In this document: one piece after another, positions 1 through 55,005 of the stretch
Position numbering within the stretch: position 1 is the stretch's first letter
Layout: each line of letters opens with the position of its first letter
Source of the DNA: an uncultured Bacteroidales bacterium
GTDB lineage: Bacteria > Bacteroidota > Bacteroidia > Bacteroidales > B18-G4
Direction of reading: 5' to 3'
NCBI GenBank assembly: GCA_964508895.1
Contig: CAZDWF010000005.1
Span: 1-55,005 of the forward strand
DNA: 55,005 bases
Position numbers and translations under genes: made by a program
The notes under the pieces: generated by a model
Databases searched by the model: none
What the model was told of the DNA's origin: nothing
Seen by the model: only the letters and a program-made list of their open reading frames with translations

Positions 1-40
1 ATAATGCAATAAAAATAAATAATACGATGATTTTTTTCAT
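1..40 (-). CDS. 5' end of a secreted protein, truncated by the window edge
   Basis: Minus-strand ATG at 40 reads MKKIIVLFIFIAL, a typical signal-peptide start; not in the ORF track. Confidence 0.6.
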   Translation of the reverse strand, partial: MKKIIVLFIFIAL

Positions 41-282
41 AGCTGAAAAGTTTGATTAATTAATTTCGATGATATAAAATTAATCAGAGACTGAGAAATA
101 AGATGTTAAAGTTTACAAATAGATATTCTGGGTGAACATTGAACGATGTATGGTGAATAATGAACTGTGAATAAAGTGATTTCAAATTTCATATTAAAAT
201 TTTAGAGTTTCGATTTTTGCTTTGTCCTGGAAAATGCTCCAAATAAGAAATCAGCAATACGGAATACGGAACCAAAAATTAT

Positions 283-1128
283 TTATACCCTCGCATAACT
301 GCTGAATGCCTCCATAACATCATCTGAGTATTTCTTTGAAACAGGCAAAGAGATTGTTGGATCAATATCAAGGTCGATATGCAGGCCATCTCCTTCTTTA
401 CGGATCATTTTCACCTTATTGAAATTCACCATATAAGATCGGTGACACCTTATTATATTTAATTCTCTGAATTCATTTTCATAGAAATTCATAGAATTCC
501 TGATAAGCATCTTTGAAACCTTTTTCCCATTAAGATAATGCATTGTAACGTAGTTGTCAGCTGAAGAAATGTATATCAGGTCATCCTGTTTAATAGAAAT
601 ACGCATAGTGCCTTTTTCATCATAAAAAGGTATCATTGCTTTTATATTAGTTACAGGTATATCATTCTCTGCAATCTGACCAAGCTTTTCGTTCTTTTCT
701 TTCCAGGAAAAATACATCCATAATAAAACATATGGAATGATCAGAACCAACGAGGTATTTTTAATTGAGACGCTCCAGATATCGATAAAATCCCTTGAAT
801 CAACCAGTATGAACTTCACAAAAATAGAATAGACAAATGCCATGCTGAGAATTTCAACAAGAACCCACAAAGCAAATTGCCAATAGTTGATCAGTGAGAT
901 ACGGCAAAAAAGATACATGATAACACGGCTGATCACAACAACGAGCATTCCTGTGAGTATTACCAGGCTTGAATACAGGAATAGCTCGATCTTTGTCACA
1001 TCAAACCATGTATTAACACCAAATGGTGCATATACATTTATAAATATCAGGGCAAAAATTGCAGTAAATATCACCAATGTGATAATATTCTTTCTGCTGA
1101 TAAGATATTCAGGTATTTTTTTCTCCAT
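283..1128 (-). CDS. Membrane-anchored LytTR-family transcriptional regulator
   Basis: Four hydrophobic N-terminal segments plus a C-terminal LytTR domain (LIYISSADNYV...IIRCHRSYMVN...LPVSKKY); ATG at 1128 preferred over the TTG at 1155. Confidence 0.9.
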   Translation of the reverse strand: MEKKIPEYLISRKNIITLVIFTAIFALIFINVYAPFGVNTWFDVTKIELFLYSSLVILTGMLVVVISRVIMYLFCRISLINYWQFALWVLVEILSMAFVYSIFVKFILVDSRDFIDIWSVSIKNTSLVLIIPYVLLWMYFSWKEKNEKLGQIAENDIPVTNIKAMIPFYDEKGTMRISIKQDDLIYISSADNYVTMHYLNGKKVSKMLIRNSMNFYENEFRELNIIRCHRSYMVNFNKVKMIRKEGDGLHIDLDIDPTISLPVSKKYSDDVMEAFSSYARV

Positions 1129-1221
1129 AGTAATATGTCCCTCTGAAATACTCAAACAAAGTTAAGATTTTAAGCAGATTTTTATAAATAAAGCCGAACT
1201 TTCATTTAATGATTTAATAAA

Positions 1222-1250
1222 TTCACCCCATATTCAGGAATTTCACCCCA
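1222..1250 (+). promoter_or_regulatory. Putative LytTR operator, direct repeat TTCACCCCA-N11-TTCACCCCA
   Basis: Perfect 9-bp direct repeat at 1222-1230 and 1242-1250 between the divergent LytTR and hydrolase genes; geometry resembles known LytTR boxes. Confidence 0.6.
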
Positions 1251-1343
1251 CTATACAGCATTTAGTAACATTAACATGCATCTCATAACCTTTATTTGAA
1301 AAAAATACAGAATTGAGATTCCTTTGTAGTAATAATTCTAATA

Positions 1344-2510
1344 ATGGGATACACAAAAGACTACATAATACTCAAAGAGGCAATGAACTCAGCCAAAGTT
1401 GAAATACCAGTTCCGGAGAGCAATCTCATAATGAAGAAGTACACTTTTGAATCAAAAAATACACAGATACTTCCAGATGATATTTCAGCAAATAGTGATT
1501 TTCAATTATCAATATATTCTGACAGGGAGATACCTGAAAACAGGACATTCGAGTATCCTTTGATCAGAAGCAATACAACACAAAAAGAATCAGATCTTAT
1601 CATAATGCTTCATGGGTTAAATGAAAAGAGCTGGGACAAATACTGGACATGGGCTAAGGAATTATCTGTCAAGACCAATAAAGCTGTTCTCCTTTTTCCT
1701 CTTTCGTTTCACATGGACAGGGTTCCGGAGCTATGGGCTGACCCCAGGAAAATGACTGCCTTAATGGAATTCAGAAAGAAAAAATTTCCTGGTTCATCAG
1801 CCATGAGCTTTGCTAATGCAGCATTAAGTGAAAGGCTTAGCAATAAGCCTGAGAGGTTTGTATTATCAGGATATCAAAGTATATTGGATCTTGTTGAACT
1901 GGTAAAAAATATTAAGGCAGGTAAACATTGTGATTTTGAGAATAACACACATATTGACCTGTTTGGATATTCCATAGGCGCATTCCTTTTGCAGGTATTA
2001 CTTATAGCTAATCCTGAAAATCTTTTCAGTGATTCCAGGTTCATGCTATTTGGCGGAGGCTCCGTTTTTAGTGAAATCAATGGTACTTCAAGGTTAATCA
2101 TGGATCAGCAAGCTTTTGAAAACTTGCATTACTTCTACCTTCATGAAAAATATTGGGCATCTAACTCAAGCAATTCCTTCCAGGAATTAATGAATACCGA
2201 GGAATATGGCAGTGCTTTTCGCTCAATGCTTTCCAACAGTAGTTTAAAAAATAAAAGGCAAGATGCGTTTGATGATTATAATGGCCGTATCAAAGTAATC
2301 AGCATGATTAAAGATCAGGTGTTCCCTTTTAAAAAAATAATTTCTGCCTTTAAAAAAAACATGTCATCAACTATAGAAACATTGGATTCACCTTTCCACT
2401 ATACACATGAAAATCCATTTCCCGTCTCAAGCAAAGCATGCGTTTCAAAAGTTACTGATGATCTGTTTGATAAAATATTTTTCAGGGCTTCACAGTTCTT
2501 TGTCGCCTGA
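1344..2510 (+). CDS. Alpha/beta-hydrolase-fold protein (DUF6051-like)
   Basis: IIMLHGLNE motif, GYSIG nucleophile elbow, C-terminal HENPFP. Confidence 0.75.
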   Translation: MGYTKDYIILKEAMNSAKVEIPVPESNLIMKKYTFESKNTQILPDDISANSDFQLSIYSDREIPENRTFEYPLIRSNTTQKESDLIIMLHGLNEKSWDKYWTWAKELSVKTNKAVLLFPLSFHMDRVPELWADPRKMTALMEFRKKKFPGSSAMSFANAALSERLSNKPERFVLSGYQSILDLVELVKNIKAGKHCDFENNTHIDLFGYSIGAFLLQVLLIANPENLFSDSRFMLFGGGSVFSEINGTSRLIMDQQAFENLHYFYLHEKYWASNSSNSFQELMNTEEYGSAFRSMLSNSSLKNKRQDAFDDYNGRIKVISMIKDQVFPFKKIISAFKKNMSSTIETLDSPFHYTHENPFPVSSKACVSKVTDDLFDKIFFRASQFFVA

Positions 2511-2571
2511 ATAAAGATCGTTCTTTCCGCCCTTTTTATCTATTCTTCTCCATATGCACAAAAACAAATTA

Positions 2572-2601
2572 CCTTTCCCCTGCCGGTTAACAGGGGGAAG
2601 G
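2572..2601. repeat. GC-rich intergenic hairpin (REP-like or terminator-like)
   Basis: CCTTTCCCCTG-N8-CAGGGGGAAGG, 11-bp stem with one G-U pair, no U-tract. Confidence 0.45.
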
Positions 2602-2746
2602 GAGGGCGAGCTTAAGTGATTAGGCGATTGTCGATTTGGTGATTGAGCGATTTTCGATTAGATTTTATGATGTTTTATATTAGCAATACAATCATTATAT
2701 TTGAAGGTGAATTAATCTTGACATTAAACACCAAATCATTTCAAAT

Positions 2747-3367
2747 ATGAAATCCTTAATTATACTCATTTTATCTTCGGTAATTTGCATTCAATTATAT
2801 GCTCAGCATGAAAATTCCTTTACTGATCCACGTGATGGTCAAGTGTACAGGACAATTCAAATAGCAGATCAAATATGGATGGCTGACAATTTGAATTACT
2901 ATATGGATAGTTCATTTTGTTATCTTAAAGATACAAGTTATTGTGAGAAATATGGCAGGATATATCAATTTAATGCAGCCTTAAAAGCTTGTCCTGATGG
3001 CTGGCACCTGGCCAGTGACGATGAATGGAAAAAGCTGGAGATAAATATGGGAATGAAAGAAAAAGTAGCAAATAAAGAGAATTACAGAAGTACCAAGCCC
3101 GGACAGGGCAATAAGCTTAAAGAAGGTGGTTCATCCGGAATGGACATCACATTTGGAGGATTTCTTTCTTTTGCCTATTCATTTGGTGAGGCTAAATTTA
3201 ACCTGGAATTTATGAGGATTAATACCAGAGGTTATTTCTGGACAAGCACTCGCTATGAGCAATATAAGAATCGGGGCTGGGCCAGATATTTCAATGAAAG
3301 TACAAAGATTAACAGAAATGTATATCACGAGTTTTGTGGAATGAGTGTGAGGTGTATAAAGAATTGA
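2747..3367 (+). CDS. FISUMP (Fibrobacter succinogenes major paralogous) domain protein, secreted
   Basis: Signal peptide; FTDPRDGQVY..IQIADQIWMADNLNY, YGRIY, ACPDGWHL...EW, GYFWTS, SVRCIK. Confidence 0.9.
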   Translation: MKSLIILILSSVICIQLYAQHENSFTDPRDGQVYRTIQIADQIWMADNLNYYMDSSFCYLKDTSYCEKYGRIYQFNAALKACPDGWHLASDDEWKKLEINMGMKEKVANKENYRSTKPGQGNKLKEGGSSGMDITFGGFLSFAYSFGEAKFNLEFMRINTRGYFWTSTRYEQYKNRGWARYFNESTKINRNVYHEFCGMSVRCIKN

Positions 3368-3548
3368 AAATAACCCCAAATTCACCAGGAGTCAAAGCAA
3401 ACAATAAATCATTTTTATCACTATTTAATAATACTCCCCTACTATTCGCCAGAAATAATTTCACAAGAAATATAATATTTCTTGTGATCCTTAACTCTGT
3501 TGTCTGGATTTTACTATCTTTAATTAGTAAAAATCCAAAAACAATATC

Positions 3549-5252
3549 ATGGACTGGTTAATCAAAACATTACAGGAGAATCCGAGCCTGGCAATATTTC
3601 TAACCATAGCACTGGGATTCTTTATCGGGAAATTCAAATACAAAACTTTATCATTGGGAAGTGTTACAAGTGTATTACTTGTTGGTGTAATTGTCGGACA
3701 GTTGAAAATAGATATTTCCGCTGATCTGAAACAGATATTCTTCCTGATCTTTCTTTTCTCTGTCGGATACAGTGTGGGACCACAGTTTTTTAACAGCCTT
3801 AAGAAATCCGGCTTACCACAACTGCTTTTCACTTTTCTTATAGCAGTATTCGGGTTAATTGTCACATGGTGGCTGGGTAAAATGATGGGTTATAATGCCG
3901 GGCAGGCAGCAGGATTACTCGCTGGAGCTCAAACAATTTCTGCAGTAATAGGTGTAGGTCAGGATACTATCGGAAGCCTTAACATTAGCCCTGAAGAAAA
4001 GGAAAGTATGGAAAGTGCGGTTGCAGTTTGCTATGCAGTAACTTATCTTTTCGGAACAATTGGCACCGCTTTCCTGCTTGCTCAGGTTGGGCCATTATTC
4101 TGGGGTGGACTAAAAAAATCCAGGCAACAATGCAAGGAGATGGAAGAAAAAATGGGAATGGCTGGCAAGGGCGAATACTCCATGATCTCACCTTTTTCAA
4201 GTATCGTCTTCAGAGCATACAATCTAAAACCTGAATCCTTTGCTATTGGAAAAACCAGCGAAGAAATAGATAAACAATTCTATGATCTTGGCCATAGAAT
4301 TTATGTTTTCAGGTTTCGGAAAAAAGGTGAGAACACAGTAGAAAAAGTTGATCCTAAATATAAATTTCATGCACATGATGATATCGTTTTGCAGGGTCAC
4401 GGAGGACATGTGATCACTGCTATGAAAGATTTTGGACATGAAGTCTATGATAAAGACCTGCTGGATTTTAAAGTAGAAAATGTTAAAGTGCTTCTTACCA
4501 ATAAGAAAGCTGATGGCATGACCATACATGAATTCAGCCTTCAACGCCCTGACCTAAAAGTATCCTTGCAGAAAATTACCCGTGGAGGAATGGCCTTGCC
4601 ACTGGCCAATAAAACCATTATTCACAGAGGGGATATGCTTTACCTGATAGGTTCAAAAGATGATGTTGATGAAGCTGTGAAATTACTCGGATTTCCAGAT
4701 ATAAGTACAGAAAAAACTGATATGATCTCTGTTGGCTTAGGAATACTTATTGGTGGTATAATTGGATTGCTAACTCTTCATATTGGTAAAATGAGTCTGA
4801 GTTTAAGTGCCAGCGGAGGTGCTTTGATCGCAGGATTGTTTTTCGGGTGGCTGCGTTCAAAGCATCCTACTTTTGCACAGATTCCCGAATCCGCATTATG
4901 GATCATGACCAACTTAGGACTGAATGCATTTATTGCAGTAGTAGGTATTACTGCTGCTCCAGGATTCGTCCAGGGATTTAAAGCAGTAGGCCCTTCATTA
5001 TTCCTTGTAGGTGCGCTGGCATCTATAATCCCTGTGATGCTTGGATTGATCATGGCCAGGTATATCTTCAAATTCAATGCCCCAATTGGCCTTGGATGCT
5101 GTTGTGGGGCAAGAGTTACTACAGCTGGATTGCCAGCAGTTGAAGATGCATTGCAGAGTAATTTACCGGCATTAGGCTATACAGTCACTTATGCCGTTGG
5201 AAATACTCTCTTAATTATTTGTGGAATCATAATTGTATTTCTGTTTAGTTAA
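3549..5252 (+). CDS. aspT: Aspartate:alanine antiporter
   Basis: Two membrane halves separated by TrkA_C-like soluble domains; GLLAGAQTISAVIG and GYTVTYAVGN motifs; adjacent to aspD. Confidence 0.92.
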   Translation: MDWLIKTLQENPSLAIFLTIALGFFIGKFKYKTLSLGSVTSVLLVGVIVGQLKIDISADLKQIFFLIFLFSVGYSVGPQFFNSLKKSGLPQLLFTFLIAVFGLIVTWWLGKMMGYNAGQAAGLLAGAQTISAVIGVGQDTIGSLNISPEEKESMESAVAVCYAVTYLFGTIGTAFLLAQVGPLFWGGLKKSRQQCKEMEEKMGMAGKGEYSMISPFSSIVFRAYNLKPESFAIGKTSEEIDKQFYDLGHRIYVFRFRKKGENTVEKVDPKYKFHAHDDIVLQGHGGHVITAMKDFGHEVYDKDLLDFKVENVKVLLTNKKADGMTIHEFSLQRPDLKVSLQKITRGGMALPLANKTIIHRGDMLYLIGSKDDVDEAVKLLGFPDISTEKTDMISVGLGILIGGIIGLLTLHIGKMSLSLSASGGALIAGLFFGWLRSKHPTFAQIPESALWIMTNLGLNAFIAVVGITAAPGFVQGFKAVGPSLFLVGALASIIPVMLGLIMARYIFKFNAPIGLGCCCGARVTTAGLPAVEDALQSNLPALGYTVTYAVGNTLLIICGIIIVFLFS

Positions 5253-5262
5253 TTAATGAATT

Positions 5263-6894
5263 ATGTACGATAAGAATCATATATCAAGAAAAAGGGAAAA
5301 GGAACTCGAGAAAATGAGTCCTTTTGAAATAAAAAACACACTTATCTCTCTTGCTGAAGATAGCAGAAGCAAATCTCACCATGCAATGCTCAATGCTGGA
5401 AGAGGCAATCCTAACTGGGTTTGTACTATCGCCAGGGAAGCATTTTTTATTCTTGGCAAGTTTGGCATTGAAGAATGCAAAAGACCTATGGATTATAAAG
5501 AAGGTTTAGCTGGAATTCCTGAAAAAGAAGGTATAGCAAGACGATTTGAATTATTCCTAAACAATAATTATTCTTCTTTAGGAATTAATCTTCTTAAAGA
5601 ATTATACAATTATGGTGTTAATCACCACAAGTTCGATGCAGACGATTTTGTTCATGAATTAGCTGAAGGAGTTATAGGTGATCAATATCCTGTGCCGGAT
5701 CGCATGCTTAAATATCCTGAACAAATAGTTCATGATTATATAGTTCAGGAAATGTGTGACGGTATCCCACCCAAAGGCAAATACGACCTGTTTGCCACAG
5801 AAGGAGGAACGGCTGCCATGTGCTATATCTTTGATTCTCTTATGCAAAACTTCCTGATAAAAAGAGGAGATAAGATCGCATTATTTATTCCTGTATTTAC
5901 ACCGTATATTGAGATCCCGGAGCTTGACAGATACAGTTTTGATGTAGTCCATATTTCAGCAAAGGGAATGACTCAGGATGGTCAGCATAGCTGGGAATAC
6001 CCTGATGAAGAACTTGATAAGCTCAAAGATCCTGAAATAAAAGTAGCATTTCTGGTCAATCCAAGCAACCCACCATCTTACGCTTTGAACCAAAGGGAAA
6101 GAAAGAATATCATCAATACCATTAAAAACGAGAACCCTCATTTGATGTTCATTACCGATGATGTTTACGGAACTTTTGTACCGGGATTTCGTTCATTGAT
6201 GGCTGAAGTACCACACAATACGCTGGGAGTTTATTCATTCTCAAAATATTTTGGATGTACAGGATGGCGGCTTGGTGTGATTGCCGTGCATGAGGAAAAT
6301 ATATTTGATAAAATGATCAAAGAGCTTCCTGCAGATAAAAAGGAAGAACTATTTAAAAGATATCGAAGTATACATCTGCACCCTGAACAGCTCAAATTTG
6401 TTGACCGTATGGTTGCAGACAGCCGAATGGTTGCCTTGAATCATACATCAGGATTATCCTTACCTCAACAAATGCAGATGATGCTTTTTGCAGCATTTGC
6501 ATTATTCGATAAAGACAATAACTATAAGAAGCTGACAAGCGAGATAGTTCATCGCAGGCTAAAACTTCTTTATGACGGAATGGAAGTTGAGCTTGTTGCC
6601 AATCCCAACCGTGCAGGCTATTATGCAGAAATCGATATCATGCTCTGGGCAAAAAATGAATATGGAGATGAGTTTGCAAATTTCCTGGTAAAAAACTACG
6701 AGCCAGTAGATATATTATTCCGCCTTGCAGAGCAATGTTCAGTTGTACTTCTTAACGGTAGTGGTTTCGACGGACCGGAATGGTCGATACGAGTTTCACT
6801 TGCTAATTTGATGGATGATGCATATACGAATATTGCAAAAGCAATTAAGGAAATGTTTGAGGAGTATGTGGAAGAGTGGAAACAAAGTGATTGA
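5263..6894 (+). CDS. aspD: Aspartate 4-decarboxylase (PLP-dependent)
   Basis: SPFE, LNAGRGNPNW, EGGTAAM, VNPSNPPS, DDVY and SFSKYFGCTGWRLG (PLP lysine) motifs. Confidence 0.95.
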   Translation: MYDKNHISRKREKELEKMSPFEIKNTLISLAEDSRSKSHHAMLNAGRGNPNWVCTIAREAFFILGKFGIEECKRPMDYKEGLAGIPEKEGIARRFELFLNNNYSSLGINLLKELYNYGVNHHKFDADDFVHELAEGVIGDQYPVPDRMLKYPEQIVHDYIVQEMCDGIPPKGKYDLFATEGGTAAMCYIFDSLMQNFLIKRGDKIALFIPVFTPYIEIPELDRYSFDVVHISAKGMTQDGQHSWEYPDEELDKLKDPEIKVAFLVNPSNPPSYALNQRERKNIINTIKNENPHLMFITDDVYGTFVPGFRSLMAEVPHNTLGVYSFSKYFGCTGWRLGVIAVHEENIFDKMIKELPADKKEELFKRYRSIHLHPEQLKFVDRMVADSRMVALNHTSGLSLPQQMQMMLFAAFALFDKDNNYKKLTSEIVHRRLKLLYDGMEVELVANPNRAGYYAEIDIMLWAKNEYGDEFANFLVKNYEPVDILFRLAEQCSVVLLNGSGFDGPEWSIRVSLANLMDDAYTNIAKAIKEMFEEYVEEWKQSD

Positions 6895-7051
6895 GAGATT
6901 GCAGATTCCAGATTAAATGATATACGATTTTGTGGATAGTTAACGAACTGCTAAATTGATGGGGATTCTTCTTCGAATTATGCCATGATGACTTAAAATA
7001 ACCAACCATAAATCAATTATAATTCGTATCTTTCTTAATTCAATATTTAAG

Positions 7052-9079
7052 ATGAAATTGATTAGAATAATATTATTCATCGCAGTATTTGCTTTCAACG
7101 CTATTCCATTATTCTCCCAATGGCAACCCAGCAAAGGAATTGAAGGCGGGCATTGCTATTCAATCTTTTCATCCGATTCCATACTTTTAACAGGATGTGC
7201 AGGAATGATGTATAGAACTAACTTAATCAATGAATGGGAACAAAGCAATTCATGGGTATCTCATAATCTCCATAAAGTTAAGGATGTTCTTTTTGCATAT
7301 TCATCAATGGGTGGAATTGAAAGGTCATTTGATAATGGTATAACATGGGAAGTTGCACCATATAGCTGCTATACAGGTTCGTTTTGCTCAATTGACAGCA
7401 CAATTTTTTTTAGCTATTACGATGCATGGATTACCAAATCAGAAAACTATATGGATACTATCGAGTTCGTCGAAGGATTACCAAAATATGAATATTCTTT
7501 CATGAGATCCCATGATTCATTGTTGTTTGTCCTTTTTAACGAAGAAATGGAAGCTTTTCAAACCATTGACCTGGGAAATACCTGGGATACTGTTACCACA
7601 AAAGGATTGCCTAATTCTAACTATTGGGAATACTATGATATGATTTGTTATAACAATACCATAGTTATTTGTGCCGACAGCGGTGTGTTTTACCTGAATG
7701 AGACAAGAGATAATTGGATCAAGATCAATAATCCACTATCAGATTATGTTATATTCGGTTTTAAAAATCATCAAGGACAATTTCTGGCAAAATCCTACTC
7801 AGGAATTTATGAGTTAAATTCAGATTATTCATGGAATATATTCCTGGAGATTCCATTCAGATTAAATGATTTTTGCTTTCATGAAAACGAACTTTACCTG
7901 GGCACTCTCCTGGGTGTTTATCATCAAGATTCGCTTGGAAACCTGAATATTTTTTCAGACGGTATCTATCGCCGAACAATAAATTCGATGGCTACAATAA
8001 ATGATACTATATACATTATGGTTAAGTATGGAGTATATTATTATGACCCAAAAGAATTGTATAAATCAAATGATCATGGACAGAACTTTCAAAGAATTGA
8101 TGGAATTTACGGCAATAAAGTTTTTGCATATGATAATACACTCTATATCCTTACTGATGAAGAAATATTAATAACAAATAATGACTTTATAACTACAGAG
8201 ATTATTGATCTCCCACAGGATGTTGATCCATTTGACCTTTCAATAACAAATAATCATTATTTCTTAATAACCCAGCTAGGTACTTTCAGATCGAACACAA
8301 ACAACATCTCCTGGTTCGAATTAAGCTTTGAGAATGAAGATATTTGGTATACAAAGGCTATAAATTCAACAGTATTATCATTTTGCAATAAAATAGGAGG
8401 TGTGATACTTAGCCAAAATTCAGGTATCAATTTCGATTCCATACTCAATGAAATGCAGGGGCTGAGTTCAATTGAAGCAATCAACTCAAATTTTTACATT
8501 CTCTCAGCTGATAGTATTGTATATTCTCATGATATGGGTATTAACTGGGATGTCATGCATCCTGATATCCCAGATATCTACCACATTGATGATATAGATG
8601 TTGATAATGAAACTATTCTGATTGGAAGTTCAAGTTATGGGCCACCATATGTGCAGCTTAGCTACGACTTTGGTATTAACTGGGTTGATATCACAGACAG
8701 CATACCATATAGGTTCTTAGGAGATTTTTATGTAACTGAGATTTTGGGAAACAGAGTATTTTGCTCATCCACCGGAAACAGTCTATGGTACAGAGATGAT
8801 GTCATAACCGGAAACAATGAACACAATGATCCAAAAGAGGCTATATCAGATATTATTGTTTACCCAAACCCAGCATCAAATCAAATTACCATTGAATTGA
8901 GTAGTAAAGATGCATTTGAACACTATAGATTGAGCAATCTTTATGGCCAAATACTTTTAACTGGAAATATCAACAGCAATAAGACAAAAATAAATTTAAG
9001 TGATATTACAGCTGGTGTTTATATAATTCAAATATTGGGAGTAAAGGAAAATGAATCTAAAAAGATTATTATTTATTAA
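7052..9079 (+). CDS. T9SS type-A cargo protein with BNR/Asp-box beta-propeller
   Basis: Signal peptide, repeated S-x-D-x-G-x-x-W motifs, C-terminal VYPNPA...GVYII domain. Confidence 0.85.
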   Translation: MKLIRIILFIAVFAFNAIPLFSQWQPSKGIEGGHCYSIFSSDSILLTGCAGMMYRTNLINEWEQSNSWVSHNLHKVKDVLFAYSSMGGIERSFDNGITWEVAPYSCYTGSFCSIDSTIFFSYYDAWITKSENYMDTIEFVEGLPKYEYSFMRSHDSLLFVLFNEEMEAFQTIDLGNTWDTVTTKGLPNSNYWEYYDMICYNNTIVICADSGVFYLNETRDNWIKINNPLSDYVIFGFKNHQGQFLAKSYSGIYELNSDYSWNIFLEIPFRLNDFCFHENELYLGTLLGVYHQDSLGNLNIFSDGIYRRTINSMATINDTIYIMVKYGVYYYDPKELYKSNDHGQNFQRIDGIYGNKVFAYDNTLYILTDEEILITNNDFITTEIIDLPQDVDPFDLSITNNHYFLITQLGTFRSNTNNISWFELSFENEDIWYTKAINSTVLSFCNKIGGVILSQNSGINFDSILNEMQGLSSIEAINSNFYILSADSIVYSHDMGINWDVMHPDIPDIYHIDDIDVDNETILIGSSSYGPPYVQLSYDFGINWVDITDSIPYRFLGDFYVTEILGNRVFCSSTGNSLWYRDDVITGNNEHNDPKEAISDIIVYPNPASNQITIELSSKDAFEHYRLSNLYGQILLTGNINSNKTKINLSDITAGVYIIQILGVKENESKKIIIY

Positions 9080-9182
9080 AGTAGTTTGTTTTGCCTCCAG
9101 CCAATTCGTACATGCTAAATCATAAATCGAACATATAGCTTGGAAATCCAAATAAACAATAAGCAATCAAGTTCCAAAATGA

Positions 9183-9333
9183 AAATTCTAAATAATAAAT
9201 TACAAATTCCAAGCAAAGAACAAATCACAATAATTAAATTACAAACTTGCAGAAGTTAGCATTTTGCATCTTTGAAATTTTAGATTTATTTTTTGTAATT
9301 TGCTTGGAATTTGTAATTTTCTTTTTGGAATTT
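9183..9333. repeat. Inverted heptamer-repeat element with 21-bp perfect arms
   Basis: AAATTACAAATTCCAAGCAAA (9197-9217) and its exact reverse complement (9299-9319), within AAATTHC-type 7-mer tracts. Confidence 0.8.
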
Positions 9334-9338
9334 ATTCT

Positions 9339-10784
9339 TCAAAGCAGTTCCCGAATTATTTTTTCCGTCTCCACATCACCTGGCCTTGACATATTATTCT
9401 TCACCATATTTCCTTCTTTATCAAAAAGAACATAATGAGGAATATACCGGATGCCGAATTCTTCGAATACCGGTTTGCGAGTGTTTTTTCCTAAACGATA
9501 ATGCAATCCGTGAAGCTGCATAATCCGTATCATCCTCTCCCATGCATCAGCATCTCTGTCGGTGCTGGTGTAAAGAAAAACCACATCTTCATCTTTCAGC
9601 TTTTCTGCAAGCTTTGCTGAATTTGGCATTTCAGCTTTACATGGCCCACACCAGCTTGCCCAGAAATCAAGATATATAACATTGCCTTTGAATTTTGCCA
9701 ATACATCATCGAATGTAAGTTCCAGTAGTTCTTCATCATCGAGGTTAAATAAGAAAGCATCATCTGGCAAAGGTTGATTTACTTTTCGCACCACTTCATC
9801 GTATTGTGCTTTGATTGCATTTTTATACTCCGGATTGACAACGTATTTATCCACCATTGGAAATAGCTTCTCGAATTTATCTACATTATAAGAATAAGAA
9901 AGATTATCTGCTTCATTTATTAAATAGATCTCCATCTGCTCAGGTGATAATATATTTTGCAGACGATCATAATAAATTGAATCATATTCATTTTTATCTG
10001 TTTCTCCAAACTCCCTAAAGATCTGCCTGCGAATTTGATTTCCTACATAATAGGATAACCAGGTCTGATATCTCTGATTTAAAACATCAGCATCCTGATA
10101 GTTGGCAGCATCAAGGGTTAATTCACTTATCCTATTCAATTTTGATTTGTATTCCTCAGTTGTATCCTTGTTCTTGCTATAATAAACATACTGCATATTC
10201 AGGATCTTGTCGAAATGCATATCTGTATTCAGGAAAGATAAAAACTCAGCAGAAAGATTACCGGAGGCAATAAGCTGCTCATAATAATCAGAAGCTACAT
10301 CAGCATTCTTGTCGACCAACTCCAGGAAAACATCAATGGAAGTATCTCTTATAGCATAGAAATTAACCTTCTCACTATTTTCTGTATCCTTAAACTTCAG
10401 GTAATACTCCGCCAGTATATTGTTCTTCTTCGCTCCTTTGCCTTCATAATAAATACTTTCATCAAATTCTTCAGTGTTTAGTGTGATGTGGATTGAATCA
10501 CCAGGACAAACATACATCTGTGAAGTCTCTTTTCCATCATAAAGTGTCACAGGCCTGCAATCAGGTATATCAAAGCTTGTAGTAAAATTTCCGTCTTCGC
10601 TTAATGTAGCAGTATCACTGATCAGGTCTCCGGACAAGCCGCTAACCCGGAAGATTACCCATTCGGAATTAGGATTTTGTATTTGTCCGTTCAGAATAAC
10701 TGTCTTATTCTCTTCCTTTTGAATATTACATGCTGAAAATAATAGTGAAATTAATAGGAGAAGTAATAAAGGTGATTTGTTCAT
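9339..10784 (-). CDS. TlpA-family thiol:disulfide oxidoreductase lipoprotein
   Basis: Lipobox (LFSAC); C-terminal thioredoxin domain YLDFWASWCGPC...IPHYVL. Confidence 0.9.
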   Translation of the reverse strand: MNKSPLLLLLLISLLFSACNIQKEENKTVILNGQIQNPNSEWVIFRVSGLSGDLISDTATLSEDGNFTTSFDIPDCRPVTLYDGKETSQMYVCPGDSIHITLNTEEFDESIYYEGKGAKKNNILAEYYLKFKDTENSEKVNFYAIRDTSIDVFLELVDKNADVASDYYEQLIASGNLSAEFLSFLNTDMHFDKILNMQYVYYSKNKDTTEEYKSKLNRISELTLDAANYQDADVLNQRYQTWLSYYVGNQIRRQIFREFGETDKNEYDSIYYDRLQNILSPEQMEIYLINEADNLSYSYNVDKFEKLFPMVDKYVVNPEYKNAIKAQYDEVVRKVNQPLPDDAFLFNLDDEELLELTFDDVLAKFKGNVIYLDFWASWCGPCKAEMPNSAKLAEKLKDEDVVFLYTSTDRDADAWERMIRIMQLHGLHYRLGKNTRKPVFEEFGIRYIPHYVLFDKEGNMVKNNMSRPGDVETEKIIRELL

Positions 10785-10984
10785 TTCTGTTAGTTTTTAG
10801 GGTTATTTTAGGCTAATATAAAGAAAGTTTACTTAAGATTCATTATTAGTCCAGGTTTCACAAGCAAATCCCAGAGTTGACTAAGGGTCTGTATTTCAGT
10901 ATATTTGTAAAAGGAATTTGTTCGTCATCATAGAGTATGAATATTCCTTTTTCTCAACCAGGTTAATTATCTAAAGCCTTAGCC

Positions 10985-11701
10985 ATGAAAAAATTAATGA
11001 CTACACTATGTTTATGCATGGCATTTTCATACTTTTCTTTTACACAACAATCATCTGACATACAAGAGATTGATCAGAAAACATGGTCGGTTTCAATGCA
11101 AATTGGCGGAAATATTGTCGGGGGGCAAAATGCCCGTTTAGAAGAAGAAATGACAAAGCAGGGCTTTTGCCAAACATCCACTCCTGTTTGGTTTTCGAAC
11201 ACAGGAAGAGATTATCCATACTCAAAATCATATCCCTCCATTACATTAAATGCAAAATATTATTTAACTGATCCAATTTCTATTGGGTTTATTGCAGGAT
11301 TTTCACATCTTGGAGAAGTTCACGGTAATAAAAACAATAATCGCTTAAGCCTGACAAGTACTCTTTTTAGCTTCTCTCCTATTATGGCAATAAATGAGTA
11401 TGACATCCTGAAAATTGGTATTGGGCCGGCATTATATTTTACAAGTACATATACAGGATCACTATTTGATACAGAAGGGACTAAATACAATAAAGCCAAA
11501 CTAGGTTTTCTTATTGATCTGGGCTTAAGAGTTCCAAAATCCAGGAGGTTCTTTATTGAAGTGGATCTTCAAATTAGAATAGTAGGAAATTCAGAGGTTG
11601 GACCTTTCAAAACAAATACCTATGATCCTGAAATATTCCAAAAAATAAGCATCAATTATAGTCATGCTTTTTTGGGTGTCGGTATGGGGTTTCGGTTTTA
11701 A
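10985..11701 (+). CDS. Outer-membrane beta-barrel protein
   Basis: Signal peptide, alternating amphipathic strands, terminal GVGMGFRF. Confidence 0.7.
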   Translation: MKKLMTTLCLCMAFSYFSFTQQSSDIQEIDQKTWSVSMQIGGNIVGGQNARLEEEMTKQGFCQTSTPVWFSNTGRDYPYSKSYPSITLNAKYYLTDPISIGFIAGFSHLGEVHGNKNNNRLSLTSTLFSFSPIMAINEYDILKIGIGPALYFTSTYTGSLFDTEGTKYNKAKLGFLIDLGLRVPKSRRFFIEVDLQIRIVGNSEVGPFKTNTYDPEIFQKISINYSHAFLGVGMGFRF

Positions 11702-11818
11702 TTAGAAAATGCAGAATGAAGAGGGCAGAAGGCTGATTGCTAAAAGCTAATTACTAATTATCATATCATGATGTGCGATGTTCGATTTTTTAAGTTTTTA
11801 GGTTGTGCGTTGCAGACA

Positions 11819-12928
11819 TTAGAGCTTAATAAACCGTTTGTTCACAAATCTCTTTCCGTTATTGACAGAAATCACATAAACACCAGCAGAAAGTTTGCTT
11901 ACATTAATACCATTAATTTTGTTTATATTTTCAAAAGAATCACTTTGAACCAAAACCGCATTTGTATTTCTAATCTCAACATTTACTTTTTCCTGAACAT
12001 TCTGAAATATTATACTGAGATAATCCTTTACAGGGTTTGGAAAGATCTTCACCTCTATACTTTGCATATCATCAATTCCGATTGGCTGTCCATCCCATCC
12101 TGCAAGACGTGCCCATAAATACCAGCATGCGATTCCCTTTTTCACACAATTAAGGCTCACTGAATGAGCACAGCTACTACATAGTCCTGAAATGCTTGTT
12201 AATTCATCTCCCGGGTTATTGTCAAGCCAGTCATAAGCCCAGTTTGCAGTTCCTCCACCAGGATGCTGGTAATCACATGCATCATTGGCAAAATAATTTT
12301 GAAAGTTGGTGTCTGCATCCGGACTGTATTTCTCAATATCAGCAAAATCAAAGAGGATCTTGTTATTTGCTGAGCAGTAATCTCTGATCTGCTGGTTTGC
12401 CAGGTACAGACTTCCTGAAGGACCTGATCCTTCAAGATGCCCGGTCATATATACGAATTGTACATCTGGATATTCCGATTCTAATTGCGACATAGGCGTT
12501 AGATAATGTGTTGGCAGATCAACACTGTTTACCTGTCCGCACCACGACCAAACAATCACATTACAATCAGGGAAATCATCAAGATAGGTTCTTGTCTGAT
12601 CATCCCATCCCGGATAACCACAATCAAGCTCAAGATATCCTGAGCTATATCCTGCACCTTCAAAGAGATGCAGTTCATTGGGCCCACCACTATGAGACCA
12701 ATCGTATTTACCACTGGAATAATAGGCTTCCAGGGCATTCATTCCTGAAGTAAGCTGACTACCGTGAGAAGTGTGGCCGTATCCGATAAAAAGATCTGTT
12801 TTGGATGCATCTATCCATTGATCTGGAATATCTGTTAAACCCAGACAGCTATGATCGATGATTATTGGCTGTTGAGAGAACAACATAATCGGGCATAGCA
12901 ATAAGAAAATAAGTATAGTATTTTTCAT
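11819..12928 (-). CDS. T9SS type-A cargo protein with an uncharacterised (possibly SGNH-like) domain
   Basis: Signal peptide; GHTSHGSQL, WSWCGQ and FVYMTGH motifs; C-terminal IFPNPV...KRFIK. Confidence 0.75.
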   Translation of the reverse strand: MKNTILIFLLLCPIMLFSQQPIIIDHSCLGLTDIPDQWIDASKTDLFIGYGHTSHGSQLTSGMNALEAYYSSGKYDWSHSGGPNELHLFEGAGYSSGYLELDCGYPGWDDQTRTYLDDFPDCNVIVWSWCGQVNSVDLPTHYLTPMSQLESEYPDVQFVYMTGHLEGSGPSGSLYLANQQIRDYCSANNKILFDFADIEKYSPDADTNFQNYFANDACDYQHPGGGTANWAYDWLDNNPGDELTSISGLCSSCAHSVSLNCVKKGIACWYLWARLAGWDGQPIGIDDMQSIEVKIFPNPVKDYLSIIFQNVQEKVNVEIRNTNAVLVQSDSFENINKINGINVSKLSAGVYVISVNNGKRFVNKRFIKL

Positions 12929-13243
12929 AAGATAATCGGTTTAAAGCTTAATGTCAGGATTATAAAATTAAGAATTAAATGTGAAAAAAGAAAGATGGCC
13001 AGGCTGTTATAAAAAATCTTCCTGAGATGGACTTCATAAATAACAAGGAAGGAAAATCCCTTGGCATAAATAAATTACTTTGAGGACAATTTATAAAACC
13101 AGGGGCAAGGCCCCACTGAAAGCATAATGTAATGGATGTTACGCTAGTTTGAGTATTGATAGAAACATCTGAAATGCACCTGCATTGATGCTTATATGAA
13201 TGTCACTTTATAATTTCCTTAGCAAATTGAATTATTGTATATT

Positions 13244-13276
13244 AAAAAAGCGTCAGAATTAATTCCAACGCTTTTT
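13244..13276 (-). terminator. Intrinsic terminator (possibly bidirectional)
   Basis: AAAAAAGCGTCAGAAT-TA-ATTCCAACGCTTTTT; the stem pairs fully on the minus strand using G-U pairs. Confidence 0.75.
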
Positions 13277-13299
13277 CATGTTTTCTGAAGTGAAAATAT

Positions 13300-14133
13300 T
13301 TAATTAAAGCTTGCTATAAATGTTGCAGAAGCTGTTTTTCCACAATCTTTACATGTAAATTTAAAAGTAATTTCAAAAGATCCTGTTGAATAGGCTACTA
13401 CATCTACACTATTGGGTTCTTTACTTATTGAACCGTAGCTTGTCACTCCAATGGGCTTAATGGTATTTGTCCATGAACCTTCGCAATCACATCCATGCAC
13501 TTCGGCGTCAAGCCTGATGGAATTTCCAGAAGACATGTTCAATTTATTATTGACGGCATATCCCTGGTATTTTTTGTCAAAATTCCCGCAGGGAGGTTTG
13601 TGCACCCAGCTTACCAGTATTTTTACAACGGGATCACACTTGCACTGTTGCTGTACTACAACAGGCTTTTTCGGTGGAATGAAATTAGGAACCATAATGG
13701 GCGGCAGAGGAATTATTGCCAGGGCATTGATCAGGACGTTGGCATTTATCTTTCCGGCCAGTTTCGCTTTCTTCAAATATGAAAAAAGTGAAAACGGCAT
13801 GCCATTAAATCTGTATAATGCAGCAACCGCTGAATCAATCTGTCCCATTTCAATTTGATAAATTAAGAAGTTGATAAACTCATTAAGAGGTTCTTTTGCT
13901 CCGAGGGTGTCAGGCATACCATCAGGCAATGTATCCTTATATGCAAAAATCTGATGTACGTATGCAATAGAATCAATTTGCATAAGAGCTGCCTTGAGTT
14001 CTTCAATAGTACAATATCGATTTATCATCTGTACTACATGCTGTTGTTCTTCTTCGTCATTGTCATCTTTCTTACACCCGGTAATCAAGACAAGTGACAT
14101 GAACAGGAATAATAAAAAGTATAAATGTTTCAT
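13300..14133 (-). CDS. Hypothetical lipoprotein
   Basis: Lipobox LITGC followed by KKDDNDEEE, Pro-rich linker, Cys-rich beta-type C-terminal domain. Confidence 0.8.
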   Translation of the reverse strand: MKHLYFLLFLFMSLVLITGCKKDDNDEEEQQHVVQMINRYCTIEELKAALMQIDSIAYVHQIFAYKDTLPDGMPDTLGAKEPLNEFINFLIYQIEMGQIDSAVAALYRFNGMPFSLFSYLKKAKLAGKINANVLINALAIIPLPPIMVPNFIPPKKPVVVQQQCKCDPVVKILVSWVHKPPCGNFDKKYQGYAVNNKLNMSSGNSIRLDAEVHGCDCEGSWTNTIKPIGVTSYGSISKEPNSVDVVAYSTGSFEITFKFTCKDCGKTASATFIASFN

Positions 14134-14547
14134 AGTCGAAAATTTAATGATTGATAATTGGGTTAATGAATAGCTTGTGCTAATATAATCAATTACAAGA
14201 GATTATGCAAATTTTACAGAAAGTAGAAGGAATGTTTGTTGTACTTTATATGATTATTTTCTGTGTTTATATCAATATATTTCCATTACTTAAATCTATC
14301 CTTTTTGTTCGCTCTGGTCTGGAATTACTTGCTTATTGTAACAGGAATATTCAGTAAAAGATGATATTCTTTTTAAGTTTTCACGCTATGATATAATTAC
14401 ACTAAACCACCTCATTTAGGAACAATGGATGGCGCTATTTATTCTGATGACTGAGGCTCATCTTTCAATAATCCCCCTTCAACTACTTTATGATAAACTT
14501 CTCAATCTGGTCTATAATAATCCCGCAATTTAACATATTGTCTCGTC

Positions 14548-14853
14548 TCACTCTTCCAACTTCTTCCTCTTCACTTTATAAAACTTCACCCCGGCATATG
14601 CACCACTGAGGGCTAGAAAAATCAAATAACCACTTCCAATTGGTACACTACCGCCTAATTTATTACCACTTGTTCTGCCTGTACCACTACTACCACCCGG
14701 AGGAGGTGGAGGCTGGCTATATGATGAAAAAGCCAATCCCATCAATAAGAATATTACTAAAATCCTTACAGATTTTAGTAATATTCTTATTAGATATTTT
14801 ATATTATTTGCGATCAACTTTTTCAATTTATTAGATAATTTATTCTCCCTCAC
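14548..14853 (-). CDS. Small PID-CTERM-like protein (signal peptide, Pro/Gly peptide, C-terminal sorting signal); start uncertain
   Basis: ...AFSSYS|QPPPPPGG..., then VPIGSG + hydrophobic helix + AYAGVKFYKVKRKK. Confidence 0.7.
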   Translation of the reverse strand: MRENKLSNKLKKLIANNIKYLIRILLKSVRILVIFLLMGLAFSSYSQPPPPPGGSSGTGRTSGNKLGGSVPIGSGYLIFLALSGAYAGVKFYKVKRKKLEE

Positions 14854-15274
14854 ATTTAATAAATGTGCCTTTGATTTGAAGAATAACCTCTTCTACTATA
14901 AACCCAGAGAACTTTTTCGTTTTAAAATAATCTTTCAGTATCATGTCTAATTCTTCATCATAATAATCCTCTATTACATCACATGTTGAGCAATATAAAT
15001 GATGATGATTTTCTATATCTCCATCATACCGCATTACATCTTTGGTTGTATGTACCCTTGTGATCAAATTACTATCTACCAAAGTGTCTAAAACTTTATA
15101 TACAGTTCCTGTAGCTATATTGGGATGTTCTTCTCTAATCAATTCAATTATTTGCTCAACTGAAGGATGATTAGCAAGTTCAATTATAGCCTCCAGAATA
15201 CTCATCCTTTGCGGAGTCACCCTCAATCCTTTGCTGGCCAGCTTATTACGGACACTTTTCGTTATACTGTTCAT
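14840..15274 (-). CDS. perR: Fur-family regulator, PerR-like
   Basis: GLRVTPQR, NHPS, TVYKVL, RYDG, HHHLYCSTC and IED; Asp at the positions typical of PerR. Confidence 0.8.
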   Translation of the reverse strand: MNSITKSVRNKLASKGLRVTPQRMSILEAIIELANHPSVEQIIELIREEHPNIATGTVYKVLDTLVDSNLITRVHTTKDVMRYDGDIENHHHLYCSTCDVIEDYYDEELDMILKDYFKTKKFSGFIVEEVILQIKGTFIKCEGE

Positions 15275-15290
15275 GAGATTTATTTCTTTA

Positions 15291-15325
15291 TAAGAATTAT
15301 TCTCTTTTAATAATCGGCAAATATA
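15291..15325 (-). promoter_or_regulatory. Bacteroidota -7 promoter element with a Per/Fur-box-like palindrome
   Basis: TATATTTG on the minus strand at 15318-15325; AGAAT-T-ATTCT palindrome at 15293-15303. Confidence 0.55.
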
Positions 15326-15424
15326 AGAAAATATTTTATAATAAAAAGAAAAAATGCATTTTTCTGTAAGAAAAAAGAAATTTTATTCAAAAGGAGATGT
15401 TAAAAGAGTATGTTGAAGTACATA

Positions 15425-15514
15425 AAAAAAGCGTCGGAAAAAATTCTAACGCTTGTGTTTTGTTGCCCGACTAGGTCTCCCTTCGGCAAGCTCAGGATAA
15501 ACTTCTCGACCTAG
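15425..15514 (-). pseudogene. Duplicated tRNA-Gln 3' end with an insertion in the T-loop, plus a copy of its terminator
   Basis: 15462-15479 is identical to 15585-15602; 25-nt insert; then CTCGACCTAG resumes the T-arm; terminator copy at 15425-15454. Confidence 0.8.
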
Positions 15515-15545
15515 TCTTTATTTATGAATGGTTATTATTTTGCAT

Positions 15546-15574
15546 AAAAAAAAACGCTGGAAGGAATTCCAGCG
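15546..15574 (-). terminator. Intrinsic terminator of tRNA-Gln
   Basis: CGCTGGAA-N4-TTCCAGCG stem with a 9-nt T-tract on the minus strand. Confidence 0.8.
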
Positions 15575-15585
15575 CTTGTACTTCG

Positions 15586-15658
15586 TTGCCCGACTAGGTC
15601 TCGAACCTAGACTCTTCTGAACCAGAATCAGACGTGTTGCCAATTACACCATCGGGCA
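15586..15658 (-). tRNA. tRNA-Gln (anticodon CTG), CCA not encoded
   Basis: TGCCCGA/TCGGGCA acceptor stem, GTGT/ACAC D stem, TCTGA-TTCTGGT-TCAGA anticodon arm, CTAGG-TTCGAGA-CCTAG T arm; 73 nt. Confidence 0.97.
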
Positions 15659-15690
15659 TTGTCCACTATAGCTTTAGCAAAGGCGGGCTG

Positions 15691-15719
15691 CAAATTTACA
15701 AATTTTTTAAAAGAACAAA
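15691..15719 (-). promoter_or_regulatory. Bacteroidota primary-sigma promoter for tRNA-Gln
   Basis: TAAATTTG (-7) at 15691-15698 and TTTG (-33) at 15716-15719 on the minus strand. Confidence 0.65.
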
Positions 15720-15721
15720 AG

Positions 15722-17431
15722 CTATTTCCGGTTAAATTTTGCCCAGTTATCTCTTAGGGTTACGGTTCGGTTATATACGGCTTTACCCTTACTGCTGTAC
15801 ATTCTGTCAACGCAGAAATAACCTATTCGTTCGAACTGGAACGTATCTCCTGCTTTATGTGCTTTCATTCCCGGTTCTGCCTTAGCAGTAATAACCTCTA
15901 ATGAATCAGGATTCAGGTTTGCCTTGAAATCCTGTCCTTCTTCCACTATATCCGGTTCTTCAGTTTTAAACAGCCTGTCGTATAGCCTTACCTCAACATC
16001 TTCTGCATGCCTTGCCGATACCCAGTGAAGTGTTCCTTTCACCTTTTTATCACTTCTTGACATGCCCCTTTTTGTCTCAGGATCATAGGTGCATATAAGT
16101 TCAATGACTTCTCCTGTTTCAGGATCTTTTATCACCTCATCGCATTGAATTATATATCCGTATTTCAACCTCACTTCACGTCCTGGTCCCAAACGGAAGA
16201 ACTTCCTGGGAGGATCTTCCATAAAGTCATTCTTTTCAATAAAAACTTCTTTTGAGAAAGGTATTTTCCTTTTTCCCTTTCCAGGATCTTCAGGATTATT
16301 AGTGGCTTCCAGCTCTTCTGTTTGTCCGTTAGGATAATTGGCAATGGTAACCTTTAAAGGATCCAGCACCACCATCCTGCGATCGGCTTTTTTATTCAGG
16401 TCTTCCCTTACACTGAACTCCAGCAGGGCAACATCGATAACATTATTTCTTTTAGCTATACCAATACGATCTGCAAATGTTCTTATGGATTCAGGTGTAT
16501 ATCCTCTTCTGCGTAATCCTGAAACGGTAGGCATGCGTGGATCATCCCATCCGTCAACGATACCTTCATTTACAAGTTCAAGAAGTTTTCGCTTGCTCAT
16601 AACAGTATAACTCAGGTTCAGTCGTGCAAACTCAATCTGTCGGGGCCTATATGCTCCTTCTTTCACTATCTGATCCAGAAACCAGTCGTAAAGTGGCCTG
16701 TGCACTTCAAATTCCAGGGTACATATAGAATGAGTAATTCCTTCGAGGTAGTCTGATTCTCCATGAGCCCAGTCGTACATTGGATAAATGCACCATTTAT
16801 CTCCTGTTCTCTGGTGAGGTGTATGCATGATCCTGTACATGATAGGATCGCGCATATGCATATTGGGTGATGACATTCCTGTTTTGGCTCTGAGCACCTT
16901 TGCGCCATCAGTGAATTCACCTGCTTTCATTCTACGGAAAAGATCAAGATTTTCCTCTATGCTGCGATTCCTGAATGGACTTTCTTCTCCAGGTTTTGTA
17001 GGAGTCCCTTTTTGACTGCGGATAACATCTACCGATTGATCATCAACATAAGCTTTGCCTTCATTAATATACATTTCAGCCCATTTATAGAGCTGATCGA
17101 AATAATCAGAAGCATAATAAAGCCTGTCTTCCCAATCAAATCCCAACCATTTTACATCTTCCATGATTGACTCAACATATTCTTCTTCTTCCCTGGTAGG
17201 ATTGGTATCATCAAACCTGAGATTGCACAGGCCGTTGTATTTTTGGGCCAGGCCAAAGTTCAGACAAATGGATTTAGCATGTCCTATATGTAAATATCCA
17301 TTGGGCTCAGGTGGAAAACGGGTATGAACCCTTTTTTCATTCTTTCCTTCCCGAATATCCTCTTCAATTATCTGTTCAATAAAGTTCAGTGATTTCGCTT
17401 CTGAGCCAGCTTTCAGTTCTTTCTTTTCCAT
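15722..17431 (-). CDS. glnS: Glutamine--tRNA ligase
   Basis: [18 protein letters not shown] (HIGH), [23 protein letters not shown]. Confidence 0.97.
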
Positions 17432-17543
17432 ATTTATTTATTGAATTGGCAAAATTACCATTTAATTGGGTGTGAATCAATAGAAGTATAGAAAAATTGC
17501 TTGCAATTTATCAGCCAAAAGCTTACTGGTTACTGATCGCTGG

Positions 17544-17873
17544 TCATACCAGCACCAGTATTATTGCAGTGCAGGAAATTGCTGCCGTCGTGATAACCCA
17601 GAATCTCATTTTTCGCAGTGCAATTAGCATCTGTGAATTCTGTTCAGCAAGTTTTTGTATTAGTTCCGATTGACTTTTGTCATAATCCATCATCTCGTTA
17701 TAAGAAGATTCAAGTTGCATTATCCTGGATTCAAGGCCATGCAGTTTCGGATGTTCAGAATCATCTTTTTCCTGTTTAACTTCTTTTTTCTTATTTATTG
17801 TCTTTAAAAGTTCACGCGCTCCTTCTACAATAATTGGAGCGGAGTTCATTAAAAGGGTCCAGCTAATTGGCAT
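17544..17873 (-). CDS. Hypothetical protein with coiled coil and C-terminal membrane anchor
   Basis: 109-aa ORF with a heptad-like middle and hydrophobic C-terminus. Confidence 0.65.
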   Translation of the reverse strand: MPISWTLLMNSAPIIVEGARELLKTINKKKEVKQEKDDSEHPKLHGLESRIMQLESSYNEMMDYDKSQSELIQKLAEQNSQMLIALRKMRFWVITTAAISCTAIILVLV

Positions 17874-17939
17874 ATTGTGATATTTAAATATAATTATAAA
17901 ATTAATTAAAATATGTATATTTAATGAAAAAGCAATTTT

Positions 17940-18644
17940 ATGAAAGTATTACTTTTCAAATTGATTACTATAATACTACTATGTCAGATGATGGATATTA
18001 ATGCTCAGGGAGTTAAACAGGAACAAAAAACTTATCCAAGAGTCAGAAAAGCTTACCAGGATAAAGGAGAATTAATTAACAATTTGCTTTCTGATAAAGG
18101 TATCCAAACGGAAAATTTAGAGCTGTTTGTCAGGGCTTTTAAAAAGGAAAGAAAATTAGAAATATGGGGAAAGAACATTAAGGATACTTCCTATCAAATA
18201 ATTACTATATATGATTTCTGCGCATCATCAGGTCATATGGGGCCAAAAAGAAAAGAAGGTGACAAGCAAATTCCTGAGGGGATATATTTCATCGACCGAT
18301 TTAATCCATCCAGTAACTTTTATTTATCACTTGGCATAAACTATCCGAATGCATCCGACAGGAGACTTAGTCCGCATCAGAACCTTGGAGGTGATATTTT
18401 CATACATGGTAATTGTGTAACCAGGGGTTGTATACCCATTACAGATGACAAGATCAAGGAATTATACATACTTGCTGTCGAAGCCAGTAATAACGGTCAA
18501 AGCAGAATAGCTGTTCATATTTTTCCCTCAAGTGACTTTGAGTCACTTTATGAACATTATAAAGATAAAACCGGCTTAACAGAATTCTGGAAGGAACTGG
18601 AAACTATTTACCAGCGTTTTGAAGAGGATAAAACGCTTAACTAA
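17940..18644 (+). CDS. YkuD-family L,D-transpeptidase (YafK/DpaA-like)
   Basis: RAFKKERKLEIW, GPKRKEGDKQIPEGIY, LSLGINYPN, DIFIHGNCVTRGC catalytic motif. Confidence 0.88.
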   Translation: MKVLLFKLITIILLCQMMDINAQGVKQEQKTYPRVRKAYQDKGELINNLLSDKGIQTENLELFVRAFKKERKLEIWGKNIKDTSYQIITIYDFCASSGHMGPKRKEGDKQIPEGIYFIDRFNPSSNFYLSLGINYPNASDRRLSPHQNLGGDIFIHGNCVTRGCIPITDDKIKELYILAVEASNNGQSRIAVHIFPSSDFESLYEHYKDKTGLTEFWKELETIYQRFEEDKTLN

Positions 18645-19561
18645 TTTGAATTTCCTGATTTAAAAAACTCAACTAATTCTTTTTCCGACAGATTCCTGTA
18701 GCCAAATTCATATTTTACTTTTCCGTCATCAATAAGATATACTATCGGCATAGAACCATTTGTAAGCCTGATAAAATCAATTATAGGAATAATAACATGA
18801 GGACTCTCTTTTGATTTTGATTCTCTATAAAAGCTCGTTAATCCTTCCTGTGTGCCAGCAAAAACATTTATTACTTTATCAGAAAAGTTAAATTTTTCTG
18901 AGATTAAAGTCAGTTTTCTAGCGAGTTTTTTACAATATTCACATTTAGTGCTGTAAAAGCATAATACTACTTTATCATTAAGAGGATATTCCTCAAAGAA
19001 ATCTTTTAATATCTGTTGGCTTTCTTCCGATGCTTTGCCATAATCAAATACTCTGTTTACTTCTGAGTAATTGCTGTAATAAATAAAATCTGGGGGACTA
19101 ATTATAAATGGAATGGATGCTGATATTATAATGGTAGGTATAAGTGCAAAAATGTTCCATTTCCTTCTAATAGCAGGTTTTTGTTTTTTAATAAGTAATA
19201 ATAAAATAATCAGAACCAGGTTCTTAAATAATGAATCCCATGGACCCAATTCCAGTAGTTCACCGAAACAATTGCAATTTTCACTATTACCTGAAAGACC
19301 AAGTATCAATAAAAAAAATGAAAAAATGCTAAGAGTGAGCATTCCAATCCAAAATACAGTTTTCCTGAATACTCCTATTACAAATAAACTGCCCAGTGCA
19401 AATTCGAATGCTATGATTATCCTTGAAAATATTGCTGCTATATCGAAACTTAATAATTTAAAGCTGAAGACATATAATTCAAAATGATCAATATCATAAA
19501 GTTTCGCTACTGCAGAAAAAATAAAAACAAATCCTATTACAATTCTTAAAACAGTATTCAT
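18641..19561 (-). CDS. MauE/DoxX-family membrane protein fused to a thioredoxin-like domain
   Basis: RIVIGFVFIFSAVAK, CNCFG and KNL motifs; C-terminal STKCEYC and GSMP. Confidence 0.8.
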   Translation of the reverse strand: MNTVLRIVIGFVFIFSAVAKLYDIDHFELYVFSFKLLSFDIAAIFSRIIIAFEFALGSLFVIGVFRKTVFWIGMLTLSIFSFFLLILGLSGNSENCNCFGELLELGPWDSLFKNLVLIILLLLIKKQKPAIRRKWNIFALIPTIIISASIPFIISPPDFIYYSNYSEVNRVFDYGKASEESQQILKDFFEEYPLNDKVVLCFYSTKCEYCKKLARKLTLISEKFNFSDKVINVFAGTQEGLTSFYRESKSKESPHVIIPIIDFIRLTNGSMPIVYLIDDGKVKYEFGYRNLSEKELVEFFKSGNSN

Positions 19562-19566
19562 AGGTT

Positions 19567-19603
19567 AAAAAAAACGATGGCCACTTTATAAAGTAGCCAT
19601 CGT
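19567..19603 (-). terminator. Intrinsic terminator between the small lipoprotein and MauE-like genes
   Basis: ACGATGGC...GCCATCGT stem followed by a T-tract on the minus strand. Confidence 0.75.
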
Positions 19604-19623
19604 AATGTAAACTAAATTAACAT

Positions 19624-19857
19624 TTAATCTTTTTCGCACTCTACTTTCAAAAGCTGTTGACCCTGGAATTCAACAGTTTGATCCAGCTCCCAACATTTTT
19701 CCTTTGTGGTAACGATTACAGTTACATCTGCTTGTCCAGTATAACTATAAGTGCATTTACAATCTCTGTCTTTTTTACATGATGATGTTATTAATGAGAA
19801 ACTAAAAACCCCAATAACTATCATGCCTAATTTACCGATAAGTCTAAGTGTTTTCAT
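19624..19857 (-). CDS. Small Cys-rich lipoprotein
   Basis: Lipobox ITSSC, then KKDRDCKC...C...C; 77 aa. Confidence 0.8.
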   Translation of the reverse strand: MKTLRLIGKLGMIVIGVFSFSLITSSCKKDRDCKCTYSYTGQADVTVIVTTKEKCWELDQTVEFQGQQLLKVECEKD

Positions 19858-19916
19858 ATGTTTTAAAGTTAATTAATAATATGCAAGATACAAAATAAAT
19901 ATATTGAATAGCAATA

Positions 19917-20753
19917 TTAATCCTTTATAAATTTATTATGGTATTCAATAAACTTATTTTTCTGCTCAGTATTAAAGTATGTTTCACCCGAATTTTTTGT
20001 ACCCCTCCTGATAAATTGATCGTATACCATTTTTTTCTCCGGTGGTTGTTCACCAAATTTTTCCTCATGCTTTTTCATGAAGTCAAAACTGCATCTTTCT
20101 TTAATACGAGGAATATCTTTATCATTCACAGGTATTTTTAAAAACTCTGCTATTTGTTTTAATGTACTTTCAAAATCATCAATTATTGCTTCGTATGATA
20201 TATACATTATAGGCAATCCTTTTTTGTTGTCCCGCCATTGCCTGGTGAAGGTGAAATAATTATATCCTTTGGTATCAAAAAAATCATCCAGGAATTTTTC
20301 AAATGTAATATCGGGATTCATATAATTTTTGATTTGATAAAATTGCGAAACCGCTACATCCATTCCATTTCTGTGGACATAAATAAATCTCCCTTTTATA
20401 GCTCTGTCAAAATCCGAATAACTATCATGTGATTTTATTAGCCTTGGAGAATCTAACGTTCTGGGGTTTATATGTTTAAAGGCATCATTCTTTATCCATG
20501 GCGAAACATCATAAATATGATTAAAGTCAACATTACCATCAGTGGTTAGTTGATATAGTAACATTTGCATAAGGGTTGTTCCTGACTTTGGATATGTGAT
20601 AATATAAATATCATCGTCCTTTTCGCCAAAAACCAGTTTATACCGGATAAAGTTCAATTCCCGACTAGCTTTGTCTATATTACGTTTTATACTTTCCAAA
20701 AAACGATACAGTCCACTTGTAATTTTGTAAATTATCTTGTCTTCTCTGTTCAC
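19917..20753 (-). CDS. PAPS-dependent sulfotransferase (Sulfotransfer_1 family)
   Basis: 5'-PSB TYPKSGTT, RLIKSH, 3'-PB RNGMDVAVS, SFDFMK, FIRRG. Confidence 0.9.
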   Translation of the reverse strand: MNREDKIIYKITSGLYRFLESIKRNIDKASRELNFIRYKLVFGEKDDDIYIITYPKSGTTLMQMLLYQLTTDGNVDFNHIYDVSPWIKNDAFKHINPRTLDSPRLIKSHDSYSDFDRAIKGRFIYVHRNGMDVAVSQFYQIKNYMNPDITFEKFLDDFFDTKGYNYFTFTRQWRDNKKGLPIMYISYEAIIDDFESTLKQIAEFLKIPVNDKDIPRIKERCSFDFMKKHEEKFGEQPPEKKMVYDQFIRRGTKNSGETYFNTEQKNKFIEYHNKFIKD

Positions 20754-20969
20754 CAGTTTGAAATTATGCTAAAAATTAATAATAAAATTTATTTATAACC
20801 TAAGATAGACAAATTTAAATATTTAACAGAGTAAATCAAAAAGTTTTTAGTGCTTCTATTATCATTGCAATGATTCAGTATAGATTCTATTAATGGTTAT
20901 AATTATTTTGAACTTGCAATAGCAGTTTGATTTTTTGTATATTTATTCAAATCTACGTGAAGCGTAAAC

Positions 20970-21695
20970 ATGGTTTTCTTTATAAAAATCAGGGGGTTTA
21001 TAAATATTATTATTGCATTAAGCATAAGTTTATTTTATTGTAACATGAAAAGCAACGCCCAGGATAAATGGTATCATCTGGTTAATATCGGACAACATTT
21101 CAGCCAGAATCATATTGTAGAGAAAGAAGTTGAAATGCAAGATGTTGAAAACTATCTTCAGTACAATGCAGATAATATTTTCAATGTGCATTTTAAAACA
21201 AAACTTAGCAGGATAATGAATGAATGGATAAAAGATGATACTATTACACCAGCTCGTGATTTTCAAAACGACCCCTATTTTAAATTAATTACTGATCGCA
21301 AGCTGGAGTATACTATTGCAGGATTTACAGATGATAAAGTAAATATATATTTCTACTTTACATTTGGCTCTTCGCGCTGGCATCACTATAATGCACTATT
21401 GGAAAACCTTATCCTGCCAAGAAATGAAATGGTCGACAGCATACTGAACATGAAATATTATGATGATTTGTATAAAACAGAGTATAAAGGAATAAAGCAT
21501 GGTTCATCGATTATGATTGTGGAGCAAATCCTGGGTGATGATTATTATGAATACTTAGGGCAAAGTATGCAGTTGAGAAATATTTACTTTAAAAACTACA
21601 ATACTGAATTTTGTATTCAGGATGGGATTGTTAAATATATTTCATCAGGAATACCTTCCTGGATGGATTCTGATCTTGTTAGAAAAAATAAATGA
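20970..21695 (+). CDS. Hypothetical secreted protein
   Basis: 241-aa ORF with an N-terminal hydrophobic segment. Confidence 0.65.
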   Translation: MVFFIKIRGFINIIIALSISLFYCNMKSNAQDKWYHLVNIGQHFSQNHIVEKEVEMQDVENYLQYNADNIFNVHFKTKLSRIMNEWIKDDTITPARDFQNDPYFKLITDRKLEYTIAGFTDDKVNIYFYFTFGSSRWHHYNALLENLILPRNEMVDSILNMKYYDDLYKTEYKGIKHGSSIMIVEQILGDDYYEYLGQSMQLRNIYFKNYNTEFCIQDGIVKYISSGIPSWMDSDLVRKNK

Positions 21696-21699
21696 AATA

Positions 21700-22062
21700 A
21701 TGGATACTTACTCAAATAATATTGATTGCTGCATCTGGAATGCTTCAAAAATTGATAAACATGATTTGACTAGATCTCTGATAGCGATTGAAGTGATAGA
21801 TCATGAATCACATTTTACAAGAAAGATTCTCAAGTGCAAAGAATGTGGGCAATTATTCCTTTATCAGTTTAATGAAGAGGTTGACTGGATAAATGGTAAC
21901 GATGAACAGTTTTATAAATGGATTCCTGTTAAGAATATTGAAGAAGCAAGAGAATTATGTGAGAAATCAATCTTGCAACTATTAAGTCTGCCAAGTATCC
22001 GAATTGATTTTTCAAAGAATATGAAAGGGCCTAAGGGTCCGTATAAATACGATTTGAAATGA
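21700..22062 (+). CDS. Hypothetical protein with a CxxC motif
   Basis: ATG at 21700 avoids overlap with the upstream gene; CC, HESH and CKECG motifs. Confidence 0.6.
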   Translation: MDTYSNNIDCCIWNASKIDKHDLTRSLIAIEVIDHESHFTRKILKCKECGQLFLYQFNEEVDWINGNDEQFYKWIPVKNIEEARELCEKSILQLLSLPSIRIDFSKNMKGPKGPYKYDLK

Positions 22063-22083
22063 ATTGACCATAAAGTTTAAAAG

Positions 22084-22698
22084 ATGAAACGATACAGCTT
22101 TACAATTGTACTGTTCTTTATGTTGAGTTTTTCTTATAGCCAGATGACTAATGACTTTCTACTTCTATCTTACGATACTAATTATTACGACAAATACTGC
22201 TATCTTAATAAAAATAAAGATACTATTATTCACCCGGGGAAATATTTAATGTGTTACACAGATACATTTTATAACACTGCTATTGTGTATTCCCAGCTTG
22301 AAGGGTTAATTATGATAAACAGAAATGAAGAAATCCTGGTACATATTTTTCCTTATGACAATGGCCCTGATTATCCCTCGGAAGGATTATTCAGGATTAT
22401 TCAGGATGATTTGATCGGTTATGCTAATCCGGATGGGGACATAATAATTAAACCGACATTTGAATGTGCTTTTCCATTTCACGAGGGATTAGCATCATTC
22501 TGTACCGGCGGGATACTTGTCAATGATGGTGAGCATTCATGGTGGGAAAATGCAAAGTGGGGAGCTATTGATAAAAAAGGTAACACTGTTATAAAACCTA
22601 TTTACGATAATTATTTTGAATTCCATGATGGGAAAGCTATTGTTGAATTTGATAATGATATTTATGAGATAGATACATCAGGAAATCGATTAAAATAA
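22084..22698 (+). CDS. WG-repeat protein, secreted
   Basis: Signal peptide; EGL, IGYANPDG.III.P.F, FHEGLA and KWGAIDKKG..VI.P.YD repeats. Confidence 0.85.
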   Translation: MKRYSFTIVLFFMLSFSYSQMTNDFLLLSYDTNYYDKYCYLNKNKDTIIHPGKYLMCYTDTFYNTAIVYSQLEGLIMINRNEEILVHIFPYDNGPDYPSEGLFRIIQDDLIGYANPDGDIIIKPTFECAFPFHEGLASFCTGGILVNDGEHSWWENAKWGAIDKKGNTVIKPIYDNYFEFHDGKAIVEFDNDIYEIDTSGNRLK

Positions 22699-22703
22699 AA
22701 GCT

Positions 22704-24008
22704 ATGATCAATTATACCACCTGGATAAGCCTGTTTGCATTATCTCTGGAGTTTTTACCTTCAATAATTGGCAACGGTGATATCTCAGTAAAAACTTACT
22801 TGAAAAATATTGATGAGATCTCTTCTTCAAATATACAAGGACTGTATGTCGAATACTATATTCCTGATAAGGATAAGGCATTAATAACGTATATACTTGT
22901 TCCCTGGTCTGATTTTTCCAGGAATAATAATTACACTGATATTGCAGCTGTCCTGAATGAACCCGCATTGAAATGTGTAAGCCCATTCGCTCTGGTTTAC
23001 GAAAAGATCAATATCGAACAGTCAGATAATAATTCTGATATAATTGACAAAATCATTCAAGAAACTACGCTTCTGTTTGATGTGGACTTTTGCAGACTTA
23101 TTATTAACACAGAAGAAGGAATTACCATTGAGGGAGGTTTTCAGGTAATTAAAGAGAGTGATTACCCCTATTATAGCGAGTTAAGTATTGCCCTTTCAGG
23201 TAGTGCACCGATTGATCCTGATATTCTGAGGAAAACAATCAAAAACAGAATGTTGTTTATTTCATTGGTTCCGGATAAGGGTGAGATAAAGAATTCCTGG
23301 GTATTCACTTCATGTGTTAAAGAATTGAAGGATGTTGAAAGTTTTCAAGAAGAATTATACGATAAGCTTAAGGAGGAAGTGCAAAGCTCACTTGAATTTA
23401 CTGATACTGAATTAAGAATTAAAAAATACGAGGAGAATATTAAAAGTCTCGAAGAATTTTTCATTAATAAGCAGCTTGAAAACAAGTATATCCAGGAATT
23501 CTATTTTAATCTTCTAAGGAGACTGCTGCTGCTGGATCCATTGCCGTTAATAGAAATAAATACACATCCCGTTTTTGGGAATTATCAGCCTAAAACTACT
23601 CCTGACCTGGTAACAGATTATATGCCAGAGATACTCGGAGACCTGGCTATAATTCCTGAAGCAAGACTTGAAAAAATTGCAGACCTGGTTATTCTATTCA
23701 ATAAATACACAATAAAAGCAAAAGAAAATCCTGGTGAAACAGTGGAAGGCAATATCGTTTTGGGTGGAATGCCGGAAGAATATCATCCTTCTTTGGAAGA
23801 GCTGATGCTGGGAGAGATAGGCGAAAGGATCGATGAGGTCAGAAAAATGAATTCAGAAAAAGAAATTAAGAAGTATTTAAGATCGAAAGGATATAAGAAA
23901 GTAGAAATTGAATATGTGAAGTTCACATTTATTCATTATGATGTTATGGGATCAGGGAGGTTTTTTTATGTTGAAACAATGGATACCATAAAATTCAGAT
24001 TGCCTTAA
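22704..24008 (+). CDS. Hypothetical protein
   Basis: 434-aa ORF tightly packed in the operon; no family recognised. Confidence 0.7.
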   Translation: MINYTTWISLFALSLEFLPSIIGNGDISVKTYLKNIDEISSSNIQGLYVEYYIPDKDKALITYILVPWSDFSRNNNYTDIAAVLNEPALKCVSPFALVYEKINIEQSDNNSDIIDKIIQETTLLFDVDFCRLIINTEEGITIEGGFQVIKESDYPYYSELSIALSGSAPIDPDILRKTIKNRMLFISLVPDKGEIKNSWVFTSCVKELKDVESFQEELYDKLKEEVQSSLEFTDTELRIKKYEENIKSLEEFFINKQLENKYIQEFYFNLLRRLLLLDPLPLIEINTHPVFGNYQPKTTPDLVTDYMPEILGDLAIIPEARLEKIADLVILFNKYTIKAKENPGETVEGNIVLGGMPEEYHPSLEELMLGEIGERIDEVRKMNSEKEIKKYLRSKGYKKVEIEYVKFTFIHYDVMGSGRFFYVETMDTIKFRLP

Positions 24009-24011
24009 ACT

Positions 24012-24236
24012 ATGTATTACTTTATAAGAAGACTACTTTATATATTAAACATTCTGCTCATCATTATTGCAATAGGAGCAAGTATTTATTGTATTGCTTA
24101 TCTGTTGCTTGAATTGGAAAAGTGGATTTACTGGATCTTAAGATTGCTGATATCTATGGCATCAGTTCTTATCTTCCTTTTCCTGTATGTACTTAGAAAA
24201 TCACATTTTCCTTGTCCGGGAATAGATTACAAATAG
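24012..24236 (+). CDS. Small two-TM hypothetical membrane protein
   Basis: Two hydrophobic helices; fills the gap between neighbouring genes. Confidence 0.55.
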   Translation: MYYFIRRLLYILNILLIIIAIGASIYCIAYLLLELEKWIYWILRLLISMASVLIFLFLYVLRKSHFPCPGIDYK

Positions 24237-24243
24237 AATTATT

Positions 24244-24843
24244 ATGATCACAACAGAAGCAGTTGAAGCAATTATTCGAAAACATATCACGGCTACCGAG
24301 AAGCTGGGGCACCATGGTAGTACCAGCGGGCATATGAGCCATATCGGATATTCACTTGATGAATTTACATTTGAAGAAACAGAAGAGAATACTATTAGTA
24401 TCAAATACTCATATACAACTGTTGTGGAAACGGAGTTTACTTATTATCCTGATAATCCACCCTATGAGTATCATTATAAAAAGGAGATGATCATAGATAA
24501 AGAGCATAATATAATCTCTGACGAACTTTTAGAGTACAGTGATAATTTCGAGATTGAAATGGTAGCTGCGGATGATATACTTTTTGAAGTAACAGTTTAC
24601 CTGCAAAAAGTACTTGAGAAAATTGAATGGAATTATGGAGACAACAGAGCTCCTTTCAAGTTCCCTCCTGAACTTGATATAATTAATAATGCAGATGGTG
24701 CAGACAAATATATTTGTATAATTGAAACAGACTTTGGCGAGGATGATGAAAAGATAGGATACGAATCTGATTCACCGGAAGGTCTGCTCGAAAAGGTTAA
24801 AAAAGATATTCCGAAAAGGTTTAAACTGAACTTTGAAATGTGA
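24244..24843 (+). CDS. Hypothetical acidic protein
   Basis: 199-aa ORF with GSTSGHMSH and ETEFTYYPDNPPYE motifs. Confidence 0.7.
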   Translation: MITTEAVEAIIRKHITATEKLGHHGSTSGHMSHIGYSLDEFTFEETEENTISIKYSYTTVVETEFTYYPDNPPYEYHYKKEMIIDKEHNIISDELLEYSDNFEIEMVAADDILFEVTVYLQKVLEKIEWNYGDNRAPFKFPPELDIINNADGADKYICIIETDFGEDDEKIGYESDSPEGLLEKVKKDIPKRFKLNFEM

Positions 24844-24848
24844 GATTA

Positions 24849-26276
24849 TTACTGAATTATTATCCTTTTCGCAATTCTCTTTCCGCTGACAGTTTTACAT
24901 TCCAGCAAATAATATCCATTCAGATCTTCAGTATTTATTTTCACGCTGTTTTGCTTATTTTTACTATATCCTTTTTGAATAACACGCCTTCCATCAAGAG
25001 AGAACATTCTGATATATTCAAAAGAATCATCAGAATTTAAAGTTATATTTAAAAAATCTTTAGCAGGATTAGGGTATATTAAAATACTATTATCCATTAA
25101 TCGCCCTTGAGTAATTCCCACACCAATATTCTCAAGATTAATATCAATAACCGCACCATCAACAATTGTAAGATTATACGGAATAGATGTAGGAGGCATA
25201 GTATACCATCCATTAGAACCCCCACCCCATCCGAAATTAAAGTGATAAAATTCATCAGTATTATAGCCATCAACAACAAGATTATGACCACCGCTTGTTG
25301 TGCTTAATAAAGCCAGATGCGATGGCATAGCAATTTTAATATTATCTGCTATTCGTTTGTATAAGGATGTATCTGAATCAAAAACCATTTTAGCACTATC
25401 GAAGGAAAATCTTTTAAAAGCATCAAATGATTGAGCCAGGCCAAAAGTGCCTGATATTGAAGCAGTATATACCTGATGGGCTGCAACTCCACATGCAAAT
25501 ACCAGGGCAGCTTTCTGATTTTCCGTTAGTGGTTTTTGTCCTATATAATTATTTTCAAGGCTGTCAAGGTATTCATTTAATTCAGGAAAAGATGGAAAAT
25601 CACGAGGTATATAATCATCATCAATCCAGTATTGATTGTTCGATCCATAGCTGTGATAATAATCATCTGAATCATCCAATCTTGTATTGTTAATCCGTTC
25701 GTGATAATTCATTATCATTGCCAGGGCAACAGAAGGGCAACCTGCTACACTTCTGCTTCCGTTTTGTAAATCCATAGGGCACATTAAATTATAAGGATGA
25801 GATTGTTTCCAATTCGTTTCAAGCCATCCTCCGGTAGTAGTACTACCGGCCGGCGGCCATTGCTGGAATGATCTTTCAGCAAAAACATAATCCTGTAACA
25901 TCAATTGCCATTCATCCTGAAATAATTTTTCATTACAATAATCCATTCTATTTTGAATATCTTTTAACAGGATGGGCAAAATCCTTTCCCAGGATTCATC
26001 TCCCGGCCTAAAGTTTTGCTGATAAGAATATGAATAAACCGGCCTGAGATTTTTCGAATTCGATACAAAAAGATAACCCTTGGGATATAGGTTTGCGACC
26101 CAGAACAATGTTGTATTATCCTGTTTATAAGGATAAATTTTACTAATGCTTACTTTCTTACCATATTTTATCAGAAAATTATTTGAGATCTTTTTTGCTT
26201 CATCATAACTAATGCCTTGAGAATATGCATTAATAATAATTGAAAACGCAATTAATAATGTAAAAAGCCTTTTCAT
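24849..26276 (-). CDS. C10 (streptopain-like) cysteine peptidase with Spi propeptide and T9SS type-A C-terminal domain
   Basis: WKQSHPYN, AGCPSVALAMIMNY (Cys), GHNLVVDGY...HFNFGWGG (His), IYPNPA domain. Confidence 0.92.
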   Translation of the reverse strand: MKRLFTLLIAFSIIINAYSQGISYDEAKKISNNFLIKYGKKVSISKIYPYKQDNTTLFWVANLYPKGYLFVSNSKNLRPVYSYSYQQNFRPGDESWERILPILLKDIQNRMDYCNEKLFQDEWQLMLQDYVFAERSFQQWPPAGSTTTGGWLETNWKQSHPYNLMCPMDLQNGSRSVAGCPSVALAMIMNYHERINNTRLDDSDDYYHSYGSNNQYWIDDDYIPRDFPSFPELNEYLDSLENNYIGQKPLTENQKAALVFACGVAAHQVYTASISGTFGLAQSFDAFKRFSFDSAKMVFDSDTSLYKRIADNIKIAMPSHLALLSTTSGGHNLVVDGYNTDEFYHFNFGWGGGSNGWYTMPPTSIPYNLTIVDGAVIDINLENIGVGITQGRLMDNSILIYPNPAKDFLNITLNSDDSFEYIRMFSLDGRRVIQKGYSKNKQNSVKINTEDLNGYYLLECKTVSGKRIAKRIIIQ

Positions 26277-26333
26277 CGTTTATAGGGTTTTATGGGATTT
26301 CATTGTTAACAAATATATTGGAAAAATTTGCAT

Positions 26334-26365
26334 AAAAAGAAACCCGGTCAACATTTGACCGGGTT
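26334..26365 (-). terminator. Intrinsic terminator with no annotated gene upstream on its strand
   Basis: AACCCGGTCAA-CAT-TTGACCGGGTT, 11-bp perfect stem followed by TCTTTTT on the minus strand. Confidence 0.8.
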
Positions 26366-26628
26366 CACTTTACTCTTTGAAAAAGGTTCTCCTTTTTTTG
26401 CCCCAAATTATAACAGGTTTTTACGATTTTTGTGAGATTACTTGTAATTTCCTGTTTGTGAAGGAATCCTCTTTTTTCTCAAGTTTTACGTCTAATATAA
26501 TTTATCGTTGCTAAATTACAATAAAATGAAAGTTATATCAATTCGCAAAACCATGATTTCACTACGTAAAAAGTGCAATTCGATATGAGAAAAAAATAGT
26601 ATTTTTGGCTTAATTAATTGGAAACTAC

Positions 26629-27375
26629 ATGAAAACAAAAATTCTGTCATTATTTATTATACCTGCAATCATCTTCTCTTGTTCTGAATCCGAAAAAAAG
26701 GTTGAGCTCAAAAAAGGAGAAAGTATAGAAATAAGTAAATCAGGAGATAGTTTACTTGTTAAAAAGAATAATAAGGGAACCCTTATTTCCAAAAAAACCG
26801 TAAAAAAAGGAAAGCTTAACGGGTTGTCTACAACCTATTATCCAGATGGTAAAATAAAATTTGAAGATTACTATCGCGACGATATTAAGCAAGGAATTTC
26901 AAAATGGTTTTATGAGAGTGGCGCTCTGTACCAGGAAACTTCATATGTAAAAGGGAAAATTCATGGACTACAAAAGATATATTATACATCCGGGGCACTT
27001 ATGGCAGAAGTTCCATACCAATATGGAGAGGCCGTGACTGGTACAAAAGAATATTCCAAAGATGGTCTGCTTGTTTCAGATTACCCATATGTACGATATC
27101 ATCTGGATGATACAAGAGTGGCATCAGGAGGAGATTATATGCTTAAAGTATTGTTCTCAGACACAAAGCTTGATGGGTTCTTTTACTACTATGCTAAAAC
27201 TCAAAATGGGGATTCAACAAAAGTTGGAATTCCTGTCAGATCAAATAGAATAGCCTATATAATCTATAATCCAAAAGATGGAGATAAGTTGCCTGAGAGA
27301 ATAATATTATACGGTGAATTCAAATCAAAGCTTGGTAATCCTGTAGTATTAACAACATTATATGTTGCTGAGTGA
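26629..27375 (+). CDS. MORN-variant repeat (YwqK-like) lipoprotein
   Basis: Lipobox IFSC; repeats of G..G....YY.xG....E..Y. Confidence 0.85.
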   Translation: MKTKILSLFIIPAIIFSCSESEKKVELKKGESIEISKSGDSLLVKKNNKGTLISKKTVKKGKLNGLSTTYYPDGKIKFEDYYRDDIKQGISKWFYESGALYQETSYVKGKIHGLQKIYYTSGALMAEVPYQYGEAVTGTKEYSKDGLLVSDYPYVRYHLDDTRVASGGDYMLKVLFSDTKLDGFFYYYAKTQNGDSTKVGIPVRSNRIAYIIYNPKDGDKLPERIILYGEFKSKLGNPVVLTTLYVAE

Positions 27376-27407
27376 TGCCGGATACCAAATAATTCTTAAT
27401 TCTTAAT

Positions 27408-28514
27408 TTAAAACGGGCTGCATTCCAATGCTCCACTATTTCCTTTCCTTATAGGTCCGTAATTTCCAAAACCACCTCTTTTCTTATTGCCGAATAACTG
27501 TATCTCGTCAAACTCTATAATCAGAGTAAACTCATGAGTTCCTCCGGTAGCTTTAGTTACGTCACTGAGCATTGCATCATAACTATATAAAAGCTTTAAA
27601 CGGCTTTCGTCATTAAAACTCACATTTATACCAGCTAAAAGAACAAGTGCATCATGCTGGAGAAATTCAAATTCATCATTTCGATACCATATACCAATAT
27701 ATAATGGATCCTTATGAATATTAATACCTACCTGGTAAGATTGCATACCTCCCTGGTATGAATAAATCACACCCGGATTATATTTAACACCTCCCTTTTG
27801 CATACGAAACGAACTGCTTGGCCCACGATTTATATCATCCTGAATAATAAAATCACCTGAAATTACATACTTTCTTGGCAGTGGACTTTCCTGTTGCAGG
27901 AAGGTCTCATTAGGTTCGAATATATGGTGAACTGCAATACCAATATTGCCAACTATCTCATTTGAATTCCATGTTGATTGAGCAAACCTGAACACTCCAC
28001 CAACACCAAAATCAGGATATGCAACCCTGTCATCAGAAGGATGCTTAAAATTAGATGGGTAAATATTCCCATATCTCTCATCAAGTTGATCAGAAAAAAC
28101 CAATCTGTTCCAGTCAATTCTTTTCTGAACAAATGACGACATAATACCAAACTGTGTTATCATATTATGATGTATCGGAACCCTTACTGCAACAATAGCA
28201 CCTATCTGTGTTCTTTTAATATACCCTTCACCCTCATTATCTGTATCGAACATTAAACCAAGTCCACCTGATCCTGGAATATTCCTTGCCGCAATATCTG
28301 TAGTAAAATTAAAATTTCTAAAATCCTGCGGTAATTTTACCCATTGCTGACGGTATGCAAATCGGGATCGCATCCCCTGGGATATACCCACATATCCAGG
28401 ATTATAATAGATCGGATTACTTGTCCATTGTGAATATACTGCATCCTGGGCATCCAAAGGCAATACCATCAGCAGTATTATTACAAGAATAATAATTGGT
28501 TTAAATTTTTTCAT
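27408..28514 (-). CDS. PorP/SprF-family T9SS outer-membrane protein
   Basis: QDAVYSQ...PIYYNPGYVG, YRQQW, YSYD, GTHE and terminal CSPF motifs; directly downstream of the type-B cargo genes; ATG 28514 gives a good signal peptide. Confidence 0.93.
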   Translation of the reverse strand: MKKFKPIIILVIILLMVLPLDAQDAVYSQWTSNPIYYNPGYVGISQGMRSRFAYRQQWVKLPQDFRNFNFTTDIAARNIPGSGGLGLMFDTDNEGEGYIKRTQIGAIVAVRVPIHHNMITQFGIMSSFVQKRIDWNRLVFSDQLDERYGNIYPSNFKHPSDDRVAYPDFGVGGVFRFAQSTWNSNEIVGNIGIAVHHIFEPNETFLQQESPLPRKYVISGDFIIQDDINRGPSSSFRMQKGGVKYNPGVIYSYQGGMQSYQVGINIHKDPLYIGIWYRNDEFEFLQHDALVLLAGINVSFNDESRLKLLYSYDAMLSDVTKATGGTHEFTLIIEFDEIQLFGNKKRGGFGNYGPIRKGNSGALECSPF

Positions 28515-28547
28515 GATATATGTATTTTCAGGTTTATACATTGTATT

Positions 28548-31500
28548 TTATCTGATTAAAGTAACTGTTCCCTGTTCTGCTCTTGAAAGCCCATCCATGT
28601 TTCCAGTACTTTCTCCTTCCCATATAATTCCATCTTTAAATATCGCCTTTACACGCCATAAGTAAACATCCTGAGGAAGCATTTTTCCTTTAAAGGTTCC
28701 ATTCCATGCTTCAGCCGGACTTCCGTACTCATCCAGTTCAGTAGATTCCCAAACCAGGTTACCCCATTGATCATATACCTGTATCATATATGAACTTAAT
28801 CCAATTCCCTTGGGTTTAAACAACCTGACCTCTTCATCTATACTCTCTGGTGCAAAAGCGTTGGGTATATAAAGAGCTTTAAATAGGAATTCAAAATCAA
28901 CATAAGAAGTATCAACACATCCATACTTGTTCCATACAATTAATTCTATAGTAAAGCCTCCGTCATTATCATATTGATGGGTAATGGGTGGCTCTGTTTC
29001 ATAGCTTATCAACCCATCTCCCCAATCCCACTGGTAATCCTGAGCACCATTGGATCCATCCTGAACAAATACATTGCCTTGAACATCATTGTAATTAGGC
29101 ACTACCCTGAAGTCACTCACAGGTGCTGCATGTACATTGACATTCTTACTGATCGAGTCCTTGCATCCTGTTGCATTTACTACCATCAGCTCCACAGTAT
29201 ACAATCCAAGCTGGGTATAATAATGCCTCGGATCTTGCTGGTAGGAAACAGGGCTTTGTGACAGGGAATCACCAAAGTCCCACTTCCAGTCAGTAATATT
29301 TGTATTCATATCAACCGATTCATCTGTAAATTCCGTGGGATCTCCCAAACATGCCGGGCTGGTGCTGAAGTCAGCTACAGGTTTTGCACTCACACTTACT
29401 GTGCTTTGCACAGAATCAGTACATCCAAACTTGTTGGTTACCATCAATACAACACTATAATCTCCTGCTATGGGATAGATATACGTCGGATCAGAAACCG
29501 ATGAGGTGTCGCCCTGTGATCCGGGCTCGCCAAAGTCCCAGCTCCAGCTCCTAATGTAAGAAGCTATGATGGATGTATCCCGGAATACAGACGCTTGCCC
29601 CTGGCATACCGGCTGACAGGTAAATCCTGCCGTTGGCAAAGGATGAACTATGATCACCTTGCTCATAGTATCTGAGATCGCATTGCCATGGATCAGTCCA
29701 TGGATCACAAAATGTACATGATATGTTCCAGGATGAGTATAAGTATGGGTAACTACAGAAGTTTGGTTCTGATAACTAATATGTGTGCCATCTCCCCAGA
29801 GCCATTCATACATTATAATATATGGATTTGCCTGGGTCATGTCCTGGAAGTGAACCTCAGTACCCTGGCATGTTACTGAATCCATCAGTGCAAAGCCGGA
29901 TAGTATGCATGGATTACTGGTTACCTGAAGGGTGATGGTATCCTTACAGCCATTTGTATTGGTGATGATCAATGTGACATGATATACTCCGGGAAGAGCA
30001 TATTTATGGCTTACAGGCTGGCCATTTGGAACTGTAAGAGTGAGTATGGGTGAGCCGTCTCCAAAGTCCCACTGCCACAAATCTATGAGTGTGCCATTGC
30101 CCATGGACTGATCGGTAAATGTTATGGTAGTATCACAGGGCGAATCAGACCAGTCGAAGCTTGCTACAGGTAAGGGATCCACCATCACCTGCTGATACTC
30201 TGTATGCGCACATCCGTTGTTGTCGGTAGATGTTAAGCTTACAGTATACACTCCAGCATTAGAGTAGGTATGTGAAGGATGCGGTAATACAGATATATTG
30301 CCAGGATACAGTGGCTCTCCAAAGTCCCAGAGATAATCTGTCAGGAAGGTTCCCGAGGGTGCAATAATGCTATCGCTTAAGTATGTCGGCTCTCCCAAAC
30401 AGGCCTGAGTATAGCTAATAGCCATATCAAAGGCTTCCGGTATACAAACCTGCTTAATAATAGTATCTCTGCATCCTCTGGTATCCGTAACTTCTAAACT
30501 TACGCTATAACAGCTGTCGCTATATGAAAATATGTATTGAGGATTTTGATGCACAGAATTATGAGCAGTCTCAAAAGTCCAGAACCATTCTGAGATAATG
30601 GATTGCTGGCTTGTTGTAGAATCCGTAAAATTAACGAGGCCTGTTTGACATAAATCCATTTGAAAATAGAAGTTTGCTTCAGGTCCTTCATATACTTCAA
30701 CAATTCTTGAAGCGGTATCCATACATCCATCAGCAGTGGTTACCACCAGCATCACGGTATATACCCCGCTGGATGAGTACTGATGGTTGGGGTGCTGTTG
30801 AGCAGAGGTGTTGTTAGCCCCTGAGCCGGGATCGCCAAAGTCCCACAACCACTGCATAACAGGTGAGCCTGCCACCACATAGGAGTGGTCTATGAAATAC
30901 GTCTTCTGCCCTGTACAGCTTGCCGTGTAGTTAAACACTGCCACCGGAGAGGGGGCAATATCCACAGCATGGGCTGCAGTGTTATCACAAGCCGAGGTAT
31001 CTGTCACTGTGAGTGTTACCGTATAGGTGCCATAATAAGAATAAACATGTGTTGGGTTCAACTGGTTGGAATGCGGCGAGCCGTCGCCAAAGTCCCAATC
31101 GTAAGCTATGATGGTGTTGATATTGGTTATTGTGCTATCCACATAAAACTGTGTCGCTTCGCCCTGACAGGTATTCTCATAGGTAAAATCAGTAGGTGGG
31201 GATGCCGATACCATCACCTGTCTTGTAAGGGTATCCATACAGCCATTCACATTGATAACCTCCAGGATCACTGCATAGCTTCCCGGTGAGGAGAAATAAT
31301 GCGTGGGGTTCTGCAGCTGGCTGGTATTGCTTGTGCCTGACTGTGGATCGCCAAAGTCCCAGCTCCAACTCTGGATATTGCCCCCTCCGTTAGGCTGTGA
31401 GGAGTCAAAGAACTCATACAAATCATCCTGGCAACTGCCCGTATGGGTGAACATCGCTACGGGTGAGAAGTCTATAATAACCACCTGTGTGCTGGTATTA

Positions 31501-34500
31501 ATGCAGCTATCAGAGGTGGTGACCGTTAAGCTAGCCAGGTAAGTGCCCGAAAGTGCATAACTGTGGTATACATCCGGATCATCAGGGAACAGTATGGTGC
31601 TGTCACCACCGTCGCCAAAGTCCCAATGCCATTTTATGATGTATCCATTGACAGTCGATGAGTTGTCATCAAACAGTACCGGTAAGCCCTGGCAGTTTGG
31701 AGGTGTAGTGGTAAAGATCGGTGTGGGGCCTTCTAAGATGCTGATATCATGGAAAGCAGTGCCGGAACAACCTTCGGTATTGGTGGCTGTCAGACTTACT
31801 GTGTATGTTCCGGGAACATTATACAAATGCTGGGATGTTGGGTTGTAGCCATAGGTGCCATCGCCAAAGTCCCAGTACCAATCGGTAATCGTGCCTGGGT
31901 CCATAACAGCAGTATCGGGTGAAAAGGTGATCAAAGTGTCCTCACACCTAATATCGTATACAAAATCTACCGGAGGGCCCTGTTTGATATAAACCGGCTT
32001 GTCGATCGTATCGGTGCAGTTCTCATTGGTCATAATGATCAGGCGCACATCATAAGTGCTGTCACCATAAGAGAACAGGTGGGTGGGATCTTGCAGCTGG
32101 GAGATGTTATTGGTGCCCGAACCCGGATCATCAAACTCCCAGAACCATGAGATGATGCTTCCCGGTAAGTTAGGAAAAGAGGCATCTGAGAACTGTATGA
32201 GCTCATCCTCACAATCACCCGTCCAGTGAAAGTTAGCTATCGGTGAGTCGGTGACCTCCACCACCCTGCTAAAGGTATGGGTGCAGCTATCAGAGTTTTG
32301 TACCGTCAGTGTGGCGGAGTAAGTGCCCGGCTGAGAATAGGTATGCCATAGGTTAGGGTTGTCAGGAAAATAAATGGTCTCTGTTGGTGAGCCGTCATCA
32401 AAGTCCCACATCCAGCTTACAATATAACCATAGGTGGTAGAGGAGTAATCCTGGAAATAGACACTGTCGTAATCACATACAGGCCCTGAGTGATCAAAGT
32501 TGGCCTGTGGCAAAGGCCTTACATCCACCGTATGGGTGATGGAGTTGTCACAGCCGTTGGTATCTGTGATGGTGAGGGTGACATCAAAAAGACCCGTAGT
32601 GCTAAACACATGGGAAGGGTTAGGAATATTGGTAAAGCCCCCGTCGCCAAAGTCCCACAAATAGCTGGTGGTCATAGCCCAGTTAACTATTGTGGAGTCT
32701 ATATAAAAATACGTGAGCTCGTTATGGCAGGTGGCACTGTGGTAATAGTCTACCGGTGGAGCATCACTCACAGTGATCGCTTTTATGATCGTATCTGTAC
32801 ATCCGCTGGTATTGCTTACTATCTCTGTGATGGCGTAAATGCCAGGGGAGGTGAAAATATGCGTGGGATGCTGTAGCGTAGATGTGTTCTGGGGTGATAA
32901 GGGATCACCGAAATCCCAATGCCACCAGCTTAGTGAGGTGCCCCCATTGGTGGTGGCCTGATCCTGGAACTGTACGTATTCATTCTCGCAGGCTCCACCC
33001 GTATGGGTAAAATCAGCCGTAGGAGAGGCAATGACCATTAGCTGGTGTGATGTTATATCAAAACAGCCCGCGGCAGTAGTCACCTGCAAGCTTACAGTAT
33101 ATGCTCCCGGGTTCATATAGCTATGGGTGATGTCAGGGCTTTGTGGATAGTGGATCGTATCTGTGGTGCCATCACCAAAGTCCCAGATCCAGCTTATGAT
33201 AGATACTCCCCCTTGAGTGAGTGAGTGATCGCTAAACAGTATGTCCTGCCCCTGGCACTGGTGGTTGCTAAAAGTAAAGCTTGCCATAGGTGGATCTGTC
33301 ACATGTACAGGATTTACTACGCTGTGCTCACAGCCGTGGATATCGCTTACCGTTAATGTTACATTATAGATACCCGAGGCGGTATAATTATGCGTGGGGT
33401 GCTGGGTGGCAGAATGGTTGAATGACCCTGAGGAGGGATCACCAAAGTCCCAGTAGTAGCTGGCTATGGCAGAAGGCCCTGAGGACAGATCGGTAAAATG
33501 GGTCGCCTGGCCAGGACAGCTTGTATCCGATACAAAGCCTGCCAGTGGCAAGGAGCGAACGCTCACCGCCTGGCTCGTGGTATCGGAACAGCCCTCTAAG
33601 TTGGTTACTATCAGGCTTACCTGGTAGGTGCCTGCATAAATATATGCGTGGGTGGGATGCTGTATGTTCTGGGCATAAGTGCCATCGCCAAAGTCCCACA
33701 TCCAGCTCATAATACCTGATGAGGGAGCGGTGGAAAGGTCCGTAAAGTGGGTCACCTCACCCTGACAGGTGGAATCGGCAGAGAACATGGCCGTGGGCTG
33801 ATCGGTGATCACAAGGCTCTTGGAAAGGCTTGCATGACAACCCTGGGTGGAGTAAACCGTCAGGGTCACCTGGTATAAACCCGTTATCGTGTATACATGC
33901 GTGGGGTCTTGCTGGGTGGAGCTCATACCATCACCAAAGTCCCAATGCCAGGAGGTGATCGGCAAGGAGCCGGATATGGTGGAAAGGTCCGTGAAATAAG
34001 TGATATCACCCTGGCACAACCCCTGGTAGCTAAAGTCCGCCGTAGGAGAGTGATCTACCTCTACCGGACGGATCACCTGAGAAGAGCAGCCCTGGGCGGT
34101 AAAGACCGTCAAAATCACATAATAGGTGCCTGGGAGTGAATAAGTGTGCATCGGGTGCTGGGTGGTAGCAGTGATGCCATCACCAAAGTCCCAATGCCAG
34201 CCGGTAATGCCGACGCCCTGGCAGGCAGACAGATCCGTAAACTGTGTGGGGGTACCCACACAGGCCGTATCGGATGAAAAATCTGCCGTGGGCTTATACA
34301 CATCTACCAGCTGTAACAGCGTATCCTCACAGCCGTGAGCATCGGTGACGATCAGCTCTACCGGATAAGTGCCGGAATTTACATATACATGTAATGGGTT
34401 TTGCACTGTGGAGTAATTGTTCCAGCCTGATCCGGGATCTCCAAAATCCCAGCTCCAGCTGATGATGCTGTCGCCCACACCAACCGACTGATCTGTAAAG

Positions 34501-37500
34501 AATACGCTGTCGCAGCTGGTAGTAGTATGATAAAAACTTGCGATAGGTCTTGGGTTTATATGTACATCCTGCAATAGGCTGCCCTGGCAACCGTTGCCGT
34601 CGGTAACGGTCAGTATTACCTGGTAGGTGCCGCCCGAAGAGTAGTAGTGCGTAGGATGCTGATCTGTAGTATCTGTAGTGCCATCGCCAAAGTCCCAGTG
34701 CCATGAGTTGATACTAGAAGGACCGGAAAGGAAAGAAAGATCCGTAAAGTAGGTGCTGTCACCATGGCATGATGGGGTCTGGTAAGTGAAGTCTGCCACA
34801 GGGATCTCATCAATATGTACACCTATGGTGATATAATCCTGACAGCCGTTTAAGCTCGTTACCCATAGGGTCACATAATAGGTGCCTGAGTTTTGGTAGA
34901 TGTGCGATGGGTCAGAAAAGGTCGAAGTGCCCCCGTCGTCAAAGTCCCACAAGTAACCCGTAATAGGTGATGATGGACTGGTGCTTAAGTTGGTAAACAG
35001 TGTGGGTAGCCCCATACAGGTCTGAGAGTATGTGAAATCCGGGGTGGGTCGCTCCAGATCAAGCACCTGGGTGAGGGTGTCTGTGCAGCCATTGGCATCA
35101 CTGACAATCAGTCTTACCGTATATTGTCCTGAGTGGATATACACATGCATAGGATGCTGGAGGCTGGAGTAATTATGCCAGCCTGAGGCCACATCGCCAA
35201 AGTCCCAATGCCAGCTCACTAGCGTATCGTCTATCCCGGAGGAAGCATCTGCAAAATATACCGTGTCACAGCCCGTAGTGGTGTAAGTAAACGAAGCTAC
35301 TGGTGGAGTGTTCACCAGTACCGGCTTTTGTATGCCTTTAGAGCAACCATTGGTATCGTAAACCGTCAGGGTGACTACGTAGGTTCCTGCATTGGTATAC
35401 AGATGGGACGGATGCTGGTGGAGGCTATCGTAACTGCCGTCACCAAAATCCCAGTACCAGGAGGTGATCTGTCCGGAAGTGACAGGGTGAGACAGGTCGG
35501 TAAAGTATGTCGTATCACCAAGACAGTTAGGAAAGTTATACGTAAAATCAGCCACAGGAAGGGCATAGACCGTTAACTCTTTGGTGATATCCGAGGTGCA
35601 GCCGTTCTCAGTGGTGACACTCAAGGATACATAATAAGTGCCCGCTGTGGTGTAGGTATGGCTTGGGTATTGAAGTACAGAGGAGCTACCGTCGCCAAAG
35701 TCCCAGTACCAGCTGATGATATTCTCCCCTATCGCATAGGAAAGGTTATCAAAAAATACCGGAGTGTTCAAACAGGTGGTGTCGAACCTGAAGTCAGCAA
35801 CAGGGCCCGGATAAACCTCTATAGTCTGGATCGTAAGGTTAGAACAGCCATTGGTGTTGGTGACCTCTAAGGTGACATCGTAAAAACCTGCCTGGGAGTA
35901 TGTGTGGCTGGGGTGCTGTATGCTGGAAGTGTTGCTGGCTCCGGAGGATGGATCTCCGAAATCCCACGCCCAGATGATAATGTTTGCCCCCGATCCGTTA
36001 CTGTAATCCGTAAAATGGGTCACATTGTTGATGCAGTTCTGATGTACATGGAATAAGGCCGTAGGCTTAGCATAAGAAACTACCATCTTGGTTGTCATAT
36101 CAACACATCCATTGGTATCTATTGCAGTCAGGCTAACGTGGTATTGGCCAGACTGCGGGAATAAATGGCCCACTGTATCTGCACCATTTGTATATGTCTG
36201 TATGGTTCCATCACCAAAATCATAAATAAAGGTACCTATTGGAACAGCTGAGGCTGTTGACTGATTATAGAACCAGGTAGTATCTCCTATACATTCATCA
36301 GTAAATGTAAAATCTGCAATGGGCGGAGCTCCTATGTTTATGGTGTGGATAATAGTATCATAACAACCTGAAATATTACCAACAATAAGCATTACATCAT
36401 ACGATCCTGAATTGTAGAAAATATGCGTTGGATGCTGAAATGTAGAAACATTTAGAAATCCAGAGCTTGGATCATCAAAGTTCCAGTACCAGCTATCAAT
36501 TTGTCCCATAACAGTATACGACAAGTCTGTAAAATGTGTCTCCATCAATGCACAGGCATTATCAAAATCAAAATCTGCTACAGGTATAGAAGATACTGCA
36601 ATTGTTACTAAATCTGTCGCAGTACAAGCTCTGGCATCAGTTACTACACATGAATATATTGTAGTTGTATCAGGAGTAGCAATTGGATTGCTAATATTAG
36701 GATTGCTAAGGTTTCCAGCAGGACTCCATGTGTAATTTAATGGTGGCGTTCCACCTGAAGCACTGGCAGTAAGTTGAGTAGATTCGTTAGCACAAATAGT
36801 AGTTTGTCCTGCCGAAACCATTAGCATTATCTGAGGATTTTCATATATGGTGATATTATCAGTAAGAGTACATCCATTGGCATCTGTTATTAACAGAGAA
36901 TGTATTCCCGGTCCAAGATTATAAACTGAATCAGTTGTAGCTCCTGTTCCTGAAGACCAACTATATGAATAAGGAGGAGCACCACCAAAAACATCAACAG
37001 ATGCCCATCCGTTGGTTTGTCCGAAACAAACAGTATCGGTATTGTTTAAAGAAAGATATAAAGCTGTATCTGGCTGATTAATTTCGATAGTGTCCTGTGC
37101 AATATTGCTGCTATTATCAGTAACAATAACAGTGTATAATCCTGCAGGAATGTTGAATAAAGTATCCTGTGTTCCAATTACTCCCGGATCAGGTATCAGG
37201 TACCAGGAAAATGAATAAGGTGGAACACCACCTAATATAGAAACAGCAGCCCATCCTGTATTATCACCATGACAAGCAACATTTTGTCCTGACATACTTA
37301 TGATCAATGAATCCGGTTGGGGTACAAAAACTGAAGAATAAGTAGTACATCCATTGGCATCAGTAACTGTATCGGTATAATTGCCTGAGGATAATCCTGT
37401 AACAGGATTGCCCGTCATTCCATTCGACCAGCTGTGGGAATACGGGGTAGTTCCACCTGCAACAATAGCATCAATTTCACCATCAGTACATCCCCAGCAT

Positions 37501-40500
37501 GTAGGTTGAATTACACTGAACCCTGTAATTTGTAATATATCAGGTTCAGTAACTATAATGGGTATAGTATTAGAAATGCATAAATTGCTGTCTCTGACCA
37601 CTGCAAAATAGTTACCGGGCGTAAGTCCTGCAAAGATGCCATTCGTTTGATAAGACCATCCGTTATCAATGGAGTATTCATAATTTCCAGTACCCCCTGT
37701 TGCATTGAAAATATTGATGCTTCCATCAGAAAATCCATTGCAGGTAATATTGGTATGTATAGTATCAAATGTTATTATTCCCGGACTTGTAATTATTATA
37801 TCTCCTGAAGTTAACTGACAATTATTACTATCATTAACCTGGACAGTATATGTCCCGCCAGTAAGATTGGTAAATATTCCTGTATTATTTGAAATCGAAT
37901 TAGGAAGGAGAGTATAAACATAAGGGGAAATACCTCCTGAAACATAAAGGTTTATTATACCATCACCTGCATTATTGCAGGAAGGATCCTGTTTTGTTAT
38001 TGAATCGATAATTAATTCGGAAGGGTTTACAATTAAAGCTGTATCTGAAGATACATCAGGACAGCTATTTGAGTCACTAACCTGAATATAATAGGAACCT
38101 GCATCCAATCCTGTAAATAATCCATTTGAATTAGAAATATTATCCGGTTTCAATGTATAAATGAGGTTAGTTCCTCCATTTGCAAATGCTCTTATCCAGC
38201 CATCATTGATATCATGACAGCTTATGCTGGCATAATGCGTTGAATCAACAATTATTGTATCAGGATTATTAACTATTATATGAGGAATAGAATATGAACA
38301 TCCTGCCTGATCTTCAGCGACAATCTGATAAGTATTAGCAGATAATCCTGCAAAAATTCCGGAAGTATTAACAATAGAGTCTGGCCATAATGTATATGCC
38401 AGTGATCCTGTTCCACCGCTTAAATAAACCTCAATAATGCCATCATTCAAATTGTAGCATGTAATATCAAAAACATTTAATGAATCCAGGATAAATGGAT
38501 CCGGACTAAGTATAGCAATTATTCCTGTTTCAACATTACATCCATTATAATCATAAACTCTAACTATATGATTAGCAGCAGAAAGGTTATTAAAAATTCC
38601 TGAATAATTTATAGTGCTATCTGTAGAGGGATTAAGAACATATGCATAGCTTGTTGTATCATTTCCTCCGGAGGCATATACCTGTATAAAACCTGTATTT
38701 GTTCCCGGACAAGTCAGATCCTGTTTTTGTATTGAATCGATAAGAAGTTGTGAAGGATTATGTATGGTTATAGTATCTGATAATGAAGATGGACAATTGT
38801 TCGTATCTGTAACCTGAACCCAATAATCACCTGCATCTAGTCCTGAAAAATATCCTGAAGTATTGATAATATTATCCGGGTACAAGGTATAATCCAGATT
38901 TGTTCCACCGCTGCCAAACATTCTGATCCATCCGTCATTAAAGTTGTAGCAACTGATATTCTGGTATTTTATTGAATCTATTATTATTGCATCCGGATTC
39001 ATAATTATCAAATCAGGAATGAGAAGAGTACAATCGTTTGTATCGCCTACAATTATGTAGTATGTTCCTCCAGTTAAAGCTGTAAACTCACCTGTAGTAT
39101 TCACAACAGAATCAGGATAAAGAGTATAACTTAACAAACCCCTTCCTCCGATAGCCTGAGTAAATATGTAGCCGTCATCAGCATTATAGCATGAAATATC
39201 CTTTACATAAAGCGAATCAAGAGTAATAGCTTCAGGATTTATAACTTCAACAGAATCACTTGTTGCCAGGCAACTATTTGTATCGCTAACGCCAAGATAA
39301 TACCATCCGGCACCCAGACCTGTAAAGACACCAGTGTGGTTAGTAGCAATCGGCCATGCTCCGGAATACAATAAGTAAGTATATGATAAGGTGTCAATTC
39401 CTCCTGAAGCATATGCTGAAATAATTCCATCATTCACATTATTACAACTTACATGTTGAACAATTACGCTATCGACCATAATGGTATCAGGAACTGTAAT
39501 TCTGAATGTATCAGATATAACATCAGGGCAATTATTTGAGTCACTGGCGGATATCCAGTAATCTCCTGTAATCAGTCCTGTAAACCATCCTGAAGTATTC
39601 ACAAGGGAATCAGGAAATAAAGTATAAATTAATCCTGTACCACCGGAAGCATATGTTTGTACTGTTCCTGAATCAGAATAACAGGAAGCTTGTAAGATAT
39701 TCAATGAATCTATTGTTATCAGATCGGGTTGACTAATTACAATAGTATCTGAAATCACGGTACATATTGAATCACTGATTGTGATCAAATAACTACCAGG
39801 ATCGAGGTTATTAAAATTACCGGAAGTATTAGTAATATTATCAGGAATAAGGGTAAAACTTAAAGGAGGATTTCCTCCTGATATATTAAGCTGTATCCAT
39901 CCGTCAGTTAATCCGTTACAACTTACATCTTCATATGTGATGCTGTTTATAACTATATTGTTTACTAAAACATCATGACATATTGTTGAATCACAACCAT
40001 TGATGCTTGTAACCGTCAGGCAAACATTATAAGTGCCAGCAATAGCAAATGTATGGGTTGGGTTTTTAATTCCTGTTAATGTCACTCCATCACCAAAATC
40101 CCACTCCCAATCCACAATTGTCAAGGCCGGAACGGGGATACTCCAAACAGAATCGAATCCATAGCTCAGATCAGTAAATTGAGTAGGTAAGCCTGAACAG
40201 ATTGTATCAAAAGTGAAATCAGGATGGACGCTTGTAATATATATCTGGCGGCTAGTATCTGTTGCACCACATTGTGAATTTGAAGCAACAAGATTTACAG
40301 TATACCATCCTGGTTGAGAATAAGTATGTGAAGGGTTTATCTCGGTAGAAACAGTACCATCACCAAAGGTCCACAAGTATATTGTAGTGGTTTCACATCC
40401 GCCACCAAAACCATTATGAGTAGTATTTACAAACTGTACTGCATCACCCAAACAAGATATTGTATCACAAACAAATAAAGCAATTGGAGCTTCATAAGCA

Positions 40501-41711
40501 GTTAAGCTATTATACTGCATTGAGGCTGAATTACACTCATTATAAGCTGTTACGGTTATCTCAAAACTTGAATCTGGTTGACTACAATGAGAACTTGTAA
40601 ATATATGCTCAATAGTATCATTTATGAATGGCTGATTATAGCTCCATATTACCGGAGGAGTTCCGTCATCAAAGTCCCAGACATAATATGTACCTGCACT
40701 ATTTGATGAGTATCCACCCAGAACAAATTCTGCAATAAAAGGAACACATCCTGAGTTAGCTCCGACAGCACTTAATCCAACATTAGGATTTGCCTGATTT
40801 GCAACAATATAAGTTTCAGATGAACTACAAGCATTGCTGTAAACAGTAAATTCTAGGTTAAAAATTCCCAGTGAGGTATAAATGTGTGTTAAAGGGAAAT
40901 TCGTGTTTTGTAGGCCAGTTTGAATATTTCCATCCCCCCAGTTCACAGTCATACTGTCAATACATGCAGGATTAGGAGTAGTATTTAAGACTGTTAATGT
41001 ATCATTTGGATTTCCTGGTTCGGGATTATTATGGCAATTGCTGAAGTTATATCCTGAATTATCATAAAGTCCCGGTTCAGGAATTCGTTTGGAGTGAACC
41101 GTATCTGTATGCTGTGCCGTACAACCATAAATATCTGTTACAGTCAAAGTAACAGTAAACTCCTCAAAAGTATCACAGCTTGCATTATTCACAGAATTAT
41201 AAGTATGGGAAGTGAGAGGATTAAATGTGGTGAGAGAGTTACCATCACCAAAAGTCCATTGATACTCAAGTCCAACTCCCGTAGATGTATTTGCATTAAA
41301 AGAAATGGGAGTGTTTGAGCATATACTATCCACAGTAACTAAAAACCCTGCAACCGGAAATGGATTGATTTGTACTGCGAAAGATGTATCTACAGAGCAA
41401 CCTGATGTATCGTATGCGGTTAAGATAACATTATAATTTCCTGTTGCTCCATATGTATGAATTGGATGTATTTCACTGGATGTATTGCCATCATCAAAAT
41501 TCCAGAGGTAATAATCTACCAGGCCGCTTGGGAGAGTTGTGGTTTGATTTGTGAAAATCACCTGTCCTAAGGTATCACAGGATACCTGAAAAGTGAAGTT
41601 AGCTTCTAACGGACAAGATTGGGCTGATATTTTTCCAATGCTTAATATCAATAACCCAATGTATATAACAAATAATCTTAATTTATCTTTTATGTAAAAA
41701 TTCCATTCCAT
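28548..41711 (-). CDS. Giant adhesin A (4387 aa): signal peptide, ~6 PKD, ~13 SprB-like repeats, ~30 PKD, T9SS type-B C-terminal domain
   Basis: WDFGDG...P.H.Y...G.Y.V.L.V PKD repeats; C....DG.I.....GG..PY.Y SprB repeats at about 36840-39960; LYIPNAF.P...VYDQWG...W.G...QDVY...G.VTLIR end. Confidence 0.93.
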   Translation of the reverse strand: MEWNFYIKDKLRLFVIYIGLLILSIGKISAQSCPLEANFTFQVSCDTLGQVIFTNQTTTLPSGLVDYYLWNFDDGNTSSEIHPIHTYGATGNYNVILTAYDTSGCSVDTSFAVQINPFPVAGFLVTVDSICSNTPISFNANTSTGVGLEYQWTFGDGNSLTTFNPLTSHTYNSVNNASCDTFEEFTVTLTVTDIYGCTAQHTDTVHSKRIPEPGLYDNSGYNFSNCHNNPEPGNPNDTLTVLNTTPNPACIDSMTVNWGDGNIQTGLQNTNFPLTHIYTSLGIFNLEFTVYSNACSSSETYIVANQANPNVGLSAVGANSGCVPFIAEFVLGGYSSNSAGTYYVWDFDDGTPPVIWSYNQPFINDTIEHIFTSSHCSQPDSSFEITVTAYNECNSASMQYNSLTAYEAPIALFVCDTISCLGDAVQFVNTTHNGFGGGCETTTIYLWTFGDGTVSTEINPSHTYSQPGWYTVNLVASNSQCGATDTSRQIYITSVHPDFTFDTICSGLPTQFTDLSYGFDSVWSIPVPALTIVDWEWDFGDGVTLTGIKNPTHTFAIAGTYNVCLTVTSINGCDSTICHDVLVNNIVINSITYEDVSCNGLTDGWIQLNISGGNPPLSFTLIPDNITNTSGNFNNLDPGSYLITISDSICTVISDTIVISQPDLITIDSLNILQASCYSDSGTVQTYASGGTGLIYTLFPDSLVNTSGWFTGLITGDYWISASDSNNCPDVISDTFRITVPDTIMVDSVIVQHVSCNNVNDGIISAYASGGIDTLSYTYLLYSGAWPIATNHTGVFTGLGAGWYYLGVSDTNSCLATSDSVEVINPEAITLDSLYVKDISCYNADDGYIFTQAIGGRGLLSYTLYPDSVVNTTGEFTALTGGTYYIIVGDTNDCTLLIPDLIIMNPDAIIIDSIKYQNISCYNFNDGWIRMFGSGGTNLDYTLYPDNIINTSGYFSGLDAGDYWVQVTDTNNCPSSLSDTITIHNPSQLLIDSIQKQDLTCPGTNTGFIQVYASGGNDTTSYAYVLNPSTDSTINYSGIFNNLSAANHIVRVYDYNGCNVETGIIAILSPDPFILDSLNVFDITCYNLNDGIIEVYLSGGTGSLAYTLWPDSIVNTSGIFAGLSANTYQIVAEDQAGCSYSIPHIIVNNPDTIIVDSTHYASISCHDINDGWIRAFANGGTNLIYTLKPDNISNSNGLFTGLDAGSYYIQVSDSNSCPDVSSDTALIVNPSELIIDSITKQDPSCNNAGDGIINLYVSGGISPYVYTLLPNSISNNTGIFTNLTGGTYTVQVNDSNNCQLTSGDIIITSPGIITFDTIHTNITCNGFSDGSINIFNATGGTGNYEYSIDNGWSYQTNGIFAGLTPGNYFAVVRDSNLCISNTIPIIVTEPDILQITGFSVIQPTCWGCTDGEIDAIVAGGTTPYSHSWSNGMTGNPVTGLSSGNYTDTVTDANGCTTYSSVFVPQPDSLIISMSGQNVACHGDNTGWAAVSILGGVPPYSFSWYLIPDPGVIGTQDTLFNIPAGLYTVIVTDNSSNIAQDTIEINQPDTALYLSLNNTDTVCFGQTNGWASVDVFGGAPPYSYSWSSGTGATTDSVYNLGPGIHSLLITDANGCTLTDNITIYENPQIMLMVSAGQTTICANESTQLTASASGGTPPLNYTWSPAGNLSNPNISNPIATPDTTTIYSCVVTDARACTATDLVTIAVSSIPVADFDFDNACALMETHFTDLSYTVMGQIDSWYWNFDDPSSGFLNVSTFQHPTHIFYNSGSYDVMLIVGNISGCYDTIIHTINIGAPPIADFTFTDECIGDTTWFYNQSTASAVPIGTFIYDFGDGTIQTYTNGADTVGHLFPQSGQYHVSLTAIDTNGCVDMTTKMVVSYAKPTALFHVHQNCINNVTHFTDYSNGSGANIIIWAWDFGDPSSGASNTSSIQHPSHTYSQAGFYDVTLEVTNTNGCSNLTIQTIEVYPGPVADFRFDTTCLNTPVFFDNLSYAIGENIISWYWDFGDGSSSVLQYPSHTYTTAGTYYVSLSVTTENGCTSDITKELTVYALPVADFTYNFPNCLGDTTYFTDLSHPVTSGQITSWYWDFGDGSYDSLHQHPSHLYTNAGTYVVTLTVYDTNGCSKGIQKPVLVNTPPVASFTYTTTGCDTVYFADASSGIDDTLVSWHWDFGDVASGWHNYSSLQHPMHVYIHSGQYTVRLIVSDANGCTDTLTQVLDLERPTPDFTYSQTCMGLPTLFTNLSTSPSSPITGYLWDFDDGGTSTFSDPSHIYQNSGTYYVTLWVTSLNGCQDYITIGVHIDEIPVADFTYQTPSCHGDSTYFTDLSFLSGPSSINSWHWDFGDGTTDTTDQHPTHYYSSGGTYQVILTVTDGNGCQGSLLQDVHINPRPIASFYHTTTSCDSVFFTDQSVGVGDSIISWSWDFGDPGSGWNNYSTVQNPLHVYVNSGTYPVELIVTDAHGCEDTLLQLVDVYKPTADFSSDTACVGTPTQFTDLSACQGVGITGWHWDFGDGITATTQHPMHTYSLPGTYYVILTVFTAQGCSSQVIRPVEVDHSPTADFSYQGLCQGDITYFTDLSTISGSLPITSWHWDFGDGMSSTQQDPTHVYTITGLYQVTLTVYSTQGCHASLSKSLVITDQPTAMFSADSTCQGEVTHFTDLSTAPSSGIMSWMWDFGDGTYAQNIQHPTHAYIYAGTYQVSLIVTNLEGCSDTTSQAVSVRSLPLAGFVSDTSCPGQATHFTDLSSGPSAIASYYWDFGDPSSGSFNHSATQHPTHNYTASGIYNVTLTVSDIHGCEHSVVNPVHVTDPPMASFTFSNHQCQGQDILFSDHSLTQGGVSIISWIWDFGDGTTDTIHYPQSPDITHSYMNPGAYTVSLQVTTAAGCFDITSHQLMVIASPTADFTHTGGACENEYVQFQDQATTNGGTSLSWWHWDFGDPLSPQNTSTLQHPTHIFTSPGIYAITEIVSNTSGCTDTIIKAITVSDAPPVDYYHSATCHNELTYFYIDSTIVNWAMTTSYLWDFGDGGFTNIPNPSHVFSTTGLFDVTLTITDTNGCDNSITHTVDVRPLPQANFDHSGPVCDYDSVYFQDYSSTTYGYIVSWMWDFDDGSPTETIYFPDNPNLWHTYSQPGTYSATLTVQNSDSCTHTFSRVVEVTDSPIANFHWTGDCEDELIQFSDASFPNLPGSIISWFWEFDDPGSGTNNISQLQDPTHLFSYGDSTYDVRLIIMTNENCTDTIDKPVYIKQGPPVDFVYDIRCEDTLITFSPDTAVMDPGTITDWYWDFGDGTYGYNPTSQHLYNVPGTYTVSLTATNTEGCSGTAFHDISILEGPTPIFTTTPPNCQGLPVLFDDNSSTVNGYIIKWHWDFGDGGDSTILFPDDPDVYHSYALSGTYLASLTVTTSDSCINTSTQVVIIDFSPVAMFTHTGSCQDDLYEFFDSSQPNGGGNIQSWSWDFGDPQSGTSNTSQLQNPTHYFSSPGSYAVILEVINVNGCMDTLTRQVMVSASPPTDFTYENTCQGEATQFYVDSTITNINTIIAYDWDFGDGSPHSNQLNPTHVYSYYGTYTVTLTVTDTSACDNTAAHAVDIAPSPVAVFNYTASCTGQKTYFIDHSYVVAGSPVMQWLWDFGDPGSGANNTSAQQHPNHQYSSSGVYTVMLVVTTADGCMDTASRIVEVYEGPEANFYFQMDLCQTGLVNFTDSTTSQQSIISEWFWTFETAHNSVHQNPQYIFSYSDSCYSVSLEVTDTRGCRDTIIKQVCIPEAFDMAISYTQACLGEPTYLSDSIIAPSGTFLTDYLWDFGEPLYPGNISVLPHPSHTYSNAGVYTVSLTSTDNNGCAHTEYQQVMVDPLPVASFDWSDSPCDTTITFTDQSMGNGTLIDLWQWDFGDGSPILTLTVPNGQPVSHKYALPGVYHVTLIITNTNGCKDTITLQVTSNPCILSGFALMDSVTCQGTEVHFQDMTQANPYIIMYEWLWGDGTHISYQNQTSVVTHTYTHPGTYHVHFVIHGLIHGNAISDTMSKVIIVHPLPTAGFTCQPVCQGQASVFRDTSIIASYIRSWSWDFGEPGSQGDTSSVSDPTYIYPIAGDYSVVLMVTNKFGCTDSVQSTVSVSAKPVADFSTSPACLGDPTEFTDESVDMNTNITDWKWDFGDSLSQSPVSYQQDPRHYYTQLGLYTVELMVVNATGCKDSISKNVNVHAAPVSDFRVVPNYNDVQGNVFVQDGSNGAQDYQWDWGDGLISYETEPPITHQYDNDGGFTIELIVWNKYGCVDTSYVDFEFLFKALYIPNAFAPESIDEEVRLFKPKGIGLSSYMIQVYDQWGNLVWESTELDEYGSPAEAWNGTFKGKMLPQDVYLWRVKAIFKDGIIWEGESTGNMDGLSRAEQGTVTLIR
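28888..36092. repeat. 7,205-bp direct repeat, copy 1
   Basis: Matches 42119-49323 at offset 13,231; protein translation and all incidental ORFs are duplicated at that offset. Confidence 0.93.
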
Positions 41712-41778
41712 GAGTCTGGCTATTTTATAATGAAATACATATCATATACTTATCTTTTTTCACAATTTCTATCCTATT

Positions 41779-44700
41779 CTATCGGATCAGAGTTACCGTA
41801 CCTTGTTCTTCCCTTGACAATCCGTTATTATTACCAATACTTTCTCCTTCCCAAATGGTATCATCTCTAAATATGGCCTTAACCCTCCACACATATACAT
41901 CCTGTGGCATAAATTTACCTTTGAAAGTACCGTCCCATGATTCTACAGGACTTCCGTTTTCATCCAGCTTTGTAGACTCCCAAACCAGGTTACCCCACTG
42001 ATCTATTACCTGAATCAGGTATTTTCTTAATCCAATTCCTTTAGGTGTAAATAATCTTACTTCAGGATCCATACTTTGAGGTGCGAAAGCGTTGGGTATA
42101 TAAAGCGCCTTGTATACAAATTCAAAATCAACATAAGAAGTATCAACACATCCATACTTGTTCCATACAATTAATTCTATAGTAAAGCCTCCGTCATTAT
42201 CATATTGATGGGTAATGGGTGGCTCTGTTTCATAGCTTATCAACCCATCTCCCCAATCCCACTGGTAATCCTGAGCACCATTGGATCCATCCTGAACAAA
42301 TACATTGCCTTGAACATCATTGTAATTAGGCACTACCCTGAAGTCACTCACAGGTGCTGCATGTACATTGACATTCTTACTGATCGAGTCCTTGCATCCT
42401 GTTGCATTTACTACCATCAGCTCCACAGTATACAATCCAAGCTGGGTATAATAATGCCTCGGATCTTGCTGGTAGGAAACAGGGCTTTGTGACAGGGAAT
42501 CACCAAAGTCCCACTTCCAGTCAGTAATATTTGTATTCATATCAACCGATTCATCTGTAAATTCCGTGGGATCTCCCAAACATGCCGGGCTGGTGCTGAA
42601 GTCAGCTACAGGTTTTGCACTCACACTTACTGTGCTTTGCACAGAATCAGTACATCCAAACTTGTTGGTTACCATCAATACAACACTATAATCTCCTGCT
42701 ATGGGATAGATATACGTCGGATCAGAAACCGATGAGGTGTCGCCCTGTGATCCGGGCTCGCCAAAGTCCCAGCTCCAGCTCCTAATGTAAGAAGCTATGA
42801 TGGATGTATCCCGGAATACAGACGCTTGCCCCTGGCATACCGGCTGACAGGTAAATCCTGCCGTTGGCAAAGGATGAACTATGATCACCTTGCTCATAGT
42901 ATCTGAGATCGCATTGCCATGGATCAGTCCATGGATCACAAAATGTACATGATATGTTCCAGGATGAGTATAAGTATGGGTAACTACAGAAGTTTGGTTC
43001 TGATAACTAATATGTGTGCCATCTCCCCAGAGCCATTCATACATTATAATATATGGATTTGCCTGGGTCATGTCCTGGAAGTGAACCTCAGTACCCTGGC
43101 ATGTTACTGAATCCATCAGTGCAAAGCCGGATAGTATGCATGGATTACTGGTTACCTGAAGGGTGATGGTATCCTTACAGCCATTTGTATTGGTGATGAT
43201 CAATGTGACATGATATACTCCGGGAAGAGCATATTTATGGCTTACAGGCTGGCCATTTGGAACTGTAAGAGTGAGTATGGGTGAGCCGTCTCCAAAGTCC
43301 CACTGCCACAAATCTATGAGTGTGCCATTGCCCATGGACTGATCGGTAAATGTTATGGTAGTATCACAGGGCGAATCAGACCAGTCGAAGCTTGCTACAG
43401 GTAAGGGATCCACCATCACCTGCTGATACTCTGTATGCGCACATCCGTTGTTGTCGGTAGATGTTAAGCTTACAGTATACACTCCAGCATTAGAGTAGGT
43501 ATGTGAAGGATGCGGTAATACAGATATATTGCCAGGATACAGTGGCTCTCCAAAGTCCCAGAGATAATCTGTCAGGAAGGTTCCCGAGGGTGCAATAATG
43601 CTATCGCTTAAGTATGTCGGCTCTCCCAAACAGGCCTGAGTATAGCTAATAGCCATATCAAAGGCTTCCGGTATACAAACCTGCTTAATAATAGTATCTC
43701 TGCATCCTCTGGTATCCGTAACTTCTAAACTTACGCTATAACAGCTGTCGCTATATGAAAATATGTATTGAGGATTTTGATGCACAGAATTATGAGCAGT
43801 CTCAAAAGTCCAGAACCATTCTGAGATAATGGATTGCTGGCTTGTTGTAGAATCCGTAAAATTAACGAGGCCTGTTTGACATAAATCCATTTGAAAATAG
43901 AAGTTTGCTTCAGGTCCTTCATATACTTCAACAATTCTTGAAGCGGTATCCATACATCCATCAGCAGTGGTTACCACCAGCATCACGGTATATACCCCGC
44001 TGGATGAGTACTGATGGTTGGGGTGCTGTTGAGCAGAGGTGTTGTTAGCCCCTGAGCCGGGATCGCCAAAGTCCCACAACCACTGCATAACAGGTGAGCC
44101 TGCCACCACATAGGAGTGGTCTATGAAATACGTCTTCTGCCCTGTACAGCTTGCCGTGTAGTTAAACACTGCCACCGGAGAGGGGGCAATATCCACAGCA
44201 TGGGCTGCAGTGTTATCACAAGCCGAGGTATCTGTCACTGTGAGTGTTACCGTATAGGTGCCATAATAAGAATAAACATGTGTTGGGTTCAACTGGTTGG
44301 AATGCGGCGAGCCGTCGCCAAAGTCCCAATCGTAAGCTATGATGGTGTTGATATTGGTTATTGTGCTATCCACATAAAACTGTGTCGCTTCGCCCTGACA
44401 GGTATTCTCATAGGTAAAATCAGTAGGTGGGGATGCCGATACCATCACCTGTCTTGTAAGGGTATCCATACAGCCATTCACATTGATAACCTCCAGGATC
44501 ACTGCATAGCTTCCCGGTGAGGAGAAATAATGCGTGGGGTTCTGCAGCTGGCTGGTATTGCTTGTGCCTGACTGTGGATCGCCAAAGTCCCAGCTCCAAC
44601 TCTGGATATTGCCCCCTCCGTTAGGCTGTGAGGAGTCAAAGAACTCATACAAATCATCCTGGCAACTGCCCGTATGGGTGAACATCGCTACGGGTGAGAA

Positions 44701-47700
44701 GTCTATAATAACCACCTGTGTGCTGGTATTAATGCAGCTATCAGAGGTGGTGACCGTTAAGCTAGCCAGGTAAGTGCCCGAAAGTGCATAACTGTGGTAT
44801 ACATCCGGATCATCAGGGAACAGTATGGTGCTGTCACCACCGTCGCCAAAGTCCCAATGCCATTTTATGATGTATCCATTGACAGTCGATGAGTTGTCAT
44901 CAAACAGTACCGGTAAGCCCTGGCAGTTTGGAGGTGTAGTGGTAAAGATCGGTGTGGGGCCTTCTAAGATGCTGATATCATGGAAAGCAGTGCCGGAACA
45001 ACCTTCGGTATTGGTGGCTGTCAGACTTACTGTGTATGTTCCGGGAACATTATACAAATGCTGGGATGTTGGGTTGTAGCCATAGGTGCCATCGCCAAAG
45101 TCCCAGTACCAATCGGTAATCGTGCCTGGGTCCATAACAGCAGTATCGGGTGAAAAGGTGATCAAAGTGTCCTCACACCTAATATCGTATACAAAATCTA
45201 CCGGAGGGCCCTGTTTGATATAAACCGGCTTGTCGATCGTATCGGTGCAGTTCTCATTGGTCATAATGATCAGGCGCACATCATAAGTGCTGTCACCATA
45301 AGAGAACAGGTGGGTGGGATCTTGCAGCTGGGAGATGTTATTGGTGCCCGAACCCGGATCATCAAACTCCCAGAACCATGAGATGATGCTTCCCGGTAAG
45401 TTAGGAAAAGAGGCATCTGAGAACTGTATGAGCTCATCCTCACAATCACCCGTCCAGTGAAAGTTAGCTATCGGTGAGTCGGTGACCTCCACCACCCTGC
45501 TAAAGGTATGGGTGCAGCTATCAGAGTTTTGTACCGTCAGTGTGGCGGAGTAAGTGCCCGGCTGAGAATAGGTATGCCATAGGTTAGGGTTGTCAGGAAA
45601 ATAAATGGTCTCTGTTGGTGAGCCGTCATCAAAGTCCCACATCCAGCTTACAATATAACCATAGGTGGTAGAGGAGTAATCCTGGAAATAGACACTGTCG
45701 TAATCACATACAGGCCCTGAGTGATCAAAGTTGGCCTGTGGCAAAGGCCTTACATCCACCGTATGGGTGATGGAGTTGTCACAGCCGTTGGTATCTGTGA
45801 TGGTGAGGGTGACATCAAAAAGACCCGTAGTGCTAAACACATGGGAAGGGTTAGGAATATTGGTAAAGCCCCCGTCGCCAAAGTCCCACAAATAGCTGGT
45901 GGTCATAGCCCAGTTAACTATTGTGGAGTCTATATAAAAATACGTGAGCTCGTTATGGCAGGTGGCACTGTGGTAATAGTCTACCGGTGGAGCATCACTC
46001 ACAGTGATCGCTTTTATGATCGTATCTGTACATCCGCTGGTATTGCTTACTATCTCTGTGATGGCGTAAATGCCAGGGGAGGTGAAAATATGCGTGGGAT
46101 GCTGTAGCGTAGATGTGTTCTGGGGTGATAAGGGATCACCGAAATCCCAATGCCACCAGCTTAGTGAGGTGCCCCCATTGGTGGTGGCCTGATCCTGGAA
46201 CTGTACGTATTCATTCTCGCAGGCTCCACCCGTATGGGTAAAATCAGCCGTAGGAGAGGCAATGACCATTAGCTGGTGTGATGTTATATCAAAACAGCCC
46301 GCGGCAGTAGTCACCTGCAAGCTTACAGTATATGCTCCCGGGTTCATATAGCTATGGGTGATGTCAGGGCTTTGTGGATAGTGGATCGTATCTGTGGTGC
46401 CATCACCAAAGTCCCAGATCCAGCTTATGATAGATACTCCCCCTTGAGTGAGTGAGTGATCGCTAAACAGTATGTCCTGCCCCTGGCACTGGTGGTTGCT
46501 AAAAGTAAAGCTTGCCATAGGTGGATCTGTCACATGTACAGGATTTACTACGCTGTGCTCACAGCCGTGGATATCGCTTACCGTTAATGTTACATTATAG
46601 ATACCCGAGGCGGTATAATTATGCGTGGGGTGCTGGGTGGCAGAATGGTTGAATGACCCTGAGGAGGGATCACCAAAGTCCCAGTAGTAGCTGGCTATGG
46701 CAGAAGGCCCTGAGGACAGATCGGTAAAATGGGTCGCCTGGCCAGGACAGCTTGTATCCGATACAAAGCCTGCCAGTGGCAAGGAGCGAACGCTCACCGC
46801 CTGGCTCGTGGTATCGGAACAGCCCTCTAAGTTGGTTACTATCAGGCTTACCTGGTAGGTGCCTGCATAAATATATGCGTGGGTGGGATGCTGTATGTTC
46901 TGGGCATAAGTGCCATCGCCAAAGTCCCACATCCAGCTCATAATACCTGATGAGGGAGCGGTGGAAAGGTCCGTAAAGTGGGTCACCTCACCCTGACAGG
47001 TGGAATCGGCAGAGAACATGGCCGTGGGCTGATCGGTGATCACAAGGCTCTTGGAAAGGCTTGCATGACAACCCTGGGTGGAGTAAACCGTCAGGGTCAC
47101 CTGGTATAAACCCGTTATCGTGTATACATGCGTGGGGTCTTGCTGGGTGGAGCTCATACCATCACCAAAGTCCCAATGCCAGGAGGTGATCGGCAAGGAG
47201 CCGGATATGGTGGAAAGGTCCGTGAAATAAGTGATATCACCCTGGCACAACCCCTGGTAGCTAAAGTCCGCCGTAGGAGAGTGATCTACCTCTACCGGAC
47301 GGATCACCTGAGAAGAGCAGCCCTGGGCGGTAAAGACCGTCAAAATCACATAATAGGTGCCTGGGAGTGAATAAGTGTGCATCGGGTGCTGGGTGGTAGC
47401 AGTGATGCCATCACCAAAGTCCCAATGCCAGCCGGTAATGCCGACGCCCTGGCAGGCAGACAGATCCGTAAACTGTGTGGGGGTACCCACACAGGCCGTA
47501 TCGGATGAAAAATCTGCCGTGGGCTTATACACATCTACCAGCTGTAACAGCGTATCCTCACAGCCGTGAGCATCGGTGACGATCAGCTCTACCGGATAAG
47601 TGCCGGAATTTACATATACATGTAATGGGTTTTGCACTGTGGAGTAATTGTTCCAGCCTGATCCGGGATCTCCAAAATCCCAGCTCCAGCTGATGATGCT

Positions 47701-50700
47701 GTCGCCCACACCAACCGACTGATCTGTAAAGAATACGCTGTCGCAGCTGGTAGTAGTATGATAAAAACTTGCGATAGGTCTTGGGTTTATATGTACATCC
47801 TGCAATAGGCTGCCCTGGCAACCGTTGCCGTCGGTAACGGTCAGTATTACCTGGTAGGTGCCGCCCGAAGAGTAGTAGTGCGTAGGATGCTGATCTGTAG
47901 TATCTGTAGTGCCATCGCCAAAGTCCCAGTGCCATGAGTTGATACTAGAAGGACCGGAAAGGAAAGAAAGATCCGTAAAGTAGGTGCTGTCACCATGGCA
48001 TGATGGGGTCTGGTAAGTGAAGTCTGCCACAGGGATCTCATCAATATGTACACCTATGGTGATATAATCCTGACAGCCGTTTAAGCTCGTTACCCATAGG
48101 GTCACATAATAGGTGCCTGAGTTTTGGTAGATGTGCGATGGGTCAGAAAAGGTCGAAGTGCCCCCGTCGTCAAAGTCCCACAAGTAACCCGTAATAGGTG
48201 ATGATGGACTGGTGCTTAAGTTGGTAAACAGTGTGGGTAGCCCCATACAGGTCTGAGAGTATGTGAAATCCGGGGTGGGTCGCTCCAGATCAAGCACCTG
48301 GGTGAGGGTGTCTGTGCAGCCATTGGCATCACTGACAATCAGTCTTACCGTATATTGTCCTGAGTGGATATACACATGCATAGGATGCTGGAGGCTGGAG
48401 TAATTATGCCAGCCTGAGGCCACATCGCCAAAGTCCCAATGCCAGCTCACTAGCGTATCGTCTATCCCGGAGGAAGCATCTGCAAAATATACCGTGTCAC
48501 AGCCCGTAGTGGTGTAAGTAAACGAAGCTACTGGTGGAGTGTTCACCAGTACCGGCTTTTGTATGCCTTTAGAGCAACCATTGGTATCGTAAACCGTCAG
48601 GGTGACTACGTAGGTTCCTGCATTGGTATACAGATGGGACGGATGCTGGTGGAGGCTATCGTAACTGCCGTCACCAAAATCCCAGTACCAGGAGGTGATC
48701 TGTCCGGAAGTGACAGGGTGAGACAGGTCGGTAAAGTATGTCGTATCACCAAGACAGTTAGGAAAGTTATACGTAAAATCAGCCACAGGAAGGGCATAGA
48801 CCGTTAACTCTTTGGTGATATCCGAGGTGCAGCCGTTCTCAGTGGTGACACTCAAGGATACATAATAAGTGCCCGCTGTGGTGTAGGTATGGCTTGGGTA
48901 TTGAAGTACAGAGGAGCTACCGTCGCCAAAGTCCCAGTACCAGCTGATGATATTCTCCCCTATCGCATAGGAAAGGTTATCAAAAAATACCGGAGTGTTC
49001 AAACAGGTGGTGTCGAACCTGAAGTCAGCAACAGGGCCCGGATAAACCTCTATAGTCTGGATCGTAAGGTTAGAACAGCCATTGGTGTTGGTGACCTCTA
49101 AGGTGACATCGTAAAAACCTGCCTGGGAGTATGTGTGGCTGGGGTGCTGTATGCTGGAAGTGTTGCTGGCTCCGGAGGATGGATCTCCGAAATCCCACGC
49201 CCAGATGATAATGTTTGCCCCCGATCCGTTACTGTAATCCGTAAAATGGGTCACATTGTTGATGCAGTTCTGATGTACATGGAATAAGGCCGTAGGCTTA
49301 GCATAAGAAACTACCATCTTGGTCATTGTATGAGAACATCCATTACTGTCTGATACCGTAAGGCTTACATGATACTGTCCTGCCTGGTTAAAAACATGGC
49401 CTACTGTATCTGCATCATAGATTGAATAATAAGTTTCTATAGTTCCATCACCGAAGTCATATTCCCAGATAGCAATCGGACCTAATGTTGGGGTTGCAGC
49501 TTCATAGAACCAGGTAGTATCATCCTTACATGAATTTCCAAACGTAAAATCTGAAAGAGGTGGTGTACTTATATATATTGTTTTAACAATAGTATCACTA
49601 CAACCATTATTACTCGCAACAGCAAGCATTACATCATAATAACCCGTTTGGATATATGAATGAACAGGGTTTTGTAATGTTGAAGTGTTATTAATACCAC
49701 TAGATGGATCATCAAAGTTCCAGTGCCATTCTATTATTCCTCCAGGTAATGCACCTGATTGATCAAAGAAATGAGTTGCAGATCCAACACATGGTATTAT
49801 ATAGCTGAAGTCAGCAACAGGCTGGTGCTGATTCCAGACATCTTTTGTAGTTGAATCTATACATCCATTCGAATTAGTAACAGTTAAAGTAACCTGAAAT
49901 ATTCCTGAAGAAGTGTATACATGAGTTGGATGTTGTAATGTTGATGAACCTCCGTCACCAAAATCCCACAGCCATGATGTTATGGCTCCGGAACCAGTAA
50001 TGTATGACTGATCAATGAAGTGGGTGGTATCACCATTACAGCTGGCAGCAATATATGTGAAATCTGCCACTGCGCCATCATCAAGGCTAACGGATTGTGA
50101 AGCAGTATCATAACATCCATTAATAGTTGTAACACTAAGTAAAATATTATAAGTTCCTGAATTACTATAAGTATACATAGGATTTTGCAGGATGGAAGTA
50201 TTGCCGTCACCGAAGTCCCAGTACCATGAAACAATAGTGTCACCATTAACTGTTGATTGATCTGTAAAATAAATTGTATCGTTATAACATGATGGATTGG
50301 TATGAATAAAATCAGCTACTGGCAATTCATAAATAGTGACCAATTTGTTGGTGTCGTTAAAGCATCCGCTATCCGAGACAATTGTCAGGCTGACAATGAA
50401 ATTTCCAGTTAAATTGTATGTATGAATAGGATTTTGAACGCCAGATGTGTTTCCATCACCAAAGTCCCAGCTCCAGCTTGAAATTTGTCCTGGATAAGAA
50501 GTAATACCATGAAAACTTGTTTGAAGGCCAACACAATTTGTATCATAAGTAAAATCTACCAAAGGTTTTTCAAATATATTCACAGATTTTATTGTAGTAT
50601 CATGGCAGCCATCGGAGTTGGTTACGATTAAGCTAACATTATATAATCCTGGACTTGTATAGATATTAACAGGGTTTTCCAGGATGGAAGTATTGCCATC

Positions 50701-53700
50701 ATCAAAGTTCCAGGACCAAGCTATAAGGCTATCTGCATTTGCTATTGTAAGATCATTAAAGAACACTGTATCGCTATTGCAACTGATTGCATTATAATTA
50801 AAGTCTGCAATAGGAGTTGAATGGATCTCAACTGCAATGGTAGTATCACCATTACATCCGTTTGAATTAACAACTTGCAGGAATACATTATAGGTTCCTG
50901 AAGAATTATAAGAATGCACAGGATTTTGCAATAGTGAAGTATTTCCATCCCCGAAATTCCAGAACCAGGAAATAATACTGTCTGCATTAGGAATTGACTG
51001 GTCTACGAATTGAGTGTTGGCATTTACACAGGCATCGGTATAGCTAAAATCCACTGCAGGGTTATTAAGAATTATGATGTTTTGAGTTATAGTATCAACA
51101 CAGTTATTAATTGTAAAAACTATCAGTGTCACATTGTAGCTTCCCTGATTAACATAATTATGTATAGGGTTTTGCAATACAGAGGAATTACCATCTCCGA
51201 AATCCCATAACCATGCTGAGATCGTATCTAGGTTACAGCTTGAATTATCCAGGAATTGAATACTATCGCAATTCAACATACTATAAGTAAATGATGCCAG
51301 CGGATCATCAATGATCAGTAAAGAATTGGAGGTAGTATCCCAGCAACCAAGGGTATCGAAAATAGTAAGTGATACGTTATAATGTCCCGGATTAACATAT
51401 TGATGTGCTGTATTCTGGTTAATGCTGTCATAAGTTCCATCACCAAAGTTCCAATACCAGTTTTGCAATGGTGTATTTCCTGAAATAACTGACGCATCGG
51501 TGAAGTATGCAGAATCATAATTACAATTCTGGGCAGTTAAGTTAAAATCAGCAATTGGTGATTCAGTAATTTGAATTGATCTGACAATAGTATCTTCACA
51601 ATAATTTGTATTGATAACTATTAATCTCACATTATATGTTCCGGGAGTTACATATGTATGTGTTGGATTTTGCTGAACCGATGTATTGGCAAAACCTGAA
51701 GCCGGATCATCAAAATCCCAGTTCCATCCGACGATTACACCAAATTGTACAGTCGATAGATCAAAGAAGCTGGTTAATTGTCCTGCACAGGGAGCCTGAT
51801 AAGCAAAGTTAGCAACTGGTGGTTCCTGAACTGTAACCACTTTTATAACAGTATCCGAACATCCTGAAGTATTAAAAACTATTAATGTTACATTAAATGT
51901 TCCATGGGTAGCATAATGGTGAGCCGGATGCTGCATATTTGAAGAACTTCCATCACCAAAATCCCAATCCCAGTTAGCTATCCCTGTAGCATTTGGAATT
52001 GAAGAATCATAAAACTGAACTGAATCATTCTGGCAGGATTGCTGTGAGAAACCAAAGTTTGCAAATGGTGAAGGGTTGATTTGAACCTGCATACTTGTAT
52101 CATCAATGCATCCATTTGAATTGATCACCTGCAGATAAACGCTGTAGAGTCCTTGCCCTGCAAAAATATGAGAAGGATGTTGCAGGTTTGATGTATATCC
52201 ATCACCAAAGTTCCAGTACCATTGAATCAGGCTATCGGAATTTGAAATTGACAAATCCGTAAAATACACAGTTTCTCCTGAACAATTTCCTGTATAGGTA
52301 TATGCGGCAACAGGACTTGGACCCACATTTATTGTATCGGTAATTGTATCTGAGCAACCGTTGTTTGTTGTAATAATCAGACTTACGCTATAATCTCCAA
52401 TTAAATTATAAAAATGCGTAGGGTTTTGCAGGAAGGAGGTATCCAAAGAGCCCGATCCAGGATCCCCAAATGTCCATATCCATGAGTTAATAATACCTGA
52501 AACAGTAGTTGATATATCAAGAAATTGTGTTGGCAAACCTACGCAGCTTGCATTGTAATTAAATGCGGCTATTGGATTTCCGGAAATAACTATTGATTTT
52601 GAAATTGAATCTAAACATCCATCTGAATTAACAACAATCAGACTCACCTGGTATGTTCCTATTGAGATATAAGTATTTGCAGGATTTTGTTGTATAGAAG
52701 TGTTTCCATCACCAAAGTCCCAGCTCCACGAAATAATATTACCAGCATTTGCAACAGATAAGTCCTGGAAATTTATATTATAGTTTTCACATGAAGGTTG
52801 ATCCCAGGTAAAATCCGGAATTGGTAATGCATCTATTATAATGGCAATTGTAGTATCATCAACACATCCATCGGAGTTTGTAGTGGTAAGCGACACATTA
52901 TAAGTTCCAAAAGAGGCGAAGGTATGTGTTGGATGTTGAGTTGATGAAGTGTAACCATTATCAAAATCCCAGTACCAGCTTATCAGTGAATCGGCATTAT
53001 GTGTTGAAAGATCAGTGAATATCGTTGGATTTCCTTCACAGGTTCCTGTATAGGTAAATGAACTTTCAGGCAATTGCCAAACCAGTATATCATTGATTAT
53101 GGTATCATAGCATCCAATGGTATTCCCAATAATAAGGGTTACCTGGAAGGTTCCTGCTGAGCTGAAAAGATGTGTCGGACTTTGTTGTGTTGAAGTGTTA
53201 GCTCCGGAGTTTGGATCACCGAAGTTCCAACTCCATGAGCTGATGGATCCTGTGTTAACCGATGAAAGATCAGTAAAGTGTGTTAAACTGTTAGAGCAAA
53301 CTGTATCAAAAGTAAAGTCGGCTATAGGTCCGTCATGCACAAATACAGATCTTGTTATTGAATCTGAGCATCCATCAAGATTTGAAACCACAAGTTTTAC
53401 CTGGTAGGTGCCAACATTGGAGTAATTATGTATTGGATTCTGAAGAGCTGAAGTATTACCATCTCCAAAGTTCCAATACCAACTGTTAACAGATGAACCA
53501 AAAATTGTATCTGTCAGATCTGTAAAATAAGTCAACCCATTTATACAGGATGTAGAATCACTGAAATCAGGAATTGGAATTGCATTTATTTGAACTGCTA
53601 TAGTAGTATCATTTGAACAGTTGTTTGAATTCACAATCATCAGGTTAACATTATAATTTCCTGAAGAAGCAAAATTATGAGATGGATTTTGAGATGATGA

Positions 53701-55005
53701 TGTATAGCCGTCATCAAAATTCCAATACCAGCTGATCAGTGAATCTGCATTATGAGAAGACAGATCAGTGAAAATGGTAGGATTTCTTTCACATGTTCCT
53801 GTAAAAGCAAATAATGCATCAGGAAGATCATATACTAATATGTCTTTGGTAATAGTATCATAACAACCGATAGTGCTTGAAATGATCAATGATACTGTAT
53901 AAACTCCATTGCTTGAAAACTGATGTCCCGGACTTTGCTGCGTAGAATTATTACTTGCTCCTGATGCGGGATCACCAAAATCCCAGTACCATGAATTAAG
54001 GATGCCTGTATTTACATATGACAGATCAACAAACTGAGTGGTTTGTCCGTGGCAAACTGTATCAAAAGTAAAATCAGCTAAAGGTCCATCGTGAACGAAA
54101 ACAGATTTTGTAACCGAATCGCAGCATCCTGAAGAATTATGAATTAATAATTTTACACTATACACCCCTGTGGATGAGTAATAATGAACCGGATGTTGTT
54201 GTGTTGATGTGTTACCATCATCAAAATCCCAATACCAGTTTGTGATAGGACTTCCATTCATGTTAACACTCAGATCGGTGAAATAGGTAAATCTATTCAG
54301 GCAGGAAGTTGAATCTGAGAAATCTGGAATTGGAATAGAAGCAATGTAGATGCTTATTGTAGTATCATCATTGCATCCATTAGAGTTTTCGACGGTAAGG
54401 GTAACATCATATGTCCCATAAGAAGCAAAAATGTGGCTGGGATTTGGTTCAGAAGAAGTATGACCATCATCAAAATCCCAATACCAGCTGATCAGTGAAT
54501 CCGCATTATGTATAGATAAATCAGTAAATAGTGTTGGATTGTTTGCACATGTACCAGTATATGTAAAAGAGGCTGCAGGCAATGCATATACATGGATAAG
54601 CTGAGTTGCTGTATCGTAACATCCTGTGGTATTGCCAACAATTAATGATACGGTATATATTCCGGTGGATACATAAATGTGACTTGGATCATGCAAAGTA
54701 GAAGTGTTACCGTCTCCAAAATTCCATAACCAGGAGTTGATCACGCCAAATGCAGAAGATGAAAGATCGGTAAAGTTAGTTGGTGTTCCCTGACAGGCAG
54801 TATCAGCTGTGAAGTCTGCCACCGGACCGTCAAAGGATATCACAGATTTAGTTATGGAATCCTGGCAGCCATCCTGGTTTGTTATGATCAGTTGAACCTG
54901 GTAAGTTCCTGATATCAGGAAATTGTGAACCGGATGTTGCAATGTCGATATGTTTCCATCGCCAAAACTCCAGTTCCAGGATGCGATGCCTGAACCATTT
55001 GTGGT
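41779..55005 (-). CDS. Giant adhesin B (>4400 aa, 5' end outside the window): roughly 50 or more PKD repeats plus T9SS type-B C-terminal domain
   Basis: Frame stays open past 54942 to the edge (TTNGSGIASWNWSFGDG...); continuous PKD repeats; C-terminal domain paralogous to adhesin A. Confidence 0.93.
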   Translation of the reverse strand, partial: TTNGSGIASWNWSFGDGNISTLQHPVHNFLISGTYQVQLIITNQDGCQDSITKSVISFDGPVADFTADTACQGTPTNFTDLSSSAFGVINSWLWNFGDGNTSTLHDPSHIYVSTGIYTVSLIVGNTTGCYDTATQLIHVYALPAASFTYTGTCANNPTLFTDLSIHNADSLISWYWDFDDGHTSSEPNPSHIFASYGTYDVTLTVENSNGCNDDTTISIYIASIPIPDFSDSTSCLNRFTYFTDLSVNMNGSPITNWYWDFDDGNTSTQQHPVHYYSSTGVYSVKLLIHNSSGCCDSVTKSVFVHDGPLADFTFDTVCHGQTTQFVDLSYVNTGILNSWYWDFGDPASGASNNSTQQSPGHQFSSNGVYTVSLIISSTIGCYDTITKDILVYDLPDALFAFTGTCERNPTIFTDLSSHNADSLISWYWNFDDGYTSSSQNPSHNFASSGNYNVNLMIVNSNNCSNDTTIAVQINAIPIPDFSDSTSCINGLTYFTDLTDTIFGSSVNSWYWNFGDGNTSALQNPIHNYSNVGTYQVKLVVSNLDGCSDSITRSVFVHDGPIADFTFDTVCSNSLTHFTDLSSVNTGSISSWSWNFGDPNSGANTSTQQSPTHLFSSAGTFQVTLIIGNTIGCYDTIINDILVWQLPESSFTYTGTCEGNPTIFTDLSTHNADSLISWYWDFDNGYTSSTQHPTHTFASFGTYNVSLTTTNSDGCVDDTTIAIIIDALPIPDFTWDQPSCENYNINFQDLSVANAGNIISWSWDFGDGNTSIQQNPANTYISIGTYQVSLIVVNSDGCLDSISKSIVISGNPIAAFNYNASCVGLPTQFLDISTTVSGIINSWIWTFGDPGSGSLDTSFLQNPTHFYNLIGDYSVSLIITTNNGCSDTITDTINVGPSPVAAYTYTGNCSGETVYFTDLSISNSDSLIQWYWNFGDGYTSNLQHPSHIFAGQGLYSVYLQVINSNGCIDDTSMQVQINPSPFANFGFSQQSCQNDSVQFYDSSIPNATGIANWDWDFGDGSSSNMQHPAHHYATHGTFNVTLIVFNTSGCSDTVIKVVTVQEPPVANFAYQAPCAGQLTSFFDLSTVQFGVIVGWNWDFDDPASGFANTSVQQNPTHTYVTPGTYNVRLIVINTNYCEDTIVRSIQITESPIADFNLTAQNCNYDSAYFTDASVISGNTPLQNWYWNFGDGTYDSINQNTAHQYVNPGHYNVSLTIFDTLGCWDTTSNSLLIIDDPLASFTYSMLNCDSIQFLDNSSCNLDTISAWLWDFGDGNSSVLQNPIHNYVNQGSYNVTLIVFTINNCVDTITQNIIILNNPAVDFSYTDACVNANTQFVDQSIPNADSIISWFWNFGDGNTSLLQNPVHSYNSSGTYNVFLQVVNSNGCNGDTTIAVEIHSTPIADFNYNAISCNSDTVFFNDLTIANADSLIAWSWNFDDGNTSILENPVNIYTSPGLYNVSLIVTNSDGCHDTTIKSVNIFEKPLVDFTYDTNCVGLQTSFHGITSYPGQISSWSWDFGDGNTSGVQNPIHTYNLTGNFIVSLTIVSDSGCFNDTNKLVTIYELPVADFIHTNPSCYNDTIYFTDQSTVNGDTIVSWYWDFGDGNTSILQNPMYTYSNSGTYNILLSVTTINGCYDTASQSVSLDDGAVADFTYIAASCNGDTTHFIDQSYITGSGAITSWLWDFGDGGSSTLQHPTHVYTSSGIFQVTLTVTNSNGCIDSTTKDVWNQHQPVADFSYIIPCVGSATHFFDQSGALPGGIIEWHWNFDDPSSGINNTSTLQNPVHSYIQTGYYDVMLAVASNNGCSDTIVKTIYISTPPLSDFTFGNSCKDDTTWFYEAATPTLGPIAIWEYDFGDGTIETYYSIYDADTVGHVFNQAGQYHVSLTVSDSNGCSHTMTKMVVSYAKPTALFHVHQNCINNVTHFTDYSNGSGANIIIWAWDFGDPSSGASNTSSIQHPSHTYSQAGFYDVTLEVTNTNGCSNLTIQTIEVYPGPVADFRFDTTCLNTPVFFDNLSYAIGENIISWYWDFGDGSSSVLQYPSHTYTTAGTYYVSLSVTTENGCTSDITKELTVYALPVADFTYNFPNCLGDTTYFTDLSHPVTSGQITSWYWDFGDGSYDSLHQHPSHLYTNAGTYVVTLTVYDTNGCSKGIQKPVLVNTPPVASFTYTTTGCDTVYFADASSGIDDTLVSWHWDFGDVASGWHNYSSLQHPMHVYIHSGQYTVRLIVSDANGCTDTLTQVLDLERPTPDFTYSQTCMGLPTLFTNLSTSPSSPITGYLWDFDDGGTSTFSDPSHIYQNSGTYYVTLWVTSLNGCQDYITIGVHIDEIPVADFTYQTPSCHGDSTYFTDLSFLSGPSSINSWHWDFGDGTTDTTDQHPTHYYSSGGTYQVILTVTDGNGCQGSLLQDVHINPRPIASFYHTTTSCDSVFFTDQSVGVGDSIISWSWDFGDPGSGWNNYSTVQNPLHVYVNSGTYPVELIVTDAHGCEDTLLQLVDVYKPTADFSSDTACVGTPTQFTDLSACQGVGITGWHWDFGDGITATTQHPMHTYSLPGTYYVILTVFTAQGCSSQVIRPVEVDHSPTADFSYQGLCQGDITYFTDLSTISGSLPITSWHWDFGDGMSSTQQDPTHVYTITGLYQVTLTVYSTQGCHASLSKSLVITDQPTAMFSADSTCQGEVTHFTDLSTAPSSGIMSWMWDFGDGTYAQNIQHPTHAYIYAGTYQVSLIVTNLEGCSDTTSQAVSVRSLPLAGFVSDTSCPGQATHFTDLSSGPSAIASYYWDFGDPSSGSFNHSATQHPTHNYTASGIYNVTLTVSDIHGCEHSVVNPVHVTDPPMASFTFSNHQCQGQDILFSDHSLTQGGVSIISWIWDFGDGTTDTIHYPQSPDITHSYMNPGAYTVSLQVTTAAGCFDITSHQLMVIASPTADFTHTGGACENEYVQFQDQATTNGGTSLSWWHWDFGDPLSPQNTSTLQHPTHIFTSPGIYAITEIVSNTSGCTDTIIKAITVSDAPPVDYYHSATCHNELTYFYIDSTIVNWAMTTSYLWDFGDGGFTNIPNPSHVFSTTGLFDVTLTITDTNGCDNSITHTVDVRPLPQANFDHSGPVCDYDSVYFQDYSSTTYGYIVSWMWDFDDGSPTETIYFPDNPNLWHTYSQPGTYSATLTVQNSDSCTHTFSRVVEVTDSPIANFHWTGDCEDELIQFSDASFPNLPGSIISWFWEFDDPGSGTNNISQLQDPTHLFSYGDSTYDVRLIIMTNENCTDTIDKPVYIKQGPPVDFVYDIRCEDTLITFSPDTAVMDPGTITDWYWDFGDGTYGYNPTSQHLYNVPGTYTVSLTATNTEGCSGTAFHDISILEGPTPIFTTTPPNCQGLPVLFDDNSSTVNGYIIKWHWDFGDGGDSTILFPDDPDVYHSYALSGTYLASLTVTTSDSCINTSTQVVIIDFSPVAMFTHTGSCQDDLYEFFDSSQPNGGGNIQSWSWDFGDPQSGTSNTSQLQNPTHYFSSPGSYAVILEVINVNGCMDTLTRQVMVSASPPTDFTYENTCQGEATQFYVDSTITNINTIIAYDWDFGDGSPHSNQLNPTHVYSYYGTYTVTLTVTDTSACDNTAAHAVDIAPSPVAVFNYTASCTGQKTYFIDHSYVVAGSPVMQWLWDFGDPGSGANNTSAQQHPNHQYSSSGVYTVMLVVTTADGCMDTASRIVEVYEGPEANFYFQMDLCQTGLVNFTDSTTSQQSIISEWFWTFETAHNSVHQNPQYIFSYSDSCYSVSLEVTDTRGCRDTIIKQVCIPEAFDMAISYTQACLGEPTYLSDSIIAPSGTFLTDYLWDFGEPLYPGNISVLPHPSHTYSNAGVYTVSLTSTDNNGCAHTEYQQVMVDPLPVASFDWSDSPCDTTITFTDQSMGNGTLIDLWQWDFGDGSPILTLTVPNGQPVSHKYALPGVYHVTLIITNTNGCKDTITLQVTSNPCILSGFALMDSVTCQGTEVHFQDMTQANPYIIMYEWLWGDGTHISYQNQTSVVTHTYTHPGTYHVHFVIHGLIHGNAISDTMSKVIIVHPLPTAGFTCQPVCQGQASVFRDTSIIASYIRSWSWDFGEPGSQGDTSSVSDPTYIYPIAGDYSVVLMVTNKFGCTDSVQSTVSVSAKPVADFSTSPACLGDPTEFTDESVDMNTNITDWKWDFGDSLSQSPVSYQQDPRHYYTQLGLYTVELMVVNATGCKDSISKNVNVHAAPVSDFRVVPNYNDVQGNVFVQDGSNGAQDYQWDWGDGLISYETEPPITHQYDNDGGFTIELIVWNKYGCVDTSYVDFEFVYKALYIPNAFAPQSMDPEVRLFTPKGIGLRKYLIQVIDQWGNLVWESTKLDENGSPVESWDGTFKGKFMPQDVYVWRVKAIFRDDTIWEGESIGNNNGLSREEQGTVTLIR
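42119..49323. repeat. 7,205-bp direct repeat, copy 2
   Basis: Identity starts after ...TATACA and ends at ...ACCATCTTGGT; the first bases outside differ from copy 1 at both ends. Confidence 0.93.

What the first reader, a model, noticed from the sequence alone, without database searches (positions are those of the whole stretch)
28548..55005. Twin giant T9SS adhesins sharing an identical 7.2-kb stalk but different heads and tails: candidate recombination-based surface variation system
Seen: 28888-36092 and 42119-49323 appear identical (about 2,400 aa, roughly 28 PKD domains). The C-terminal domains and the one or two domains just upstream of the block are homologous but diverged, including at synonymous sites. 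The distal halves differ entirely (SprB repeats in A, PKD only in B). Old divergence around a perfect core suggests recent or ongoing gene conversion rather than simple duplication. Inference: a crossover between the in-frame direct repeats would delete 13,231 bp, giving head B-stalk-tail A on the chromosome and a circle with an intact head A-stalk-tail B gene. Unequal exchange would amplify the array. This would switch adhesins without a dedicated recombinase.
Basis: partly seen in the sequence, partly recalled or inferred. Interest (0 to 1): 0.85.

Follow-up and report, generated by a model that had tools for sequence, protein, structure and literature searches.

The report
Tandem gliding adhesins share converted stalk
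Two neighbouring giant surface-adhesin genes of an uncultured marine bacterium carry the same 7.2-kb middle section because one copy was recently pasted over the other by ordinary recombination, which is a known way for surface proteins to evolve and not a dedicated switching device.

Summary
The repeat is real. Window 28888-36092 equals 42119-49323 (7205 bp, 0 mismatches). It lies inside two tandem same-strand SprB-like adhesin genes that precede one PorP/SprF gene. The flanks are old: the C-terminal domains are 75% identical in DNA, with synonymous sites saturated (pS 0.71).

Contigs from three seawater metagenome studies break at the block's borders and give it about twice the flank depth. 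Two copies therefore exist. The perfect identity is less secure. Two samples carry a second, diverged allele of a 197-nt patch (30545-30741). In a third sample the doubled block starts only near 30742-31456. The window is a whole contig of a draft metagenome genome, so an assembler walking one graph edge twice would make the copies identical by construction.

Gene B is cut by the contig end. Its likely N-terminus, on contig C27, also has SprB repeats, so "PKD only in B" holds only inside the window.

Best reading: repeated interlocus gene conversion between old tandem paralogues. I found no evidence of a programmed switch, deletion junctions or a circle. All three same-family genomes with under 10 contigs show similar twin or triplet adhesin genes.

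The parts
28548..41711 (-). Gene A: complete 4387-aa SprB-like adhesin. It has an N-terminal hydrophobic leader, PKD domains, SprB repeats, a long PKD array and a type B CTD.
   Evidence: Collinear at 39% aa with the single 4465-aa gene that precedes PorP in relative G007.
41779..55005 (-). Gene B: the C-terminal 4408 aa of a larger adhesin, open at the contig end. Inside the window it is PKD-only plus a type B CTD.
   Evidence: The probable N-terminal 2005 aa lie on contig C27:27043-33057.
28888..36092 (-). Identical block, copy in gene A (aa 1874-4275; 27 PKD_4 stretches).
   Evidence: About 2x depth, with contig breaks at both borders in X2 and X3.
42119..49323 (-). Identical block, copy in gene B.
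30545..30741 (-). Patch inside the block that has a second, diverged, equal-length allele in 3 of the 4 runs laid. The corresponding place in copy B is 43776-43972. The assembled window shows the same allele in both copies.
   Evidence: tables 5 and 8: 257-nt contig pairs at depth 11.9/15.3 (X2) and 11.4/16.1 (X3). X11 carries only the other allele.
28551..28889 (-). Tail A: 113-aa type B (CHU_C-like) T9SS C-terminal domain, diverged from tail B.
41782..42120 (-). Tail B: 113-aa type B CTD, 77.7% aa identical to tail A.
   Evidence: Modelled against the PorP/SprF protein: score 0.80, best of 3 controls 0.00.
27408..28541 (-). PorP/SprF-family T9SS outer-membrane protein, starting 6 nt after the stop of gene A. 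It is the presumed shuttle/anchor for both adhesins.
   Evidence: TIGR03519, 196.6 bits against a cut-off of 90.55.
41712..41778 (-). 67-nt spacer between the stop of gene B and the start of gene A. No terminator-like hairpin on the coding strand.
36093..36650 (-). Two PKD domains of gene A just upstream of the block. They are homologous to those of gene B (49324-49890) but old-diverged and carry an indel.
   Evidence: alignment; pS 0.59-0.76; alignment extends to 36401/49638.
37212..39911 (-). SprB-repeat region of head A.
   Evidence: (7 SprB stretches).
50533..54897 (-). Tandem array of about 753-756-bp units (three PKD domains each, 60-75% alike) in head B, running to the contig end.

Best explanation
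Genes B and A are old tandem paralogues of a SprB-like gliding/adhesion filament protein. They are exported by the type IX secretion system through type B C-terminal domains and are handled by the single PorP/SprF-like protein encoded just downstream; the three genes probably form one operon, B-A-porP. Homologous recombination has recently copied a 7.2-kb stretch of the PKD 'stalk' from one gene onto the other (interlocus gene conversion), probably in at least two steps. Both adhesins now carry the same 27-domain stalk, while the N-terminal heads and the secretion/anchoring tails keep their old divergence. The two long direct repeats can also cross over and delete 13.2 kb, but this is a by-product of the repeat and not a device.

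Shown: the identity, the saturated flank divergence, two copies in nature, and different block limits between samples. Inferred: the conversion mechanism, co-transcription, use of a shared shuttle, and the adhesin function.
For: There are 0 mismatches in 7205 bp, with an abrupt change to 25-35% mismatch at both borders. The tails have pS 0.71 and dN 0.14, which means old paralogues under purifying selection. Tail A and tail B are 78% aa identical to each other and 67-69% identical to the same-genus orthologue G001. The block is 57% aa / 65% nt identical to that orthologue, so the block is far younger than the gene pair.

Because head A and tail B, which lie between the two copies, stay diverged, a deletion-and-reduplication cycle cannot explain the pattern. 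Only non-reciprocal transfer can (inference).

Independent contigs behave as follows. In X2 and X3, contigs end exactly at 28888 and 36092. Block depth is 14.6-17.9 against flanks of 8.5-9.4 in X2, and 20.8-21.8 against 11.1-11.3 in X3. No single-base difference between the copies is listed in those two runs. In X1 the contig from the tail A flank runs unbroken through 28888 to 30771 at 1x (8.65), and the 2x part (18.9) begins at 31456 after a SNP bubble with both alleles at 7.5/7.6. The tract limit is therefore polymorphic.

Functional context: PorP/SprF lies downstream; SprA, GldJ and at least 4 PorP genes are in the genome; all 5 tails examined match CHU_C; and the CTD B-PorP model scores 0.80 against a best of 3 controls of 0.00, a mark reached by 58 of 80 solved complexes and 2 of 110 mismatched pairs, with at least 94% contact agreement and partner pLDDT of at least 85.

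Similar twins occur in relatives with long contigs. G011 has 7132 bp at 99.8% with unrelated heads, plus a third copy at 93%. G021 has 7.4 kb at 96.6%. G004 has three copies at 88-91%.
Against: The window is one contig of a draft metagenome genome with N50 23 kb and N runs of 10 and 100. If the assembler traversed one graph edge twice, the identity is made by construction and hides small differences. The dimorphic 197-nt patch in X2, X3 and X11 may be exactly such a hidden difference.

The patch alleles and the X1 pattern could instead reflect co-occurring strains and not differences between the two copies. Patch depths sum to about 27, more than the block's 18-22. All laid runs are contigs, not reads, and X1-X3 are each flagged as a possible source of the window, so they are not fully independent.

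Recombination between about 75%-identical DNA is normally rare, so how the first transfer started is unexplained. No strain series or long reads were available. The relatives' twin genes are paralogous families (tails 41-47% aa identical to ours; no PorP within the 40-kb stretches) and not the same locus.
Confidence: 0.7

Rival explanations
1. Assembly collapse: two copies exist but are only near-identical. The contig's perfect identity, including the 197-nt patch, arises because a short-read assembler walked one collapsed graph edge twice. This rivals the claim of 'perfect identity', not the claim of gene conversion.
For: The draft metagenome genome consists of 321 scaffold-like contigs. The only repeats of 300 bp or more at 95% or more in the whole genome are 4 intra-contig tandem ones; none lies between contigs. 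X2 and X3 each hold two alleles of patch 30545-30741 at roughly single-copy depth, and X11 holds only the allele absent from the window. In X1 the reference allele is linked to the tail A flank.
Against: Outside the patch, X2 and X3 list no position with two letters across 1657 + 5351 bp at 2x depth, whereas X1 does keep a SNP bubble, so such bubbles are not always removed. The copies are therefore at least nearly identical in nature. The window differs from X1, X2 and X3 at 2-4 fixed sites each, so it may come from a strain in which the patch is also homogenised.
Confidence: 0.45
2. Programmed or selected switching: crossovers between the two in-frame blocks are used to change the displayed adhesin, by a deletion giving head B-stalk-tail A plus a 13.2-kb circle, or by amplification.
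For: The geometry is correct and in frame. A 7.2-kb perfect direct repeat is a good RecA substrate (general knowledge). The type B CTD carries targeting information (PMC12618676, passages read), so swapping tails could matter. 'Same stalk, different head' recurs in all 3 of the same-family genomes with under 10 contigs.
Against: None of the 21 other ORFs of 150 aa or more in the window matches a recombinase or transposase family; 5 of them match nothing. Both genes are complete, with their own CTDs, and are not silent cassettes. Block depth is about 2.0x the flanks in X2 and X3, and in X1 from about 31456 on, so there is no sign of frequent loss or gain. The circle has no evident origin, so the event would be irreversible. 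Both tails are close (78% aa), and tail B is modelled onto the same PorP, so a tail swap may change little. Junctions cannot be detected with contigs.
Confidence: 0.07
3. Reverse history: a young tandem duplication of the stalk-bearing gene, after which the tails and head-proximal domains of one copy were replaced by recombination with a divergent paralogue or a foreign allele.
For: In relative G011 the near-identical block includes the CTD and 190 nt of 3' flank and looks like a plain recent duplication with different heads. The genome holds other type B tails that could act as donors: C9 at 44% and C161 at 44% aa.
Against: This needs two separate replacements, one on each side, giving similar divergence. 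No donor closer than 44% to either tail is present in the genome. Tails A and B are each other's closest relatives and are both about equally far from the G001 orthologue, as expected of an old duplicate pair. The nested block limits in X1 compared with X2/X3 fit spreading homogenisation.
Confidence: 0.12
4. Pure artefact: only one block exists, or A and B belong to different strains and were chimerically joined.
For: It is a metagenome bin. The tail B-head A junction was not checked against independent contigs.
Against: Block depth is twice the flank depth in three studies. In X1 and X3 a second contig leaves 36092 into unlike sequence at single-copy depth (10.2 and 12.2), beside the head A contig (11 and 11.1).
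Confidence: 0.04

Closest known systems
Flavobacterium johnsoniae SprB with SprF (type B CTD cargo plus cognate PorP/SprF-like shuttle encoded directly downstream)
   Same: A giant repetitive cell-surface protein with SprB repeats, a type B (CHU_C) C-terminal domain and a porP/sprF-family gene immediately downstream. SprA and GldJ are present in the genome. The literature states that type B cargo needs the shuttle encoded downstream, and that closely related CTDs can share a shuttle (PMC12618676, passages read).
   Different: Here two adhesin genes in tandem precede one shuttle gene. The stalk is built from PKD domains. The CTD scores lie just under the curated cut-offs. Nothing is known experimentally about this organism. 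The sprCDBF operon order is recalled, not tested.
Porphyromonas gingivalis hagA / rgpA / kgp adhesin-domain repeats
   Same: [quoted passage not shown] They break short-read assemblies and are shuffled by homologous recombination (PMC5266723, passages read).
   Different: Those genes are dispersed, carry type A CTDs, and have shorter repeat units made of haemagglutinin/cleaved-adhesin domains. Here a single 7.2-kb block is shared by adjacent genes with type B CTDs.
Helicobacter pylori babA/babB (and sabA/sabB) interlocus gene conversion; Mycoplasma genitalium MgPa repeats
   Same: RecA-type non-reciprocal exchange between paralogous adhesin genes, without a dedicated site-specific recombinase, producing chimeric adhesins.
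   Different: In those systems the conserved ends drive exchange of a variable middle, and phenotypic switching has been shown. Here the middle is homogenised, the ends stay different, and no switching is shown. The bab/sab facts are recalled. For MgPa only the listing and abstract start were seen (PMC2169797).
Twin or triplet giant type B CTD genes in same-family genomes G011, G021 and G004
   Same: Tandem giant PKD adhesin genes sharing 6-7.4-kb blocks at 88-99.8% identity with unrelated N-terminal heads.
   Different: Their blocks include the CTD and, in G011, the 3' flank. No PorP gene lies within the 40 kb fetched. Their tails are only 41-47% identical to ours, so they are a paralogous family and not the same locus.

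Membership tests
T9SS type B CTD cargo (SprB-like adhesin) | C-terminal type B sorting domain (Pfam CHU_C PF13585 / TIGR04131) | tested here: inconclusive
   Tail A: PF13585 26.8 bits against cut-off 27, and TIGR04131 27 against 35. Tail B: PF13585 20.9-26.2 against 27, and TIGR04131 21.9 against 35. All 5 of 5 aligned tails (A, B and 3 orthologues) match CHU_C at E <= 0.01, best 6e-08.
T9SS type B CTD cargo (SprB-like adhesin) | porP/sprF-family gene directly downstream | tested here: met
   27408-28541 (-) matches TIGR03519 at 196.6 bits against cut-off 90.55, 6 nt after the stop of gene A. Gene B is separated from it by gene A. The same pairing occurs in G001, G006 and G007.
T9SS type B CTD cargo (SprB-like adhesin) | CTD binds its PorP/SprF-like shuttle | tested here: met
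   Model only. Tail B + PorP: score 0.80, best of 3 controls 0.00. The mark was reached by 58 of 80 solved complexes and 2 of 110 mismatched pairs; runs agree in at least 94% of contacts; partner pLDDT is at least 85. The pass may reflect likeness to known complexes. Tail A was not modelled.
T9SS type B CTD cargo (SprB-like adhesin) | T9SS and gliding core genes present in the genome | tested here: met
   SprA 2721 bits (cut-off 200) on C79; GldJ 496.8 bits with its neighbouring stretches (cut-off 458.2) on C44; 4 PorP-family genes over the cut-off. Other core genes were not searched.
T9SS type B CTD cargo (SprB-like adhesin) | SprB repeats (PF13573) | tested here: met
   Gene A: 6-7 stretches, 176-193 bits. 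Gene B inside the window: none. Its probable N-terminal part on C27: 4 stretches, 94 bits.
T9SS type B CTD cargo (SprB-like adhesin) | N-terminal Sec signal peptide | not tested
   A hydrophobic leader is visible by eye in gene A and in the C27 gene. No signal-peptide predictor was available.
Interlocus gene conversion / concerted evolution of paralogues | Identical tract bounded on both sides by old divergence in homologous sequence | tested here: met
   0 of 7205 mismatches, against pS 0.71 in the tails and 0.59-0.76 in the upstream domains.
Interlocus gene conversion / concerted evolution of paralogues | Paralogous tracts group within the genome, not with orthologues | tested here: met
   Blocks A and B are identical, while the same-genus orthologues G001 and G003 are 64-67% nt / 57% aa identical. 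There is only one genome per species and no strain series.
Interlocus gene conversion / concerted evolution of paralogues | Tract limits vary between individuals or populations | tested here: inconclusive
   The left limit is 28888 in X2 and X3 and about 30742-31456 in X1. A patch is left out in X2, X3 and X11. This rests on contigs only, and strain mixtures are not excluded.
Programmed DNA-rearrangement variation system (shufflon, invertase switch, silent-cassette system) | Dedicated recombinase or silent donor cassettes at the locus | tested here: not met
   The 21 other ORFs of 150 aa or more gave no recombinase, integrase or transposase family; 5 had no family at all. ORFs under 150 aa were not scanned. 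Both adhesin genes are full length with their own CTD.
Programmed DNA-rearrangement variation system (shufflon, invertase switch, silent-cassette system) | Recombinant forms present as sub-populations | not testable with these tools
   Both junctions of a deletion product already exist in the parental arrangement, so 7.2 kb must be spanned by single molecules. Only contigs were available.

The most novel reading that the evidence does not exclude
In this family of marine Bacteroidota, giant gliding adhesins may be built as 'one common stalk, many heads'. Recurrent gene conversion would keep a 6-7-kb PKD stalk uniform among tandem and dispersed paralogues, perhaps because filaments riding the same gliding track must match in length or packing. 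Heads diversify, and in this locus the CTD is actively spared. Crossovers within the shared stalk would then reshuffle heads and CTD targeting signals across the population, acting as a recombinase-free cassette exchange for surface adhesion.
Probability: 0.15. Interest if true: 0.65.

Novelty: new member of a known kind. Interest (0 to 1): 0.38.

Why it matters
The locus is a clean natural example of concerted evolution acting on only the structural stalk of two T9SS gliding adhesins, while the binding ends and secretion/anchoring ends stay distinct. The tract limits appear to differ between ocean samples taken from 2018 to 2025. It suggests that in uncultured marine Bacteroidota the repertoire of giant adhesins turns over by ordinary homologous recombination.

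There is also a practical warning. Such loci are exactly where short-read metagenome genomes are least trustworthy: gene B is split over two contigs, and copy differences may be collapsed. Gene counts, lengths and 'identical paralogue' claims from such bins need long-read confirmation.

It does not open a new mechanism. The same principle is known from P. gingivalis gingipain/HagA genes and from H. pylori and Mycoplasma adhesins.

Tried and rejected
The repeat finder with seed 20 did not report the 7.2-kb pair; it listed only the 300-nt tail family at offset 13231. The identity was therefore measured by script.

A scan of metagenome contigs with 617 aa of the block matched 597 stretches, of which 547 were relatives and the best 80 were kept. 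All were 28-38% identical, so no near strain was found and there was no unconverted copy to compare. The tool notes that records of the window's own genome may be left out.

In the genome search, 24 of 41 genomes including G000 had matches. The nearest non-self matches were 64-67% identical, and with one genome per species no strain comparison was possible.

The joints, table 5 that skip 1489-3299 nt have sides of 21-23 letters. I read them as contigs of other PKD genes touching a conserved motif, not as deletions. Loose ends at 31853-37275 were read the same way.

X11 (21 records, depth 2) holds the block from exactly 28888 to 36092 and no flank at 95% likeness. I cannot explain why.

No shared 31-mer explains a stop there.

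The promoter/terminator scan of the spacer found 2 promoter-like sites against 2.9 expected, and one terminator-like site on the non-coding strand. It is uninformative, and Bacteroidota promoters are not covered.

No PorP was found within 40 kb of the twin genes of G011, G021 and G004, so they are not the same locus.

The literature search for 'SprB' with 'gene conversion' found 1 paper, which was unrelated. The search with adhesin / tandem paralogs / gene conversion / concerted evolution / Bacteroidetes found 46 papers holding at least 3 terms, 12 listed, none on SprB-like tandem genes. So I found nothing in print on this locus type in those two searches. Supplementary files were not opened; the CTD motif and AlphaFold pair figures of PMC12618676 are in supplements that I did not see. 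PMC9143113 was seen only as a listing and abstract start.

The remark that N runs of 10 and 100 suggest a particular scaffolder is recalled and was not tested.
Full report
**What is in the sequence.** At a fixed offset of 13231 bases, window 28888-36092 equals 42119-49323 over 7205 bases without a mismatch, and the window has no N. Both borders are abrupt. Mismatches begin at 28887, 28886, 28882 on one side and at 36093, 36094, 36096 on the other. Towards the 3' ends of the genes, identity stays at 75-79% down to the stop codons. Towards the 5' ends it drops from 96% to 65% and then to random within 200 nt at fixed offset. A gapped alignment carries homology on to 36401/49638.

The general repeat finder missed the pair, so the measurement rests on my script. 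The two copies lie in two same-strand ORFs. Gene A is 28548-41711 (-), 4387 aa and complete. Gene B is 41779 to the window end (-), with 4408 aa in view and open at its 5' end.

**What the genes are.**
- Gene A has 33 PKD_4 stretches, 6 SprB repeats and a C-terminal CHU_C match at 26.8 bits (cut-off 27).
- Gene B, as seen in the window, has 50 PKD_4 stretches, no SprB repeat, and CHU_C at 20.9 bits.
- The block alone holds 27 PKD_4 stretches.
- TIGR04131, the type B sorting domain, scores 27 and 21.9 against a cut-off of 35.
- All five aligned tails (A, B and three orthologues) match CHU_C at E <= 0.01.

Six bases after the stop of gene A begins a PorP/SprF-family gene, 27408-28541 (-), TIGR03519 at 196.6 bits against 90.55. 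The genome also encodes SprA, GldJ and four PorP-family genes over the cut-off.

Passages of PMC12618676 state three things: type B cargo needs the PorP/SprF-like shuttle encoded directly downstream; closely related CTDs can share a shuttle; and the CTD also carries a targeting signal. A complex model of tail B with the PorP protein scored 0.80, with the best of 3 controls at 0.00. That mark was reached by 58 of 80 solved complexes and 2 of 110 mismatched pairs. The runs agreed in at least 94% of contacts, and partner pLDDT was at least 85. This supports binding but does not show it, and it may reflect likeness to known complexes. I read the locus as an operon B-A-porP for two SprB-like gliding or adhesion filaments. 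Co-transcription is inferred only from the 67-nt and 6-nt gaps and the lack of a terminator-like hairpin on the coding strand.

**The window is a whole contig.** It is contig C5 of a 321-contig, 3.93-Mb draft with N50 23 kb and 36% GC, from seawater metagenomes. Gene B is cut by the contig end.

Contig C27 ends, in the matching orientation, inside the same kind of three-PKD repeat array. Its last 23 bases recur 27 bases in from the C5 end. Its open frame of 2005 aa starts with a hydrophobic leader, is 35-42% identical and collinear with head A, and has 4 SprB repeats. It is the only other homologue of head A's N-terminus in the genome.

Gene B is therefore probably more than 6400 aa long and has an A-like N-terminus. 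The link is probable and not proven: the ends do not overlap exactly, and contig C161 also starts with an orphan tail.

**Age of the flanks.** Over the 112 aligned tail codons, DNA identity is 75%, protein identity 77.7%, pS 0.71 (dS about 2.2, saturated) and dN 0.14. The two PKD domains upstream of the block align with an indel and give pS 0.59-0.76. Tails A and B are closer to each other (78%) than to the same-genus orthologue G001 (67% and 69%). The PorP genes are 72% identical. The block is 57% aa and about 65% nt identical to that orthologue. In G007 a single 4465-aa gene collinear with gene A precedes PorP.

So the pair is an old duplicate, made after the split from G001's lineage, and the block is far younger than the pair. 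Head A and tail B lie between the two blocks and remain diverged. A cycle of deletion and re-duplication therefore cannot give this pattern; non-reciprocal copying can.

**Is the identity real?** Logan contigs of four runs from four studies were laid on 27001-38000.

- **X2 and X3.** Contigs end exactly at 28888 and 36092. The block's depth is 14.6-17.9 against 8.5-9.4 in X2, and 20.8-21.8 against 11.1-11.3 in X3. In X3 a second contig at single-copy depth leaves 36092 into unlike sequence. No position in the block shows two letters in these runs.
- **The patch.** Both runs hold two equal-length 257-nt contigs for 30515-30771. One is like the window and the other is diverged over 30545-30741. 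Their depths are 11.9/15.3 (X2) and 11.4/16.1 (X3). X11, a tiny run, has only the diverged allele.
- **X1.** The contig from the tail A flank runs through 28888 to 30771 at depth 8.65. Then comes a 713-nt contig at 11.4, then a SNP bubble at 31455 with alleles at 7.5 and 7.6. Only then comes the 2x contig, 31456-36092, at 18.9.

I conclude that two copies exist in nature and are identical, or nearly so, over most of the block. The left limit of the doubled part differs between samples. A 197-nt patch may still differ between the copies in some populations.

The window shows one allele in both copies. In a short-read graph assembly both passes over a collapsed edge are identical by construction, so the window cannot decide this. 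The genome has only four repeats of 300 bp or more at 95% or more, all tandem within contigs, plus N runs of 10 and 100. That fits such an assembly; the assembler is not known to me.

Three caveats apply. All the data are contigs. X1-X3 are each flagged as a possible source of the window. Strain mixtures could mimic differences between the copies.

**Relatives.** All three same-family genomes with fewer than 10 contigs (G004, G011, G021) carry tandem giant type B CTD genes with large near-identical blocks.
- G011 has 7132 bp with 16 mismatches, covering the CTD and 190 nt of 3' flank. Its heads are unrelated, and a third dispersed copy is 93% identical.
- G021 has 7.4 kb at 96.6%.
- G004 has three copies at 88-91% and a fourth at 64%.

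These are a paralogous family: their tails are 41-47% identical to ours, and no PorP lies within the 40 kb fetched. Long-contig assemblies thus show that such twins are a real and recurrent feature of the family. Our locus differs in that the tails are spared.

**Mechanism and rivals.**
- **Best reading (0.7).** Repeated RecA-type interlocus gene conversion between old tandem paralogues homogenises the stalk.
- **Collapse of small copy differences by the assembler (0.45).** This is compatible with the best reading. It concerns only the word 'perfect'.
- **Dedicated or selected switch (0.07).** None of the 21 other ORFs of 150 aa or more matches a recombinase family, and 5 match nothing. There are no silent cassettes. 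Depth is about 2.0x. The circle would be lost, so the event is a one-way deletion.
- **Reverse history, with a young duplication followed by replacement of both flanks (0.12).**
- **Pure artefact (0.04).**

How the first transfer began between DNA only about 75% identical is unexplained.

**Comparison with what is known.**
- Functionally the genes match the SprB/SprF paradigm of Flavobacterium johnsoniae (PMC12618676, passages read).
- The closest precedent for shared identical adhesin-coding blocks among T9SS cargo genes is P. gingivalis hagA/rgpA/kgp, whose repeats also break short-read assemblies (PMC5266723, passages read).
- Adhesin gene conversion without a dedicated recombinase is known from H. 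pylori bab/sab (recalled) and from M. genitalium MgPa (abstract start only).
- Two literature searches found nothing on tandem SprB-like genes with converted stalks.

**Verdict.** The gene-conversion inference is supported, and I now have weak evidence that tract limits vary between populations. The 'variation system' is not supported. This is a new member of a known kind, of moderate interest (0.38). The most useful follow-up is long-read confirmation and a strain series.

Noticed in passing
window 55005 (contig end) and G000 C27:27043-33059: Gene B is split over two contigs. C27 ends in the same three-PKD repeat array and shares its last 23 bases with a site 27 bases inside the C5 end, but the ends are not the same repeat unit. 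One or more units may therefore be missing from the assembly.
   Followed up: partly
run X11 laid on window 28888-36092: A tiny run (21 records, depth 2) holds the block from exactly its first to its last base, with the alternative patch allele, and holds none of the flanks at 95% likeness. I cannot explain why the block appears alone.
   Followed up: no
G000 C2:11050-16292: An immediate tandem duplication of 2627 bp at 99.96% carries two genes (432 aa and 234 aa) twice. C43:10975-12671 has an 833-bp repeat at 100%, and C6:49565-50713 has a 579-bp repeat at 99.8%. These are the only other long near-identical repeats in the genome.
   Followed up: partly
window 7052-9079 (+), 11819-12928 (-), 24849-26276 (-): Three further T9SS cargo genes carry type A sorting tails (Por_Secre_tail). 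One has BNR/sortilin-like repeats, and one is a C10 peptidase with an I69 inhibitor-like prodomain. The region is rich in secreted surface proteins.
   Followed up: no
window 50533-54897: Head B is a tandem array of about 753-756-bp units (three PKD domains each) only 60-75% alike. This is an older internal expansion, in contrast to the perfect block.
   Followed up: partly
G011 C1:234111-253178 and C2:937804-949557; G004 C2:384137-419986: Same-family genomes hold arrays of two to four giant type B CTD genes with shared stalk-and-tail blocks (64-99.8% identical) and unrelated heads. In G011 the 190 nt after the downstream gene's stop repeat the 190 nt after the upstream gene's stop, which include the start of the downstream gene itself; this marks the duplication unit.
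   Followed up: partly
window 14134-15721: About 1.6 kb has no ORF of 150 aa or more on either strand. It was not examined for small genes or RNAs.
   Followed up: no
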